Positions 1 through 64,000 of a stretch of DNA of 64,000 nt are shown here, piece by piece. The stretch covers positions 8,432,001 through 8,496,000 of the forward strand of contig OU015566.1 of NCBI GenBank assembly GCA_907165135.1. The letters are read 5' to 3'. The first letter of the stretch is position 1, and each line of letters begins with the position of its first letter. The translations under genes were made by a program, and so were the position numbers. Origin of the DNA: Oikopleura dioica (taxonomy: Eukaryota; Animalia; Chordata). The notes beneath the pieces are model-generated. The model worked only from the letters and a program-made list of their open reading frames with translations. It ran no database searches and was not told the origin of the DNA.

Positions 1-390
1 TAGCCAGGATCACCCTTGGTCTTACTGTCAGGATCAATATTTTCCGTCAATATTCCAATTATAAGATTGACCATTTGATAAAACTGTCCCTATTGATGAC
101 AACGTTTGTGACGAGACCCAGGGGATCGGCTTTAATCAAATTAAAATAAAACAAAGGCTTGGGTTCAAGTCGATTGATAGCCTTTACTGACTTCCGAATG
201 TCAGTTGCGAATCGTAAGTTTTCGATGTGTCGAACAAGAACTTAATAACGATCAGATATTTTTGGCCGGAATTTTTATATCAAAATGAGGGTCAAGATAG
301 AAGTCGCCTTTCACCCTACAAAACCTGGCAGTTTATCCTAGCATGATCCCGTGGGTTGTACATTCTGACCCATATAATAGGGTCCATATT
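1..390 (-). CDS. Possible 5' part of a spliced minus-strand gene running off the left edge; product unknown
   Basis: Short open segments (VLVRHIENLRFATDIRKSVKAINRLEP; ADPLGLVTNVVINRDSFIKW) separated by short AT-rich intron-like gaps ending in AG; no family recognised. Confidence 0.25.
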
Positions 391-770
391 GGAAGCTGTA
401 AACTATTTATCGAAGTTTGAATATATTGACCAGAAAGGGAGTCGATAAATTTACATGAATTGTCAAAATTAAATTTGGAATAAGTGTTTAGGTATCGATT
501 TTCAACAAAATCGTCATCCTTTGCGTGTGTGTGTATTATTGACGAAGGGAGACTCGCCTGAGGGCGCCGCCTGCATTGCCAAGAGACAGATTCAGAAAAA
601 GGAAAGACTCAAGGAAATCATCTACGAAACACTCGAACTGTATTTGCATCACAACACTACAGTAACTAAAGGCAGACAGAGAGATCTATATATTTCGAAG
701 GAAATCCAAGGGGAGAGAAGAAATCAACGAGGACCACTCGCACTAGAACATAAGACAATCTTTTGAAAAG

Positions 771-2251
771 ATGACGTCCGATCAAGAAGCTATGACTATG
801 CGAGCTAACCAGGTTTGATTTTTTAAAGAATTTTACCCAGATTTTCTTCAAAATCTTTATTCAAATCGAATGATAGTACGACGAAAGATTTTTTTATCAA
901 CCAAAAAATTTCAACAAAGTTCTTTAATCCATTCAAAATAAGACCATAAAACATTCATATTGCTCAACCATATGTTGAACCGACCTTCAAAATAGTTTTC
1001 GATTAAAAATTCATGGAGTAATTCAATATTTTTCAATGGTAACTCTTTCAATATTCAATTAAAGCTCACGGATGAGTCCTTGGACGCAACCAGGAGAATG
1101 GTGGCTCAAATGGAAGAATGTCAGGATTATGGCATCAGAACTCTGGTAGCACTTGATGAGCAGGGCGAACAACTGGAACGTATAGAAGATGGTAAGTGAA
1201 TAATGCTGGAAATCTTACAGTAAGGCCTTTACTGTCTCCCAAAATCTCGATTAGCCTGATTTCATGAAACCGCACTTTGAACTCCTCATTATCCGTCTTT
1301 TCTAAATGCTCTTTCTAGCTATGAATACGGTAAATAAAGACATGCGCGATGCAGAAAAGAACCTGGCTGGTCTGGAGAAATGTTGCGGTCTATGTGCGTG
1401 TCCTTGGCAAAAGGTCAGAATTCGAACTCTTTCGACTTACTAATTTATTATTAATAAAGGGGAAAACACCTCCAAAAGACGACGAATACAAAAGGATCTG
1501 GAAGAAGAATCAGGACGGGAAGGTTGTTTCCAGTCAGCCGATGAATGTTGCTGATGACAGAAATGCGGTAAGTCAACTTTATTTCGACGTACAAGTATAA
1601 GGATACTAAAGTTTTAACATTTGCCAAATTATCGCTATACACCTTGGCGAACGCAGAGATGACACTAGCATTAATAATTCGGCGGGTTCCGTCAGAAGAA
1701 GTGAAAGGAGCACGTCGCACTCATCCTTGTGTCGCTTAATTTATTATTTAGGTAACAATCGGCGGACCGATGATAAAGAGAGTCACCAATGATGCACGCG
1801 AAGATGAGATGGAGGAAAATCTCGGACAGGTTAGTTTCAGAATATGCAGAATTCTTCCTGAACTCAGTGAGTTTTCATGTAATTTTTGATGCATGCTTGA
1901 CAGTGAGCTTTCTCGCATGTCAGCGCGGCAACAGTTTCATTAGCGCGCTCATGTCAATATAAAAGGGGATCGATTTCAACAGTCACCCGAGGTACAATTC
2001 AATTACAGTATCTAAACACACAAGCGGACGTTATGTTTTTCGTTGAACAAGGAAAACGATCCAGGTCGCCTTTATATATCAATATTTAGGTTTCATCATG
2101 CATCAACAACCTGAAACATATGGCCTTGGATATGAACAACGAAATCAACTCGCAAAACGTTACTGTGGAAAGGCTCAACGCGAAGGTGCACAACAACAAC
2201 GACCGTATCAAGGCTGCTAACCAGCGTGCTATTACTCTATTGAACAACTAA
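771..2251 (+). CDS. SNAP25: SNAP-25 t-SNARE, multi-exon
   Basis: Spliced exons give [14 protein letters not shown]|[42 protein letters not shown], the palmitoylation cluster [11 protein letters not shown], and the second SNARE helix [14 protein letters not shown]...[16 protein letters not shown]. Confidence 0.95.
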
Positions 2252-2713
2252 TCTAAACAAAGGGACAATACTTATCTTGACAGTATTAAAACTTGTATAC
2301 TTTATCAGTTCACCAATTTGCCATAACATTCGTATAAGCGTACTTAATGAATCATTCAGTACGAGCAATAGATAGACTCTGAAAGCCTCTCTCAATACGC
2401 GAGATGATATTTTCTCGATAATCGGTATTCAACGTATTACTGTACATATCTTCCTCGATACGTCAACTCGTATTAATGTGCATATAAGATTACTATATGC
2501 ATGCTCCTATCATACTCTGCTTTTTCTTCACATTTATTCATATCAAGTCTTTCTTCAGCTTTTTTATTTGTGAAATATCAGTAAATTATTTGTCAGCAAT
2601 ATTAATAAAAATCTATTTATAAGTTCATATTTTAAACTTATTCATTATTGGGGTCTATGGTCGACTTCTTCTCTTCGGGGGTTCTGTTAACATTTCATGA
2701 AAAATCAATTTCT

Positions 2714-3305
2714 TTAATTTTGAGGCTTTCTCGCAGCACTTCTTGAGAAAATTCGCATGTCTACTAAAGTGAGCTTGATTGACGATGTGAGAGAGGGACC
2801 TCTTTTGATGTGTTTGGCTTTTTGAAGCTTCCTTTCTTCGCTGTCTCGGGCAAAACGTTGTAGCTTCTCGAGATTGTAGCCTTCATTGTTGAAATGTCAA
2901 ATTTCACAAACAAGCGTTGAAGCTTACCCGTAACGCAGTTTCCATATGGGAGGCTTTCCTCTTACGAACGAGCTGATTATCAAGATTAATTAAATAACAA
3001 ATGCGATGCTACTAAAGTACTCGTTCCTAAATATGCCGTCTCGTAGGAGCGTATGTTCTCCTCAAGTCGATCGATATCATCGCGGATGTCCTCCGTTTCC
3101 CCTGAAAATTGCTTGACAAAGCACTTGCTTGTTGTTACCAACTTTCAAGTGACGCTTCTAATTTCTGCGTGTCGATGAGCTTGAGCGATGATCCTTGCTC
3201 ACTCAATTTCAAGGATGCGAATTAACATTCAACAAACTATTCAGTTCTTGAAGAACAAAGTCTCAAGCAAAATTAACGATGCGATCCTTTCACATCCCTA
3301 GTCAT
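2714..3305 (-). CDS. Small spliced gene, Eaf6/MEAF6-like (NuA4/MOZ subunit); exon joins not fully resolved
   Basis: Fragments DIRDDIDRLEENIRSYETAYL, RYG|HFNNEGY and DMRIFSRSA resemble Eaf6 motifs LERQIYAFEGSYL, YGNIIRGW and DRIFSxSS. Confidence 0.5.
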
Positions 3306-4002
3306 AGTCGTAAAAGGCCCAAAATCGTGAAGGTCACCGAAAAACGAGCGCGCTTTCGATTCTCTTTTCTTTTGTCAGTTTTAAATTTGGAATTTCGGCC
3401 TGCGCCGCTCTGCGCGATTGGCGCTGCCCGGATTATCCAGCGCCAAGACGCGCGAGCGCGCTTACTACGACAAGAACATTTATTTCAAATAGCTAGGGCT
3501 TCCACGTCTAAAATTATCTCATTAAAACAGTTCTATCCTTATTTGGACAGATTCCTTTTGTGAAAAGTTATAACACTAATTTCAAAGGCAAAATGCCGTA
3601 GAAGTAGCCATATTTGCTATTTGTAATCAAATAAAAAATGCTTTTATTGCAAATTATTGATTTTGAAAGACATCTACCCCAGGATCCCCAATCTCAATCT
3701 ATCGTCCGTCACATGTTCGTGCGCAGCCGTGAGAAAGGAAGTCACGTTACACAAAAGATAAAAAAAAATCCTTCGTTTGTGAAATTCCGCGCGAGCTACT
3801 CATGTTTGACTGGCTTGGTGCCCTCGACCACCCTAATGTCAATCTTGAGCTACTACTGCTGGCGGGAGCAACTAGCGCGGAATCTCTATCTCTCAAAAAA
3901 CGAACACCGAAAATATTATTTTCTTAGTTTTTGTTCGATTCATGTTATAAACAGGGTGGCGAGAGTTTGCGCGAAAACCAGCGAAAACCTGCATTTGCAA
4001 AA

Positions 4003-5072
4003 ATGAGAGATGATGTTCAGCAGCATAATGACGATTCTGGATACTTGTCAGAAGGGATTATTACTCCACAAAAGAAACATGCACCACTGGTACGTTTACT
4101 TGTGTTACAAGTTGTAAATCGACGTGATATTATGGTACTAAATTGAAATTGTAGGTGCTTTCAACGGAGCGTAAAAACAAATTGAAGCGAAGGTGCGGGT
4201 TTCATAATCGTACGAGTTTAGCATGCCCTTTTCGCATGTTTCTGATAGACGAAGGGCTTTTCGAAACTCTTGAAAGACTTTTCCTATTACCAGAAGAAAA
4301 CTCTGAAGATGCTCTGTTCCCCTCTTCCACTCCATCGAAAATCCTCAAAACAGAATCGCTGCCACAAACGATTTCAGTGGCAAACTCGAAAGAGATTCCA
4401 AAAGTCGACGTTCAAAAGTCTCCGACAAAAGAAGCTCCTAAAGAACGGACCCTTGCCGACGACTTGGAGAGCATCACGAAGGTCTTCAAGAAGCTCAAAG
4501 AGGCCCAGGCAAAGAAGAGAAGCATCAACAGACTTTCTGATTGCCCGCTGCGAAGTCCGATGAAATTTACGAAGCTCCGGCCTTTTTTGGTTAAGCTCAA
4601 TGTGAGTTTGAATTTCTAAATATTTTTATTTTTGGGAGTTCTTTTGTTGTTTCAGGAAATCAACAAAGACACCGTTAGATCCCTATTTGATCAGAGTCAA
4701 CAATAATTACAGAATCTCTTCAAAATAAAGCCCTAAATTTACGCGGTTATATTCAGAATCAAATTGTCAGCATTGTCAGCAGAATGTTGAAGGAAAAGAA
4801 ATATGGAAGCGCTCTTGAATTTTGCCTCGCAAGTTGGACTCTTGCTGAGAAAATTCCAAGAGAATGGAACGACGAAATCATGGAAGAAATCGCCTGTGCA
4901 CCGATGGACTCGATTGTGGATTCGATAGCGAAGATATCGAAAGAAATCGTTCTTTCAGAAGAGAACTTAGTGAGGTAAGAATAAAAATTTTATTGAAATA
5001 AATAAAACTTATTTTAGACTCAAGAAACTGCCAAAATACAAAAACTTCATCGCTGAAACACTATCTCTTTGA
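4003..5072 (+). CDS. Hypothetical multi-exon protein, first of a + strand operon-like run
   Basis: Open exons (ORFs 4155-4619, 4784-4978) bounded by GT/AG sites; no family recognised. Confidence 0.55.
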
Positions 5073-5276
5073 AAAAGCTTCAAAATAAAAATAAATTCAC
5101 AACCTTCAAGTTTCACGGGAATAAAAATTCAATTGAATTTCGCGCAAAATCGCAGAGCGTTGATTGGGCCAGAATTTTCTCCAGATCGAACCACTTTTTG
5201 AGAGAAAGAAAGAAAAAAATATGGAAGAATGAACTAATCGCTTTACAATTCAAATTCTGGAAAATAAGAAGAAAGA

Positions 5277-6086
5277 ATGGGATTCGATTTTGCGCTGGTT
5301 ATTGACTTTGAAGCATCGTGTTATGGTCCGGGAGATATTCCTCCGAAAGGATGGAAGGTTTTGGTGCAATATTTTACAAGTTAATGAATTTTTCTTTAGC
5401 ATGAACTTTTTTTGCACCAAATTTCTTGTCAGAAATCACAGAATTCCCCGCTGTTCTCGTAAACTTATCAACTGGAGAAAACGTGGCCGAATTTCATGAA
5501 TTCGTTCGCCCAACAGAACATCCAGAACTCACGGATTTCTGCAAGAAACTCACACATTTGGAAAAAAAAGATTTGTCAGTTGAAAAGTCGCTGCAAGAAG
5601 TAATGGTAGACTTTGCTCTTTGGGCAAGAGATGTTCAAAGGGAACATGATTTGTATTTCTACACACCGAAAGGTAATGAAAAATACATCGAAAATGCTAA
5701 AAGTATATTCAGATGTAAAAGTAAACAAAGATTCTACGAAAAGAATCTGCTGTATCTGCACCTGGACAGACTGGGACATTTCAACTCAACTTTTAAACGA
5801 AACGAAACGCAAAAAGATCGAAATTCCTGAAATCCTCAAATCTTGGGTCGATCTGCGTTCTGTTTCCCGAGTCTACTTACAATCAGTAAAGAAGAAAATG
5901 GGGCATATTCCCGTGCTTCGAAAGCTCTTCAAAGTTTTGAAAATGGACTGGGAAGGAAAGCATCATTCGGGAATCGACGATGCTAGAAATACGGCGAGGT
6001 TGACGGTCAAAATGGCCGCGAATTTGAAGATAACGCGAACCCTTGGAGTTGTTGGGAGAATCGCTGGAGATCCGTATAGATTCTAA
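5277..6086 (+). CDS. ERI1/2/3-family DEDDh 3'-5' exoribonuclease
   Basis: ExoI VIDFEASC, EITEFPAV, FHEFVRPTEHPELTDFCKKLT, ExoII TWTDWD, ExoIII WEGKHHSGIDDARNTARL. Confidence 0.9.
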
Positions 6087-6195
6087 ATAATTTGACACTG
6101 CTTGATTTCCTCACTTACTTTTGCAAATAAACATTTACCAGTTTCCATCCTGACAAAAAGTTGAATTCATGAAACTGAGTTGATGCGTCCCTAGA

Positions 6196-6744
6196 ATGCG
6201 TTTTTCCATTCCAGGAAAATTACGGCACTCGATTCGGCTCGCCAGTTCCTCGGGTAGTTCTTCGATCAAGCCCGGGACGAAGCTGCGCGATTGGAGCGGC
6301 AGATTTATTCTCAGCGCTCTTGCTGGCTTCTATTCCTATGAATTGTATCATTTCTCCATCTCGAAGAGTGAAATGGAGTGTCCCTACAGAATGCCGGATT
6401 TGGCAGAGTATATTATCACTAATTCGTCGGTTGATTGGGGAAAGATTGTTTATAAAACGGATGGGAGCTTTGGACAGCGAAGGAAAGTCTCTCAAATTAT
6501 GTGATTACAATTTGAGATTTCATATAAGAATATCTCATTTTGAGTTCTCTAAAAGTCCTTTAAATCCCGACGAGCAAGAACTCTTCCATTCCGTTACCTC
6601 AAAAATAAAGTCTCGTTTGGCAGAAGTCTACCCAAATCGCGACATTATCTTCGTCCCGACGTTTATGGGAAATAAACCTGAAGAAAACGTCGACATCTTC
6701 GATTTATTCGTCATTTTTGACCCTCAAAATTACAAGTCCGATGT
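6196..6744 (+). pseudogene. 5' half of a host gene (unknown product, basic N-terminus plus hydrophobic segment) interrupted by the YR retrotransposon
   Basis: Exon 6196-6482, GA-AG intron 6483-6555, exon from 6556 reading SPLNPDEQELF...PQNYKSDV up to the insertion point. Confidence 0.7.
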
Positions 6745-6789
6745 AATCATAAAAGACGAAAAATCAATAGATGCAAATATAAGCGCAAG
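6745..6789 (-). repeat. Terminal repeat B2 (45 bp)
   Basis: Identical to 7207-7251 (aatcataaaagacg...ataagcgcaag). Confidence 0.9.
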
Positions 6790-6961
6790 CGTAACGTCTT
6801 CTATGATATGTACGGGTACCGTATGTGGCAGGAAGCAGACCTAACCACCGGTGAAAGAGATACTGGTTTGCAGGACCAGGGAGGTCGGACTGGAATCTGA
6901 CTCGGGGTCACCCCCATGACACACCCGGGACAGAACGCCCTGGGGGACGGAGGGAGGGGTC

Positions 6962-7206
6962 GCTAGAATAAAATAAAATTAAAAAGCTAAGCTACGGTGG
7001 TCGTATCGGATAAATCCGAGAAATCGGCCTCACCGAGCGTGCTTTTTACGCGAATGAGATTTTCGACTCGCGCCGCGCCCACGGGCACAACAATTCTAGA
7101 GACAAAACTGCAAAACATGGGTGTCGCGCACTAAGCGTCACCTTCCCAGGATCTCAACAACAACGAGGCTTGCAACATTTGGTCACCCAGATTTTTGGTC
7201 AGGTCT
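6962..7206 (-). repeat. Internal copy A2 of the 245-bp terminal repeat
   Basis: Identical by eye to 24825-25069. Confidence 0.97.
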
Positions 7207-7251
7207 AATCATAAAAGACGAAAAATCAATAGATGCAAATATAAGCGCAAG
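7207..7251 (-). repeat. Internal repeat B1 (45 bp), abutting A2 to form the predicted circle-junction sequence
   Basis: Identical to 6745-6789; directly contiguous with A2. Confidence 0.9.
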
Positions 7252-7861
7252 ACTTCACTACTTCTATCACTTATTGATACATCGTACTCAGTTGTCGGCC
7301 GGCCGGGAAAAGATGGAATGAAGTCGGAATTACCGGTATCCTTCCTTGTTTCCACGGGCGGACTTGGCACGGAGACTAGGCTCTACATGCTAGCAGCCCA
7401 ACTCTGAAGTTATCAGAGCGGGAGGGGATCTTTTCCATGCGCTGGTTTACACCAACTACGCTTTCGCTGGTTTACACTAGCATACATGAACAAGATATTC
7501 GAGTAGAGCTGCGCATTAACACGCGATCAAACCTAGATAAACCACCTCACTCATATAACCTGCTAGGTCAAAAAAAGAAAAAGGTCTGCTTGGTTATTTC
7601 GGCGATATACTGTACACGAATTGGGGCGTTTAAGCTTGCTGCAGATAAAAAGGATGAATCCTGCAAGGAGCATGCATAAAACAAAAGCTGGTCCCGTGTT
7701 AGCACACTGGCGGACCTGGTCAGTCAAATAGCAATACAAAAAGTATATTCTGAATAAAACTGGATGGCAGGACAGAGACAGCAAGGTTGCAGTCAGTCAT
7801 AGAAAAAGGAGCTGCGTCGGAAAGTTGGTTCATCCTCAGCACTTGACTCTAGCCGCTAGAC

Positions 7862-9889
7862 TCACTGAAAGAATGGAGTAAGGGGCATAGGGCTCGCTAG
7901 GCTTCTCAAGTACCTCGAAAAGGGATCGTCGTTGAGATAGGCCATCCGTCGTTTGATGAAGTCTGGTAAGACTCTTCGTTCGGAGTTAGTTGGAGTTGGC
8001 GACTCCATCGATTGTGAGGCAACTGAGGTTTCCCTCAGAGCGCGGCATTTAGCGCAACAGGTACACTGCTGGTTGCTTACTATTGAGACTTTGGCTGTCT
8101 CCATCGGCGAAGGTTTCCCTACCCGATTCGGCAATGAAGAGGGCGGTTGAGCCGTCTGAAGAGTTGTGAGCACCGTCGTATGGTCCTGGATAGAGACGGT
8201 TGATTGAAACTCTGTGGGAGGAGCCATATGATCTTGACTAGAGGATACTCCAGTCGGGTTAGCGCTCTCTACAGAGGAATTAGGACGGTTGGGGAGACCC
8301 TTCCTTTGCTTAGGTGCATTAGCTAGCGGGATACCCTGCTGCGCCACATGATTAGAGTGCAACTCTTTTACAGTTCTGGCGTACCAGTTAGCATCAGAGA
8401 GAACTCTTGATCCCACTTCGGGGGAAACAAAGTCAGTTTTCACTGCAGACAGAGCTGGAGGGGCAGTTCCCTGCGGGCCGTTGTACAGTGAGTCTACCAG
8501 AGCTTTAGCTACCAGCGCCGGGGCTCCGATTTCTGATTCTTCCATGTTTAGGGCTCTGTAACGATGGAACATCCTTGAGTCCGGGGCCCATCTGTACATA
8601 ATTTCCAGGTCTAGCTTGGGGATGCCCGCTGCAATGCCCATTGTGATAGCAGATGTTCTGCCTGAGTGTCCAGAGGGGACTCTGGCCCAGCCGAGTTCTT
8701 TCGAAGCCCGGCTGTAATGGTAGCACAAAATGCGACGGTTTCTGCAGTGGAGGAAGACTTTCCCTTCCTCCCTCGCACCCAGGATTTCGTATAACAGAGC
8801 CTTGAAGTTAATCGGGCAGTTGCTTGGGAAGAACATCGTCAGGCGTTCTGGGATGTTTTTGAAGACATTCGTCTTGCTTTCCCTAATCGGCATCACAATG
8901 GCGTTACCCTGGATTGACTCGTATAGATCTTCAATCCACAGCTTTCCCACCTCGATTGCTCGAGCGCCTGTGAAAAACGTGATTGCGCTATAAAGCGCCG
9001 CCTCTCTTCTGACAGGTTTCCCTGAGTTCAAGAGGTGGGCCCAGAGTGCTACCATGTCACTCAATCGAAATCTCTCCGCCTGGGAGGGCTCGTATAGCTT
9101 TTTGCTTGATAGAGTTTTCGCTCTCGCCTTGGCCCATTTCATGATGTCGTTTGAGCACGTCTTGGGCAACCGGGAGTCGCTTTCTCTTTCCAGAGCAGCT
9201 CTAATTACTAGGTACCAATGTAGGTATCTATTCGGTCTATTAGGCGGGCATACGTATTTGTCGATCCAAGCCAGAAAGGCTGTCGTAATTTCGTCAAAGG
9301 TTTTCCCTCTGTTGAGCTCCACCATGTTAGATGCTGCCACGCGTATATGGGCATCAGTCCACACTGATTCCGAGCACACGCTGTCATCGTCGTCGTCTAA
9401 GACCGGGTCTTCACCCAGTACTTCTTCAAACCAATCTTTTTCTTCCTCATTGGGCGTAGGTGCTCGCTTCGGTTTCTTTGAAGCGGGTTTCTTTCTTTTC
9501 TTCGATTTATCCGGCGCCGTGCACGTTTCCTTGGCTAAAGGAGCGCTGTTTTGTGTGGTGTCGGCCGACAATGACGCAGGCGAAGATGCTTCTCTCTTCT
9601 TCGGGTTGCCCCGTATTGGGAGGAGGCTCTCCAACGGTGGTTGCAGCGGAGGATCTTTACCGTCGATCCGGCGCGATCTTCTCTTTTCTTTCGGCTGAGG
9701 GGGCGGAGTAGTAATTGGCGAGGGCGAAGCTGGTCGCCGTTGAGGCAAGACGTCGCTACCCTTGGGTTCTCCCCATCCGTGGGTTTGCGTCGTTGCTCTA
9801 CCGCTCGTCTTGCGTGAGTTTAACTTCGAGCGAATCACTTTCTGAAACATATGAATTTGTGAGCAAAGCCATAGAATTTTGCAGGTCAT
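7862..9889 (-). CDS. Tyrosine recombinase (YR) of the retroelement; true start uncertain
   Basis: Catalytic set intact: FFTGARAIEV (R), RESKTN (K), GHSGRTSA (HxxR), YRWAPDSRMFHRY (W, Y); long low-complexity N- and C-terminal extensions. Confidence 0.92.
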   Translation of the reverse strand: MTCKILWLCSQIHMFQKVIRSKLNSRKTSGRATTQTHGWGEPKGSDVLPQRRPASPSPITTPPPQPKEKRRSRRIDGKDPPLQPPLESLLPIRGNPKKREASSPASLSADTTQNSAPLAKETCTAPDKSKKRKKPASKKPKRAPTPNEEEKDWFEEVLGEDPVLDDDDDSVCSESVWTDAHIRVAASNMVELNRGKTFDEITTAFLAWIDKYVCPPNRPNRYLHWYLVIRAALERESDSRLPKTCSNDIMKWAKARAKTLSSKKLYEPSQAERFRLSDMVALWAHLLNSGKPVRREAALYSAITFFTGARAIEVGKLWIEDLYESIQGNAIVMPIRESKTNVFKNIPERLTMFFPSNCPINFKALLYEILGAREEGKVFLHCRNRRILCYHYSRASKELGWARVPSGHSGRTSAITMGIAAGIPKLDLEIMYRWAPDSRMFHRYRALNMEESEIGAPALVAKALVDSLYNGPQGTAPPALSAVKTDFVSPEVGSRVLSDANWYARTVKELHSNHVAQQGIPLANAPKQRKGLPNRPNSSVESANPTGVSSSQDHMAPPTEFQSTVSIQDHTTVLTTLQTAQPPSSLPNRVGKPSPMETAKVSIVSNQQCTCCAKCRALRETSVASQSMESPTPTNSERRVLPDFIKRRMAYLNDDPFSRYLRSLASPMPLTPFFQ

Positions 9890-10115
9890 GTTTAAGATGA
9901 ACAGAAAGTTCCAGAATAATTATACTTTGAACAGGCGGAAGTTACAGAAAGATAAATGAATCCCTTCTCAACCGGCTGCCCGGTGAGCCCTGGGTATATT
10001 TCGGGTAATAATATTTACAAGTTTTCGATCATTGCTGATCCTATTCGAAAGTTACCTTTCGCTGGGGTGGTGGAATGAAGGTTTCCCTTCTTTCAATCAG
10101 AAACTAAGCGCTGAA

Positions 10116-11471
10116 TCAGGGCTCCTTTTTGGGTTCCTGTTTTGGAGGGCCTCTTGGCTCGTTTTGTTTCTGCTTTTTGAACTGGTTGTTCTGGTTTTGG
10201 TTATTGGCGTTTCCGCCCTGACCCTTGTTGTTAGGGTTGGGTCTTTTGTTGGGGTTTTGGTTCTGGTTTCCACCATTCTGGTTCCCCTTGTTGTTGTTGG
10301 AGTTTCCTCCACCTTGCTGGCCCTTTTTCTGCTGCGATCTCCCGCCTCTATTACGCTGGTTGCCATTTTGCGTGGCCTTCTTCAACTCGGCCTCGTTGTT
10401 GGCTTGGGTTTTCTTGTAGTTAATGAGCCAGCGCTTTTCCTCCGCTGTCGCCTTGTTGAATCTGAGGCGCTCAGTAACTGACTTGACCCGCTTCTGATCA
10501 GCATGGGTGTGAGTGCGGTATTCTTCGTCTTCACGAAGTACAGAGTCGAGGGGCAGTTGGAACTTCCTGAGGTTGTTCTCATTGTCGGCGAGTTGGTGGA
10601 AGTTTTTATCGAACTCGTCTTGGCATTCCTGTGTAAACAGGGAATAACAGAGTCTGGAGAAATCCAGTCTAGAGAGCGTTTCATCGTTCAGCTTCTCTTG
10701 AATCTTCATAATGATGAGGCGGTCGTCAACCAATTCCAGTGGGGTGACTCGAAGGAGCTCGCTTATGATCGGCGCCACGTCGTTCTTATCCAAGTTGACC
10801 AAGGCTTTCACCGAGGCGAACTTCTGGTAGAATTCCTGGCCCACTTCTTCCAGGTTGCGGTGGACTGTCATCTTCAAACCGGTCGTCCTTCTTTGGATGA
10901 GGTAGTATGTGTCGCCTTCACGACACGCCGTTTTGATTTTAAGGCGTTCCGCCTTCTCCTGGACTTCTTTATCGAGGGCTTTAACCCGATCTTCCAGGGA
11001 CAATTTGACTGCTTCGTAGCTGTCACTTTCGGTTTTGGTGGTTTGCACCTCCTTGTTGATCTTTTCTTTCGAGTGGGAGTTGAGGAATCTCTCCTCATCG
11101 ATGCCGGCTTGGCCTTTTGGGGTCGCCCCCGTCTCTTTATTCATTAGAGCCGTGTTGTAAAGAAGCTGGAGGGTCCGAGCTTCCTGTGCTTTAAGCTTTA
11201 GATGGTCTAGGATAGGAACCATTTGTTTCAGCTCGTTTTGAGTCCTCTTCCTCTCCTTGAGCAAGGGACCAAGTATGGGGTGACCCAAATTCTCCGCTAT
11301 AACACGTAATGCCGTGCGCTTGTCCACCGCTTGTTTGCTCGAAGACAAATCGAACTTCTCTCTGATGGCTGCGAAAGAAGTGTCTTTTCCTTTCTCCTTC
11401 TTTCTTAGCGCGACGGGGGCCATGACGGTTAGGTTAGAATCCAAATCGTTGTCTACATCAAGGGAACTCAT
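10116..11471 (-). CDS. Element ORF5, 451 aa orphan: helical/coiled-coil body with a basic N/Q/G-rich tail (possible Gag analogue)
   Basis: First ATG at 11471 directly follows ctaac...cccttcgtttttAG|t; tail NGNQRNRGGRSQQKKGQQGGGNSNNNKG... Confidence 0.75.
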   Translation of the reverse strand: MSSLDVDNDLDSNLTVMAPVALRKKEKGKDTSFAAIREKFDLSSSKQAVDKRTALRVIAENLGHPILGPLLKERKRTQNELKQMVPILDHLKLKAQEARTLQLLYNTALMNKETGATPKGQAGIDEERFLNSHSKEKINKEVQTTKTESDSYEAVKLSLEDRVKALDKEVQEKAERLKIKTACREGDTYYLIQRRTTGLKMTVHRNLEEVGQEFYQKFASVKALVNLDKNDVAPIISELLRVTPLELVDDRLIIMKIQEKLNDETLSRLDFSRLCYSLFTQECQDEFDKNFHQLADNENNLRKFQLPLDSVLREDEEYRTHTHADQKRVKSVTERLRFNKATAEEKRWLINYKKTQANNEAELKKATQNGNQRNRGGRSQQKKGQQGGGNSNNNKGNQNGGNQNQNPNKRPNPNNKGQGGNANNQNQNNQFKKQKQNEPRGPPKQEPKKEP

Positions 11472-11632
11472 ACTAAAAACGAAGGGAGTTAGAAGCGTGG
11501 CAACACAAAGTCTGTCGGTGTAATTAAGAAATTCTGCGCCGCAGACGAACGAATGAAGTACAGAAAGTAAGGCATAAAGCAGAGGAGAGTTTTTTGCCGA
11601 CGGCTTCATCTTCTCTGACAGCGTTAGCTGAC

Positions 11633-14145
11633 TCAATCGTCTCTTCTTCTGCGTTGCTGAGTTACCTCAGCCTCGTGGATGATGGCCCAAGCAGATGCTT
11701 CTTCCTTCAGCGGCCTGAAATAACCCAGGTCTTCTGATTTCTTTGGCGACGGGGATATTACCGGTACCGCCGCTTTGATTTTCATCACTTTCATTTTCTT
11801 TCTTCGGGCTAATGCTAAGGCTAAGGGTTCCCTTTCGTAGCAAAGCACGATGAGCATCCAAGAGTTTCCTCTTGCATAATCCTCCAGGTACCTGAAGACT
11901 AGCGTTGCCAGTTTCCTTGGCGGGAAAGCGTAGATGACTTCTTTCGCTCTCCATCTGGTAAAACGAAAAAAGTCGCGGGCAACTGCTTGGTCATCGGAGT
12001 ATCTCGAGATATACCTCTCGGCTCTAGCATTCTCTTTCGTTGCGAACGCATCGATAGTGGGAGTTTCCCCCCAGTAGGAACAGCATTCTTTAAACGCCTC
12101 GTCGGTGATCTCGCTCTCGTTAAAGTCGAAGGTTCTGGACGGTTCATCCGCTAGTTGTTCTTTGGTGTTGACGTAATCGACTCGTACGTCGATGTTCCAC
12201 TCATCGGCCACCTCATAGATCCGGTGGATCAAGCTGTTGAGTCTCCCCACTCTGGATCCATGGTAGAGGGCACTGCAGACCACTTGGTTGTCGCATTTGA
12301 TGAGAATTCTCCTATCTTTTAGGCGGCTGCCCTTTCTCTTGAGCATAATGTAAATGGCGTAAGCCTCTTTCATAAAGATATCTTCCGACTCGAAACCCTT
12401 CGGCCAGTAGAATGGTTCTTTTTCTCCCAAGTTCTCGATACATAGGCCGCCCGCTCCTCCAGACGCGTCGGTGTAAACCAATAGGCGGTTTTTAAGGTCC
12501 TCTTCTCTGAATATTTCTTTCTTGAGGTGGACCACACCGGTCTCGAGCCATCTCGCTTTCCTTGGGGTTGACCCCACCGCTATCCATTTGTACAGCTCTG
12601 AGTATAGATCTGCGCAGACCGGGATGATTGGGTTGCCTGTTTCCAGGGCCTTTTTGATGAGTTCGTTTTGCACTCGAATGAAAAGACGCATGCGTCTCTC
12701 CACATACATGAAATGCACACATTTGCCCCTAATTCTCTCGAGCGACTTGAGGTGGGTGTGTCTGCTATTAAGGATCGCTCCTACTTCGGATCTGAACTTT
12801 TCCCACTTCCCTTGCGGGATCGATATGGATTGCTCCGTAGTATTAATGATAAAGCCTAAGAATTCGATCTCATGTGACGGTGTGAACGTCGATTTTCTCT
12901 ATGTAAAAATGTGCCCAACGCGCAAGCGAGGGCGCAAATCGCGAACGCCGTTCTAGGCGCCATTTTTCCCGAGACGATGGCTTCGCGCTCTTGCTCGGAG
13001 TCTGGTCTTTCAATTATAAGACGGTCATCCAAGTATAACAGGATTAAATGGCCCTTTTTCCGCAAGAAGTTTATCGGGGAACCGTTAATGAGCTGGTATT
13101 CACTCGGAATCCGGGGGATGCCGAATGCTGCTGCCCTGTATGTGAAGCGTTGGCCGCCCCATTGCATAGTGGCCATTCTGCTTGACATTGGATCGAGCAA
13201 GAGGTGGTGAAAGGCCGATTTATCATCTAGCTTTAGTAGAAGGTCACCCTTTCTTACTGTAGCCATGACTTCTCTAATGTCATCGAGAACGCATTTCACG
13301 CTTTTGATTTCCATTAGTGTTAGGGGTGACCCATCGTAGCAAACTCGCCAACCCGCTCCTTTAGGGACCAGAATAATTGCGGAGGTCAGGAGGGGGTCTA
13401 TAGAACAAGGTTCGAGGGGTGACAAAGCTCCCGTCGAGCACCATTTCTTCAGTGTTTCCACAATATCTGGGTGGAACGCGGAAACATTGCCCGAGTTTTT
13501 GATTTTAAGCGGGCACCTGTGCCTTTTGCCACCGATGTGAACCGGTGCCTTCACCATTCTATGGGCCGGCCAATCTTCAGAATCATATTTGTCTGAGTCT
13601 TGCATGGCTCCCAGCTCCCTTCTGCTCAGGTTTCCCTTGATGAAAATCGTGGAGTGGGATTCATGAATGGTGTGAACCATCGCAAAGTGCGTATTAGATC
13701 TGAATTTGCGGGGCTCCGAGGGGTGAATCATTTTGAAGTTTTCAAATACATCCACCCCTTTTTGCAGGATAGCGTAAGCTCTCGATCTATCCGGAGGGTC
13801 CAACTCTTTGATTACTATCAACCAGAGCTGCAGGAAGTCCTTAAAACTCCCCGCGTAAAAGTCCTTCTCTTCTCGGAAGAAGATGTCGTCCCATTTCGGT
13901 TGGAACGACGAGTCTGTGGCTTTGAGAGACAGGTCGAACATGCGCTGAGCCTCAATTAGCCAGGATGACCAGCAGAGCGGAGGGTTAACTCCCTCCCCGA
14001 ATGGTTTCCCATTCCATGATACAGCCCTGACGTCTGGTGGGGGCCAAGGAAGATATAGGTCTTCCCAAGACATGAGTTTACCGAATTCTGCGGCATCGAG
14101 CCTTTCTTTCATATCTCTTGCAATAGAGTGCCGATTCCAATCCAT
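11633..14145 (-). CDS. Reverse transcriptase - RNase H - DNA adenine methyltransferase-like polyprotein; one frameshift in the A4 run at 12893-12896
   Basis: RT KLDDKSAFHH, AAFG, YLDD; in the next frame KSTFTPSHEIEFLGF; RNase H YTDAS, MKEAYAI, KCDNQVV, QLADEPSR; MT TIDAFAT and YAFPP motifs typical of DIRS/PAT elements. Confidence 0.92.
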
Positions 14146-14293
14146 TCTAAGCAGAAAATTGGGTGGTTTTTGCTCCCACAGGCAGGAAACTTTATTTAGT
14201 TGGAAGGACAGTGTTCCAAAGTACAGATAAAGGTCTCAAAAATTGAGTGTACAGGTTAAATGATCGCAGCGTAAACCACGAAGAGGGTAACTA

Positions 14294-15538
14294 TTAGATG
14301 TAATCTTCCATAGAATCCTCGTCGAAGTCCAGGCTTTTCTCCGTCCAGGTTGTTCCCGTGACCTTCTCAGCCCGTCTGAGCATCGCTCTTCGTAACTCTT
14401 GGATTTCTTTCGCCGAGGAGTCCTCCTCCTCCGAGATCATTGGTAGATTTTCTTTTTCTACCGGTTGAATTTCTTCAACGGTCACAGGGTTACCCCCGGT
14501 TTTCATGAGGACGAAAGAGCGCTGGTCGATAAAGCTCAGGCCCCAGGCCTCGTATTTCTCCGATGATGGCATGAATTCGCACTTTCTTGGGAACAAGAAG
14601 TCTCTTAAGGTTTTCACCTGATCGTCCACTGGAGTGTCCCTGATTTCTCTGGGAGAGTCGGCTGCGCTGAGCCATCCCTGTAGGTGCGCTATCATCGTGA
14701 ATTCGTTTCCGAAAATTTGCGTTAGCAAAAATTTTAGCCTTTTAACTGATCTCACCAGCGACACTGGGTCAACTTCGGACGAAACTGCCAGACTCGCCAA
14801 GATCTCCGACCAAACTAGGCGATGAGCTTCCGCAGCGTGTGACGCAAAGATTTCTCTTAGTGGAATTATCGAGTGGTTTTCACCACCCGCGTTAGCAATT
14901 CTTTCGAGAAGGGCTAGCCCTTCCCGGATTTCTTTGACTATTTGGTCTTCCGGTGTGAACCGGAACTCCAGGATTTCCAGTGGAGTCTTTTTATGCTTAT
15001 AAAAGTCAGTTGACTGACTAATGTAGCGATAGACAAGCCCCGCTTCTTTCGAGATTGCGTTGCTAATGGCTTCGGCTAACCTGACTTGAGTTCTTGCCAC
15101 TAAGTCAATTGAAAGGTTTTCACCATTCACGCAGCACTGCATTTTCTGGATGAGTTCATACAGTTTCGCCACATTTTGGGCTGCCGAGACTCCTGCGTGC
15201 GGCTTTAAGGGCTGATGCACTAGGAAGGAGTTCAGTACCTTTAAAGCACCTTGGTACTTTCTTCTATAGTCCGTTTCCGAACTTTCGTCGAGGGGAACCT
15301 CGGTTTTAGTGCCTTCTTCCGATGCCGGCTCACTCGTGGGAGCCCTATTCTCCTCCGAGAATGGTTCCACCTGAGAGGCCTTGGAAGATAAGACGATCGG
15401 GGTAATAGAAGTTTCCCCGTTGAGTTCTTCCTCCAGCGGGAGGTCCTTCTTCTTTTTCAGAGCCGGGCCTGAATCCTCTGTGAGACTAGTGAGGCCGCTC
15501 ATGCCGGTCTCCAGGACTTTCTTGTTGCGCCGAGACAT
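14294..15538 (-). CDS. Element ORF4, 414 aa orphan with NLS-like KKKK, in the position where gag normally lies
   Basis: Long ORF whose ATG follows cccttgtttAG|aca; no CCHC knuckle seen. Confidence 0.75.
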   Translation of the reverse strand: MSRRNKKVLETGMSGLTSLTEDSGPALKKKKDLPLEEELNGETSITPIVLSSKASQVEPFSEENRAPTSEPASEEGTKTEVPLDESSETDYRRKYQGALKVLNSFLVHQPLKPHAGVSAAQNVAKLYELIQKMQCCVNGENLSIDLVARTQVRLAEAISNAISKEAGLVYRYISQSTDFYKHKKTPLEILEFRFTPEDQIVKEIREGLALLERIANAGGENHSIIPLREIFASHAAEAHRLVWSEILASLAVSSEVDPVSLVRSVKRLKFLLTQIFGNEFTMIAHLQGWLSAADSPREIRDTPVDDQVKTLRDFLFPRKCEFMPSSEKYEAWGLSFIDQRSFVLMKTGGNPVTVEEIQPVEKENLPMISEEEDSSAKEIQELRRAMLRRAEKVTGTTWTEKSLDFDEDSMEDYI

Positions 15539-15992
15539 TGTCTAAACAAGGGAATTTGAAGTTTCCGTAAGTTAATAAAATCCTGTTTAGAACAGTTAAA
15601 CTGGCTGAACCGGACACAGTGAAACAGAAAAAACGTGTGACAGTCAAAAGGGCATTAGATACCGGGGAAACCCGTGACTTTTAACTAAACCTAAATAAAA
15701 CTAGAGCTACCATAAGTTCCTTGGATAGCGGCGGAGCCGGGGAGTCCTGGAAAACCACATTGCTGTGATTTACCGCGTGGACCGCCCATTACACACCGTG
15801 ACCAACGAAGCTGTAAATTTTTAACTAAAACTACCACTACTGATGGGTTGCCCCCAGACGTTACTCTAATGCTACGAGGGACCGCGATATGAGTGCCCTT
15901 GAATAGTTGACAGAACTCAATCTGTTTTCCTTGCTCCGCTGGAATTTTCATTCGCGCTTAGTTTTTACAGGGAGACTTGTTGAAAAAGGAAC

Positions 15993-16958
15993 TTATTTCT
16001 TTGCTCCTCCCGTTTCGTTGTTGGGCCTCAGGCCTCCTGTGAGAACGAAGTCGTGGAGACGGGTGACTTGGTGCTCCAAGTTCGCGCTGATGTTAATTAA
16101 TGGTGCCTCTGGGGTCGGTGAGGGGCCTGGATACTGATTGATTGCTCGATCTCTGGTTTTCACCATATCCACCGCCGTGTTCAACACGTATTTTATTTCC
16201 CTTATTGGAACTTTACCGTCAGAGTAGGCGTCGTAGTAGCTAAAGAGCCAGATCAGGTTTCTGATCAGCGCCGCTGCGGTCGTCTGTTTCGGATCGTTGT
16301 AGGGTAACCTAGGCATGCGAACAGCAAAGGGTGGGCGATCTTCCTCTTCATCTCCTTCAAAATGGCAAGTTTCGATCGTCGAAATCTTGTTCAGGTCCGG
16401 CGGAGGTAGATCGAAAAGATGATCGTAGATTGAAGAGTAGTCGGGCATGGCCAGCTTCGCTCTTTTCTTTGCTGGGGAGTTGATTTCGTTGTCCTCCTTG
16501 TTTGCATCAGGGTCACCTGACTGAGGGGACGCCGGATTGCTTTCTAAGTCCGCTTCTTGTACATGTCTAATGGACTCGACTGAAGGAGTCTCGAAGCTTG
16601 AGGCGGAAGCCTGCGACAGATCTCTCTGCTCGCCCTTCTCTACGAAGACGATGTCCAAGGTACTGAACAGATGTGATTTACCACAAAACACACATAGGAA
16701 ATCAATTGGCCAGTCTGTCACTTTTTCCTTGTCCTTTTGGGTTTCCCCATTTACCTCTAGAGCCTCAGATTCTTTGGCTAACCAGCCTATACCACCGAGT
16801 TTGTTTGGGTTGGAGACAAGGCATTTCAAGCACATCTGGTGCGAGCATTTCTTCAGGATAACTTCGCGCCTCACTGCTAGATCGAACTTGAAGCCACAAT
16901 GCAAGCAACCTTGAATGCGAGTAGTGTTCGTAATGGGATCCTTTTCTGCTCTATTCAT
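15993..16958 (-). CDS. Element ORF3, 321 aa C3HC4 RING-finger protein
   Basis: CLHC-x16-CSH-x2-CLKC-long loop-CVFC; followed by an acidic/proline-rich region and a helical C-terminal segment. Confidence 0.8.
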   Translation of the reverse strand: MNRAEKDPITNTTRIQGCLHCGFKFDLAVRREVILKKCSHQMCLKCLVSNPNKLGGIGWLAKESEALEVNGETQKDKEKVTDWPIDFLCVFCGKSHLFSTLDIVFVEKGEQRDLSQASASSFETPSVESIRHVQEADLESNPASPQSGDPDANKEDNEINSPAKKRAKLAMPDYSSIYDHLFDLPPPDLNKISTIETCHFEGDEEEDRPPFAVRMPRLPYNDPKQTTAAALIRNLIWLFSYYDAYSDGKVPIREIKYVLNTAVDMVKTRDRAINQYPGPSPTPEAPLINISANLEHQVTRLHDFVLTGGLRPNNETGGAKK

Positions 16959-17692
16959 GCGACCGAATCAATTCTCTGAAAAAATAGAGAATGATTATCT
17001 ATTCCTGCTTCTACTATTTCCTGCAGCTGGGTGCCCGGCTGAAAAAACAGAAGAGACTGATAAAAGGGTGACCTTTTATCGCAAGGGTATTGTGGCTTGT
17101 CTTTTATTTTGAAACTTGACAAGAATGTGGTGAGGAGAGGGGTAGCAGTATCAGCGCAAATTGAACGAGAGATGAGGGAAAAGCGGTGGGAAAGCGGCAT
17201 AAATAAGGCGAAAAAAGGCACATAAGCAAAAAAGGCACACAGGGGAATATATTTTCAGTGGAAGAAAGAAGGACTCGGTTGAACCGTAGCGGAAGTATCC
17301 ATGAGTAGAGGAGCTGGCAGCATCCGGAAAAGAGCGAGTAAGGGTCACCCCTTAGAATTTTTTGGCGAGAACAGGACGAACGGCAGTGAGTGCGTTGTGA
17401 GACCTAAATACGCTCGTTAACAAACTGTTTCGCTCTCACGAAGCTGTAATTTACCTGTGAGAAAAAGTGAAGAGGCTCGCCAGGGCGTGTCGACGTGATG
17501 CTGGCTCGGTGGAGGCGAAGGTGATATGTACAGCTAAATTGAAGGCCACGATGGTCTTGGCGGAGATGTAGAGCAAGAGGCAACTCTTGGTGAAGGTGAT
17601 GAGGAGTGGAGGGTGCGCTAGCAAACCATATTAGTTAAAGTATGGATCGAAGAACTATCTCTCACCTGACTTCTGCTTTTTGGGCGCTGTTT

Positions 17693-20428
17693 TCACAGGA
17701 AGTAGTCGCCCTCAAACGAGGTACCAAGCGAAGGGACCTCGTTTCCGGTTAAGGGGTTACCCTTAATTTTCTTTGCCGAGACGAAGGCCCACGCCAAAAT
17801 GCGCTCGTTTGCACGATGCGCAAGGCGTCTAACAGCTGGGCCTCCCATGAGAAAAGCTTCATTTGCGCAAAAGCACATCAGCTCTCCCAATGGGAACTTC
17901 GATGGGGAGGCCAGCTGGACGAACTCGTCGAGGATCTCCGTCGCGATGTCGAGTCTGGCGTCTTCGACGAGGACGAGCTGCTTGCACGCGAGCTTGAATC
18001 TGTCGGGGTCACCCGATCTGACGAGGAAGGCGTCGAGGTCCAATTCCAGCTTGGCTGGGTGCGAGATCTTGGTTACACCCAGCGTGACGAGGTCTCGTTC
18101 GAAGGTTGCCCTTCGTTTCATCAGGTCGGTGATTTTGTCCCTGATAATCACGGAATCCGCGATAAAGTTGGGGCTTGGCCTCCTGAGGCCGCGAGCGGAG
18201 ACATTAAAATGGCACGGGCTGATGTTCCAGAAGTAGCCCTTTCTTGCGCGCTCTTCTTCCGTGAGCTCCGGCTCGTAGTCGTAGGGGATGTCTTCGTTCA
18301 GATTTTCATCTGGAACGATTTCCGCCTCTTTTGGAACTCTGGGCTCGCCCCATCTTCTCGGCTCGTTCTCCCCCACCGGCTGAGTCAAGTCGATCGTCGG
18401 TCGCCCGGCTGTTGTACCACTCACACCGGTCACCACTCGAGTCGGCGCTTGCTGGATCGGTGAAACAATCATCGGCGCTGCGCTTTGCTGTGGTCGAAGC
18501 GGCGATTCTGGTCTGTGTGGAAGTGGCTCTTGGAAACGGCGGTTGCCCGCGCGTTGATCTCTCATTGCCATTGAGTAGGTGGGGAGAGAGTCCGTCGACG
18601 GTCGTCGAGCGTGCATGTATCTCGGGCGGGCTCGTTGCGGCTGCTGCTGGCGTTGTTGCTGCTGCTGCTGTTGTTGTTGATGCTGCGAAGAGGGGGGTGC
18701 GTTCGAAGCTGCTGTTAGTTCCGCCATTCGTTTTGAGTAGGCCTTCTGAACTTCGTCAAGCTCGTTGACGAAAACATCGAACTTCGGAGAACGACTGGGG
18801 TAACCCATATCTTCTTCCCGAAGGTTGACCAGCTTCATAAAGGCACTCTTGATGTCCTCTCGCAAGCGCGCTGGTGGGTTTATGGGGGAAACCCCAAAGT
18901 AGATCGACTCGCCGATTTTGATCATCTGTTTCGTCGGGAAATAGCGGCCGAAACCTTTTCTTTTCGCGTAAGCGCCCATTTGGTCGAGGTCTTTCGCCAG
19001 CCGGTTTGCCGGATTCGTGCAGCTTTCACTGCGCTCGCCTTCGCCAAAACGATGAAGCCAGTAATGCGCTTTCAGTCTACGCTGATGCCAAGCCAGGTCC
19101 GGGTCGTATCTTTCTCCAGCCTGACCTTGTGACCTCTGATTCTGTCGGTTTCCCGCATTTTCTCTTCGGTTTCCCGAGCTTCGCTGACGGTTAGTCGTTT
19201 CTCTCCAGCCGGAAGACTCTGGTTGTCGGCTCGAAGAGTTCCACCCAACGTGCTCTGGTCTGTTAATCACCCATCCTTCGCCTGATTGTTGCGACGGTTG
19301 AGTCGATGGCGGTGAGGCGTTGCTGGCCACTGCTGGGGCGCTGTTGGCGGGTTCAACCGTGTTGTCCGCGACGGTGGCGTTGTTGGAGTCGGGTCGCTCG
19401 ACGGGCCTGGAGTTTCCTCCTTTCTGCTTCTTGCGACCGCTGGATTCCTCGTCCGAAGCTCGCTTTCGGTTTCCCGCTTCGATTTTTCTATTCTCACGGT
19501 TGTCGGAGCAATCCGAGTCATCGGAGTCGGTATCTGTGTACGGTCTTCCATCTGGGCGCGCTGGACGTCTGGTGGCGAGTTGCTTTCGTGGTCGAACCTT
19601 TTTTCCGTCTTTGTTGGTGACCCAGCAGGGACGTTCTTTGCTGACGAAGCCGCAAGATCTCGACTGAAGACCCGAAGGACCAGGTTTGTCGTGATCAGAA
19701 TCCTCCGTCGAAGTTTCCTTCGGTAAAGGGTTCGCCGTTGGTGGCTTCGGAGGCGATTTCTTCTTCGAAGAAGATGCGGTTTCCCGCGCTGTCGGCTTCT
19801 TTGGCTCATTCAGCAGTTCTTCTTCGTCTAAGCTCATGTGGGAGTCGTTGTTCTCCGGTCGATCTGAAGCTGACGAAGAAGGGACGTCCATGACGAGAGG
19901 CCCTGACGGTCCTAAAATCAGGATTAGGAAGGTGAAATTCTCAAATGCCAAGTAAAACTTGTACATGAGAGCGTGGCAAAAAAGCAGAAGTAGCGCAAAC
20001 CACTCTGTTAGTGCTGACCGATCTATCGTTCTCTCGATTCGGGTAACCCCGTTTTCTGAGAAGACTAGACTAAATTGAGCGTAAACTCGGATTGCCAGGA
20101 GGGTCTTATCTGCCCAAAGACGAGTCAAGAGTCTCAGTCTTCGGAGTCTCCAGATGATGTAAAAGAGTGGGTTCGTCACCTCGTCCGTTAACTTACCCAG
20201 TAAGTCGTCTTCGATTTCTCCGGCGTGGACGTCGATGGAGTCCGCTGCGGTCGATGTATCCATTGGAACGGGGTTTCCCCCATTTCCAACTTCAACTGCT
20301 TCGTTACGGTTGTGCTCGTTGAAGCCGGGGAGAAGGACGTCTTCTCCGATGAGTTCTTCAAGGTCATCCATGGGAGTGTCGATTATTTCGACGTTGGGGC
20401 TCCCCGATCTCTCCTCGTTTTCCGACAT
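17693..20428 (-). CDS. Element ORF2, 911 aa unspliced or 816 aa spliced; largely disordered with polyQ and two folded-looking segments
   Basis: Long ORF; in-frame GT-AG intron 20196-19912; ATG follows ttgttattttAG by 18 nt. Confidence 0.8.
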   Translation of the reverse strand: MSENEERSGSPNVEIIDTPMDDLEELIGEDVLLPGFNEHNRNEAVEVGNGGNPVPMDTSTAADSIDVHAGEIEDDLLGKLTDEVTNPLFYIIWRLRRLRLLTRLWADKTLLAIRVYAQFSLVFSENGVTRIERTIDRSALTEWFALLLLFCHALMYKFYLAFENFTFLILILGPSGPLVMDVPSSSASDRPENNDSHMSLDEEELLNEPKKPTARETASSSKKKSPPKPPTANPLPKETSTEDSDHDKPGPSGLQSRSCGFVSKERPCWVTNKDGKKVRPRKQLATRRPARPDGRPYTDTDSDDSDCSDNRENRKIEAGNRKRASDEESSGRKKQKGGNSRPVERPDSNNATVADNTVEPANSAPAVASNASPPSTQPSQQSGEGWVINRPEHVGWNSSSRQPESSGWRETTNRQRSSGNRRENAGNRQNQRSQGQAGERYDPDLAWHQRRLKAHYWLHRFGEGERSESCTNPANRLAKDLDQMGAYAKRKGFGRYFPTKQMIKIGESIYFGVSPINPPARLREDIKSAFMKLVNLREEDMGYPSRSPKFDVFVNELDEVQKAYSKRMAELTAASNAPPSSQHQQQQQQQQQRQQQPQRARPRYMHARRPSTDSLPTYSMAMRDQRAGNRRFQEPLPHRPESPLRPQQSAAPMIVSPIQQAPTRVVTGVSGTTAGRPTIDLTQPVGENEPRRWGEPRVPKEAEIVPDENLNEDIPYDYEPELTEEERARKGYFWNISPCHFNVSARGLRRPSPNFIADSVIIRDKITDLMKRRATFERDLVTLGVTKISHPAKLELDLDAFLVRSGDPDRFKLACKQLVLVEDARLDIATEILDEFVQLASPSKFPLGELMCFCANEAFLMGGPAVRRLAHRANERILAWAFVSAKKIKGNPLTGNEVPSLGTSFEGDYFL

Positions 20429-20532
20429 TTTGTCGCCGATTTCAAACTAAAATAACAAACGCTTAAAAAAGAGCGAACTTGAGAGCTTCCTCTCTTGCTC
20501 TGAATGCTGAAATTGATTAATTTATGTCCATT

Positions 20533-20643
20533 TTACATATAAATGAAGGAAACGAGCATGTGGAAGAAAACACAGGTGACAGTAAGTGTTGCCAGTACGG
20601 AAAAGATGAACAGAATAAGGTAGATGTACGCGTAAGCGTTCAT
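20533..20643 (-). CDS. Putative 36-aa hydrophobic peptide of the element
   Basis: MNAYAYIYLILFIFSVLATLTVTCVFFHMLVSFIYM; preceded by pyrimidine-rich cttccttctgctaAG|gggcaacccttaaaaATG. Confidence 0.4.
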   Translation of the reverse strand: MNAYAYIYLILFIFSVLATLTVTCVFFHMLVSFIYM

Positions 20644-20898
20644 TTTTAAGGGTTGCCCCTTAGCAGAAGGAAGTTGAGAAACAGGAAGGAACAGGTGGAA
20701 ATGTTGGGTAGAAACAAAACACACAGAAAATTACTAAGAAATTTTAGTCTGGAGAGGCGTATTTCACGCTTACTCTTCTTCTATATGGCGTCTGACTACG
20801 ATACCCAGCTAACCGGGGGCCGAAACGATTAATAAGACACTCCTTCACCGGAGATTTCTCTGAAAAAACGCGTTAAACTGGCCCTGGTGCACCCTCTG

Positions 20899-21122
20899 AC
20901 TTACCTCGGTGGTTGAAAGGAGGTTGGCGGTGGAGTTTTCTCTCGCAGATTTTCGTTGCGCAAGCAACTTTTCCTTCTCTATTTTGTTTCTTTTTCTCTG
21001 GCGAAATTTTTTCTCATTTCTATGGTGGCAGTGAGTCGAGCAGCGTCGCGAATGCTTCTTCAGGATTGGCCCGCACGTGGCACGTGCCGCCCCCGCGGTG
21101 ACTCAATCCTGTGATTACGTAA
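20899..21122 (-). promoter_or_regulatory. Second internal promoter-like cluster with a leader exon ending in a canonical splice donor
   Basis: TTACGTAA 21115-21122, TGACTCA 21099-21105, GC box, two CACGTG (21074, 21081), CCAAT (minus) 21065-21069; donor GAG|GTAAGT at 20905/20904. Confidence 0.55.
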
Positions 21123-21265
21123 CTCATGCTCGATTTCTCGAGCAGGTGGTTTTCTTCCTTGATTTCTCAACGGACAAGCAGTAATTAATAAATATTAGGG
21201 TCAACCCTAAATGTAATGACGAGTTTTAAATAAATGGGTTACCCCAATTCAAGATGCTTTCATTT

Positions 21266-24256
21266 CTATCTGATGAAATTGGTCTTGTGTCCCGTGTTAA
21301 AGGGTTGAGTTCGGTCTTTTGTCGGGCGATAACCCAGTCCCGAAACTGACACCAAGTCCAGCCATGTTGGCGGGGCCAGCGAAGCTGTCAAGCATGCCAA
21401 TCTAGCCAAAACTCCTCGACCAAAGCCTAAGCTGCACTGCTTGAAATCGCTCCTGTCGAACTTCTCGCACAGTGACGCCTCTCGAAGCTTCTCCGACTGC
21501 CGGATGTGTCTGTTAGAAAGGTGGCCCTTTCCCCACGAGACTAAGTCCCGTAGAATCTTCACTTTGCCTGGGGCGACCAGCTGATGGTAGTTCCAGACAA
21601 TTGCTCTATAGCCGCTTTCGGTTTCCCGAAAGTTTAACCTTTGCCAGCGGAATAGGCCGCGATTTTGGTCTTCTTCGACCAAAAGAAGAAGGACGGGGCA
21701 GTATTTGTTTAGCCCTTTCAGCTCTTCGAATTCTAGGGAGCCGAAGTTCTCTTCCCAGAGTGCTGATGGAGTCTCCTCCTTCAATTGAGGGTTAGTGACG
21801 AGGTCTAGCCATTTTTGTTGCGCTTCCATCGATGTGGCAATCAACACGAGGGGGTGACCCTTTGGTCTCGCCTTTGCGATCAATTTCACTAGAATCGCCG
21901 CTTCTGCTGGTTTGAATTCGCTTAGATCGTTAAGTAGCGATGTAGCTTTCTCGATCGACATGTAGGAGCCTTTCTTATTGTAAGGATGGTCTTTCTCCCA
22001 TAGAAACGACTCCTTTGCTGCGTCCGCATCGTTTCCAATCCACTGGAATAAGAGCTTCGATTTCTTCGCCGAGGGTACTCGGTGCATGAAAAGAAAACCG
22101 AATTTCTTCGGATCTAAATCATTTGGCTGCTGTACTGCTTTTAGCTCGTATGATTTGGCCATTCGTTCCAGATTTCTCCAGATCTCTCGGGGCTTCTCGC
22201 CGGTTTCACTGCATGCGACGAAAAGGTTATCCGCGACTATTTCGATCGTTTCCTTCAGTGAGCCCTCGGCCGGTTGTTTTGCCGTTTGCGCGGCATATTC
22301 TATCACCGCATGAAGTGGGTCTGAGATCGGCGCGTCGGGTCTTTTGTTGCAAGCTTTCACTGCAAAGTGTCCCACCGCCGCCGATTTGACTAGTCGGGTA
22401 GCTCTGGCTTTCCAGGCTCTGCTTCCTTCTGCTTCGACCTCCCAGAAATCTCTTGGGATTTGCCAAGCCAGGTCCGAGTCTGTGTTTCCGAGCGCGAACT
22501 CGCTGATCAGCGGGAACCACGGGTCCGGGATAAGCTGGAGCTTCGAGTGGTCCTTGCTCATGTTTTTCCTAGTTGCCTGTTCGTAGGAGAAGCGAGCTAT
22601 CTCGATCTGGTTGCCCGGAATCGAAGTACGAATGGTGTCCCAATCTCCGCTCATCAGAGGATTTCTTTCCCAAAAGGTCTCCCTTTGGCTGAGGATAGTC
22701 TCTTCCGCAGATTGGTAGATGGAATCGAACCAATCCTTGATCGCAACAGCTGTGAGTTTCACCTTCTTGAATCCCTCCAGCACTTCCTTGAACAGCGACA
22801 GGACTGGATCAGCCAGATCTTGCGTCGTCAGAGAGTAGTGGAATTCGAACGGTTTCCCGGACGTGTTCGTTTGTTTCTCCATTTTTGCCTGTCTCCAGTC
22901 CCTTGATCTGAACATCAGCTTTTCGCACAGGACTTTTTCGTTATTCCTGGTTTTCACCACTTTCTCCGCTAGCTTCGTGGCCAGCTGAGCTCTGAGCTTC
23001 ATCCTCCAGAAAGGGTGGCAAGCTGCCCCGAAGGGGATCAGACGGTAGTCTGTGGGCTCTAGGTATTTGTTGAGCCTGTCGAGACCGCAGGCGACTGCGT
23101 TGTTGAGAATTAACCTCATTTTGACTCCTTCGAAGTTCTCGTCGGCGTCTTTGGTCGGAAAGATCAGGTTCGCTCTGATTTCTTTCGCTTTTTCGAAGTC
23201 TTCTTTGTCTACCCATCTTTCCGTAGCCGCGGCGTTGGCTGCGATTGCTTCTACAAAGCCAATCGGGTCCTTTGATGAGTTTGGGACTGTATCGGTGATC
23301 GCCAAGATGTCAATTGCCGCGTAACCGACTAATCTCTCGAACCACCAATTCGGGTCTGGGCGCAATGTTCGCCTTTGCATGGCATCCGGAGTTGCCTCCA
23401 GGACTTTGCAGGTGACGTAAGTCCAGTAAGAGTCAGTTAGGATGGAGGTCATCAACATCTTGTGGATTGACCAACGTGGACCGAGTCTTGACCTGGGCAA
23501 CCAGGAGAACCAAGCTTCCATGAAAGCCTCTTGCTTTACGCCTAAGCCGTTTGAAGCTCCTCTAACTCGCTTGATGAATGACGGCTTCTTGCCCTTCACT
23601 GGCTCGGATGTGTATTTGATTCTGATGATCGACTCAGGGTCTTCTTTCAGGCAAGCGAACAGCTGGCAGTTTGAGAACTTCCTGCGGATGTTTTCTGCGG
23701 CATAGATCAGCTCCAAGTCTGACAAAGTTGTCCTCGCGTCTGGCCCTAGCTCAAATTGAACCAGATTCGATAGAGCTGTGCGCAGCTGCCTCGCTGAGGC
23801 ATCTTTCTTGATGAAAATCAAGAAGGGATTAAGTTCTGTCAGGGTATCCCCTGTTTCTGAGCTTTCCGATTTCACCCCATCATTATTCTGAGGCACCTTT
23901 GGCTCGAGGCTAACCAAGTTGAATTCTGATGCAAGCGCATACAGAAGACCTGGATCTCTCACTGGTTTAAAACCCCAGAAAGCGTTGACTTCCTCGATTA
24001 GATGGTCAGTGTTAACTACCACGAAAGCGGAAAGTGAAATAGGGATTACTCCCAAATTAGAGAGTAGGCCCACGTTGGATGCTGCCCAAGCCGCGGCTCT
24101 TGAGAAACCGGGGTCAGCATATGGGTCAAGTTGGCCTCTTGGTAACTGTATTTTATGGGTTTCCCCATTACGATTTACCGAGTCCCAGTTTCCTGGGTGC
24201 GGATCCGAAAACCCGTCCTGATAAATGTCCCTCAGTGACTCGGGGATGTCATACAT
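21266..24256 (-). CDS. Element ORF1, about 996 aa orphan from the first ATG
   Basis: Uninterrupted 3-kb ORF inside the element; no motif recognised. Confidence 0.85.
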   Translation of the reverse strand: MYDIPESLRDIYQDGFSDPHPGNWDSVNRNGETHKIQLPRGQLDPYADPGFSRAAAWAASNVGLLSNLGVIPISLSAFVVVNTDHLIEEVNAFWGFKPVRDPGLLYALASEFNLVSLEPKVPQNNDGVKSESSETGDTLTELNPFLIFIKKDASARQLRTALSNLVQFELGPDARTTLSDLELIYAAENIRRKFSNCQLFACLKEDPESIIRIKYTSEPVKGKKPSFIKRVRGASNGLGVKQEAFMEAWFSWLPRSRLGPRWSIHKMLMTSILTDSYWTYVTCKVLEATPDAMQRRTLRPDPNWWFERLVGYAAIDILAITDTVPNSSKDPIGFVEAIAANAAATERWVDKEDFEKAKEIRANLIFPTKDADENFEGVKMRLILNNAVACGLDRLNKYLEPTDYRLIPFGAACHPFWRMKLRAQLATKLAEKVVKTRNNEKVLCEKLMFRSRDWRQAKMEKQTNTSGKPFEFHYSLTTQDLADPVLSLFKEVLEGFKKVKLTAVAIKDWFDSIYQSAEETILSQRETFWERNPLMSGDWDTIRTSIPGNQIEIARFSYEQATRKNMSKDHSKLQLIPDPWFPLISEFALGNTDSDLAWQIPRDFWEVEAEGSRAWKARATRLVKSAAVGHFAVKACNKRPDAPISDPLHAVIEYAAQTAKQPAEGSLKETIEIVADNLFVACSETGEKPREIWRNLERMAKSYELKAVQQPNDLDPKKFGFLFMHRVPSAKKSKLLFQWIGNDADAAKESFLWEKDHPYNKKGSYMSIEKATSLLNDLSEFKPAEAAILVKLIAKARPKGHPLVLIATSMEAQQKWLDLVTNPQLKEETPSALWEENFGSLEFEELKGLNKYCPVLLLLVEEDQNRGLFRWQRLNFRETESGYRAIVWNYHQLVAPGKVKILRDLVSWGKGHLSNRHIRQSEKLREASLCEKFDRSDFKQCSLGFGRGVLARLACLTASLAPPTWLDLVSVSGLGYRPTKDRTQPFNTGHKTNFIR

Positions 24257-24300
24257 TGCAGCTGTCGAGCTTTCTCTTTTCAATATTTTTTAAATCTCTA

Positions 24301-24435
24301 TTTTTATAGAAAAAAGGGAACAATTATCTCAGCCGAAAGAGTTAGAGAGATTCTGACGCTTTGAATTTACGTCAAGCTCAGCGCGGCTCCTGCGCCGCTA
24401 ATGATTGGCGGCGGATGATCCCCTCAGGGCACGTG
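24301..24435 (-). promoter_or_regulatory. TATA-type promoter-like region for ORF1
   Basis: Minus strand: CACGTG 24430-24435, CCAAT 24404-24408, TGACGT 24369-24374, TATAAAAA 24301-24308, about 45 nt before the ATG at 24256. Confidence 0.55.
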
Positions 24436-24824
24436 TGCGTAGGCGGCGCGCGGCCGTCTCAATCTCGGTAGAAATGGATCACGAGAAGCTCGCTGTAGAG
24501 CTAAACAGGGTGCTCCGGGTGAAAACTCGTGAAACAAATCACCATTTATCGGGGAGACCCGATTATGGGAAAAATTTTCTCTGCGAAACGAAGTTGCGAG
24601 AGGAAATGCGTGAGCATCCCCAAATACGGCTCAGTACACCGGTAAACCGGGACGGAAAGCCTTTCTCAGCGAAAGCCGGAGCTTGCGAGAGGACCCAGAC
24701 CATTTAGGATTTACAGAGCCCCTGAAAAAAACATCTGGAGACTAAGGTCAGCCAGATGCAGAAAAAACCTCTCCAGACTGAACCTGAAGGGTTGATCGCG
24801 ACTAGTCTCCTTACTGAGTAAAGA

Positions 24825-25069
24825 GCTAGAATAAAATAAAATTAAAAAGCTAAGCTACGGTGGTCGTATCGGATAAATCCGAGAAATCGGCCTCACCGAG
24901 CGTGCTTTTTACGCGAATGAGATTTTCGACTCGCGCCGCGCCCACGGGCACAACAATTCTAGAGACAAAACTGCAAAACATGGGTGTCGCGCACTAAGCG
25001 TCACCTTCCCAGGATCTCAACAACAACGAGGCTTGCAACATTTGGTCACCCAGATTTTTGGTCAGGTCT
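24825..25069 (-). repeat. 5' terminal repeat A1 (245 bp)
   Basis: Identical to 6962-7206; contains the perfect hairpin tcgga-taaa-tccga within a longer stem. Confidence 0.97.
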
Positions 25070-26060
25070 TGCCAACAAAATCAGACGATTCTTATTCTCC
25101 ATTGAAGAGACTGGCGAAATGGAGAGAAGAGCGGAAATCGACGAAGACAAACTTTATGTATTCATCAATTCGACGAGCTTCTTCTCGGATGTTATAGAAC
25201 TCTCGGACCAACTGGAATCGATGTTGAAAGACATGTCGAAGCTATCGGGAACAGAAACGTCCGTTGTTGGCGATTCAGAGAACCTTTTCCGTTTTTGTCG
25301 AAGTTTTACGATGTCGGAGAATCAACGAGAGTCTTTGCTGAGCATTTGTGTTCTCTTGGACAAATATTTCGCCGATGCGTTTCCATATTATCAGATCAAC
25401 TACTCGCCCGTCGCCGTTGGTTTTCTATCGCAGTTCCTTTATCAGTCCTTTATTATGGCCAGGTACTCGTAGAAAATAGGGATTCGATAACTTTTTCTTT
25501 AGAACAGCGAGAATGACAATGAATCCAGCGCTTGCAATCATGCTTGGTTTCGTCGCGATTCTTCCAACAACTGCGATAATGTGCCAATATGCGCGAGGTG
25601 CTCTTTTCTCTCGTTACGAAGAAAATAAACGACGCATGCTTCACTGGTACATTGATCACATGCCTGTCCAAGAGGTCAAGGTAATGATCTATTCTTTCGG
25701 GTTCCTTATGTGATGGAAAGGCAATTCCTTTTTAGGGTCTTTTGACGCATTGCTACCGAGTTGAAGACAGAAAAGTCGCCAACAAGGGTCTTTTCAATGA
25801 GCCAGAAGGTTCTCTTGATTTGTCAATTCCAACCGAATTCGTCTTGACCTTTCCAAGCTCACCGTTTATGCTCAAACCTAGCCAGGAATTTTATCAAAGG
25901 TACTTCTAGATTCATCTGCTCGAATGTCCTTTGCAATGTTCTTTTCAGTGTGATAACGCATTGCATCGATAGATTAGTTGCTGCTGGAGAAAGTATAGAA
26001 CCAGATCCGTATGAAGTTTACAAGGATGATGAAGGCTTTGATTATGTTTATGTTGCTTAA
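25070..26060 (+). pseudogene. 3' half of the interrupted host gene
   Basis: Frame resumes ANKIRRFLFSIEETG..., then spliced exons (hydrophobic PALAIMLGFVAILPTTAIM) ending ...FDYVYVA*. Confidence 0.7.
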
Positions 26061-26130
26061 TTGATAAAAAATTCTGTATTCGACTTTTCTCATTTCCTGA
26101 ATGAATTTTATCATTCGATTTCTTCAGAAT

Positions 26131-29024
26131 ATGCCGTCGGAACGGCCAGACAGCCGAGCGACAAACGGAAGTGATGCGAGCACTGTCCCAGAAGAGTCAA
26201 GATGGATGGAAACCATGATTTCCATGATGTCAAAGGTTGACGATATCTTGGCAACAGTTGGAACTACAGATGCTGTTGCCCTCCCTCAAATCGTCGCCAT
26301 CGGAAGTCAAAGTAGCGGCAAAAGTTCTGTTTTGGAAAATATCGTTGGTCGAGAGTTTCTCCCTCGAAGTAATGGAATTTGCACCAGACGACCGCTGAAA
26401 GTAGAGCTTATTCGAACAGGTACTCATTTAATCACCGCGGATTTTAATAAAAATTCAAGAAAACGAAGAAGTCGTCGATGGAGAAACCTACAGTCAATGG
26501 GCTACATTCCTACACAAGCCAGGGCAGATCTTTGTCGACATGGAAGAAGTAAAGATGGAAATCATCGCCGAAACAGAACGCGAATGTGGCTCGAATAAAG
26601 CTGTTTCGGCAAAACCTATCTCGTTAAAATACTTCTCTCCTGATGTTCTTTCGTTAACGATCGTAGATCTACCTGGAATAACAAGGGTTCCTGTAGGAGA
26701 TCAGCCTCATGATATTGGTAAGAAAACGCTTGCCTTCATCAGCCATAAATTTGCTCCCAGAGGAGCAGATCAGAAACATGATCATGAAGTACATCGAGCC
26801 AAAGAACACGCTGATCCTTGCCGTAACTCCTGCCAATACAGACTTCGCTACATCGGATGCTATCGACCTAGCCCGGAGAGTAGACCCAGATAGTCAGCGG
26901 ACTTTGGCTGTTGTCACCAAAGTGGACATCATGGATCATGGAACAGACGCTATGGATATCTTGTGTGGCAGAATACTCCCTGTTAACCTAGGTCTACTAA
27001 ATTCACTCAATCAAAAAATCATCGTCTATTTTAGGAATCATCGGAGTTGTGTGCCGTTCTCAAGCAGATTTGAACTCGAACAAATCAATCGAAAAAGCTT
27101 TCGAAAAAGAACGAAAATTCTTCACGAAGAAATACCCATCCCTTGCATCCCGCTCGGGTACAACTTACCTCAAAAAGAGACTCGCTACGCTTCTTGCTTC
27201 GCATATTCGAGATTGCCTACCAGATATTAACATGAAGATAAATATCCTGAAACGACAGTTTAAGGTGTGACGTTTGTTAGAGTCGTTTTTTTAATGCCGA
27301 ATTTTTTAAGCATCAATTAGCTGGTTGCGGTAAGCCCATCGACGATCCTACTGCGACGATTCTGGATCTTCTGACTAAATTTGCTGTTGACTATAAGGTG
27401 AACCTTTCTATAGAAGCAGTCAACTAACTCTTTGCTAAGGCTGCTATTGATGGAACTGGCAACGTTGTTCTCCAAGAACTCTCTGGAGGCGCTCGAATCA
27501 ATTATATTTTCCACGAGACTTTCGGACGTAAGACTTTCTTTATCTTTCTTCGACTATTTATAAATGTAGGGACACTCGAAAATGTACAGCCCTTGGACGG
27601 CCTCAGCCGCTTGGAAGTGCTCACTGCCATAAAAACTCTACCGGTCCAAGAACGGCTGTTTTCGTCCCAGACGCCAGCTTTGAGTCTCTCGTCATGAAAC
27701 AGATTGCTAGACTGGAAGAACCCTCCATCAGGTTTTCTCCATTTAGTTTCTTTCTTTATTATTTCTTCGTTGTAGATGTGTTGAACTCGTTCACGAAGAG
27801 CTCGAAAGAATAATCTTGCATTGTATAACGAAGGAATACATGCGATTCCCAAAGCTTGTTGAGCGATTGAAAGAAGTTGTTTCAGAAAAGGTTATTTGTA
27901 AAATTTTAGAAATATCTTCATCTTGAAATTCAGATAGCAGACCGAATGGGCCCAACCAAGCAATTCATCGAAGATCTTATTCAAAATGAGCTTGCATACA
28001 TAAACACAAAGCATCCTGATTTCGCAGACGCGCGCCAACAAGTGAGTTCTAAAATAAAACCATGTTTTTTACATCTTTGAAAGGCCTGCAGCAATCTTCT
28101 TGGACATACAACTGCTGAAAGTTACCAGGATGCTAGGTCTGAAGTAGCTCAGCACAGGCAGCTTTCCAAGATGGCGATTGAAAATGGAAAAGAAACCGGC
28201 TCTATTAGCGAGGGTCCCTCATCCGCTTCCCTACCTCCAGCTATTTCCGACGGCAGAGGGGATTTCACACCTCGTACAACCTCAAAGCGCGAAAAAATGA
28301 ACCCAAAGGTACTTTAATTTCTCAGATTAAAAATCGTGGAGAGAAAATTAATTTTTTGATGGATAGAATTATAAAATTTGCTGGTCAATGTCCGAAGCAT
28401 CCATCGGTGGAATTTCAGATGTTTCTGAGGCTATTCCAGACACGGAAAAGAGCTTTGTTACTAACTCAGTTGCGCCAACAAAGGGATTTTCGGTCCGGGT
28501 TCCGACTGTTGTTGCTGCGCGAAATAAAGTTCAAAGAGAGCAAAGCGGCAATCCTAAGCTTTCTATGAGGGTATTTTTAATTTTAACAGTTACCGGTTAA
28601 AATGACAGTTATCTTCACCCATTTATTCGCGAAAATTTCTTGAAAGCCATCGTTCGAATCAATTTATTTCAGGAGAAAAGAGAGTGCGAAGTTGTTGAGC
28701 GTCTAATCAAAACTTATTTCTTCATCGTTCGCAAAAACATTCAAGACAGCGTGCCAAAAGCTGTCATGAACTTTTTGGTCAACAATGTGAAGGATAAGCT
28801 CAACAGCTTTCTTATCAACCGGCTTTACAAGGTACACTTCAAGTTATTCCACGATGTATTTCTTATTTTTATGATCATAGGCAGAAGATGCCGAAATGCT
28901 CTTGTCAGAGTCCGAGTCTGTCGCCGAACATCGGCGCGAGTACCAACTCATGCTTGACGCCTATGACAAAGCCTCAAAACTGCTCACTGAAGTGCGCGAT
29001 TCACCCGACTACGCCCTTTTCTAA
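26131..29024 (+). CDS. DNM1L: Dynamin-related protein 1 (Drp1), multi-exon
   Basis: [46 protein letters not shown], middle domain [12 protein letters not shown]-like segment, [36 protein letters not shown]; apparent 1-nt loss in the A-run at 27631-27635. Confidence 0.93.
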
Positions 29025-29336
29025 AAAAGCATCGATCACTTCTTTGCTCTATTTATTCCCAATTTTTGCCTAGCGTTTTCACACAGTCTCAAAACTCGTA
29101 AAGGAGCCCAACCTATTTTTATTGCGAATAGGTTCACAAAAATTCATTCAAAAAAGAAAAAAATCTATCTGTTCAAAAAAAAGACTCTTATTGTTATCTT
29201 TTGTTAAAAGTCACAAAGATCGTTCTTCACTGATGACAACATTAGCACATGTCAATTACTGCAAACTATCTTCAACGTCAAGAAATAAACACACGCCCTC
29301 ACAACCCAATCTTCATAACTTTCAAGCTGTTTTAGA

Positions 29337-31447
29337 ATGGTTATCCTGAAAACAGAGTTCAAAGGCGACCGGAGAAATATTCCTCTGGCAAACGAGCAGC
29401 TTACCTTTGATGATTTACTACTCATGCTCTGCAGGTATTCTTTTCCCTGTATTCTTATATTGTTAATCAAGAAAAATTTAGGATTTACTCAGCAGATATT
29501 GGAGACGATGATGTCGTAAAGTACCTTGACTCTGAAAATGACTGGATTACGATGAACGACACTAATGATCTCAGCTTTGCGATCCAGGTTTTCAAAATCA
29601 GCGCTTCAGTGAGCTCAATCGACTTTTAGTTGGCCCAAGATGACGGAAGAAAGTTCTTGAAGATTAAAGTCGGTGGTGGAAGCTCCGATGTTCCAGAAGA
29701 TGTTCTCGCTGATTTACGATCTATTCGTGATGGGGCGATCGGACTGATAGGGACTTGTAACAAATATTTGAGGAAATGTAAGTGGTTCTTGATGTGGACC
29801 AGGGAACGCTTACCAGATTCGATTTATCAAATCTCCTTTATTTTCATTTTTCCCGCTGATTTCTTTGCCGCTTGTTGAGCATGGAGTTTTGGGTAGTCAG
29901 AAATCATAGACAGCTCACAAGATTTTTCTCGCACTCACAATTCTGAAGTTGAAGTCACTCTAAATATGATCGACAACAGAACTTGTATTCGTATTGCTTG
30001 AGACAACGCATTTATTCACCGTGATTGGCATGATCATTTATCATTTATCAATTTTGTCAATTTTGGTTATGAACTCATATTTGTTAACATGATTAAAGAT
30101 CGTCTCACTGGTGCAAATAGCTCAAAGTCCTCTGCATCCGAAAGTCTTCCCGTTGTTGCTCCAGAAAGTGTACCCAAACAAGAAGTTGCCGAGCAATCAT
30201 CGGTCCTGGAATCAACTCCCCAGCCGGAGCCTGAGAAGCCAGAAGTTTCTGAATTTGATCCTTACAACCGTAAGTTCTATTAATAATCTGGTGAATTGAA
30301 TCTTCGTCATAGAAACTTCTGTCGATCGACCATCGTCCCAAGCCTCCTTCGCCCCTTCCACAGCCTCTTCTTTCCAGCAACAACAGCAGCAGGCTCCACC
30401 AACTCCCCAAGCTCCAACGGCTCAAGTTCCAGAGCCAACTCCAGTCCAAGCCGAAGTTCCAGCGCCCGTTCCAGTTGCCCCTTCTCAGTCTACTCTTGAA
30501 AGCTCTTTTGCCGATACTTCCAGCGCGCAAAGGTATCAAATTATAACTTAACTTTTTATTAAAAAATATTCAGTTTCTTTCAGCCATCAAACTAGTAAGA
30601 CACGCGTGCTTTCTCGTCGCAAATCATTTTATGTTTTTAATTTATCTAACCATTTATCAAGAATTCTCGCGATTTTCACTTTCTCTGAACCATCTTAATC
30701 ATATTTTTAGTTTTGAGCCAACTCCTGCACAGACAAACTCTAATCCGTATGCAGCATTCAATTCATCCGCAAACTCGTCCTCAGCCCCTTCCCCTTTCCC
30801 CGGCGGTGACAACCAAAACTCTCTTCATGGTCAACCCCAAGCGTCTTCACAAGCATCTGCATTTCCACCTTCTCAAGTTCAACAAATTCCACAGTCCGTT
30901 GTCGCTCCTCCTAAGGCTCAGCCAGTAGAGAATCAAGCAAAGCCTCCTCAAGCAGCGCCAACTCCTGTTCAGCCTCCAGCTTCTGGAGCAGGGGCGTACT
31001 TCTACGGACAAGAAGCTGCTAAGCAACAAACACCCGTTTCTCAACAGCAGCAACAACCCCCGGCAGTGAGCCAACAGCAACAATTGTATCAGCAACAACA
31101 ACAAGCGTACCAGCAACAAGTAAGAACTAATTTTCACGAGTCAAACTCACGTGTTCTTTCAGTATCAACAGTACTATGCTCAGCAACAGCAGCAGCAACA
31201 ACAGCAACAACAAAATGGTTATCCACAGGCTTCCCAAGCGCAACAACAGCCAAATATGGGATATCAGCAGCAATACGCTGCTCCACAAGCTTCGGCCGGA
31301 CCCCCACCATCTGCAGCACCTCCATCAGGACCACCAATGGTAATAATTATTTTGATTTCCATCTTCTTACAGTCTTAGGGCGCCCCTGCCGGTGGATACA
31401 GACTAAACCGAGGCTCAAGAAACGTACGACCCGGCTATCCGCAATAA
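29337..31447 (+). CDS. TFG: TFG (TRK-fused gene): PB1 domain, coiled coil, Q/P-rich tail
   Basis: MVILKTEFKGDRRNIPLANEQLTFDDLLLMLCR and KYLDSENDWITMNDTNDLSFAIQ match the TFG PB1 domain; EFDP motif; Q-rich C-terminus. Confidence 0.85.
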
Positions 31448-31734
31448 GAAATATCTGCTGAAAGTTTCAAGAACAATAAAAAATCTCGCTGCAAAATTTA
31501 GGAAATTTTAAATTATTATTGGTGAAACTGAAAATCCTGCATTCAACCTCCTTAGCTACCATTCGAAAAGCTCTTCATGATAATTCTACGTTCATTTTTC
31601 TTTCAAAAAACATAACTTTCTGTAACATACATAAATAAGTCCAATTTACCCGCTAAGTTTTCCGTAAAAATTACCGTCATCAGACTCATTTTTTTAGAAG
31701 GAAAAGAGGCTTAGAAAGAAGAAAATCCTTGAAA

Positions 31735-32681
31735 ATGGCGAGTGAGCGTGTCATAATGACCTCTACTACCTCATCTTCTCTAAATGACCGCTTCACTCGC
31801 ATCATGAAGACAAGGAAGACTCAAGTGAAAGAGCCGGTGACCCGAAACATTCGTGTTGACGAACGAGGAATTGCGGGAACAGTCTCACGAATGCGCTCAA
31901 ACATGAGCTCTCGTCAACCACGATCAGTCATCGCTGGAGGATACAAATACCCAGCTCGGAATACTGTTTCTCGTGCTCAACAGTACAAAAACACTGTAAG
32001 TTAACCCTTCGACAGATAAGTCGATTAACTTAACATTCAAGCGACGTACAAGCGTCCATCATCGAGTCGGGCGAAAGAACTTTCCTGACCGAATTCCCTT
32101 CGCTCGAAGAATGAATGGAAGGGTCCAGAAAAGACAGTACAAGTCTTTCTGGGATCGGAATCGCCAGGAAAACTGTGAGTTTCACTAATTTTGAAATATT
32201 TTTTAAATTTTCATTCAAGATCCCAGAGAAAGCAGATCCAGAAGATCTTCTGGACGATTCGTGAATCCACTGGACCGATTCACGCCAGAACCTAGCAGAA
32301 AATTCAATGAAATGCGATCACGACAGGGTTTCCGACCTTCTCAAGCAGCCGGCTTCCGTTTCAAACGTACGATAAACCCTTTATATCAAGCAATATTTTA
32401 TTATTCAGGAAACAACAACCGAATCAATGGAAAGTACGGCAACTACGGCCGAACGAATCGCCGCCAGCTTGATCGCGAATTAGAAGGATACATGCAGAAA
32501 TCTGCAAAGTATAATCGGGCCAGACTGGACGAGGAAATGGATCAGTACATGAGCGGAACAAAGGCTTATTTGGATAAGCAGATGGACGAGTACATGTCCG
32601 CTAAGAAAAAGGTATAATCACACAATGGCTCCTGAGTTCAAAAATATTCTCTTTCAGAACACTGCTATCCAAGGAATCTAA
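31735..32681 (+). CDS. CHTOP: Chromatin target of PRMT1 (FOP)
   Basis: N-terminal TSTTSSSLNDRF; C-terminal FoP duplication LDRELEGYM...LDEEMDQYMSGTKAYLDKQMDEYM. Confidence 0.85.
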
Positions 32682-33257
32682 TGGAACTTGTGCTAATCGA
32701 CCCGATCTCACTTTCAAAACTGCCTTTAGCAATCGCCCAACTCCCGTTCTCTCTTCCTGAAATTACTTTATGTGATCCCGTTTTTCCAGTTTTCAACCCC
32801 TAGCCCTATTGTTGGGCTGTCTCTGATTTGGACTCAAGAAACATGATTTTCTCATTTGAGGATCGAAAACTAGCAGTAATCATTTTAAAAGTTTACACTT
32901 CCTTTTTCGATTGAAACAAAAGCTCACTCGACTGAAGTCTCTTGTGCTAACCCTTATACCTACACCCTTCATGCAGACGACCGGTCCATCTTCAACCATT
33001 TCTATTCAATTGCTGCAATTTGTTCCGACATTTTCTGAGTTGTGGCGAACTCCCATTTAATTTTTCAACATTTATTTTCAAAGAATAACTCAAACATAAT
33101 CCTTGTCTGAGTTGTAGAAAAACACAAAAATGCTGTAGTGTGTATAATTATTATTTTTAATTGCTTTCTAAAGCTGTAGCCTCTTTGTAAAAATTGTCCA
33201 GCTCACTTATAAGTTAACAGTATTTCGAAGCACTTAAATAAATATTTTTTTGCAGAT

Positions 33258-34205
33258 ATGATAAGCGAACCGGATACTCGATTACTACAGGCTGGCCTTG
33301 AAGTATCAGGTACTAGAACTCATTCGAAAAGACTCGATATTTCTTGTTTGTTTAGCGAAATTCAAAGGGGCTTTCTGCGAAGCCCGCATAAAGAGCGTTG
33401 ATGCCGAATTTCGATTAAAATTGCGAATGGAAGACGGTAAAGTGCTGCAAACGTCAGACAGACACGTGACCGGCGAAGCCAGGCTGGGCGCCAAAGTAGA
33501 ATACAAAGGGCGCAAAGGGGTCGTGCTCAAGTTGAAAGACGTGTCGGTTTATACCGTTGTTTTTGATGATATGGACGAGAAGACTATGAAGCGATCTTCT
33601 TTACGAATCAAAGGTGACTAACTTAACTAAATTGATATATTAAATCCTATGAAAAGGAACGCGACATTTCGACGAGTCAGTGACTCTTGATTCTCTACCA
33701 CTCAATGACCCAGAGCATTTTGGAGACAAAGTGACGAGCAATGAGTTGTTGTCTTCCATGATTTCCGCCAACTCATCATTTATCGAGGACGACGAGAGCA
33801 TCCAAAGTCCGACAGAGAAAGACGCGCGAGAGGAAGATTCTGAATATTCCGCCGAGTCGCACAGCGAGAAAAACGATCAACCCACTATTAACGAGGTATC
33901 TTTCTTTGCTCGTATTAAGTTCTTCTTAAATATTTCTTACTCAGCCTGTTTCGCCTCTTCCTTGGTCAAAGCTATCGCTAGAGCAGCTTTCAAAAATAGA
34001 CTTCGAATCGGAGCACCATCAATTAATGTCCCAATTTGATCAAACAGAATCGTCTGAGGAGCGCATTAATATGCTCGAAATGCACCTTTGCTACTTGGCT
34101 AATCAGCATCATGCAATCAAAACTGAAATTTCAAAGATTGACCGAAAGCAGACAAAGAAAACTGGTCGCGGACGAAAGCGAAATCGGTCGTCCCACAGTC
34201 AATAA
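33258..34205 (+). CDS. ARID4: Miniature ARID4/RBBP1-like protein (N-terminal Tudor plus C-terminal coiled segment only)
   Basis: VSAKFKGAFCEARIK, YTVVFDDMDEKTMKRSSLRIKG, RHFDESVTLDSLPLNDPEHFG; C-terminal EERINMLE...IKTEISKIDRK. Confidence 0.8.
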
Positions 34206-34282
34206 TTTCCATCAAATGCTTTTTGTTTCATTCTTGATTAAATTTTTTAATCAATCTGTCCTGCCATATTCTTACTAAATGT

Positions 34283-34814
34283 AACAGGTTTTTTTTAACG
34301 TTGCACATAATTGGTGGAGCGTTTTTGATGGTGTTAGATTCAAGATATTTCAATTTTCTCTTTTGGACCTTAATTGGGAGGGTCTGTAGTATGTTAAATA
34401 AGCTTTTGGTGTCGGCACCATCACTGGTGGTGGAGTAATCACGACATCCAAAATACACTAAAATCATAGGAAAAAATCTTGATGACGTCATTACTCTAGC
34501 ACCAACCTTGGTGCTGGCACCAAAAACTATCAGGATTATTTCGCATACATGTAGGAAACATCCCTGTATGATAAAAAACATATCTGGTGCTTTTAAGGAC
34601 TTTTCAAATTTTCTCCCACCATTCGCGCTTTGCCGCGAATTCCCAATGAATGACGTCATTACTCCACCACCAGTAATGCTACCGACACAAAAAGCTTATT
34701 TAACATACTACAGACCGTCCCCTACATGCTGCAAAAGAGATAACCAAAATATCTCAACTCTAACCCACTGAAAAGCGCTCCACAAAAATGGTGCAACGTT
34801 AAAAAAAACCTGTT
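34283..34814. mobile_element. MITE-like element, 532 bp
   Basis: 24-bp TIR aacaggttttttttaacgttgcac / gtgcaacgttaaaaaaaacctgtt; subterminal inverted repeats; flanking tgt on both sides may be a TSD (ambiguous). Confidence 0.75.
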
Positions 34815-34855
34815 TGTAATAATTCAAAACGCTTTTATGTTATTTTTCCAAGATC

Positions 34856-35221
34856 ATGCCAAAGAAAATCGATCGGAAAACTTGCTTCGCTTTACGTGAC
34901 CAGTATTACGATTGTATGACTCGCCACACGGCTGAATTATTCGAACTCGACGGTGCTGGAAATCTAAAATGCGGCTATCAAGGAGAAAATTCCGGCAGCA
35001 ATTGTGAAAAGCGCATTTATGAGGAGGCAGAAACGGCGTGCAGCGGATTGAAAGTGAAGATGCAAGAGCCTTGTCTTTCTTCGTGGATTCCCTTTTATAC
35101 AGACAGATTCAAGTACAGACAGAGCGAGCAAAGGCTTCAACTAGCCTCGAAGATCCAAAATGAACAGATGAAAGAGGGAATAAAACCAAAGAACTTGCGC
35201 TTTCCAACTGAGAAAATCTAA
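34856..35221 (+). CDS. COA6: COA6/COX6B-family cytochrome c oxidase assembly factor
   Basis: CX9C (CFALRDQYYDC) and CX10C (CSGLKVKMQEPC) followed by WIPFY. Confidence 0.65.
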   Translation: MPKKIDRKTCFALRDQYYDCMTRHTAELFELDGAGNLKCGYQGENSGSNCEKRIYEEAETACSGLKVKMQEPCLSSWIPFYTDRFKYRQSEQRLQLASKIQNEQMKEGIKPKNLRFPTEKI

Positions 35222-35317
35222 TTCACCTGATCTTACTCGCTGACCTCACTGATATGATGCGTTATTTATGTTATAACAAAAATCATGTTAAAAATTAATT
35301 TCTATTTTAAGAAAATC

Positions 35318-36921
35318 ATGCTTCGAGTTGCTCGGCGATTCGGCATGACCATCAATCGAACGGGTTGCGTGAGAGATGTTCATTTTTAGACTTCCTCTTT
35401 ATACTCCTTACGCTAGCAATTTATTTTATCTACCGCGTCCAATAATATCATGCAATCCTGATCAGACATTATGAGCGTCGGTAAGCAAAGATTTCTGTCT
35501 AGCCAAGTTGCGAAACTTTTGTCTGAATCGAGAAAACACTAGCCATTTTCTTCAGTTGTTTTTGTTCAAATCACCGATGAAATATTCAGTGAAATCACTT
35601 AGCGACAGACTTCAGTTGAAACATGCAGAGAAGGTCATTGCTCCAACCGAGATTCAAGCCTTTCAACTGGAATGGGTAAGTATAGAGCTTATAAGATTGT
35701 GATTGATGTATGTTTCAGTCAAATGCAGAGCTAGAGACAAAGCTGCAGATAATTGAAAGCTTGGACTCGATCCCAGAAGATGCTGGCCGTCGCTTTCTGC
35801 AATTGATGACTCGACAGCCTAATGGAGTGTCGACGCTCATCGCCATTCGTTCAACCCTTCTCAAGGCGAAACTCAATCTCTCCCTGTCTTCTGCCCTCAC
35901 TGATACGATTACGGCGAATCTTGACTCTGGCCTCCAAGTTCAACGTATGACCGCGAACAGCTCCAGAGCTATTCTTAACCTCTTCTCGGTTTGATCTTGC
36001 AAGTGATCCTATAAGAGCTTTTTCTAGAGCTCCGACAGAGTTCATCCGATAGTTTCTGAATGTCGGATGATCCGCCGCCTGGAAAACGCCGATCGCCGGG
36101 TGTTCTACTTGACGCACTTTCAAAATCCCGATCATCCGCTCATTGTCGTGAATGTTGCTCTCACGAACGGAATCGCGAATTCCATTCAAAAAATTATGAA
36201 TGATGATGAAAAGGAGAAAGCTCCCGATTCCGCCATTTTCTATTCCATCTCTTCACTTGAACCTGGATTGCGGTAAATCCCTCTTTGGTCAATTCACATG
36301 CTCAATAGAAATTCTAGAGGGATTGATCTTGGTCATCGACTTATTACATCAGCTACAGCAGAGATGCAAAAAGATGAAACTTTGAAAAGTGTGACTCAAT
36401 TTTCATCTTTATCTCCCGTTCCGGGCTTTCGGCGCTGGATCTTGAAAATGATGGACTCTGATGAATCCTCACTTGGTTTGTCTTACCTTTCAGGCTCCAA
36501 ATCTAAAGATAATTCTAGTTGAAATAATTGGTGCTGAAAACTATTCCGACTTCCGCGAACTCGTCGCTTCACTTGATACCGAACTGTTACCTAAATTCTC
36601 CGACTCGTTGCCTAAACTTCTTTTCAAATATCTATACGCAGACAGAGGCAACGAAAATTCCGCTCTCTGTCCTGTTTGCAATTTTCACGTGCGAAATGGT
36701 GCCGAACTTTGGGTAAGAAAAGATAAAGCCCGAATTTGTCCGCATCTTCTTTCTAGCGACTCAATTTCGGTGCCAATACTGCACTGTATGGAATGGCCGA
36801 GTCACTGTCGATGATGGTCAACTACCGATATTACACTGATAAGATGTGGCAAAATTCCTACGATTACCAAGTTCAAAAAATTATTCCGATTTCTGATGCT
36901 GTTCGAAAGACTTTCTTATAA
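35318..36921 (+). CDS. MLYCD: Malonyl-CoA decarboxylase
   Basis: RRVFYLTH, PLIVVNVALT, AIFYSISS, GIDLG, FSSLSPVPGF, CPVCNFHVRNGAEL, SMMVNYRY. Confidence 0.9.
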
Positions 36922-36973
36922 TAATAAATATATAATATTCATCGAACTGTTCTCATCGTCACCTTTTTAGACG

Positions 36974-38017
36974 ATGGAGAGCCGACCTTTTAGCCATAGT
37001 CAAAGCAACATGGCGACATTAGGTGAGTTCATTGAAGGCTTGCTCATTAAAATTTTAAACCTTTAGGGCATCTTCAGTATACATATGATGCTGGTATTTA
37101 ATCGTTGTATATATTTGTGATTAATATGAAATAGCTTATGAGAGGCTGAAATATCATTTTCGAACTCCCAGAACTTCCTAGCCAGATAAAGACAGTAAAA
37201 GACCTTCTAGTGCTAAAATTAAATTAAGATCAAAATGGAACCCTAATGAATCACCTTGCCGCTCACGGAATGTACACTCAGCGAAATGTTCCGGTAACTT
37301 TCCACTTTCTTGAGCCCTTACTGGTTGACTAATGTTTTACTCAGCAACGTTTCGCCCAGCAGCACCCGATCGTTGCTCAAAATCGCCAGAGTCTGATCAA
37401 GCCTCAGCAGCAGAGATACCCGCCAATGTCATCCACTTCCAGTCTTCGTCCGAGGAAAGGGTTGAAAATCCTCCGATAATAATATTCTTCTCGCAAGTCG
37501 ATTTTCCAACCCATTTACAGACCCGCTGAAAATAGAAAAGATGTCTTTACATGGACAGTCGGTAAGCTTTTTGAGTGCATTATCTAAATTTACATTTATA
37601 TTTTCAGACGAGGTAGTCAATTGGCTTTGTCGAAATTGCTCCAGCGACATTAGCGGTCGATATTCTCAAAGCTTCAGATATCATGGTATATTGCTATTTT
37701 GTTTCTAATTTGCTCCAATATATAAGATATTAATGGCCGAGCACTGATGCGATTAGACGATGAGAAATTAGAAAGACTTGGGGTTGATCATCCAAATCAT
37801 CGCTACGAGCTGCTTAATGAAATCCTAAAGCAGGTAATTGTCTTTTTTTTAATCACGTGACCCCGAAAGCTTTCATCGTTCAACCGTATTTCTTCTTCAG
37901 AAACTGCGTTTCCACGAACAGTATTTTAAAAAAGCATATCACTCAGCCCAGCCGCCCAACGTCAACTCGCGCGTCCCCGTAATGTCCAACTCTGTCTTTG
38001 GTCGGCGTGACTACTGA
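36974..38017 (+). CDS. SAM-domain protein (SAMD10/12, aveugle-like); 5' exons uncertain
   Basis: Spliced WTVDEVVNWLCRNC...YSQSFRYH|DINGRALMRLDDEKLERLGV. Confidence 0.65.
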
Positions 38018-38479
38018 CAAGACGCATGAACTGCCCCGTTCACCTCTACCGCATCGACCATATTCGGAATAAAATACATATTCCGCTCTTTGAACTTTAA
38101 CTCTCCTGTACTTTTTTCCGCTCAAATGTTGAACTATCCCACTGACTATCTTTCTTCACAACTTTTTCTTGAAAACGTATCCATCTTACAACCATTTTAA
38201 CTTCTAAAGTTAATTGTCCATTCCGCTCTTTACTCAATTTTACCTATGAAAAACAGAAATTTAATAAATTATATCGTACATTTTTGTTTATTTTCTTTCT
38301 TAATTTCAGGATATAATTTTCATATTTCGCATGAAATTCAAATTCATTCCATAAAATCTGAAAGCTTAAAATCGTAGAAAGAAGTTTCATCGGAATCAGC
38401 CGTGAACTATGTTATTTATTTAATAGAATATATTAGTTTTTTGGATATTTTTTCATATTCGTATGCTCAGCGTGCCTAA

Positions 38480-40730
38480 TCGCTCGGAATGGGGGGCGAC
38501 ACAAAGGCGGCTCTCGATATTCGGCTTATCCAGCAAAGCCTTTCCGATTCATCCAACGCATCTGGCTGCAATTTTTTTCTTCTTCTTTCGCCCTCCGTCT
38601 CAGCATTTTTCATCCCGCCTGAAAAATCGATAAATAATGAGCAGCCCGGTGATCGAGACCTAATTCCTGGCGTTGATGAACAGCTCACCTGTTCATTCTG
38701 TCATACGTTTTTTCCAAGGCTTTTTCGCAAATACTGACAGCAGAGAAGGTCAGATACACTTCGTCACAGAGAATTAATTAATGAAAAGAACGTCGAAGTC
38801 ATCTGACTGTGATCTGGCAGAAGGTCCTTCAAGACTTCCGATTGGAAGAAGACGCAAGTAAGACACTAATATCTCTTGAGACAAGAATGAACTTTTATAC
38901 TCTAGTTCCTCAAATAGAGGATAGATAGATACATGATTTTCTCTGTTTTCAAAGCCTGTAAAAGGGGTGAAACCAACTTAAATGATTATGCCATCATTAG
39001 CAGATTTCTTATAAGGCGAAAGAATGGACAGATTGATTTAGACAGAGGCTTTTAGCGCAAGTGCTTTTAATCGGATGCGGTTGATTCTGAAGAAATAGGT
39101 TCTCATTCATAGCAATTTTTGATTCTTTGCTCAAGTAGAAAATCACAACACAGTTGCAATCACTGTATGTTCAAATTATATGCTGGAAGATGCTCAAGCG
39201 AGAACATAAATCTTGAGTAGATAGAACACATAATCTCACTTTGTGACTGGCATATGTCAATTTTGATTGCAGTCGATTATAGAAGACCTCTGCCCCTTCA
39301 AAACTTTTAGATAAAAAATGAGAGATCAGATGAAAAGGCAATCCCTCATTTTTGATTATAGAAAGGTTTATTTCTATACCTGAAATTTTAATAAGTGATG
39401 AAAATAAAAACCTTTCTCTTTATAACTCAGTACCCTTACCGCCGCCGTGACAGTAAAATTGTGATTATGAGCTCAACAAAAAAGTAAATATCCTTAAATT
39501 GAAAAATATTCTCTCATGATGTTAGGGAGAGTACCGTAAGAGATACAAGTAACAACCACGCATTATTTGAGGGGAAAAGACACTGAACTTTTATTGCCCG
39601 GATGGAAAGGTCTTGATCCCTTTCAGCACATAAAAGTAAAAATAGATCTCTCTTATTTTTTGACATTATTCATTTTTTTCTCATTTTCGAAATGCAAGAA
39701 GACCATTATCTTGAGAGAAGGGCATAATTTCATTAAGGCTAATTCAAAATGATAACTCTTAATTTACAAGGTGTGCTAGATGCTCGCTAAAGACGCAGAA
39801 ACTGGTGTTGTGTAATATCCAGGTAAGATTTAGCGTAATCACCGGTACTGGATGAGCCGATTTAAGATTTTATTTATTTCAATCGTCACCATCTTGGCAC
39901 AGAAATGGATCAGCAGGCATGATAAATCGCCAGTTATTTACATCACTCTACTACAGGTTAAAACCTCTTCAAAAGAAACAATTTAAAACTTTAAAAGATT
40001 GTGGTAACATATGTGAACAATATCCTCCTTCTTCTGAAGTACTCAAAACGAACAATAGTTTCCGGCTCGTATGGTGTTTACAATCAGGTAAAAATAATTG
40101 ACCAGAGATGGATCGTCAAGTATTTATTATTCAGTCCGAGTCGTTGGTTTCCTGTATGCTCGGGTGGAGTATATTTAACACTTTGATTCACGTCTCAAGT
40201 TTTTCATGGTGGATTTACGAAGAGCTTCAGCCTGACTTCTGCAGTGGTCCCAGCAGCTTTCTCGATTGCTCGCTCATTCCTAACATTTGCATGCCAATCT
40301 TAGCGGGTAACTCACTTTCAAACTTTAAAGTTCAAGTTCTCAAGTTTCATTTCAGTTTCGTCCATTTTATGCATCGTTTGTCTCGTGCGGATGAAAATAC
40401 ATTTCACCAACCTTGCTCGTGTCACTGGCTCAAGTTTGATGGAGATCCAAGCAAGCAGCTCGGTTCGCCAAAGTACAACTCCAAGATCTAACAATGTCAC
40501 CAATTCAAAAATAGATATGGTCGCTCCGGCTGCTCCGAGTAGACACAGTGTCCACGGTAAACAATTTTCATTAGGCTAATTCCTTCAAATCTTCAGTGCC
40601 TAATTACGTCTCCGCAGAAATATCTCCTCCCAGGCCAAAAAGAAACACTCTAATGTCAGCGCCAAATAATCCGTCTTTTGAATACTCTACTTCATCCCCT
40701 CCTGCACGGCCTTCTTCGTCTCTTCAATGA
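38480..40730 (+). CDS. Unresolved micro-exon-rich gene, possibly with PHD/PWWP-like motifs
   Basis: Many short open segments between AT-rich gaps with GT/AG sites; fragments CARCSLKTQKLVLCNIQ and RLVWCLQS|PSRWFPVC. Confidence 0.3.
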
Positions 40731-40997
40731 TTTTTAGCTGTATTATTTCGTAAATAAATATTTACAATACACCATTTTCGAAGCTAATTAAGAGTCGCGG
40801 ATTTTCTCAAAACGCAATAACAAGCAGTTAATAGTTTCAGAATGAGTCTTGGCAGTGCTAAGAGATTTCCCAGAGGATCATCCTGACCATCGATTACGTA
40901 ATGCCCTTCTGAGCTACCACACCTACGTGTTGTTTCCTTTTGTAGTTCTTGAATCGCGTCCAGCAAAGCTTGAATTGAAGAAATTCTGAAATTCACG

Positions 40998-42706
40998 ATG
41001 AGCGACTTTCTCCAAAAGCCAGGTGCAAATTTATCTTTATTCACTCAAACTTATTGAATACAAAGGGTTTAAAATACTGCTACAGGCAGCTACAGCGGGA
41101 GCACTTGGATACTTGGCATATTATTTTATGAAATCAGAAGAGAGTCCCAGAGGAATTTTCAGAAGAAACCCAAGAAGTAGAAGAAAGTTCAAATTGATAA
41201 AGAGAATTGTTTTAAGTCCAGATACAAGATTGTTTAGGTAATTTCTTTTATCGCTATCAAATAAGAATCTTCTCGAATCTTCGAAAAAATAAAATATTCT
41301 TTAGATTTGAAATTCCAGACAACGAAGAGCTCGGAATATCTATAGGAAAGCACGTGAAAGTTCATGCAGTCATCGCTGGCAAAGAAATATCCCGAAACTA
41401 CACTCCAGTGTCGACAGTGAACGAACGAGGGCACTTTGATCTAGTTATTAAAGTCTATTTTCCCAATGATGAGTTTCCTTCCGGCGGACTAATGAGCCAG
41501 CAGATGGATTCACTCAATATTGGCGATGAAATGGATTTCAGTGCTCCGTACGGCACGATCGAATATCGTTCTGATTTGGATCAATTCACTGTTTCCGGTG
41601 GACGAAAATTAACAGGTTTTCTCATTGACTTAGAACTGATCATAACGTGCTTTTACAGGGCTTAAAAATATTGGTTTATTAGCCGTTGGAACTGGAATTA
41701 CTCCAATGTGGCAACTTATTCAAGAAATTTTCAGCAATGAAAGGTGTGGAAATTTATTTTTTGAATATTTTTGCCAAACTTCGTCGAAAATTGAAGCGGC
41801 ATCTCGAGTCTTGTTCGCTTTTCTTCTCTTCTTTTTCTTTTGAAAATTATTGAGAGCATTTTGCATCTACAATTAAATTCCTTCGAGTTTTTCTTCAAGC
41901 TCGGTGATTTTCTTTTTCAAATGTTCGTTTTCTAACTCCAAGACTCTATTCTGAAGTTTTGAAGTTTCTCTTTCAATCAAGATGCTTGTTGAGGTAACAT
42001 AGCTTCGAAGCGATTCGTTCTCTTCGAGTATTGCATCAATACCTCGATCATTTCTCCTAGTCCAAAATGCAGTTCCGAGGGGTCTTAGAATAGATCCTCT
42101 AACTTCTTCATACTGACTGTGTTTATCGGCAACACTTGTTAGAGGACTCTCGCTTTCTTGATAGGTTTCGAATATCTCGTAAACTGATTTTTATGAAAAC
42201 AGGTTCTTCTTATAATTAATGCTACCTGATTTTCGGCCTTCTTTAATCTCAGTCATCGCCACTCTGCGTGCCTCTCTTTGATCTAGCAGATTCTCCATTG
42301 AACTTGTAGTTGAAGGGAAAACTCCGGTAATTCTATAGCAACCTCGATCAAACACGAATTCCAACAATTCCAGACTTTTCCTTTTCATGAAAATATTTTT
42401 AGAATTGGCTCGAGAATTACTCTCCTCTACGGAAATCGCTACGAACACGACATTCTTCTGCGCGATCGTCTCGAGAAGCTTGCAAAAGCTTATCCAACTC
42501 GCTTCAAAGTGATTTTCACACTCTCCAAACCTGACTTTACATGGGACAAAGAAAAGGGCAGAATAGGGAAAGAAATGATCGAGAAATACTTTCCAGCTGA
42601 AAAAATCGACGCTTGTTTTCTCTGTGGCACTATAAGAATGATGGACGATGCAAAAACACATTTAACTTCCATAGGTCACAATTCTAGCAATATCTTCAAG
42701 TACTAA
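40998..42706 (+). CDS. CYB5R: NADH-cytochrome b5 reductase with N-terminal membrane anchor
   Basis: SRNYTPVS, DLVIKVY, GGLMSQ, AVGTGITPMWQ, LLYGN, CGT motifs; intron of about 0.7 kb before the last exon. Confidence 0.9.
41873..42388 (-). CDS. Nested antisense spliced gene with C-terminal coiled coil inside the CYB5R intron
   Basis: MENLLDQREARRVAMTEIKEGRKS|VYEIFETY...LELENEHLKKKITELEEKLEGI*; GT-AG intron joins in frame; start either 42388 or 42298. Confidence 0.6.
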
Positions 42707-42875
42707 AATGCATATCAGATAGATTTTTATAAATTGAAACCATTCACACTACTGTATCTTTATAATACTGTATAATAAAACCCTGCAAGAATCAACTGAC
42801 CATCAAAAACCTTTCATTGAGGATTTTTCTTTATAGAATCCATCGAAATCGAAAGTAATATAAACCAATGATACT

Positions 42876-45430
42876 ATGTCGTATGCAGGTGTGACAAGCC
42901 AAATGTCCGACACACCGACGACAACAGACGATGAAGAAGAAAATGATATCCTAGTCAAGCGCGGAGAACTGTTCAAATGGACCAACTACCTCTCTGGCTG
43001 GCAATGTCGATATGTTATCATCGAGCGAGGCACTCTTGCTTACTACAAATCAGAGTCAGAGATGGACTTCGGCTGCAGAGGGCTTGTTCAACTGGACAAG
43101 ATTGAAATCGTGACGCACGATTTCGACCCGCCTCGATTTGACCTGCTCTTGTCAGACGGAACAAGCTGGTATTTCAGAGCAGAGAGCGAGGAAGAGAAAA
43201 ATTGCTGGTTAGAACTCCTGGAAGATGCCAAGTCAGATGTTCTCTCTGGACGCGTTCATCGAGCAGGATCATTGTCAATTGGCTCGCGAAGTCTTCACTC
43301 GAGCTCGTCGCAGCGCAAAACTGCCGCTTCTGTTGAAAGAAAAATTGAAGAACTCAAAACCTATCGTGAAATTTTAGTGGGTCAAATTGACTCACTTCAA
43401 GGTAAGGAAACGATGCCGAGAGAGGCATTCACCTATCTTGACCCAGAAATGGAATCAAACGTTTGTTTGTTCAAAATCTATTTTTGGGCCAAGCAGATGC
43501 TCGTTCACGGAATGGCCTCGTGGAATTTTTCTTTTGAAATTTAATCTTTTGTCAAAAGAGTACTTCGACGAGATGGGGCAGAGAGACGAGTTGGAAAATG
43601 AAAATAAGGAGTCTCAGACATCTGGAAAAAATATGATCGACTTCAAAGGAGAAGCAATAACTTTCAAAGCAACGACTCTTGGTGTTCTATCGACGCTTCA
43701 ACATTGTTTGGATTTGATGAGTACCGAAACGGAGAGCTGGAAGAGAAAACTGAATAAAGCCACGAAGACAAAGGTTTGTTCTTCTCTAGAAATTGATTCA
43801 TACAAAATTTTTGCCTCACTTTCGACCTCAGTTTGAAAGGAGCGAATCTAATGGTGGTTTCTCGACGGACAGATCCCCTTGAAAACAATCATTTAGGAAA
43901 GTCTGGCAAAGCAGCTCGCCATCGCCTCGCAACCAGATCTTGAAGGCCCTAACCGTCCTATTACAGAAGAAGAATTCTTTGATGCTGTAGAAGAAGTTCT
44001 CGATAAACGAGATCAGCTTGAAAAAGAGCTCAATGAAAACAGGTACAGTTCTCCATATACTATCTCTAGAGTCTGAACCTCAGTTAATCGTATCAGTTGT
44101 TTTTTAAACGTAGGAGGATGGGGCAAAAGATAAGTTTTGCACTGGATGAGGGAGCATACATTTCCCAAGTTGCTAGCGGGTTTTCGCGATTGAAAAATCG
44201 ACGGAAAAAATTGCAAATTTCGAGTATAAACAGAGACGATTCACCTCCTCCAGTTAGTGCTAGAACGTCTTCGTTATTCAACCCTGATAAGGTTGATTTT
44301 GAATACGCCGAAGCATATGAGGAAATTCTAACGGTCCCTTTCTTTCCTTCGAATTGTGAATATGTTGATGAAAATGATCCTTCGAGTTATCGGCCGAAAT
44401 GTATCATTGATATAAATTTGCGGCTGATAAACACTAGGTGAAATTGAAAAGAATACTTTTCGACTTTCTCATGATAAAATTTTAGCCGATTGAAGAGTCA
44501 AGTACGCGCTCCATCAGAACATCATGTGCACTCTGTCGCTTTGGACTTCAAAATCAGGGTAAGTTGTTCTTGCGTGGATGTTATACTCAAACTCTTAGGA
44601 TCATCTTGAAACGACGATAGCTCCCGCTGCAAATGGCGAAAACGGGTCTTGGGAACTATTCTGCGAAGACGGCGAAATGAAGCTTTTCACGCGCGAAGTT
44701 GAACTAGAAGGAGGTGTTTGTGTTGATCCCTTGCGAGCTGTCCACGTCGTCGACAACATCAGCGCTAAAGAAATCTGTACACGATTCTGGGACACCGAAG
44801 TTCGCCTTGAATGGGAGCTCACAATCGAAACTTGCCGCGTCTGCGAGGTTTTATCTGACAGAGACGTCGTTTTGTATCAAACGCACAAACGAGTGTGGCC
44901 CGCTGCCCAGCGAGATGTTTGCTACGTTTCTGGGTTGAGGGAAATCCGACTTGAGAAGATTGCTTACAAGGAGCCCGAGTTGGAGCGATTCGGCGAGCTC
45001 AAGAACTGCTGGCTCGTAATCAACTACTCGGTCGATCATGATGGTGCAAAACTCCAACCTGGGATGGGTAAACTCTATTACTTTATTAGAAAATTCACCT
45101 GTTATGTTCAGTTAGAGCTACTGTTGATGTAGCAATGATCTGCAGAACATATGTTCGCCACGGAGTCACAAATCCTACAAGAAAAGACATTAAAACCTCA
45201 ATTGGTAAGCGAAATTCTGAATATTTCTTCGTTAGAAAGATTCTAGTGTATACAGCTACGATCAATCCAGGTGGTTGGGTGCCAAAGAAAGCCCTTAGAA
45301 CTGTATATAGACGCGAATATCCACGATTTTTGAGAACCTTCACTCAGGTAATCGACTTCATTAAAATTTTACCTAAACCGATTTTTAGTACGTTGCAAAA
45401 AAAGAACAAGATCTCAGCTTGAACCTCTAA
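42876..45430 (+). CDS. CERT1: Ceramide transfer protein (PH, FFAT, START)
   Basis: [16 protein letters not shown] domain, [43 protein letters not shown] and INPGGWVPK. Confidence 0.93.
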
Positions 45431-45911
45431 GGCGGCTTCGAAAAAAGAAACAATCAACTTTCTTCCAAAAAAAAAATTATTTATAATAAATAAGGAACAC
45501 TTCATTCATCAAAAACACTTCAGAATCCATCGCTCTGTTTACTTCACGCTGCTTACTCTCACGGAACATAAACTCGCTCAGACTTTGCTTTTTACTTTTT
45601 GTATTACAAACTGATATTAAAGTCGATTCAAAATTCTACATCAGATCGGAAGTAGTGGTCAAATTTGAAGATCTCATTTTGAAAAGTCTTACCACTTTGA
45701 AACTAATTCTTGCATAGCAGGATACGATTGGCATGAAACTAACTTGTAATTTGAAAAGGAACAGACCTATGCATTTTCTGATCTAAAATAACTCTGATTT
45801 CCTCTGCCGGTTTTGTTTTCTTATGTTGATATTTTCATCTCAGAATATAAACATCCTCTTGCTCAGAAGATTTCTTTGAACTTGATTAGATTCACAACAG
45901 AGATACTGAAG

Positions 45912-48900
45912 ATGAGGTTGCTCAATTTTTGGGCTTCCTTGCCCATCTTAGTGAACAGTAATGATAGAATCTGCAGTACAGACACTTGCATCAACGGGGA
46001 TTGTGAATTTGGCCTTTGTCTTTGCCACAAAGGATGGGCAGGAGAAGGTTGCAGTGAGAAAATTTGTGATTGTGAGAATGGAACTTGCGATCAATCAACG
46101 AAGACCTGTAGTTGTAAAGACCACTGGGGAGGAGAGCGCTGCGAAATTCCAGTATGTGACGATTGTAGCAGTCAAGGAGGCGAATGCCAGCCCGGTGGTG
46201 TCTGCAAATGCAAAGAAGGATGGACTGGTAGCAGATGCTCGAAAGCAGTTTGCTCACAGCAATGTGAAAATGGTGGTCGCTGCACTGCACCAGATTTGTG
46301 CTCTTGCAAAGATAACTGGAGCGGACCAAGCTGCAAAAGATATGGACCCAAAGCCAAGATTTGTTCTTTTACGTCCGCTCGTGTGATGTTATTTGACGAG
46401 TCTATTCATTTTATTCAAAAGAACGATGAAATTAAATGCACGGTCTCACTGTTCAAAAGTCGGGACATTGACATTCAGTTGCGAACGGACACAAATGATC
46501 TAATTGCGAGGTCAATGAGCGAAACAATCATCCTCTCACAACAGTCCCCTTTTTCGACAAATTTCGGTGAAAATCGACAAGAGTTTTCCTTTTCTGAGCT
46601 GGTCATAATTTCTACCGGCGAAGAAGTTTGGATAAAATACACTGGTAGTGAAATTCCTGGAGGGCTGTGTTCTAGCTCTGTTTCTCAGACATCTGATCTT
46701 CTCTTGCCAAATGGAAAACTTCCATCAAACTGCTATTATGAGCCTCCAATAAAGAGTAAAATCAAGCATGCTCAACTGGCAGATACCTGCGATCACCTAA
46801 TGCAGTTGGGAAATTTCAACAAGTGCGCTAAGGTCGTCCCAATCGCTGCTGATCTCATGTCTAAATGTGTATCAGAGCTTTCCCAGCAATGTTCTGATTC
46901 TCATAATACTGATTGTCTTTGCCATGTTATGTCTGGCTGGGCAAGTACTTGCGCTCAGTATGGCTTCGAAGTAGGGAATTGGCGTCGGGCTGACCTCTGC
47001 CCAGAGCCGAATTGCCCGAAAAATCAGATCTGGTCAGAGTCTGTCGATTTATGTACGCCAAATTGCGCCGATAAACGCAATGAAAATTCGTACTCCTGTC
47101 CTATAATGAACAAATTTCCTGGATGTACCTGTCCTGAGAAGCAAATTCTTCGAGAAGACGGCATTTGTGTCAGTGAAGAAGCGTGTGGATGCACATTGAA
47201 TGATAAGTTTTACGTTCAAGGTTCTGTTGTATCCACAAATGAAGAAGTATGCTCGTGCAAAGGGCTCAGTTGGGCTTGCAAAAAGCCTGATGCGAGTCCA
47301 CGTCGATGCAGACTCTTTGGAGCGGGGCACATTGACGATTTTGATGGCGGGCAGAATAGCCTTCACTCACATGGAAATTATATCGCTCTCCGGCTGCCTT
47401 CATTATCGATAAAAGTCGAGTTCAGCCAATGCGCAGGGGATCAGTATTCAATCTGTATGCACAAAGTATCTGTGGACAACGAAGATGGTAACCATATCCG
47501 ACTTGGTCCTAGTGACGCTATATTCATTGATGGCGAGCGAGTTCTTGGGATTCATGAGAATGAATCTATCCGAATTTATGGTTGTCTCAGACTAGTGTCA
47601 TTGAAATTCTCGAACTGGACATCGTCATTTCTTTTGTTCCAGGCGTAAGTGTGATGATTGAATACAGAGGGACAGAAAGTTTCGAGGGTATTTGCGCTCC
47701 GAAGACAACTATGGCGAATACTGGGCATTATGACGTTGACTTTCAACACTTCGCCAGCATCTTTAATCTTTTGCCTCAAAGAAACCTGATTCTACCAGTT
47801 CAGAAAATCGGAAACTGTGCCCGCGAAAGATTCGAAATGTGTCAAGTCTTTGTTTCACAAGATCTGAAAGAATGCAATCACGTGATTCCCCCAGAGATTT
47901 TTATTGCAAGATGTCAAGCGGATATCTGCAATTGTTTCAACGAGGTTGGATGTCATCAAGTTATTTGTGAATCTGTAGCAGAGTATATAAGACATTGTAA
48001 AAATGCGCTGGTCTCATCTTTGAAGAAGGAAATAATGACTCCAGAAATTTGTGTGAATGAGTGTTCAAAAAATGAAATCTGGTCAGACTCTGTGTGTCCC
48101 CTCGAAGAAACCTGTCAGAACATGTCTTCGAAAAGAAAAGGTCACTGTTCGAAGAGGATATCTGCGTGCTCTTGCAAAGACGGATTTTACCGCGATGATC
48201 GTGACCAGTGTATTCCTTTAGCACAATGCCCTTGCTACGACAACGATGGACTCGCCATGTATCCCGGAGAAACATCTGTCAATACTGCTGGAGAAAATTG
48301 CTCCTGTTCAAGTGGAGTTATGACTTGCGAGAGTCAAGAAACATCAAATAATGAACTTGTCCGAGGAAAGCGAAATTATCTAAGATCAAACTGTGGGTAC
48401 GGTCTTGAGCTTCAAAATAAGGAAACAGCGAATGTTTGCAACCAAGAGGATTTTACCGGAGACAATAAGGTCTGCGGGTGTGTAGCTGGATTCTGGGACA
48501 GTAGCTTACAGAAATGTGTTTCTACGAGGCAAGAATGCACCTGCCCAGAATATTTAAAGCCGAAAGATGGAGTCTGTCATATGTTCATTTGCAGAAATGG
48601 CAAATGGCTGAGAAAAGCAAAACCCTGTGCTGGTGAATGCTCAGTTTATGGTACAAGACACATGAAAACATTCGATGGGAAGAGTCTCGCTTTTTCGTCA
48701 AATTGTGAAATTATTCTAGCCACAAACAAATGTAAATCGAAACCTTCAGAATCTTTCACTGTCACGCTTGAAAACAAGCAATGCCAAGGGACTAATCTTA
48801 TTTGCACCAAACAGCTTAGGGTTTACCATTCGAATGGAAAGGTATTTTCTGTCTATGGAAATTACGAGTCTTCTGGGCGACGAAAAATTGTTAGGACAGG

Positions 48901-51900
48901 AGATCCACCGCGGCTTGGAGTTCGGCAAGTTGGGCTTTATCTCATTATTCAAGTCAATCCAGATGTAGTTGTACTTTGGGATGTGAGCCTTAGAGTCCAC
49001 GTTATCGTTGAAAACAACCTAAACGGTGATGTGTGTGGAATGTGCGGAAATTTCAATGGAGACAATAGCGACGATTTCACTGGTCGAAACGGAGCAATTG
49101 TTACCTCGGGAGATCTTTTAGCAGAAGGCTGGAAATTCTCTTCTCGCAAATCAATGTGCTCAGCTCCTTCTACTGATGAAAACTCGTCTTCAACCTGCCT
49201 TGCTACTGATCAGAGTAAAAATGCATACGCCATTGAAACATGTCAACTCATATACTCCGATATCTTTGAAAAATGCCGGGCAAAAGTTGACCCAACGGCA
49301 TTCTATGAAGACTGCAAGGAATCCGCTTGTTCATGCTCACGTGGAGGAGAATGCGAGTGCTTGTGTGCCACAATAGCTTCTTTTGCCAGAGCTTGTGCTG
49401 TTGCCGGAGAACCCGTGAGATGGAGATCGCCAGATTTATGCCCGCTCATGTGCGAGGCTCAAGAAAAACAACCTGGAGGACCGGGTTTTGAATACCAAAA
49501 CTATCACTAAAAGTCATTTAGGATCAATTTAAATTTTTTTCTTTATTCTTAAAGTGATTAACTGAAATAGATTACAGTTGAGTATTTATATAGAAGTTCA
49601 GTTAATAATCAATTTAACGAGTAAAATCCTTCAAAAGGCTGTGTCTGGCACTACGATACTTGCCGCCCGTACTGCGAAGAAAGATGCGAGCGCTCATATT
49701 GTAGTCTCAGCAAAAACCTTCAATGCATTGATGGTTGCTTTCCAACATGTCCAGAAGGGTATCTATTCAGTGACATCGACAATGACTGCATTCTTCGCCA
49801 TGTTTGCGAGGAAAGACGAGCCCAACAAGCCGAGGAGCAGGAGCCAGATGAACCGCGTTCTGAGGAACCTGTTTTTTTAGGAACTTGAATTCAAACCCGT
49901 AAAAGCTAGAAAACGACGTAAAGGACGCATGCGAATGAGACGATCTCGTAGAAGTGACGAAAAGTGCTATTCTTGTAAACGGCTTAAAAATCTTTTCAAC
50001 AGCAACTATAAAATAAAAACAAGACGGCCATCTCAAGCGGCCTGTCGTCAGAGAACCTTGATTGCCGCAGAGGTGATTTTTACTTGCAAAACAGAAGGCC
50101 AATGGATAATTGTTTTGAGACTTGCTGTTGCATATAATCGTCCACAATTAATAAAAATAAGCGTCCCACAAAAGCCAAAACCAGTGAAAATTTCAGCACG
50201 GAAATTTCTAAAAATTTTTGATTTCTGTGAGAAGCGAAAAAGAACTGAGCGAGTTCTGAATTCAAGAAAAGAACCGATTGCTGAACCAATCAAAGAATTG
50301 GCAAATGAGATCGTCAAGAACATTGCCAAATCCTGTAAACTTGCTGATCGCGAAATCGTTGTTTTTATGGAGAGCGCTGATGACGACGAACTCCTTCAAA
50401 GATATGTTGATGCAGCTACTTCCCTAAAGTATCTGATTTTCGGCGAAGCCGGTGCATTAAGCACTAAAAATGTGAAGTGGACTGTTGTCAAAGCAGTGAC
50501 AGTCTCGCAAGCTACGCGATTCAAAACTGATAACGTTGAAAAAACTCTTGCTTGGACTGAACGCTCTTCATTGACTATCGTTGATGATTTGAAATCGTTC
50601 TTCAGTCAAGGCACAGGCTTCTCAAAGCAGCTAATTGCAATGACCTCGGAGCTTAACACAACTTACTGGCATTATATCTTTCTTGAAGAGAAAGTAGAGA
50701 TCTTCTCTCTCTCAAAAGCAGACGTGCTCAGTCTTGAAAACCGCCTAGTCTCGATCTCTTCGCCTGATCAAATTGCTGATGGAACTCACCAACTTCTTCA
50801 AGAGCTTTGTGACGCTCCAAAAGTTCCAACGAAAATCGATGTTCAGGAGATCGTTCCAGCTGAAGTCATGGACAAGACTCCTGAGCCCGTCAAAATCGAA
50901 AAGTGCACTGCTGAGAACTCGATTTCAATCTTCTTTGACAAAATTTCACAAGAAGAACTTTCCGATTTTGTGCAAAAGATACAGCACTATCTGACAGGAG
51001 AAGTGAATGGTCCATTCGGGTTGACTGATAGTCGCGTATCCGAGAAAAATCAGGGAAGAAGACTCTTTTTGATTTTTGATGAAGATGAAGGGCAACTGCA
51101 ATTTGAAGAAGATGATCTCGTTATAACACCAAACCAGATTGATCATAGTGACACAGGGAGCTTTTATGTTTCTTGCTTCAGGGATCTCATCAAAAATAAA
51201 AATATCTTAGGTAAAAAATTTCCAATTTATAGTGTTTAAAGAAGGGTTGTCCTTCGCTTAGCGTCATACCGCGTAGAATGAACCAGTTCTCGTCCGATCA
51301 CTGAAGTTAAACTACGACGGGCGGGGTTAGTACTTACATGGGTGACCGGTTGGGAATACCTCGTGCGCTAAGCATTTTGATTTTTGTAAAGAATCCTATT
51401 TACTCTTGAAAGCATACAGATTCCATCGAAAAGAGTTATTAAGGGATCCCCCGATTTCGCCAACTTTGACCTCTATCTACTTTTTTTTGAGCTTACGTAG
51501 GAAGCTGGTTTTGGGCGCATTTGAAAGCCCGCTTCGAAAGAAGCAAATTCTGGTAGAATCAGCTTGCCAGCAAAACATTCGCTTATGCATTACAGGCCGT
51601 CAAAGTGATTAACATTTTGAAAAATGGCCATTTAAGGTCATTTTCAAATCGTATCTACTTTTTTTTGGGCTTTAGGATTCAAAATCTTTTTGGTTTATCT
51701 AAAAGTATAGACGCTGATCTTTATTTTTTGGTAGAATGAGCATGATCGGATAAGTGAATAAAAAAATTCTATTTGTAAAACTTTTTGAAACCATTTTTGG
51801 CGTTATTTGGGTGTTAAAATGCTCTCTAGCGCCAACAATTGGCCGAAAATTCTGGTGCGGTTATTATATTCGTAATCTTCACATTCTAAGCTTTCGAAAG

Positions 51901-54900
51901 AGCCCTTGTTTGTGTTATTTCGATGACAATGAAAAATCGAAAAAAATTGCGATTTTCACGCTAAGTACAATTTACATGCATTTTCCCGAACTTTGGGAGC
52001 CAAAATTTCGGGGATGCATTTATGTAAAGGGGTACTATCATATATCAAAATGATCCTCAGAACACAAGGAATCTAATTATAGGCGATAATAACCGGTGCC
52101 AATGTTTTGAAAAATCGGGGGGTGATCCCTTAAAAGAACTTCTTTTTATCGCTTAGCGATGCTTCGGTGGAATGACGCTTCGTGTAGGGCGTTGTCTCGC
52201 TAGAGAAAAAGCGCCCTCCACCGTGCGCGTTTTTTTAAAGAGGTCGAAAATAGGAGCGTGCAGCGACAAAACGACCTCGAAATCAAGCACCCCTTCTCTT
52301 TACTCATCCCATTTTTGAGTCCGATTTCGATTGTCTAACAGGTAAGAATCGTCTCCATGCCTTCTCTCCCATCCCTCTCGCCTCTTACGATTTTAAAACC
52401 CTACCAAGTGTCTTTTCGTCACAGAAATTTTGTTTTCCATGCCAGACTCGGAAAAAGCAAACTCCAGATGTAATTTTTCGCTGTAAATTGTCTACAGTGT
52501 AGTATTTTACTTTAAATAAAATTCAACTAACTATTATACTTATTTAATATCTTAAACATACCCCATACAAATGTTAATATACGAGGAAAGTAAGTTAAAA
52601 CTGCATCTTTCATGGAGGGAACTTCCGTGACAGAAAACATTCAAGAAGAGAGGGTATGCAGGATATCCTGTCAAGACCGATAAATTGATACTGAAGTAGT
52701 TGGAAGTGAGTGATATATCACCTTTACTTATACTTAAACTTGTGAGAGGCGAGAGGGATAGGAGAGAGAAGGCATGGAAACGATTCTTACCTGTTAGACA
52801 ATCGAAATCGGACTCAAAAATGGGATGAGTAAAGAGAAGGGGTGCTTGATTTCGAGGTCGTTTTGTCGCTGCACGCTCCTATTTTCGGCCTCTTTTCAGA
52901 AAATCGCACGCTAGAGGGCGCTTTTTCACATAGACACGCCGCCCCGTCAGTAGCGCATTTAGCAAAATCATGATTTTTAAACACCGAATAGCACATTATC
53001 TGAAACTTTCATTTGAACTTTAACAGATTTGACAAAAGATTGATTCAATAGAACCTCGTCAAAAAGACAAAATGCTTAGCGCACGAGGTATTCCCAACCG
53101 GTCACCCATGTAAGTACTAACCCCGCCCGTCGTAGTTTGACTTCAGTGATCGGACGAGAACTGGTTTATTCTACGCGGTATGACGCTAAGCGATGATTGC
53201 CAGGAAAGATACATTATAAATTAATAGGTACTGAATAACAAGTTTTTAATAATAACTATTTAATATTAACTTTATCATAAACTTATTAATTACCAGTGAA
53301 ATTTTCCTCTTAACAAAAGCGTTATCCCAGTTGACGCCACTGTTAAGTTTGGTAAACTTTCAAAATCTGTGGTCGATTTGGTCGGCCGGGTCGGTTTTTT
53401 CTTCGTCGGTCCTTTTGATCGGCTTTTGGTCGGATTGATAATTTAACAATAATTTCATAATATTTTTTAATTAAATGTTCTTTCAGTTCAAAATTCAATG
53501 TTGCGTTCAACGTCAAGATTTTTTTCAAAAGACAAGCGCTTGAACAAACAAGCTTAAAATATCGATCAACGTATGATGGAAGCACGTTGTTTCCAGCGCA
53601 ACTTTTTCATCATGCTACAAGGATTGTCGCTTGGTGGCGGCTCCTTATAGCTAGGGAAACTCGATGAAAAATGAGCTTTTTTCTGGGCTTTGTAGAGAGG
53701 GAGTATAATACAGATTTAGAAAGCCCAGAAGCTGAGGATCATTTTGACTATTTACAGTATGGGGTTTGGATCATGTCCTGGGGCGTTTTTGGGCGTCTAA
53801 AGTCCGGAAAATGGGGGTAGTTCCAGAAAAGGGATTAAAAAAGTATCGGTAGTCCATCCTAAGAAAGAGCGGCTAAGTGTACGTTGTAGAGGAGGCTCTG
53901 GCGGTTCAGAATCTGTATAGAAACCTATTGGGACCCCCACATTCTAGAGGCGCTAGAGGCTCTAGAAGTTGAAGAAGTTACCTCAAAATCGGTACTTTTT
54001 TACGAAAAATTGCGCTAAGGGATTTATATTTATCCGAAATAGTCTTCAAAACGTTCCAATCAATTTTTCGATGTCAAAAATATTGTTTGGGGTCGTTTGA
54101 GGTCACTTGGGGTCATTTTTTGAGAAAAAATAGAATTTGGCCGAAACTCTACTCGAATAACCTCAAATGACCCCAAACGATATTTTTGACATCCAAAAAT
54201 TGATAGGAACGTTTTTAAGACGATTTCGGATAAAAATATAACCCTTACTGCAACTTTTCGTAAAAAAGTACCGATTTTGAGGTAACTTCTTCAACTTCTA
54301 GAGCCTCTAGCGCCTCTAGAATGTGGGGGTCCCAATAGGTTTCTATACAGATTCTGAACCGCCAGAGCCTCCTCTACAACGTACACTTAGCCGCTCTTTC
54401 TTAGGATGGACTACCGATACTTTTTTAATCCCTTTTCTGGAACTACCCCCATTTTCCGGACTTTAGACGCCCAAAAACGCCCCAGGACATGATCCAAACC
54501 CCATACTGTAAATAGTCAAAATGATCCTCAGCTTCTGGGCTTTCTAAATCTGTATTATACTCCCTCTCTACAAAGCCCAGAAAAAAGCCCATTTTTCATC
54601 GAGTTTCCCTACTTATAGCCTCTGCTTTTTCACCGCCGTATAGCAATCATCGAACATGAATAAAGAGAGAAGCTCCTTATATACGATAGGAAAGTTCGAA
54701 TTTAATATCTTAAATATTTTATTTACAGGGTCTTCTATAAATTTTGAATTTTCGAATTTATCAAAAGACTTGACTGATTCAATTTCTGTACGAGTTGGCT
54801 CGCTGGGCTTGAAAAAAGTATATGAAGGACAGTAAAAAATGACTAATATTATATACGTAATATATTTTCTGAAAATCGCTGATCAGACTCCTTCCACTTG

Positions 54901-57900
54901 ACCTCCTTCATATTACATCATATAAGTTTTATTATAATTTTTAAAATAAAAATTTATTCCATAAGCAATACATAAAAACTTTCTATAATTATTTATAAGA
55001 TATTGTTTATCAGATATTATCAGTCTTTTTTTTCTCCAGAAAGTTCGCAAAACGGTACGGACAAACGTCATGTGTATGCGGATGAATGTTGGCACCGTAA
55101 TTGGCAAGACTTGTCTAACGTTCAAATCTTATTTTTTTTAAGATCACAGCCAAACTTTCATTAAATCTGACGAAGAAATATTGGCGTACAATTTATCAGT
55201 GACCCCAAACAAATTTCAAAAAATGCAACTTCATGATGACATGCATGATGATGTTTAGAAACATACGCTTACAAAAGCAACATTGAATTTTGAACTGAAA
55301 GAACATTTAATTAAAAAATATTATGAAATTATTGTTAAATTATCAATCCGACCAAAAGCCGATCAAAAGGACCGACGAAGAAAAAACCGACCCGGCCGAC
55401 CAAATCGACCACAGATTTTGAAAGTTTACCAAACTTAACAGTGGCGTCAACTGGGATAACGCTTTTGTTAAGAGGAAAATTTCACTGGTAATTAATAAGT
55501 TTATGATAAAGTTAATATTAAATAGTTATTATTAAAAACTTGTTATTCAGTACCTATTAATTTATAATGTATCTTTCCTGGCAATCATCGCTTAGCGTCA
55601 TACCGCGTAGAATAAACCAGTTCTCGTCCGATCACTGAAGTCAAACTACGACGGGCGGGGTTAGTACTTACATGGGTGACCGGTTGGGAATACCTCGTGC
55701 GCTAAGCATTTTGTCTTTTGACGAGGTTCTATTGAATCAATCTTTTGTCAAATCTGTTAAAGTTCAAATGAAAGTTTCAGATAATGTGCTATTCGGTGTT
55801 TAAAAATCATGATTTTGCTAAATGCGCTACTGACGGGGCGGCGTGTCTATGTGAAAAAGCGCCCTCTAGCGTGCGATTTTCTGAAAAGAGGCCGAAAATA
55901 GGAGCGTGCAGCGACAAAACGACCTCGAAATCAAGCACCCCTTCTCTTTACTCATCCCATTTTTGAGTCCGATTTCGATTGTCTAACAGGTAAGAATCGT
56001 TTCCATGCCTTCTCTCTCCTATCCCTCTCGCCTCTCACAAGTTTAAGTATAAGTAAAGGTGATATATCACTCACTTCCAACTACTTCAGTATCAATTTAT
56101 CGGTCTTGACAGGATATCCTGCATACCCTCTCTTCTTGAATGTTTTCTGTCACGGAAGTTCCCTCCATGAAAGATGCAGTTTTAACTTACTTTCCTCGTA
56201 TATTAACATTTGTATGGGGTATGTTTAAGATATTAAATAAGTATAATAGTTAGTTGAATTTTATTTAAAGTAAAATACTACACTGTAGACAATTTACAGC
56301 GAAAAAATTACATCTGGAGTTTGCTTTTTCCGAGTCTGGCATGGAAAACAAAATTTCTGTGACGAAAAGACACTTGGTAGGGTTTTAAAATCGTAAGAGG
56401 CGAGAGGGATGGGAGAGAGAAGGCATGGAGACGATTCTTACCTGTTAGACAATCGAAATCGGACTCAAAAATGGGATGAGTAAAGAGAAGGGGTGCTTGA
56501 TTTCGAGGTCGTTTTGTCGCTGCACGCTCCTATTTTCGACCTCTTTAAAAACGCGCACGGTGGAGGGCGCTTTTCTCTAGCGAGACAACGCCCTACACGA
56601 AGCGTCATTCCACCGAAGCATCGCTAAGCGATAAAAGAAGTTCTTTTAAGGGATCACCCCCGATTTTTCAAAACATTGGCACCGGTTATTATCGCCTATA
56701 ATTAGATTCCTTGTGTTCTGAGGATCATTTTGATATATGATAGTACCCTTTACATAAATGCATCCCCGAAATTTTGGCTCCCAAAGTTCGGGAAAATGCA
56801 TGTAAATTGTACTTAGCGTGAAAATCGCAATTTTTTCGATTTTTCATTGTCATCGAAATAACACAAACAAGGGCTCTTTCGAAAGCTTAGAATGTGAAGA
56901 TTACGAATATAATAACCGCACCAGAATTTTCGGCCAATTGTTGGCGCTAGAGAGCATTTTAACACCCAAATAACGCCAAAAATGGTTTCAAAAGTTTTAC
57001 AACTAGAATTTTTTATTCACTTATCCGATCATGCTCATTCTACCAAAAATAAAGATCAGCGTCTATACTTTTAGATAAACCAAAAGATTTTGAATCCTAA
57101 AGCCCAAAAAGTAGATACGATTTGAAAATGACCTTAAATGGCCATTTTTCAAAATGTTAATCACTTTGACGGCCTGTAATGCATAAGCGAATGTTTTGCT
57201 GGCAAGCTGATTCTACCAGAATTTGCTTCTTTCGAAGCGGGCTTTCAAATGCGCCCAAAACCAGCTTCCTACGTAAGCTCAAAAAAAAGTAGATAGAGGT
57301 CAAAGTTGGCGAAATCGGGGGATCCCTTAATAACTCTTTTCGATGGAATCTGTATGCTTTCAAGAGTAAATAGGATTCTTTACAAAAATCAAAATGCTTA
57401 GCGCACGAGGTATTCCCAACCGGTCACCCATGTAAGTACTAACCCCGCCCGTCGTAGTTTAACTTCAGTGATCGGACGAGAACTGGTTCATTCTACGCGG
57501 TATGACGCTAAGCGAAGGACAACCCTTCTTTAAACAACATAAATCAAATGGATTAGTTACAGATGTAAAATGATTCTAGGTGAAATCATCGCCGAACTCT
57601 GCCAATCCCGTCAGATTCCAAACGCTCCGGAAAAATTCGATCCTTCCCCACTGCCACTTCCAGATTTGAAAGAGCCTTTTCGGCCGAAACCTGCGGATCT
57701 TTCTCCAAAGATTTGCACGGACACAAACTCCTGTGCTTGCTCGGAGGAGATGAATCTCATCATCCTTGTCGATGGAACTTTACAAATGCAAAAGCGATCA
57801 AATCGAGGAAAATATGTACTCGAATTTTTGAGAAAGCTAAGCGAGCGAACTGATTTCAATAAAACAAGTGTTGACGTCAAGTTTTACGGCGACAATAGAT

Positions 57901-60900
57901 TGAGACTTGACAAGAATTCCTTCATATCCGATTCAAAGGAAGTTTTTGATGAGAAACTTGCTTCCGTTGATTTTTCTGTAATGAGAAATTACAAGCGCCG
58001 ACAGCCGATGATCTTCCTTAGAAAAGTTTTGACATACCTCAAGATAAGTAAGGATCGTCGGACTTCCATTGTTCTCTTTTCCGGTTCCCAGGACAATTCT
58101 GATCGCGTTCATACGAAATATGTCGTGAAACTTTTGAAGCAGCATCAGATCGCTTTTAGCTCTCTCATCGTTGCACCAAACGGCAAGGATTTCTCAAGTT
58201 TAACTGAATACGATTACAAAGGCCTTCATTTTTTCATGTCGCGTTCTGTCCGAGCGGCAACTCAACCGTACGTCATCGACGAAGTTCTTACTGCGGTCTG
58301 CTCAGCGCCACTTCTCACAGCCCCTCCGAAACAGAAACTGGTCGAACAGAGATCATGTGATCTTAAAATGGAAGCCGACATCATGTTTGTCCTTGACGGA
58401 AGCTTTTCAACACGGCAGGATGGATTTGATCAGATTCTTTCATTTGTTAGTGCTACAGTTGAAGCTCTCAAAGGAAACATTCAATATGCAGCTATTCAGT
58501 ATTCAGATGTTATCACAGAAGAGTTTAATTTCAAGTACAGACTTGAAAAAGATCTTATGCAAGAAATTACTCAAATGAAGTACGACTCTGGCTGGTCTAC
58601 TTACACCGGATTAGCAATGGAGAAAGCATGGAGTATGCTTTTTGATCAACGCTACGGTGCAAGAAACTCAGTCACTAAGATAATGGTCATTGTCACAGAT
58701 GGTAAGACGAAAGATGATATTCAAAAAATCTCAAGCACGATAAGAAACTCTGGTGATACAACTGTTCTGGCTGTTGGTTTGCACACTGCTCCAATTGAAG
58801 AGCTTATTGCCTTGGCTACTTCAAAGGATCTAGCATTTTATACGCACGAGTTCGCAGACATTTTCAACCTTTTTGCGCAGCTCGTCGACAAGATTTGTGT
58901 GACTAAGGAAAACAAGCAGAAAGTGGCGACAACAACTACGACAACAACTACAACTACAATGGCTTCTACGACAAAATTGACATTTATCTCGTCTCTCGTA
59001 AATGTAACGGACGTAACGGAGCGACCTAAAACTACAACACCGACTACAACTAAAACAGCAACAACAACCACAAGAACGACTACAACAACCACACAGCCAA
59101 TAACGATCAAACAAGCTCCTGAGTCAGTTATTCTTTTGCCTGAAGATATTTCCGCCAAAGACATTGTTGACTTGGTAAATGATCTTCCATCACCTGACGA
59201 TGCTCCCCTGACAATTCTTGTTGGCGAGAAAGTTATCTTACAGAATGGATCGAAAAATGATACAGCGAGAATTGAAGACCTACTAGAAAACACGTCGGAA
59301 ACAGTCAATCTTGAGGAATTCGCGGAAAACACAAATAATGACCAAATTGTGATTCCTATTCTTACTGAGACGAACAAAGAAGCGCTGGAAGCTATCATTG
59401 ATAAGAATCCTTCTCTTGGCGAGTTAGCAATCGAAATCGAGCCAGAAATTCAAGAGGCTCCGGTCTTGAAGGAATCAAAGACCGTTATTGTTCCAAGCAA
59501 TGCGAACTCGTCGGAAATCGTAGACTTGCTGAAAGCTGTGCCTATTGCTGAGAATGAAACTGTAAAGATCGTTCAAAATGATAAAATTATTGCTTCGGAC
59601 ACTCCTGTTGATAAAATATCGGAAGCAATGCTCGACGAAGAACCAAAGCGAGAAATAGAAACTGGGGACCTGATCGGAGATGTCATTGCATTTGTAGACG
59701 CAGACAATTCTGAGATGGTCAAAGAATTGCCAATCGAACCACTCGTTGTGATTGTCGATGAAGATGTTCAGAAGGAAAATTTCAATAACATAGTGGCCAA
59801 CATTTCAAGTATTGCTGAGCTTGAAACAATCGTGCTACCAGTAACAGAACCTTTTGATGAAACTGAAGAGCTCGTTTTCATTTTGCCCAAAGAAGTAACT
59901 CAGCAAGAGGTGGAGAAATTTATTGATGACCATCAAGATGTGCAAAATATTACAGTCGTTGTCGGATCTACTAAAATTCTTGAGCAAGCTAACCAAGAAG
60001 AACGAAGAGAGGAAACACTCAATGCAACAATCGCTGAAAAACTGAAGAATGCCGATGTTGTTAATGAGGAAGAGCTTCAGAATATTATGCAAGAAAAGGA
60101 AAATGTAAAGTCTATCATCGCTGAGAAAGCGCCATCCCAATCTATTGCAGACAGAATCGAACCAGAAATTACCGAGAAAATAATCAATAAAGTAGCAGAA
60201 ACTGTTTTTGGCGAAGAAACAACAACTTTACCCTCAACATCAATGCCCGCAACGGATGCTATTCAAGAAGCTCCCACTGTGTATCTGATTCCAACTGATC
60301 TCAACGAGACTAAAGTAAATGAGATTCTTACAAACTTGCCGAAAGAACAACCCGCTACTGTTTTCCTTGGTCCCTCTATTCTCGCTGAGAATCAAGCACC
60401 AGAAGAGATTCTTCCAGTCACTCAAGATCTTATTGATACTGTTGACGACTTCATCGAGTCGAAGACAAGTGACGATATCGTGGATTATGTTTTAGAAAAT
60501 GTAGATGTCGTAAAAAGTCCTGTTGTTCCAATCATTTCAGAAAAATCAAAACATCTTCCAACAAAGCTTAAGCTCGTTGGTGTCCCAACTAACCCAGTTC
60601 AAGTAGAACCTGTAGATGAGCCTGAGTTTATTAAAGAGCCCGAAAAATTTAAAAAGTCGCTTGAAGATATTCAAGAAGATGAAACTCTGAGCAGAAAACG
60701 AAGATCACTTGATATGTACTTTCCATGGGAAACCCCTGCAGCAACGATTGTCCCAGTTGTTTCCGAAGTGAAAGATAAGCATGAAGAAAAATCATTGAAC
60801 CTCTTTGTTGGAGACAAAGAAATTCTATCACTAGAACCATCATCACCAGTAGAAGTCACTGTCGATGTGATCGAACCACTTTTGATCAATCTAAATCCTA

Positions 60901-63900
60901 TTGACATCGAAACTCTGGAAAAGATGATTGACGAGGATGCTTTGACTGTGATCATTGAGCCTGACGACGCAGAAAGAGCAAATGAACTCAAAAAGCTAGA
61001 AGAAAAATTTCCTGCTCTAAAAGTGTCACCAATAGAAGATGTCCAGGTTCCGAAAGTTAATGTGGTCTCAGTTCTGCCAGCTGGTTCAAAATCGAAAGAT
61101 ATTCTTGACGGACTGGATGTTTTTAATCCTGAGGATGAAATTACCACTTTTGTGGGAAGATCTGTTGTTCCCAAAGAGGATATTTCGATTGTGACGAAAA
61201 CGGAAGATCCGAATCTTGAAGATCAGCCTAAAGTAGAAGATCTAGCTAAAGCAATCATTGAATTGAAACCAGTAGATGTCGTTCAAGTTGTCACTGAGCA
61301 GAATCAGGATGTTCTTTTGAGTCTCGATGAAGCGAAGATTCCTGTGCTTCCAGTTATCGTTGATGAAATCAAAGTCATAAAACCGGAATCAATTACCAAT
61401 CCGGATGAATTATCAATCGATCTTGTCCCTCAGCCCGTTGCGTCGATGCCTTCTTGCACAAAAGCATCTGATGTGTCAACCGATCCCCTGTCTAACCTTG
61501 CGCCCTCTTCATTTATCATTTTCCCTGACAACATTGAAGATTATAAAGAGCCTCTCAAAATTTTACAAGAAGCATCAAGAAATACAGATTCAAAGGTGCT
61601 CTTTAGAAACAAAATCTTCCATGTTCAGCCGATGTTTGAAATCGACACCATTACAAAAATACGACAATATGCAGCCGTTGATTCCTTGAATCGGCTACAA
61701 ACCGATGAACGAGGTTTATTCAAGATAAATGCTCTAATGGACCACTCAAGTATTATCTTGGTTACCTCTGAAGACACATCATCCCTGGCACAGCTGGTGG
61801 AAAAGACTTATATTTGCTTCCGCACGATTGAAATTTCGTTTTTTACTCCAACGACGACGACAACAACGACGACGACATCAACGACGACAACAACACCATT
61901 TGACTTGACCACTGTTCCAAAAGAGAGTCTGCCAGAAGCACTGGTTATTCTTCCTCCTGAGGTGTCGATGAACGATGCTCAAAAAATAAAACATGGATTG
62001 CCAAAAGTATTCGAAAAGGTTAATTTAGCGCCAGTCAATGACGTGGAAGCGGTCATCGAGCATGTTCAAAAGCCTGACATAATTACTATCCCTATCATCA
62101 CTCCCGAAAGCGAACAAGAGTTCATCGAGCTAGTTGAGATGGATATTTTGAAACCAGACAATGAACAAACCATCCCTGTAGCGCTGAACTACCCCGAAGG
62201 AGAAAATATACCGATCGATCTCGTCGAAGAAAGCAAACTGATCAAGGCTAAAGACGTCGACAAACTTGTTGAAGATGAAGATTTCAAAGAAAAGATTGCT
62301 GTTGAGAGCTTCACAATTATACAGGGAAGAGTTTAAATCATAAAAAATAGATATCAAAGAGTATTTCTAAACTCATCAAGACAACAACAACGACTCTTTC
62401 GACAACAACTTCATCTATTATTTCATCGAAGCCAGCGGAACCTAAGCAAGTTGTTGCATTGATTGCTTCGTCTATTCCGGAAGCTGAAGTTATCGAAATA
62501 TTAAAAGAAGCATCAGTTGAGCCAATAACTACAGTAATTATCGATGAAACCAAACCCCAAAAAGAAGTCGCAGACGAGATAAACAAATTCCTTCAATCAG
62601 AAAATTTAACTGACTCGAATTTGATTCCCGTTCTATCAGAAAAGACGCAACTTCTGCCAGAATATCTCCAAGAAAAAACTGGGAAGCGAACGAATCCTAT
62701 TTTGATTGGCGAGAAGATCAGACAGCCAATTATTCCAGAGAAGATCCGCCTTGAAGACGAGCCCAATGAAGAGCTGTTCAATAATTTGACAAAGATACGA
62801 CCAGTTATCATCGTTGCTCCTTCTGATATTGAGCCAGAAAAAGTTGAAGATATTTTAGATGAGCTAGATACAAAAGGGGATGTTGATGTCATAGTCGGAG
62901 ATGATCATATTATTCAGAAAATGCCTCTTGAAAAAGCTAAAGGTCATTTTATATCGAAAATAAGTAGAACTCATTCTGTGTTTAGAAAAGGATTTAACAA
63001 TCGCTAAACCAGCTCCACTAAAATCCGAGATTTTGGACCCCATTTTGACTCTTGCTGACAAGTCAACGGTCATCCTCCCAATTATAAATTCTTCGAATAC
63101 GGCTGAGTTCGAGAGCATCGATTCTATTCTCAAAGATGCTCCAAATGTTCTACAAGTTGACATCGAAAACGGAACAGTTCCTGAAATCATGGATGATATT
63201 AATACTCAAATCAAAAATACACCGCTCAATAAAGTCGTTGTTCTAAAAGATAAAGAGGAGCCGGACGACCGGATTGATGAAATCATTCCGTTTCTGGAAG
63301 AAAAAGGTATGATAACTAGCTTATCTTTTCTAACTGTTCTACAAGCCGATATTCTTGAAATACTGTCGTCAGATGAACTACCAACGAAAGATGTGACTGG
63401 AACGAGCCTTATCCTGCCAATTTCGTCGGAACAATCACCAACGATTGTGACAGACGCAAAGGATGTTTCCATAAAAACTCAAAAACCTGTCGTTCCCATA
63501 TTTACCGACGATTTCATTGAACCCATCGTGGAGCCAGTAATCTCAAAAGACATAGAGTCTCTTAAACCTGACGAAATTAAAAGAGCGGTCCAATGCTCCG
63601 CAGTTCTCGAACCAGGACGAATGGACAGCCTGAAAGAAAAAATAATTCTTCTTCTTCCAAGGGACCTTCAAATGGCTGCAATTCTTGATCTGCTAGCCGA
63701 GATTAATGATCTTCATCCAGAGCAAAAAGTCATTTTGGCTCATCTTGGTGAAATTTACCGAATAAAAAATGGGCCGAATTTCATCGCTGAAACGAAGCAC
63801 GCCCTTCAAGTACAGTTCTGTACTACTTATGATATTTAAACGATAATTTTAGCTTGTGTTAAAACGAGAGCAGTTCTTCCAGCATAGAGACAATCTTGAG

Positions 63901-64000
63901 GCTCTCGATAAACTTAAAAATGATCTTCCAAACTCAATTATCATCAATATCATTGGCGAAACGAAAGATAAAGAATTGATTGACGAACTAGAAAGATTGA
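45912..64000 (+). CDS. Giant secreted vWF/mucin-like matrix protein (EGF repeats, C8/TIL/VWD, VWA, Thr-rich linkers, acidic repeats); continues beyond the window
   Basis: Signal-like N-terminus, tenascin-type EGF repeats, VWD CSVYGTRHMKTFDG...CGMCGNFNGDNSDDF, CVWHYDTC, VWA DIMFVLDGS...IVTDG; 6.4-kb intron 51211-57579 is phase compatible; frame slip near 47580. Confidence 0.85.
51256..51374 (+). rRNA. 5S rRNA copy 1
   Basis: 119 nt GCTTAGCGTCATACC...GTTAGTACTTACATGGGTGACC...GGGAATACC...GCTAAGCA followed by a TTTT Pol III terminator. Confidence 0.93.
51443..52129. mobile_element. TTAA-flanked MITE (GG...CC ends, Kolobok-like)
   Basis: TTAA|gggatcccccgattt ... aaatcggggggtgatccc|TTAA. Confidence 0.7.
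52302..52385 (+). ncRNA. Spliced-leader RNA gene 1 (exon 52302-52341; 3' end approximate)
   Basis: ACTCATCCCATTTTTGAGTCCGATTTCGATTGTCTAACAG|GTAAG matches the O. dioica 40-nt SL exon as I recall it; upstream about 100 nt conserved among copies. Confidence 0.88.
52745..52830 (-). ncRNA. Spliced-leader RNA gene 2 (exon 52830-52791)
   Basis: Same 40-nt exon and donor on the minus strand. Confidence 0.88.
53073..53191 (-). rRNA. 5S rRNA copy 2
   Basis: 119 nt; differs from copy 1 at two positions. Confidence 0.93.
53652..54611. mobile_element. hAT-type foldback MITE, 960 bp
   Basis: TIR TAGGGAAACTCGATGAAAAATG / ...CCCTA, arms of about 450 bp, exact 8-bp TSD CTTATAGC (53644-53651, 54612-54619). 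Confidence 0.88.
55590..55708 (+). rRNA. 5S rRNA copy 3 (mirror of copy 2)
   Basis: 119 nt followed by TTTT. Confidence 0.93.
55950..56035 (+). ncRNA. Spliced-leader RNA gene 3 (exon 55950-55989)
   Basis: Same 40-nt exon plus GTAAG. Confidence 0.88.
56396..56481 (-). ncRNA. Spliced-leader RNA gene 4 (exon 56481-56442)
   Basis: Same 40-nt exon plus GTAAG on the minus strand. Confidence 0.88.
56650..57326. mobile_element. Mirror copy of the TTAA-flanked MITE
   Basis: TTAA|gggatcaccccc ... gggggatccc|TTAA. Confidence 0.7.
57395..57513 (-). rRNA. 5S rRNA copy 4 (mirror of copy 1)
   Basis: 119 nt followed by TTTT on the minus strand. Confidence 0.93.

Follow-up and report, generated by a model that had tools for sequence, protein, structure and literature searches.

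An 18.3-kb tyrosine-recombinase retrotransposon of the DIRS/PAT type and its large 5' gene module in Oikopleura dioica

The usual description of tyrosine-recombinase (YR) retrotransposons is that of small elements with three genes. On chromosome 1 of the Okinawa strain (OKI2018_I69) of O. dioica, within a window of 64,000 nucleotides (the whole stretch of DNA analysed here), a long array of ORFs lies between repeats, which raises the question of whether these ORFs form one mobile element and, if so, of which kind and with which additional genes. We found that positions 6744-25069, on the minus strand, are one single YR retrotransposon of the DIRS/PAT type with a length of 18.3 kb. It carries split direct repeats, which follow one another along the element in the order A1...B1-A2-spacer-B2:

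24825-25069, minus strand: A1, 5' split direct repeat of 245 nt, presumed promoter and leader; 245/245 identical to A2
7206-7251, minus strand: B1 core, 46 nt, abutting A2 to form the internal B|A junction; 46/46 identical to B2
6962-7206, minus strand: A2 repeat, 245 nt; 100% identity with A1
6805-6961, minus strand: spacer between A2 and B2, 157 nt, with a C/T-rich tract at its start as read from the sequence
6744-6789, minus strand: B2 core, 46 nt, the element's 3' end; 46/46 identical to the B1 core

Checks of repeats and ORFs bore out the proposal of an earlier note on this DNA that one element with split direct repeats carries all of the listed ORFs on its minus strand. The note had also called the repeats identical, which is true of the A repeats and the B cores but not of the wider B match (7198-7251 versus 6736-6789), where identity is only 94% over 54 nt. 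Inverted repeats of at least 40 nt were absent from positions 5000-27000, and no target-site duplication was found in the flanks of this copy or of d2 and d5, two copies of another O. dioica family described below. The GC content is 0.47 to 0.55 in the element versus about 0.40 in the flanks. Taken with the comparisons that follow, we give a probability of about 0.85 to the reading that the locus holds just one element, PAT-like within the order DIRS, near-intact and recently inserted, in which a shared 3' core is joined to a family-specific 5' module.

PAT-like elements (PAT of Panagrellus, kangaroo, TOC3 and SpPAT) likewise have split direct repeats arranged as A1...B1-A2-B2 (PMC3266345, PMC6681497), a co-oriented ORF in the gag position followed by RT-RNaseH-MT and then YR, and no target-site duplication; the PAT-like assignment is one by repeat architecture and by a domain set of which MT is a putative member. 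Identity of the repeats is taken as a sign of recent insertion in this group (PMC3266345, PMC6681497). Since A1 and A2 are identical, the insertion was, under the PAT/Ngaro model (PMC6681497), probably recent, and the same reading in the earlier note fits the identical A repeats. Unlike PAT-like elements, the element is 18.3 kb long, contains three extra 5' genes (9.3 kb) and, between MT and YR, a further ORF that is conserved (ORF5), and its A2 and B2 are set apart by a spacer of 157 nt. The PAT-like group has a length of roughly 5 to 7 kb, and the element is about three times as long as its class is described to be.

Members of the sister group, the DIRS1-like elements, are "less than 6 kb" long (PMC3266345). 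[quoted passage not shown] According to the citation of Volff 2004 in PMC3266345, O. dioica elements were earlier listed as DIRS1-like, and the tally given there is four sequences in two families (PMC3266345). The screen in PMC3266345 assumed a length of <6 kb and took 5 kb on either side of the RT match. With flanks of this size, the 5' module was out of its reach. Split direct repeats and a YR are also found in Ngaro and VIPER elements, and some Ngaro elements have one extra ORF. Both lack an MT domain (PMC3266345), in contrast to the Dam-like MT region of the family studied here. Enlargement by extra ORFs, mostly without an assigned function, is a feature of the giant retroelements (rotifer Terminons, plant Ogre and planarian Burro; PMC6431247), but these belong to the Penelope-like or LTR classes, and YR retrotransposons, whether DIRS, Ngaro or others, do not appear in the review of giant retroelements (PMC6431247).

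A further full-length copy with an equal set of ORFs, as the earlier note had proposed to look for, was indeed found on another chromosome (C1:13315766-13333919, 18,154 bp; hereafter the C1 copy). It is diverged but has the same architecture and ends: all ORFs are kept and collinear with those of the window, the start of A1 is shared in position and sequence, and the B1 core is 46/46 identical to both B copies of the C1 copy as well. Copies lacking ORF1 to ORF3 between the A and B repeats would have spoken for nested insertions; this check came out in favour of the earlier note, since the diverged full copy keeps ORF1 to ORF3, and its collinearity refutes a nested insertion of these ORFs. Between the two copies, pN was 0.13 to 0.43 and pS 0.78 to 0.85 (saturated) for every ORF. 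Because pN is far below saturated pS throughout, purifying selection acts on all ORFs, cargo included. At the B|A junction and over some 560 nt at the 3' end, identity between copies was 85 to 100% against a background of saturated synonymous sites, which points to a cis-acting constraint on these regions. The spacer between A2 and B2 (157 to 178 nt) is present in both copies and in the other O. dioica families, and in families d2 and d3, too, A2 is followed by a comparable tract rich in C.

These two are the only full copies of the family in the genome, and with frameshifts in the degraded C1 copy, the one in the window is the sole good copy. Genome-wide, ORF1, ORF2 and the RING-like ORF are present only inside the two copies and are thus not copies of recognisable host genes. 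A relative from C3:672351 onward lacks ORF1 to ORF3 and begins abruptly at residue 246 of ORF4, which is a 5' truncation. In another organism, metagenome scaffold L024 (RT 56% identical) carries a homologue of ORF1, corresponding to its C-terminal part, upstream of an ORF4-like gene and RT. DNA near-identical to the element was found in a second individual (X2), and relatives with 90 to 95% identity, at high contig depth, were found in a DNA run with another organism label (X5), in which single-base indels are confined to the listed spacers and one 3-nt indel lies within the RING ORF. Isolated A fragments occur elsewhere in the genome, at C3:1305705 and C1:5901712; they were ruled out as solo A-spacer-B remnants, being without B repeat or spacer.

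The 3' part of the element, about 9 kb including the repeats, represents a core common to all O. dioica DIRS families:

14294-15538, minus strand: ORF4, 414 aa, all-alpha, directly upstream of RT, with homologues in equal position
12856-14145, minus strand: reverse transcriptase ORF with YLDD box (Pfam RVT_1)
12893-12896, minus strand: frame break of pol at an A-run between RT and RNase H, from frame comparison
11633-12898, minus strand: RNase H (D-E-D-D) and Dam-like MT domain (DAFA..N and FPP motifs), from alignment A4
10116-11609, minus strand: ORF5 of about 497 aa, a coiled-coil protein whose tail is basic and rich in G/N/Q, between MT and YR, from the ORF list
7862-9889, minus strand: tyrosine recombinase, 675 aa, from alignment A2 and profile search

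Homologues of ORF4 were found in equal position in families d1, d2 and d3 and on metagenome contigs L024 and L025. Its AlphaFold2 (AF2) model had an overall pLDDT of 61, with a helical core at residues 120-320 (pLDDT 70 to 92), and a fold search returned only generic helical bundles and no match to a retroviral capsid. By position and conservation, ORF4 is Gag-like and may be the Gag equivalent. The RT matched Pfam RVT_1 with an E value of 2.4e-6 (27.9 bits versus a cut-off of 29.6) and is 56 to 85% identical to relatives carrying PF00078; the database relatives are all unnamed metagenome proteins. In alignment A4, the D-E-D-D residues of RNase H were invariant, with weak matches to Pfam RT_RNaseH, and the DAFA..N and FPP motifs were conserved. 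In six of eight family members, including the closest, the homologous position matched PF05869 (Dam) just below the threshold (E = 4e-6 to 0.04), and PF05869 is precomputed for P0033; the RH-MT protein of the window gave no Pfam MT match, and a search of the PDB with an RH-MT profile was empty. R, K, H-x-x-R, W and Y of the YR were invariant across families in alignment A2. A profile made from this alignment matched Cre recombinase at R173, H289-R292, W315 and Y324 (best E = 0.006), and 17 of the 19 matches listed were Cre or its derivative Tre, whereas single-sequence searches of Pfam, PDB and NCBIfam with the YR gave nothing. The identities of YR, RNase H and MT are given by motifs and by sub-threshold or profile matches, none at a curated threshold.

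The catalytic motifs were described as intact in the earlier note, which is correct at the level of motifs, but the single open frame that it gave for RT-RNaseH-MT is broken once, at the A-run at 12893-12896. The frames of RT and RH-MT overlap at 12859-12898, and three relatives, including the C1 copy and that on C3, read through this site in one continuous frame. The break is either a real change or a Nanopore homopolymer error; unless it is an assembly error, the copy in the window may be non-autonomous. In the other O. dioica families, the ORF at this place is a homologue of ORF5 (172 columns aligned by hhalign, probability 95%, E = 2e-8); the first ATG of ORF5 gives 497 aa, and the length of 451 aa reported before applies to a later ATG.

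The remaining 9.3 kb, about half of the element, form the 5' module:

21266-24256, minus strand: ORF1, 996 aa from ATG, family-specific cargo, from the ORF list and comparison with the C1 copy
17693-20428, minus strand: ORF2, 911 aa, family-specific cargo, from the ORF list; pN 0.35 versus the C1 copy
19912-20196, minus strand: in-frame segment of ORF2, 285 nt, with GTAAGT...TTTTAG ends, spliced out in the public gene model
15993-16958, minus strand: zinc-finger ORF of RING-like type, 321 aa, C-terminal domain conserved, from the ligand pattern

Five accessory ORFs had been counted before. Only ORF1, ORF2 and the RING-like ORF are family-specific cargo, which travels with the element and is kept by selection, whereas ORF4 and ORF5 belong to the core of all O. 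dioica DIRS families. ORF1 is 60% identical to its paralogue in the C1 copy (pN 0.25 versus pS 0.78). An exhaustive HMMER search of 1.84 billion representatives gave just 13 relatives, all unnamed; their contigs are short and hold no gene context. The AF2 model of ORF1 was poor (pLDDT 48.5), and the best hit of a fold search with this low-confidence model, a ubiquitin-like/PB1 fold at residues 105-220, had a Z score of at most 6.2, which is noise level; BFVD gave no match. ORF2 has an acidic N terminus, a membrane-like hydrophobic segment, likewise kept in the C1 copy, a long disordered middle part and a conserved C-terminal domain. Homologues of ORF2 outside the two copies were not found, and a search with the C-terminal domain matched only its own annotation (OKI2018_I69.chr1.g2255). 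Although the public model removes it, the 285-nt segment encodes protein that is conserved in the C1 copy. The RING-like protein has the ligand pattern C-x2-C...C-x-H-x2-C-x2-C...C-x2-C with an unusually long loop between ligands 6 and 7 (31 to 42 residues). All eight ligands of the C3HC4 cross-brace pattern of RING E3 ligases are present, and the C1 copy retains each of them at 33% identity (pN 0.43 versus pS 0.79). Its matches to Pfam RING/FYVE were below the threshold (E = 0.03 to 0.06), and we regard it as a candidate ubiquitin ligase, with proteins of the host or of the element as possible substrates. Pfam, PHROGs and NCBIfam searches with all ORFs gave nothing beyond the weak RT match, and ESM Atlas searches with ORF1, ORF2 and ORF5 gave no usable match.

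Large size is not confined to this family. Four further copies from three distant families are 14.5 to 15.6 kb long and have a long 5' module within the repeats, each with its own unrelated 5' ORF of 1,000 to 1,750 aa, to which ORF1 and ORF2 of the window showed no relation by HMM, BLAST or hhalign. Copies d2 and d5 (14.5 kb) are 98 to 100% identical at different loci with different flanks, and elements of such size therefore do transpose. The giant lineage that had been proposed is real as to the 18.3 kb of the element but is not a single odd one, and gigantism is a clade trait of O. dioica DIRS elements.

Could the locus be a composite, in which unrelated host genes or nested insertions (ORF1, ORF2, RING) adjoin an ordinary DIRS element of 8 to 9 kb (ORF4 to YR) and an A fragment is found upstream by chance? 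The ORFs are separate, unnamed genes in the public annotation, the C3 relative starts inside ORF4, and isolated A fragments do occur in the genome. However, the order A1-ORF1-ORF2-RING-ORF4...B2 and the length recur in the diverged C1 copy, ORF1, ORF2 and RING are confined to the two copies, ORF1 is joined to an ORF4-like gene and RT in another organism, the start of the C3 relative is that of a truncation, and other families carry a long 5' module inside their repeats. A composite is thus extremely improbable. The "virus-like cargo" of the earlier note was not substantiated: with Pfam, PHROGs, ESM Atlas, BFVD and PDB, no viral or other known domain or fold was recognised in ORF1, ORF2, ORF4 or ORF5, although the structure models are of low confidence. 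By analogy with the env-bearing Tor elements of O. dioica, the cargo could encode virion or entry proteins of a DIRS-derived infectious agent. Large conserved ORFs without assigned function, the hydrophobic segment of ORF2 and the env reported on O. dioica LTR elements (PMC5240408) would fit such an endogenous virus or virus-like retroelement, but the same searches gave no capsid, envelope or protease, which is weak evidence with such models, and no N-terminal signal peptide was seen by eye in ORF1 or ORF2. We consider this origin very unlikely.

If the element and its cargo were no longer functional, the open frames would merely reflect its youth. The frame break in pol and the presence of only one good copy of the family are in line with such a relic. 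On the other hand, there are no differences between the two A repeats or between the two B cores, seven long reading frames are open over 18 kb, purifying selection between the copies is strong, the second individual contains near-identical DNA, and the X5 relatives, at 90 to 95% identity and high contig depth, indicate that the family is or recently was active. A dead relic is therefore unlikely, albeit a reading to be reckoned with.

How a single near-intact element would express so many genes is suggested by signals at its 5' end and in front of its ORFs. A possible 5' splice donor follows A1 by 10 nt:

24809-24814, minus strand: GTAAGG, putative splice donor as read from the sequence

The C1 copy has GTACGG at this donor-like site. 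Acceptor-like sites lie within 20 nt of the start of four of the seven ORFs, compared to 5.8% of all ATGs of the element (P = 3e-4), namely near 20446 (ORF2), 16975 (RING), 15541 (ORF4) and 14146 (RT), and similar TTTAG-ATG starts are present in families d1 and d3. AATAAA/ATTAAA occurs 4 times on the sense strand versus 13 times on the antisense strand, and TATAAA is located about 50 nt upstream of the ATG of ORF1. Exact-protein look-ups for transcript contigs found none. Two oligo-dT RNA runs gave no reads over positions 15401-21400, which says nothing for or against transcription. We infer that the ORFs would be expressed via splice acceptors in front of them. A full-length RNA would start in A1 and be reverse transcribed, the ends would be joined with the internal B1|A2 junction as a guide, and the recombinase would insert the product without target duplication, in line with the model for PAT and Ngaro elements. 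ORF2, RING, ORF4 and RT would most likely be translated from RNAs processed at the acceptor-like sites just upstream, either by cis-splicing from the leader or by spliced-leader (SL) trans-splicing, and ORF1 may have its own TATA promoter. SL trans-splicing is in wide use in O. dioica, and operons occur as well.

More tentatively, and with some doubt on our side, the O. dioica DIRS/PAT elements might be a clade of multigene "retro-operons", in which each family would have acquired its own giant 5' gene set and combine it, without detectable similarity between families or to any known protein, with one element-length RNA, splice acceptors and host-manipulating factors such as a RING ligase. If true, the operon and trans-splicing biology of O. 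dioica, whose genome is, to our knowledge, the most compact among free-living animals, would have opened a way for retroelements to become giant. The YR retrotransposon class can carry large cargo: the YR complement examined in this one animal has lengths of 14.5 to 18.3 kb, with one half of every element made up of conserved protein-coding sequence unmatched in databases. The ORFs of the element, which currently stand as ordinary host genes in the public annotation, are a source of selected orphan proteins, such as ORF1 with its relatives in marine metagenomes and the RING-like protein, and they offer a tractable case of the expression of seven or eight genes by a retroelement in an animal with operons and trans-splicing.

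A single unit on the minus strand, window 6744-25069, has split direct repeats at its ends and carries eight long frames arranged head to tail, all on the minus strand. Its GC content is 0.47-0.55, compared with about 0.40 outside. The two copies of repeat A (245 nt) are identical. The short repeat B lies directly before A2 (B1) and again at the element's 3' end (B2), with a true core of 46 nt that is identical in B1 and B2 (ends read in element orientation). B1 adjoins A2, and A2 and B2 are set apart by a 157-nt spacer with a C/T-rich start. No target-site duplication was found in the flanks of the element, and a search for inverted repeats in the element region was negative.

Features of the element in window coordinates (in brackets, protein identity and pN relative to the second copy on contig C1)
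24825-25069, minus strand, repeat A, first copy (A1)
21266-24256, minus strand, ORF1, 996 aa (60%; 0.25)
17693-20428, minus strand, ORF2, 911 aa (43-50%; 0.35)
15993-16958, minus strand, RING-like ORF, 321 aa (33%; 0.43)
14294-15538, minus strand, ORF4, 414 aa (68%; 0.21)
12856-14145, minus strand, reverse transcriptase (RT), 429 aa (70-85%; 0.15)
11633-12898, minus strand, RNase H-methyltransferase-like (RH-MT), 421 aa, open frame from stop to stop (81%; 0.13)
10116-11609, minus strand, ORF5, 497 aa (60%; 0.25)
7862-9889, minus strand, tyrosine recombinase (YR), 675 aa (63%; 0.23)
6962-7206, minus strand, repeat A, second copy (A2)

The RT has a YLDD box and a Pfam RVT_1 match just below threshold; PF00078 is present in its relatives from the databases. 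Six aligned family members share invariant D-E-D-D residues in the RNase H, and a downstream DAFA..N ... FPP block is also conserved, which in six of eight relatives coincides with a PF05869 (Dam) match just below threshold. Single-sequence searches with the YR (Pfam, PDB, NCBIfam) gave no match, but a six-sequence profile matched Cre recombinase and aligned on Cre R173, H289-x-x-R292, W315 and Y324; the residues at these catalytic positions (R, H-x-x-R, W, Y) are invariant in the family. A methyltransferase-like domain distinguishes DIRS1-like and PAT elements from Ngaro and VIPER, which lack it (PMC3266345), and the Dam-like block is its putative counterpart here. DIRS1-like elements have inverted repeats, which this element lacks. 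With split direct repeats, a putative methyltransferase-like domain, co-oriented genes and no target-site duplication, the element is structurally PAT-like. RT and RH-MT lie in different frames, with the break at an A-run (12893-12896), whereas relatives, among them those on contigs C1 and C3, read through this site in a single frame. Since the assembly is Nanopore based and Illumina polished (PMC8008620), the break may be a homopolymer error.

A search of the whole O. dioica OKI2018_I69 genome (64.3 Mb, 19 contigs) revealed that C1:13315766-13333919 contains a second copy, 18,154 bp long. Its ends are also built as A1...B1-A2-spacer-B2, with repeats 99.6% (A) and 100% (B) identical to those of the window copy, and every window ORF has a homologue there in the same order. 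Synonymous sites are saturated between the two copies (pS 0.78-0.85), and pN is far below pS for every ORF. The pN of ORF1 is close to that of the YR, and therefore ORF1 is under the same constraint as the recombinase.

A nested insertion of the 5' ORFs would leave copies without ORF1, ORF2 and the RING-like ORF between the same repeats, but the C1 copy keeps all three in a full collinear set, and a genome-wide search found none of them outside the two element copies. Furthermore, L024, a metagenome scaffold of 12.8 kb that comes from another organism (RT 56% identical), encodes, on one strand, a homologue of the ORF1 C terminus (35-38%) followed by an ORF4-like gene and RT. A DNA run bearing the label of a different organism (X5) contains relatives that are 90-95% identical over ORF2 and RING; among the indels listed, those of a single base are in spacers, and the RING ORF has one of 3 nt. 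In a second individual (X2), the element is present and almost unchanged. Therefore, nested insertion and chance juxtaposition were rejected. The observation in the earlier note is confirmed and its interpretation supported in part: the bounding repeats, the ORF set and the collinear C1 copy bear out the proposal of one giant YR element, and we consider it very probable (about 85%) that this is one PAT-like YR retrotransposon of giant size, with 5' genes that form an integral part of it and are under selection.

Two 500-N runs (C1:13315266-13315765 and 13335809-13336308) enclose a stretch of about 20 kb in which the C1 copy is located, its A1 beginning directly at the first run. According to the OKI2018_I69 genome paper, 500-bp gaps are skipped regions, and thus the copy may belong to a region that is hard to assemble and possibly near a centromere. 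A shorter relative (C3:672351 onward) begins inside ORF4 at residue 246 and is 5' truncated. C3:1998029-2000414, on a 2.9-Mb contig that is Y specific by annotation name, is a rearranged fragment of the family with an 895-bp inverted duplication (99.6% identical) spanning the 5' part of YR. Isolated A-repeat fragments without B repeat, spacer or ORFs are found at C3:1305705-1305912 (93% identical) and C1:5901712-5901862 (84-95%). In L024, the RH-MT, ORF5 and YR N-terminal regions are deleted, and the ORF1 3' end lies within a perfect 3,394-bp tandem duplication (L024:510-7297), which is either genuine or a product of assembly.

All five additional ORFs had been taken as accessory. This stands for ORF1, ORF2 and the RING-like ORF, which are the family-specific cargo (9.3 kb in all), but not for ORF4 and ORF5. 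Three further O. dioica DIRS families, as well as metagenome contigs, have an ORF4 homologue with a conserved C-terminal motif immediately upstream of RT, and in those families the ORF between MT and YR is homologous to ORF5 (hhalign probability, 95%; E = 2e-8). ORF4 and ORF5 thus belong to the protein core of the O. dioica clade. ORF4 resembles Gag in position only; its predicted model is a helical bundle, and fold searches gave no capsid match. Among the cargo proteins, ORF1 has only 13 relatives in 1.84 billion representatives and no match in Pfam or the ESM Atlas; its predicted model is poor, with sole fold matches at noise level. ORF2 is an orphan in database searches, including an ESM Atlas search and a search with its C-terminal domain, which matched only the gene's own annotation. 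Bounded by the canonical ends GTAAGT...TTTTAG, a 285-nt segment of ORF2 (19912-20196, minus strand) is spliced out of the public gene model, although it is in frame and free of stops, and the C1 copy conserves it as a hydrophobic stretch of protein; this segment may therefore be an optional intron giving two ORF2 isoforms. The RING-like ORF has Pfam matches below threshold, and eight of eight zinc ligands are kept between copies that are 33% identical. Nothing in the database and fold searches supported the "virus-like" character ascribed to the cargo.

Searching the genome with the RH-MT protein gave about 20 further, distant loci (31-38% identity). Of the five examined in sequence, four show clear split direct repeats like those of the window element, with RT starting 8-9 kb after A1 in each.

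Distant copies with split direct repeats (5' ORF lengths from stop to stop)
C4, near 2.81 Mb, d1, about 15.3 kb, large 5' ORF of 1,438 aa
C1, near 13.15 Mb, d2, 14.6 kb, large 5' ORF of 1,004 aa
C4, near 3.35 Mb, d5, 14.5 kb, large 5' ORF of 1,016 aa
C5, near 14.56 Mb, d3, 15.6 kb, large 5' ORF of 1,756 aa

These 5' ORFs contain no Pfam domain and have no similarity to ORF1 or ORF2 detectable by HMM, BLAST or hhalign; among themselves, weak likeness was found only between d1 and d3 (E = 3e-7). d2 and d5 match at 98-100% identity along their length but have different flanks, which shows that elements this large transpose. Giant size with a family-specific 5' module is a property of the O. dioica DIRS clade. 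On a 12.2-kb JGI metagenome contig encoding a relative of this type (P0019), a 1,173-aa ORF follows YR by about 1.6 kb on the same strand, an arrangement that the assembly of tandem or circular copies would produce, the giant 5' ORF then following the B|A junction.

Despite saturated silent sites, the last 560 nt of the window and C1 copies are 85-90% identical, and about 100 nt at the B|A junction are nearly identical. This extreme conservation marks the junction as a putative cis-acting site. By analogy with the PAT/Ngaro model (PMC6681497) and DIRS-1 (PMC7192593), an RNA spanning A1 to B2 would be copied, its ends would be joined with the internal B1|A2 junction as a guide, and the recombinase would insert the joined product. 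A C/T-rich tract directly 3' of A2 in all families looked at (here 6805-6830, GACCCCTCCCTCCGTCCCCCAG; also in d2 and d3) and a 13-nt sequence 3' of A1, TCTTTACTCAGTA, conserved in both copies of the family, could be signals for priming or processing. In element orientation, the 3' flank opens with 8 nt, CATCGGAC, that bear a partial resemblance to the beginning of A, GACCTGAC (6736-6744 versus 7198-7206), which may reflect microhomology between target and circle junction, or chance.

The start codons of ORF2, RING, ORF4 and RT are preceded, at a distance of 1-18 nt, by strong acceptor-like sites (pyrimidine run, then AG). Such sites are thus found at four of seven ORF starts, against 5.8% for the element's ATGs as a whole (P = 3e-4), and TTTAG-ATG starts also occur in families d1 and d3. 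GTAAGG is found 10 nt 3' of A1, and poly(A) signals are scarce on the sense strand (4, versus 13 antisense). These features would fit expression of the seven or eight ORFs from subgenomic mRNAs by leader splicing or SL trans-splicing. A TATAAA is located about 50 nt upstream of the ORF1 ATG.

DIRS elements have already been reported from O. dioica (Volff 2004, as cited in PMC3266345 and PMC5240408). PMC3266345 lists four DIRS sequences in two families for this species and gives all DIRS1-like elements then described as <6 kb; its screen covered only 5 kb around RT. A review of giant eukaryotic transposons (PMC6431247) does not mention YR retroelements; nor are they described in the OKI2018_I69 genome paper, in which 44% of the predicted repeats remain unclassified. 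The ORFs of the window element stand in NCBI and UniRef as unnamed genes. Thus, DIRS elements in O. dioica are known, and it is the giant form that, on present evidence, appears to be new; a multigene element of this size is surprising both for its class and for the genome of O. dioica.
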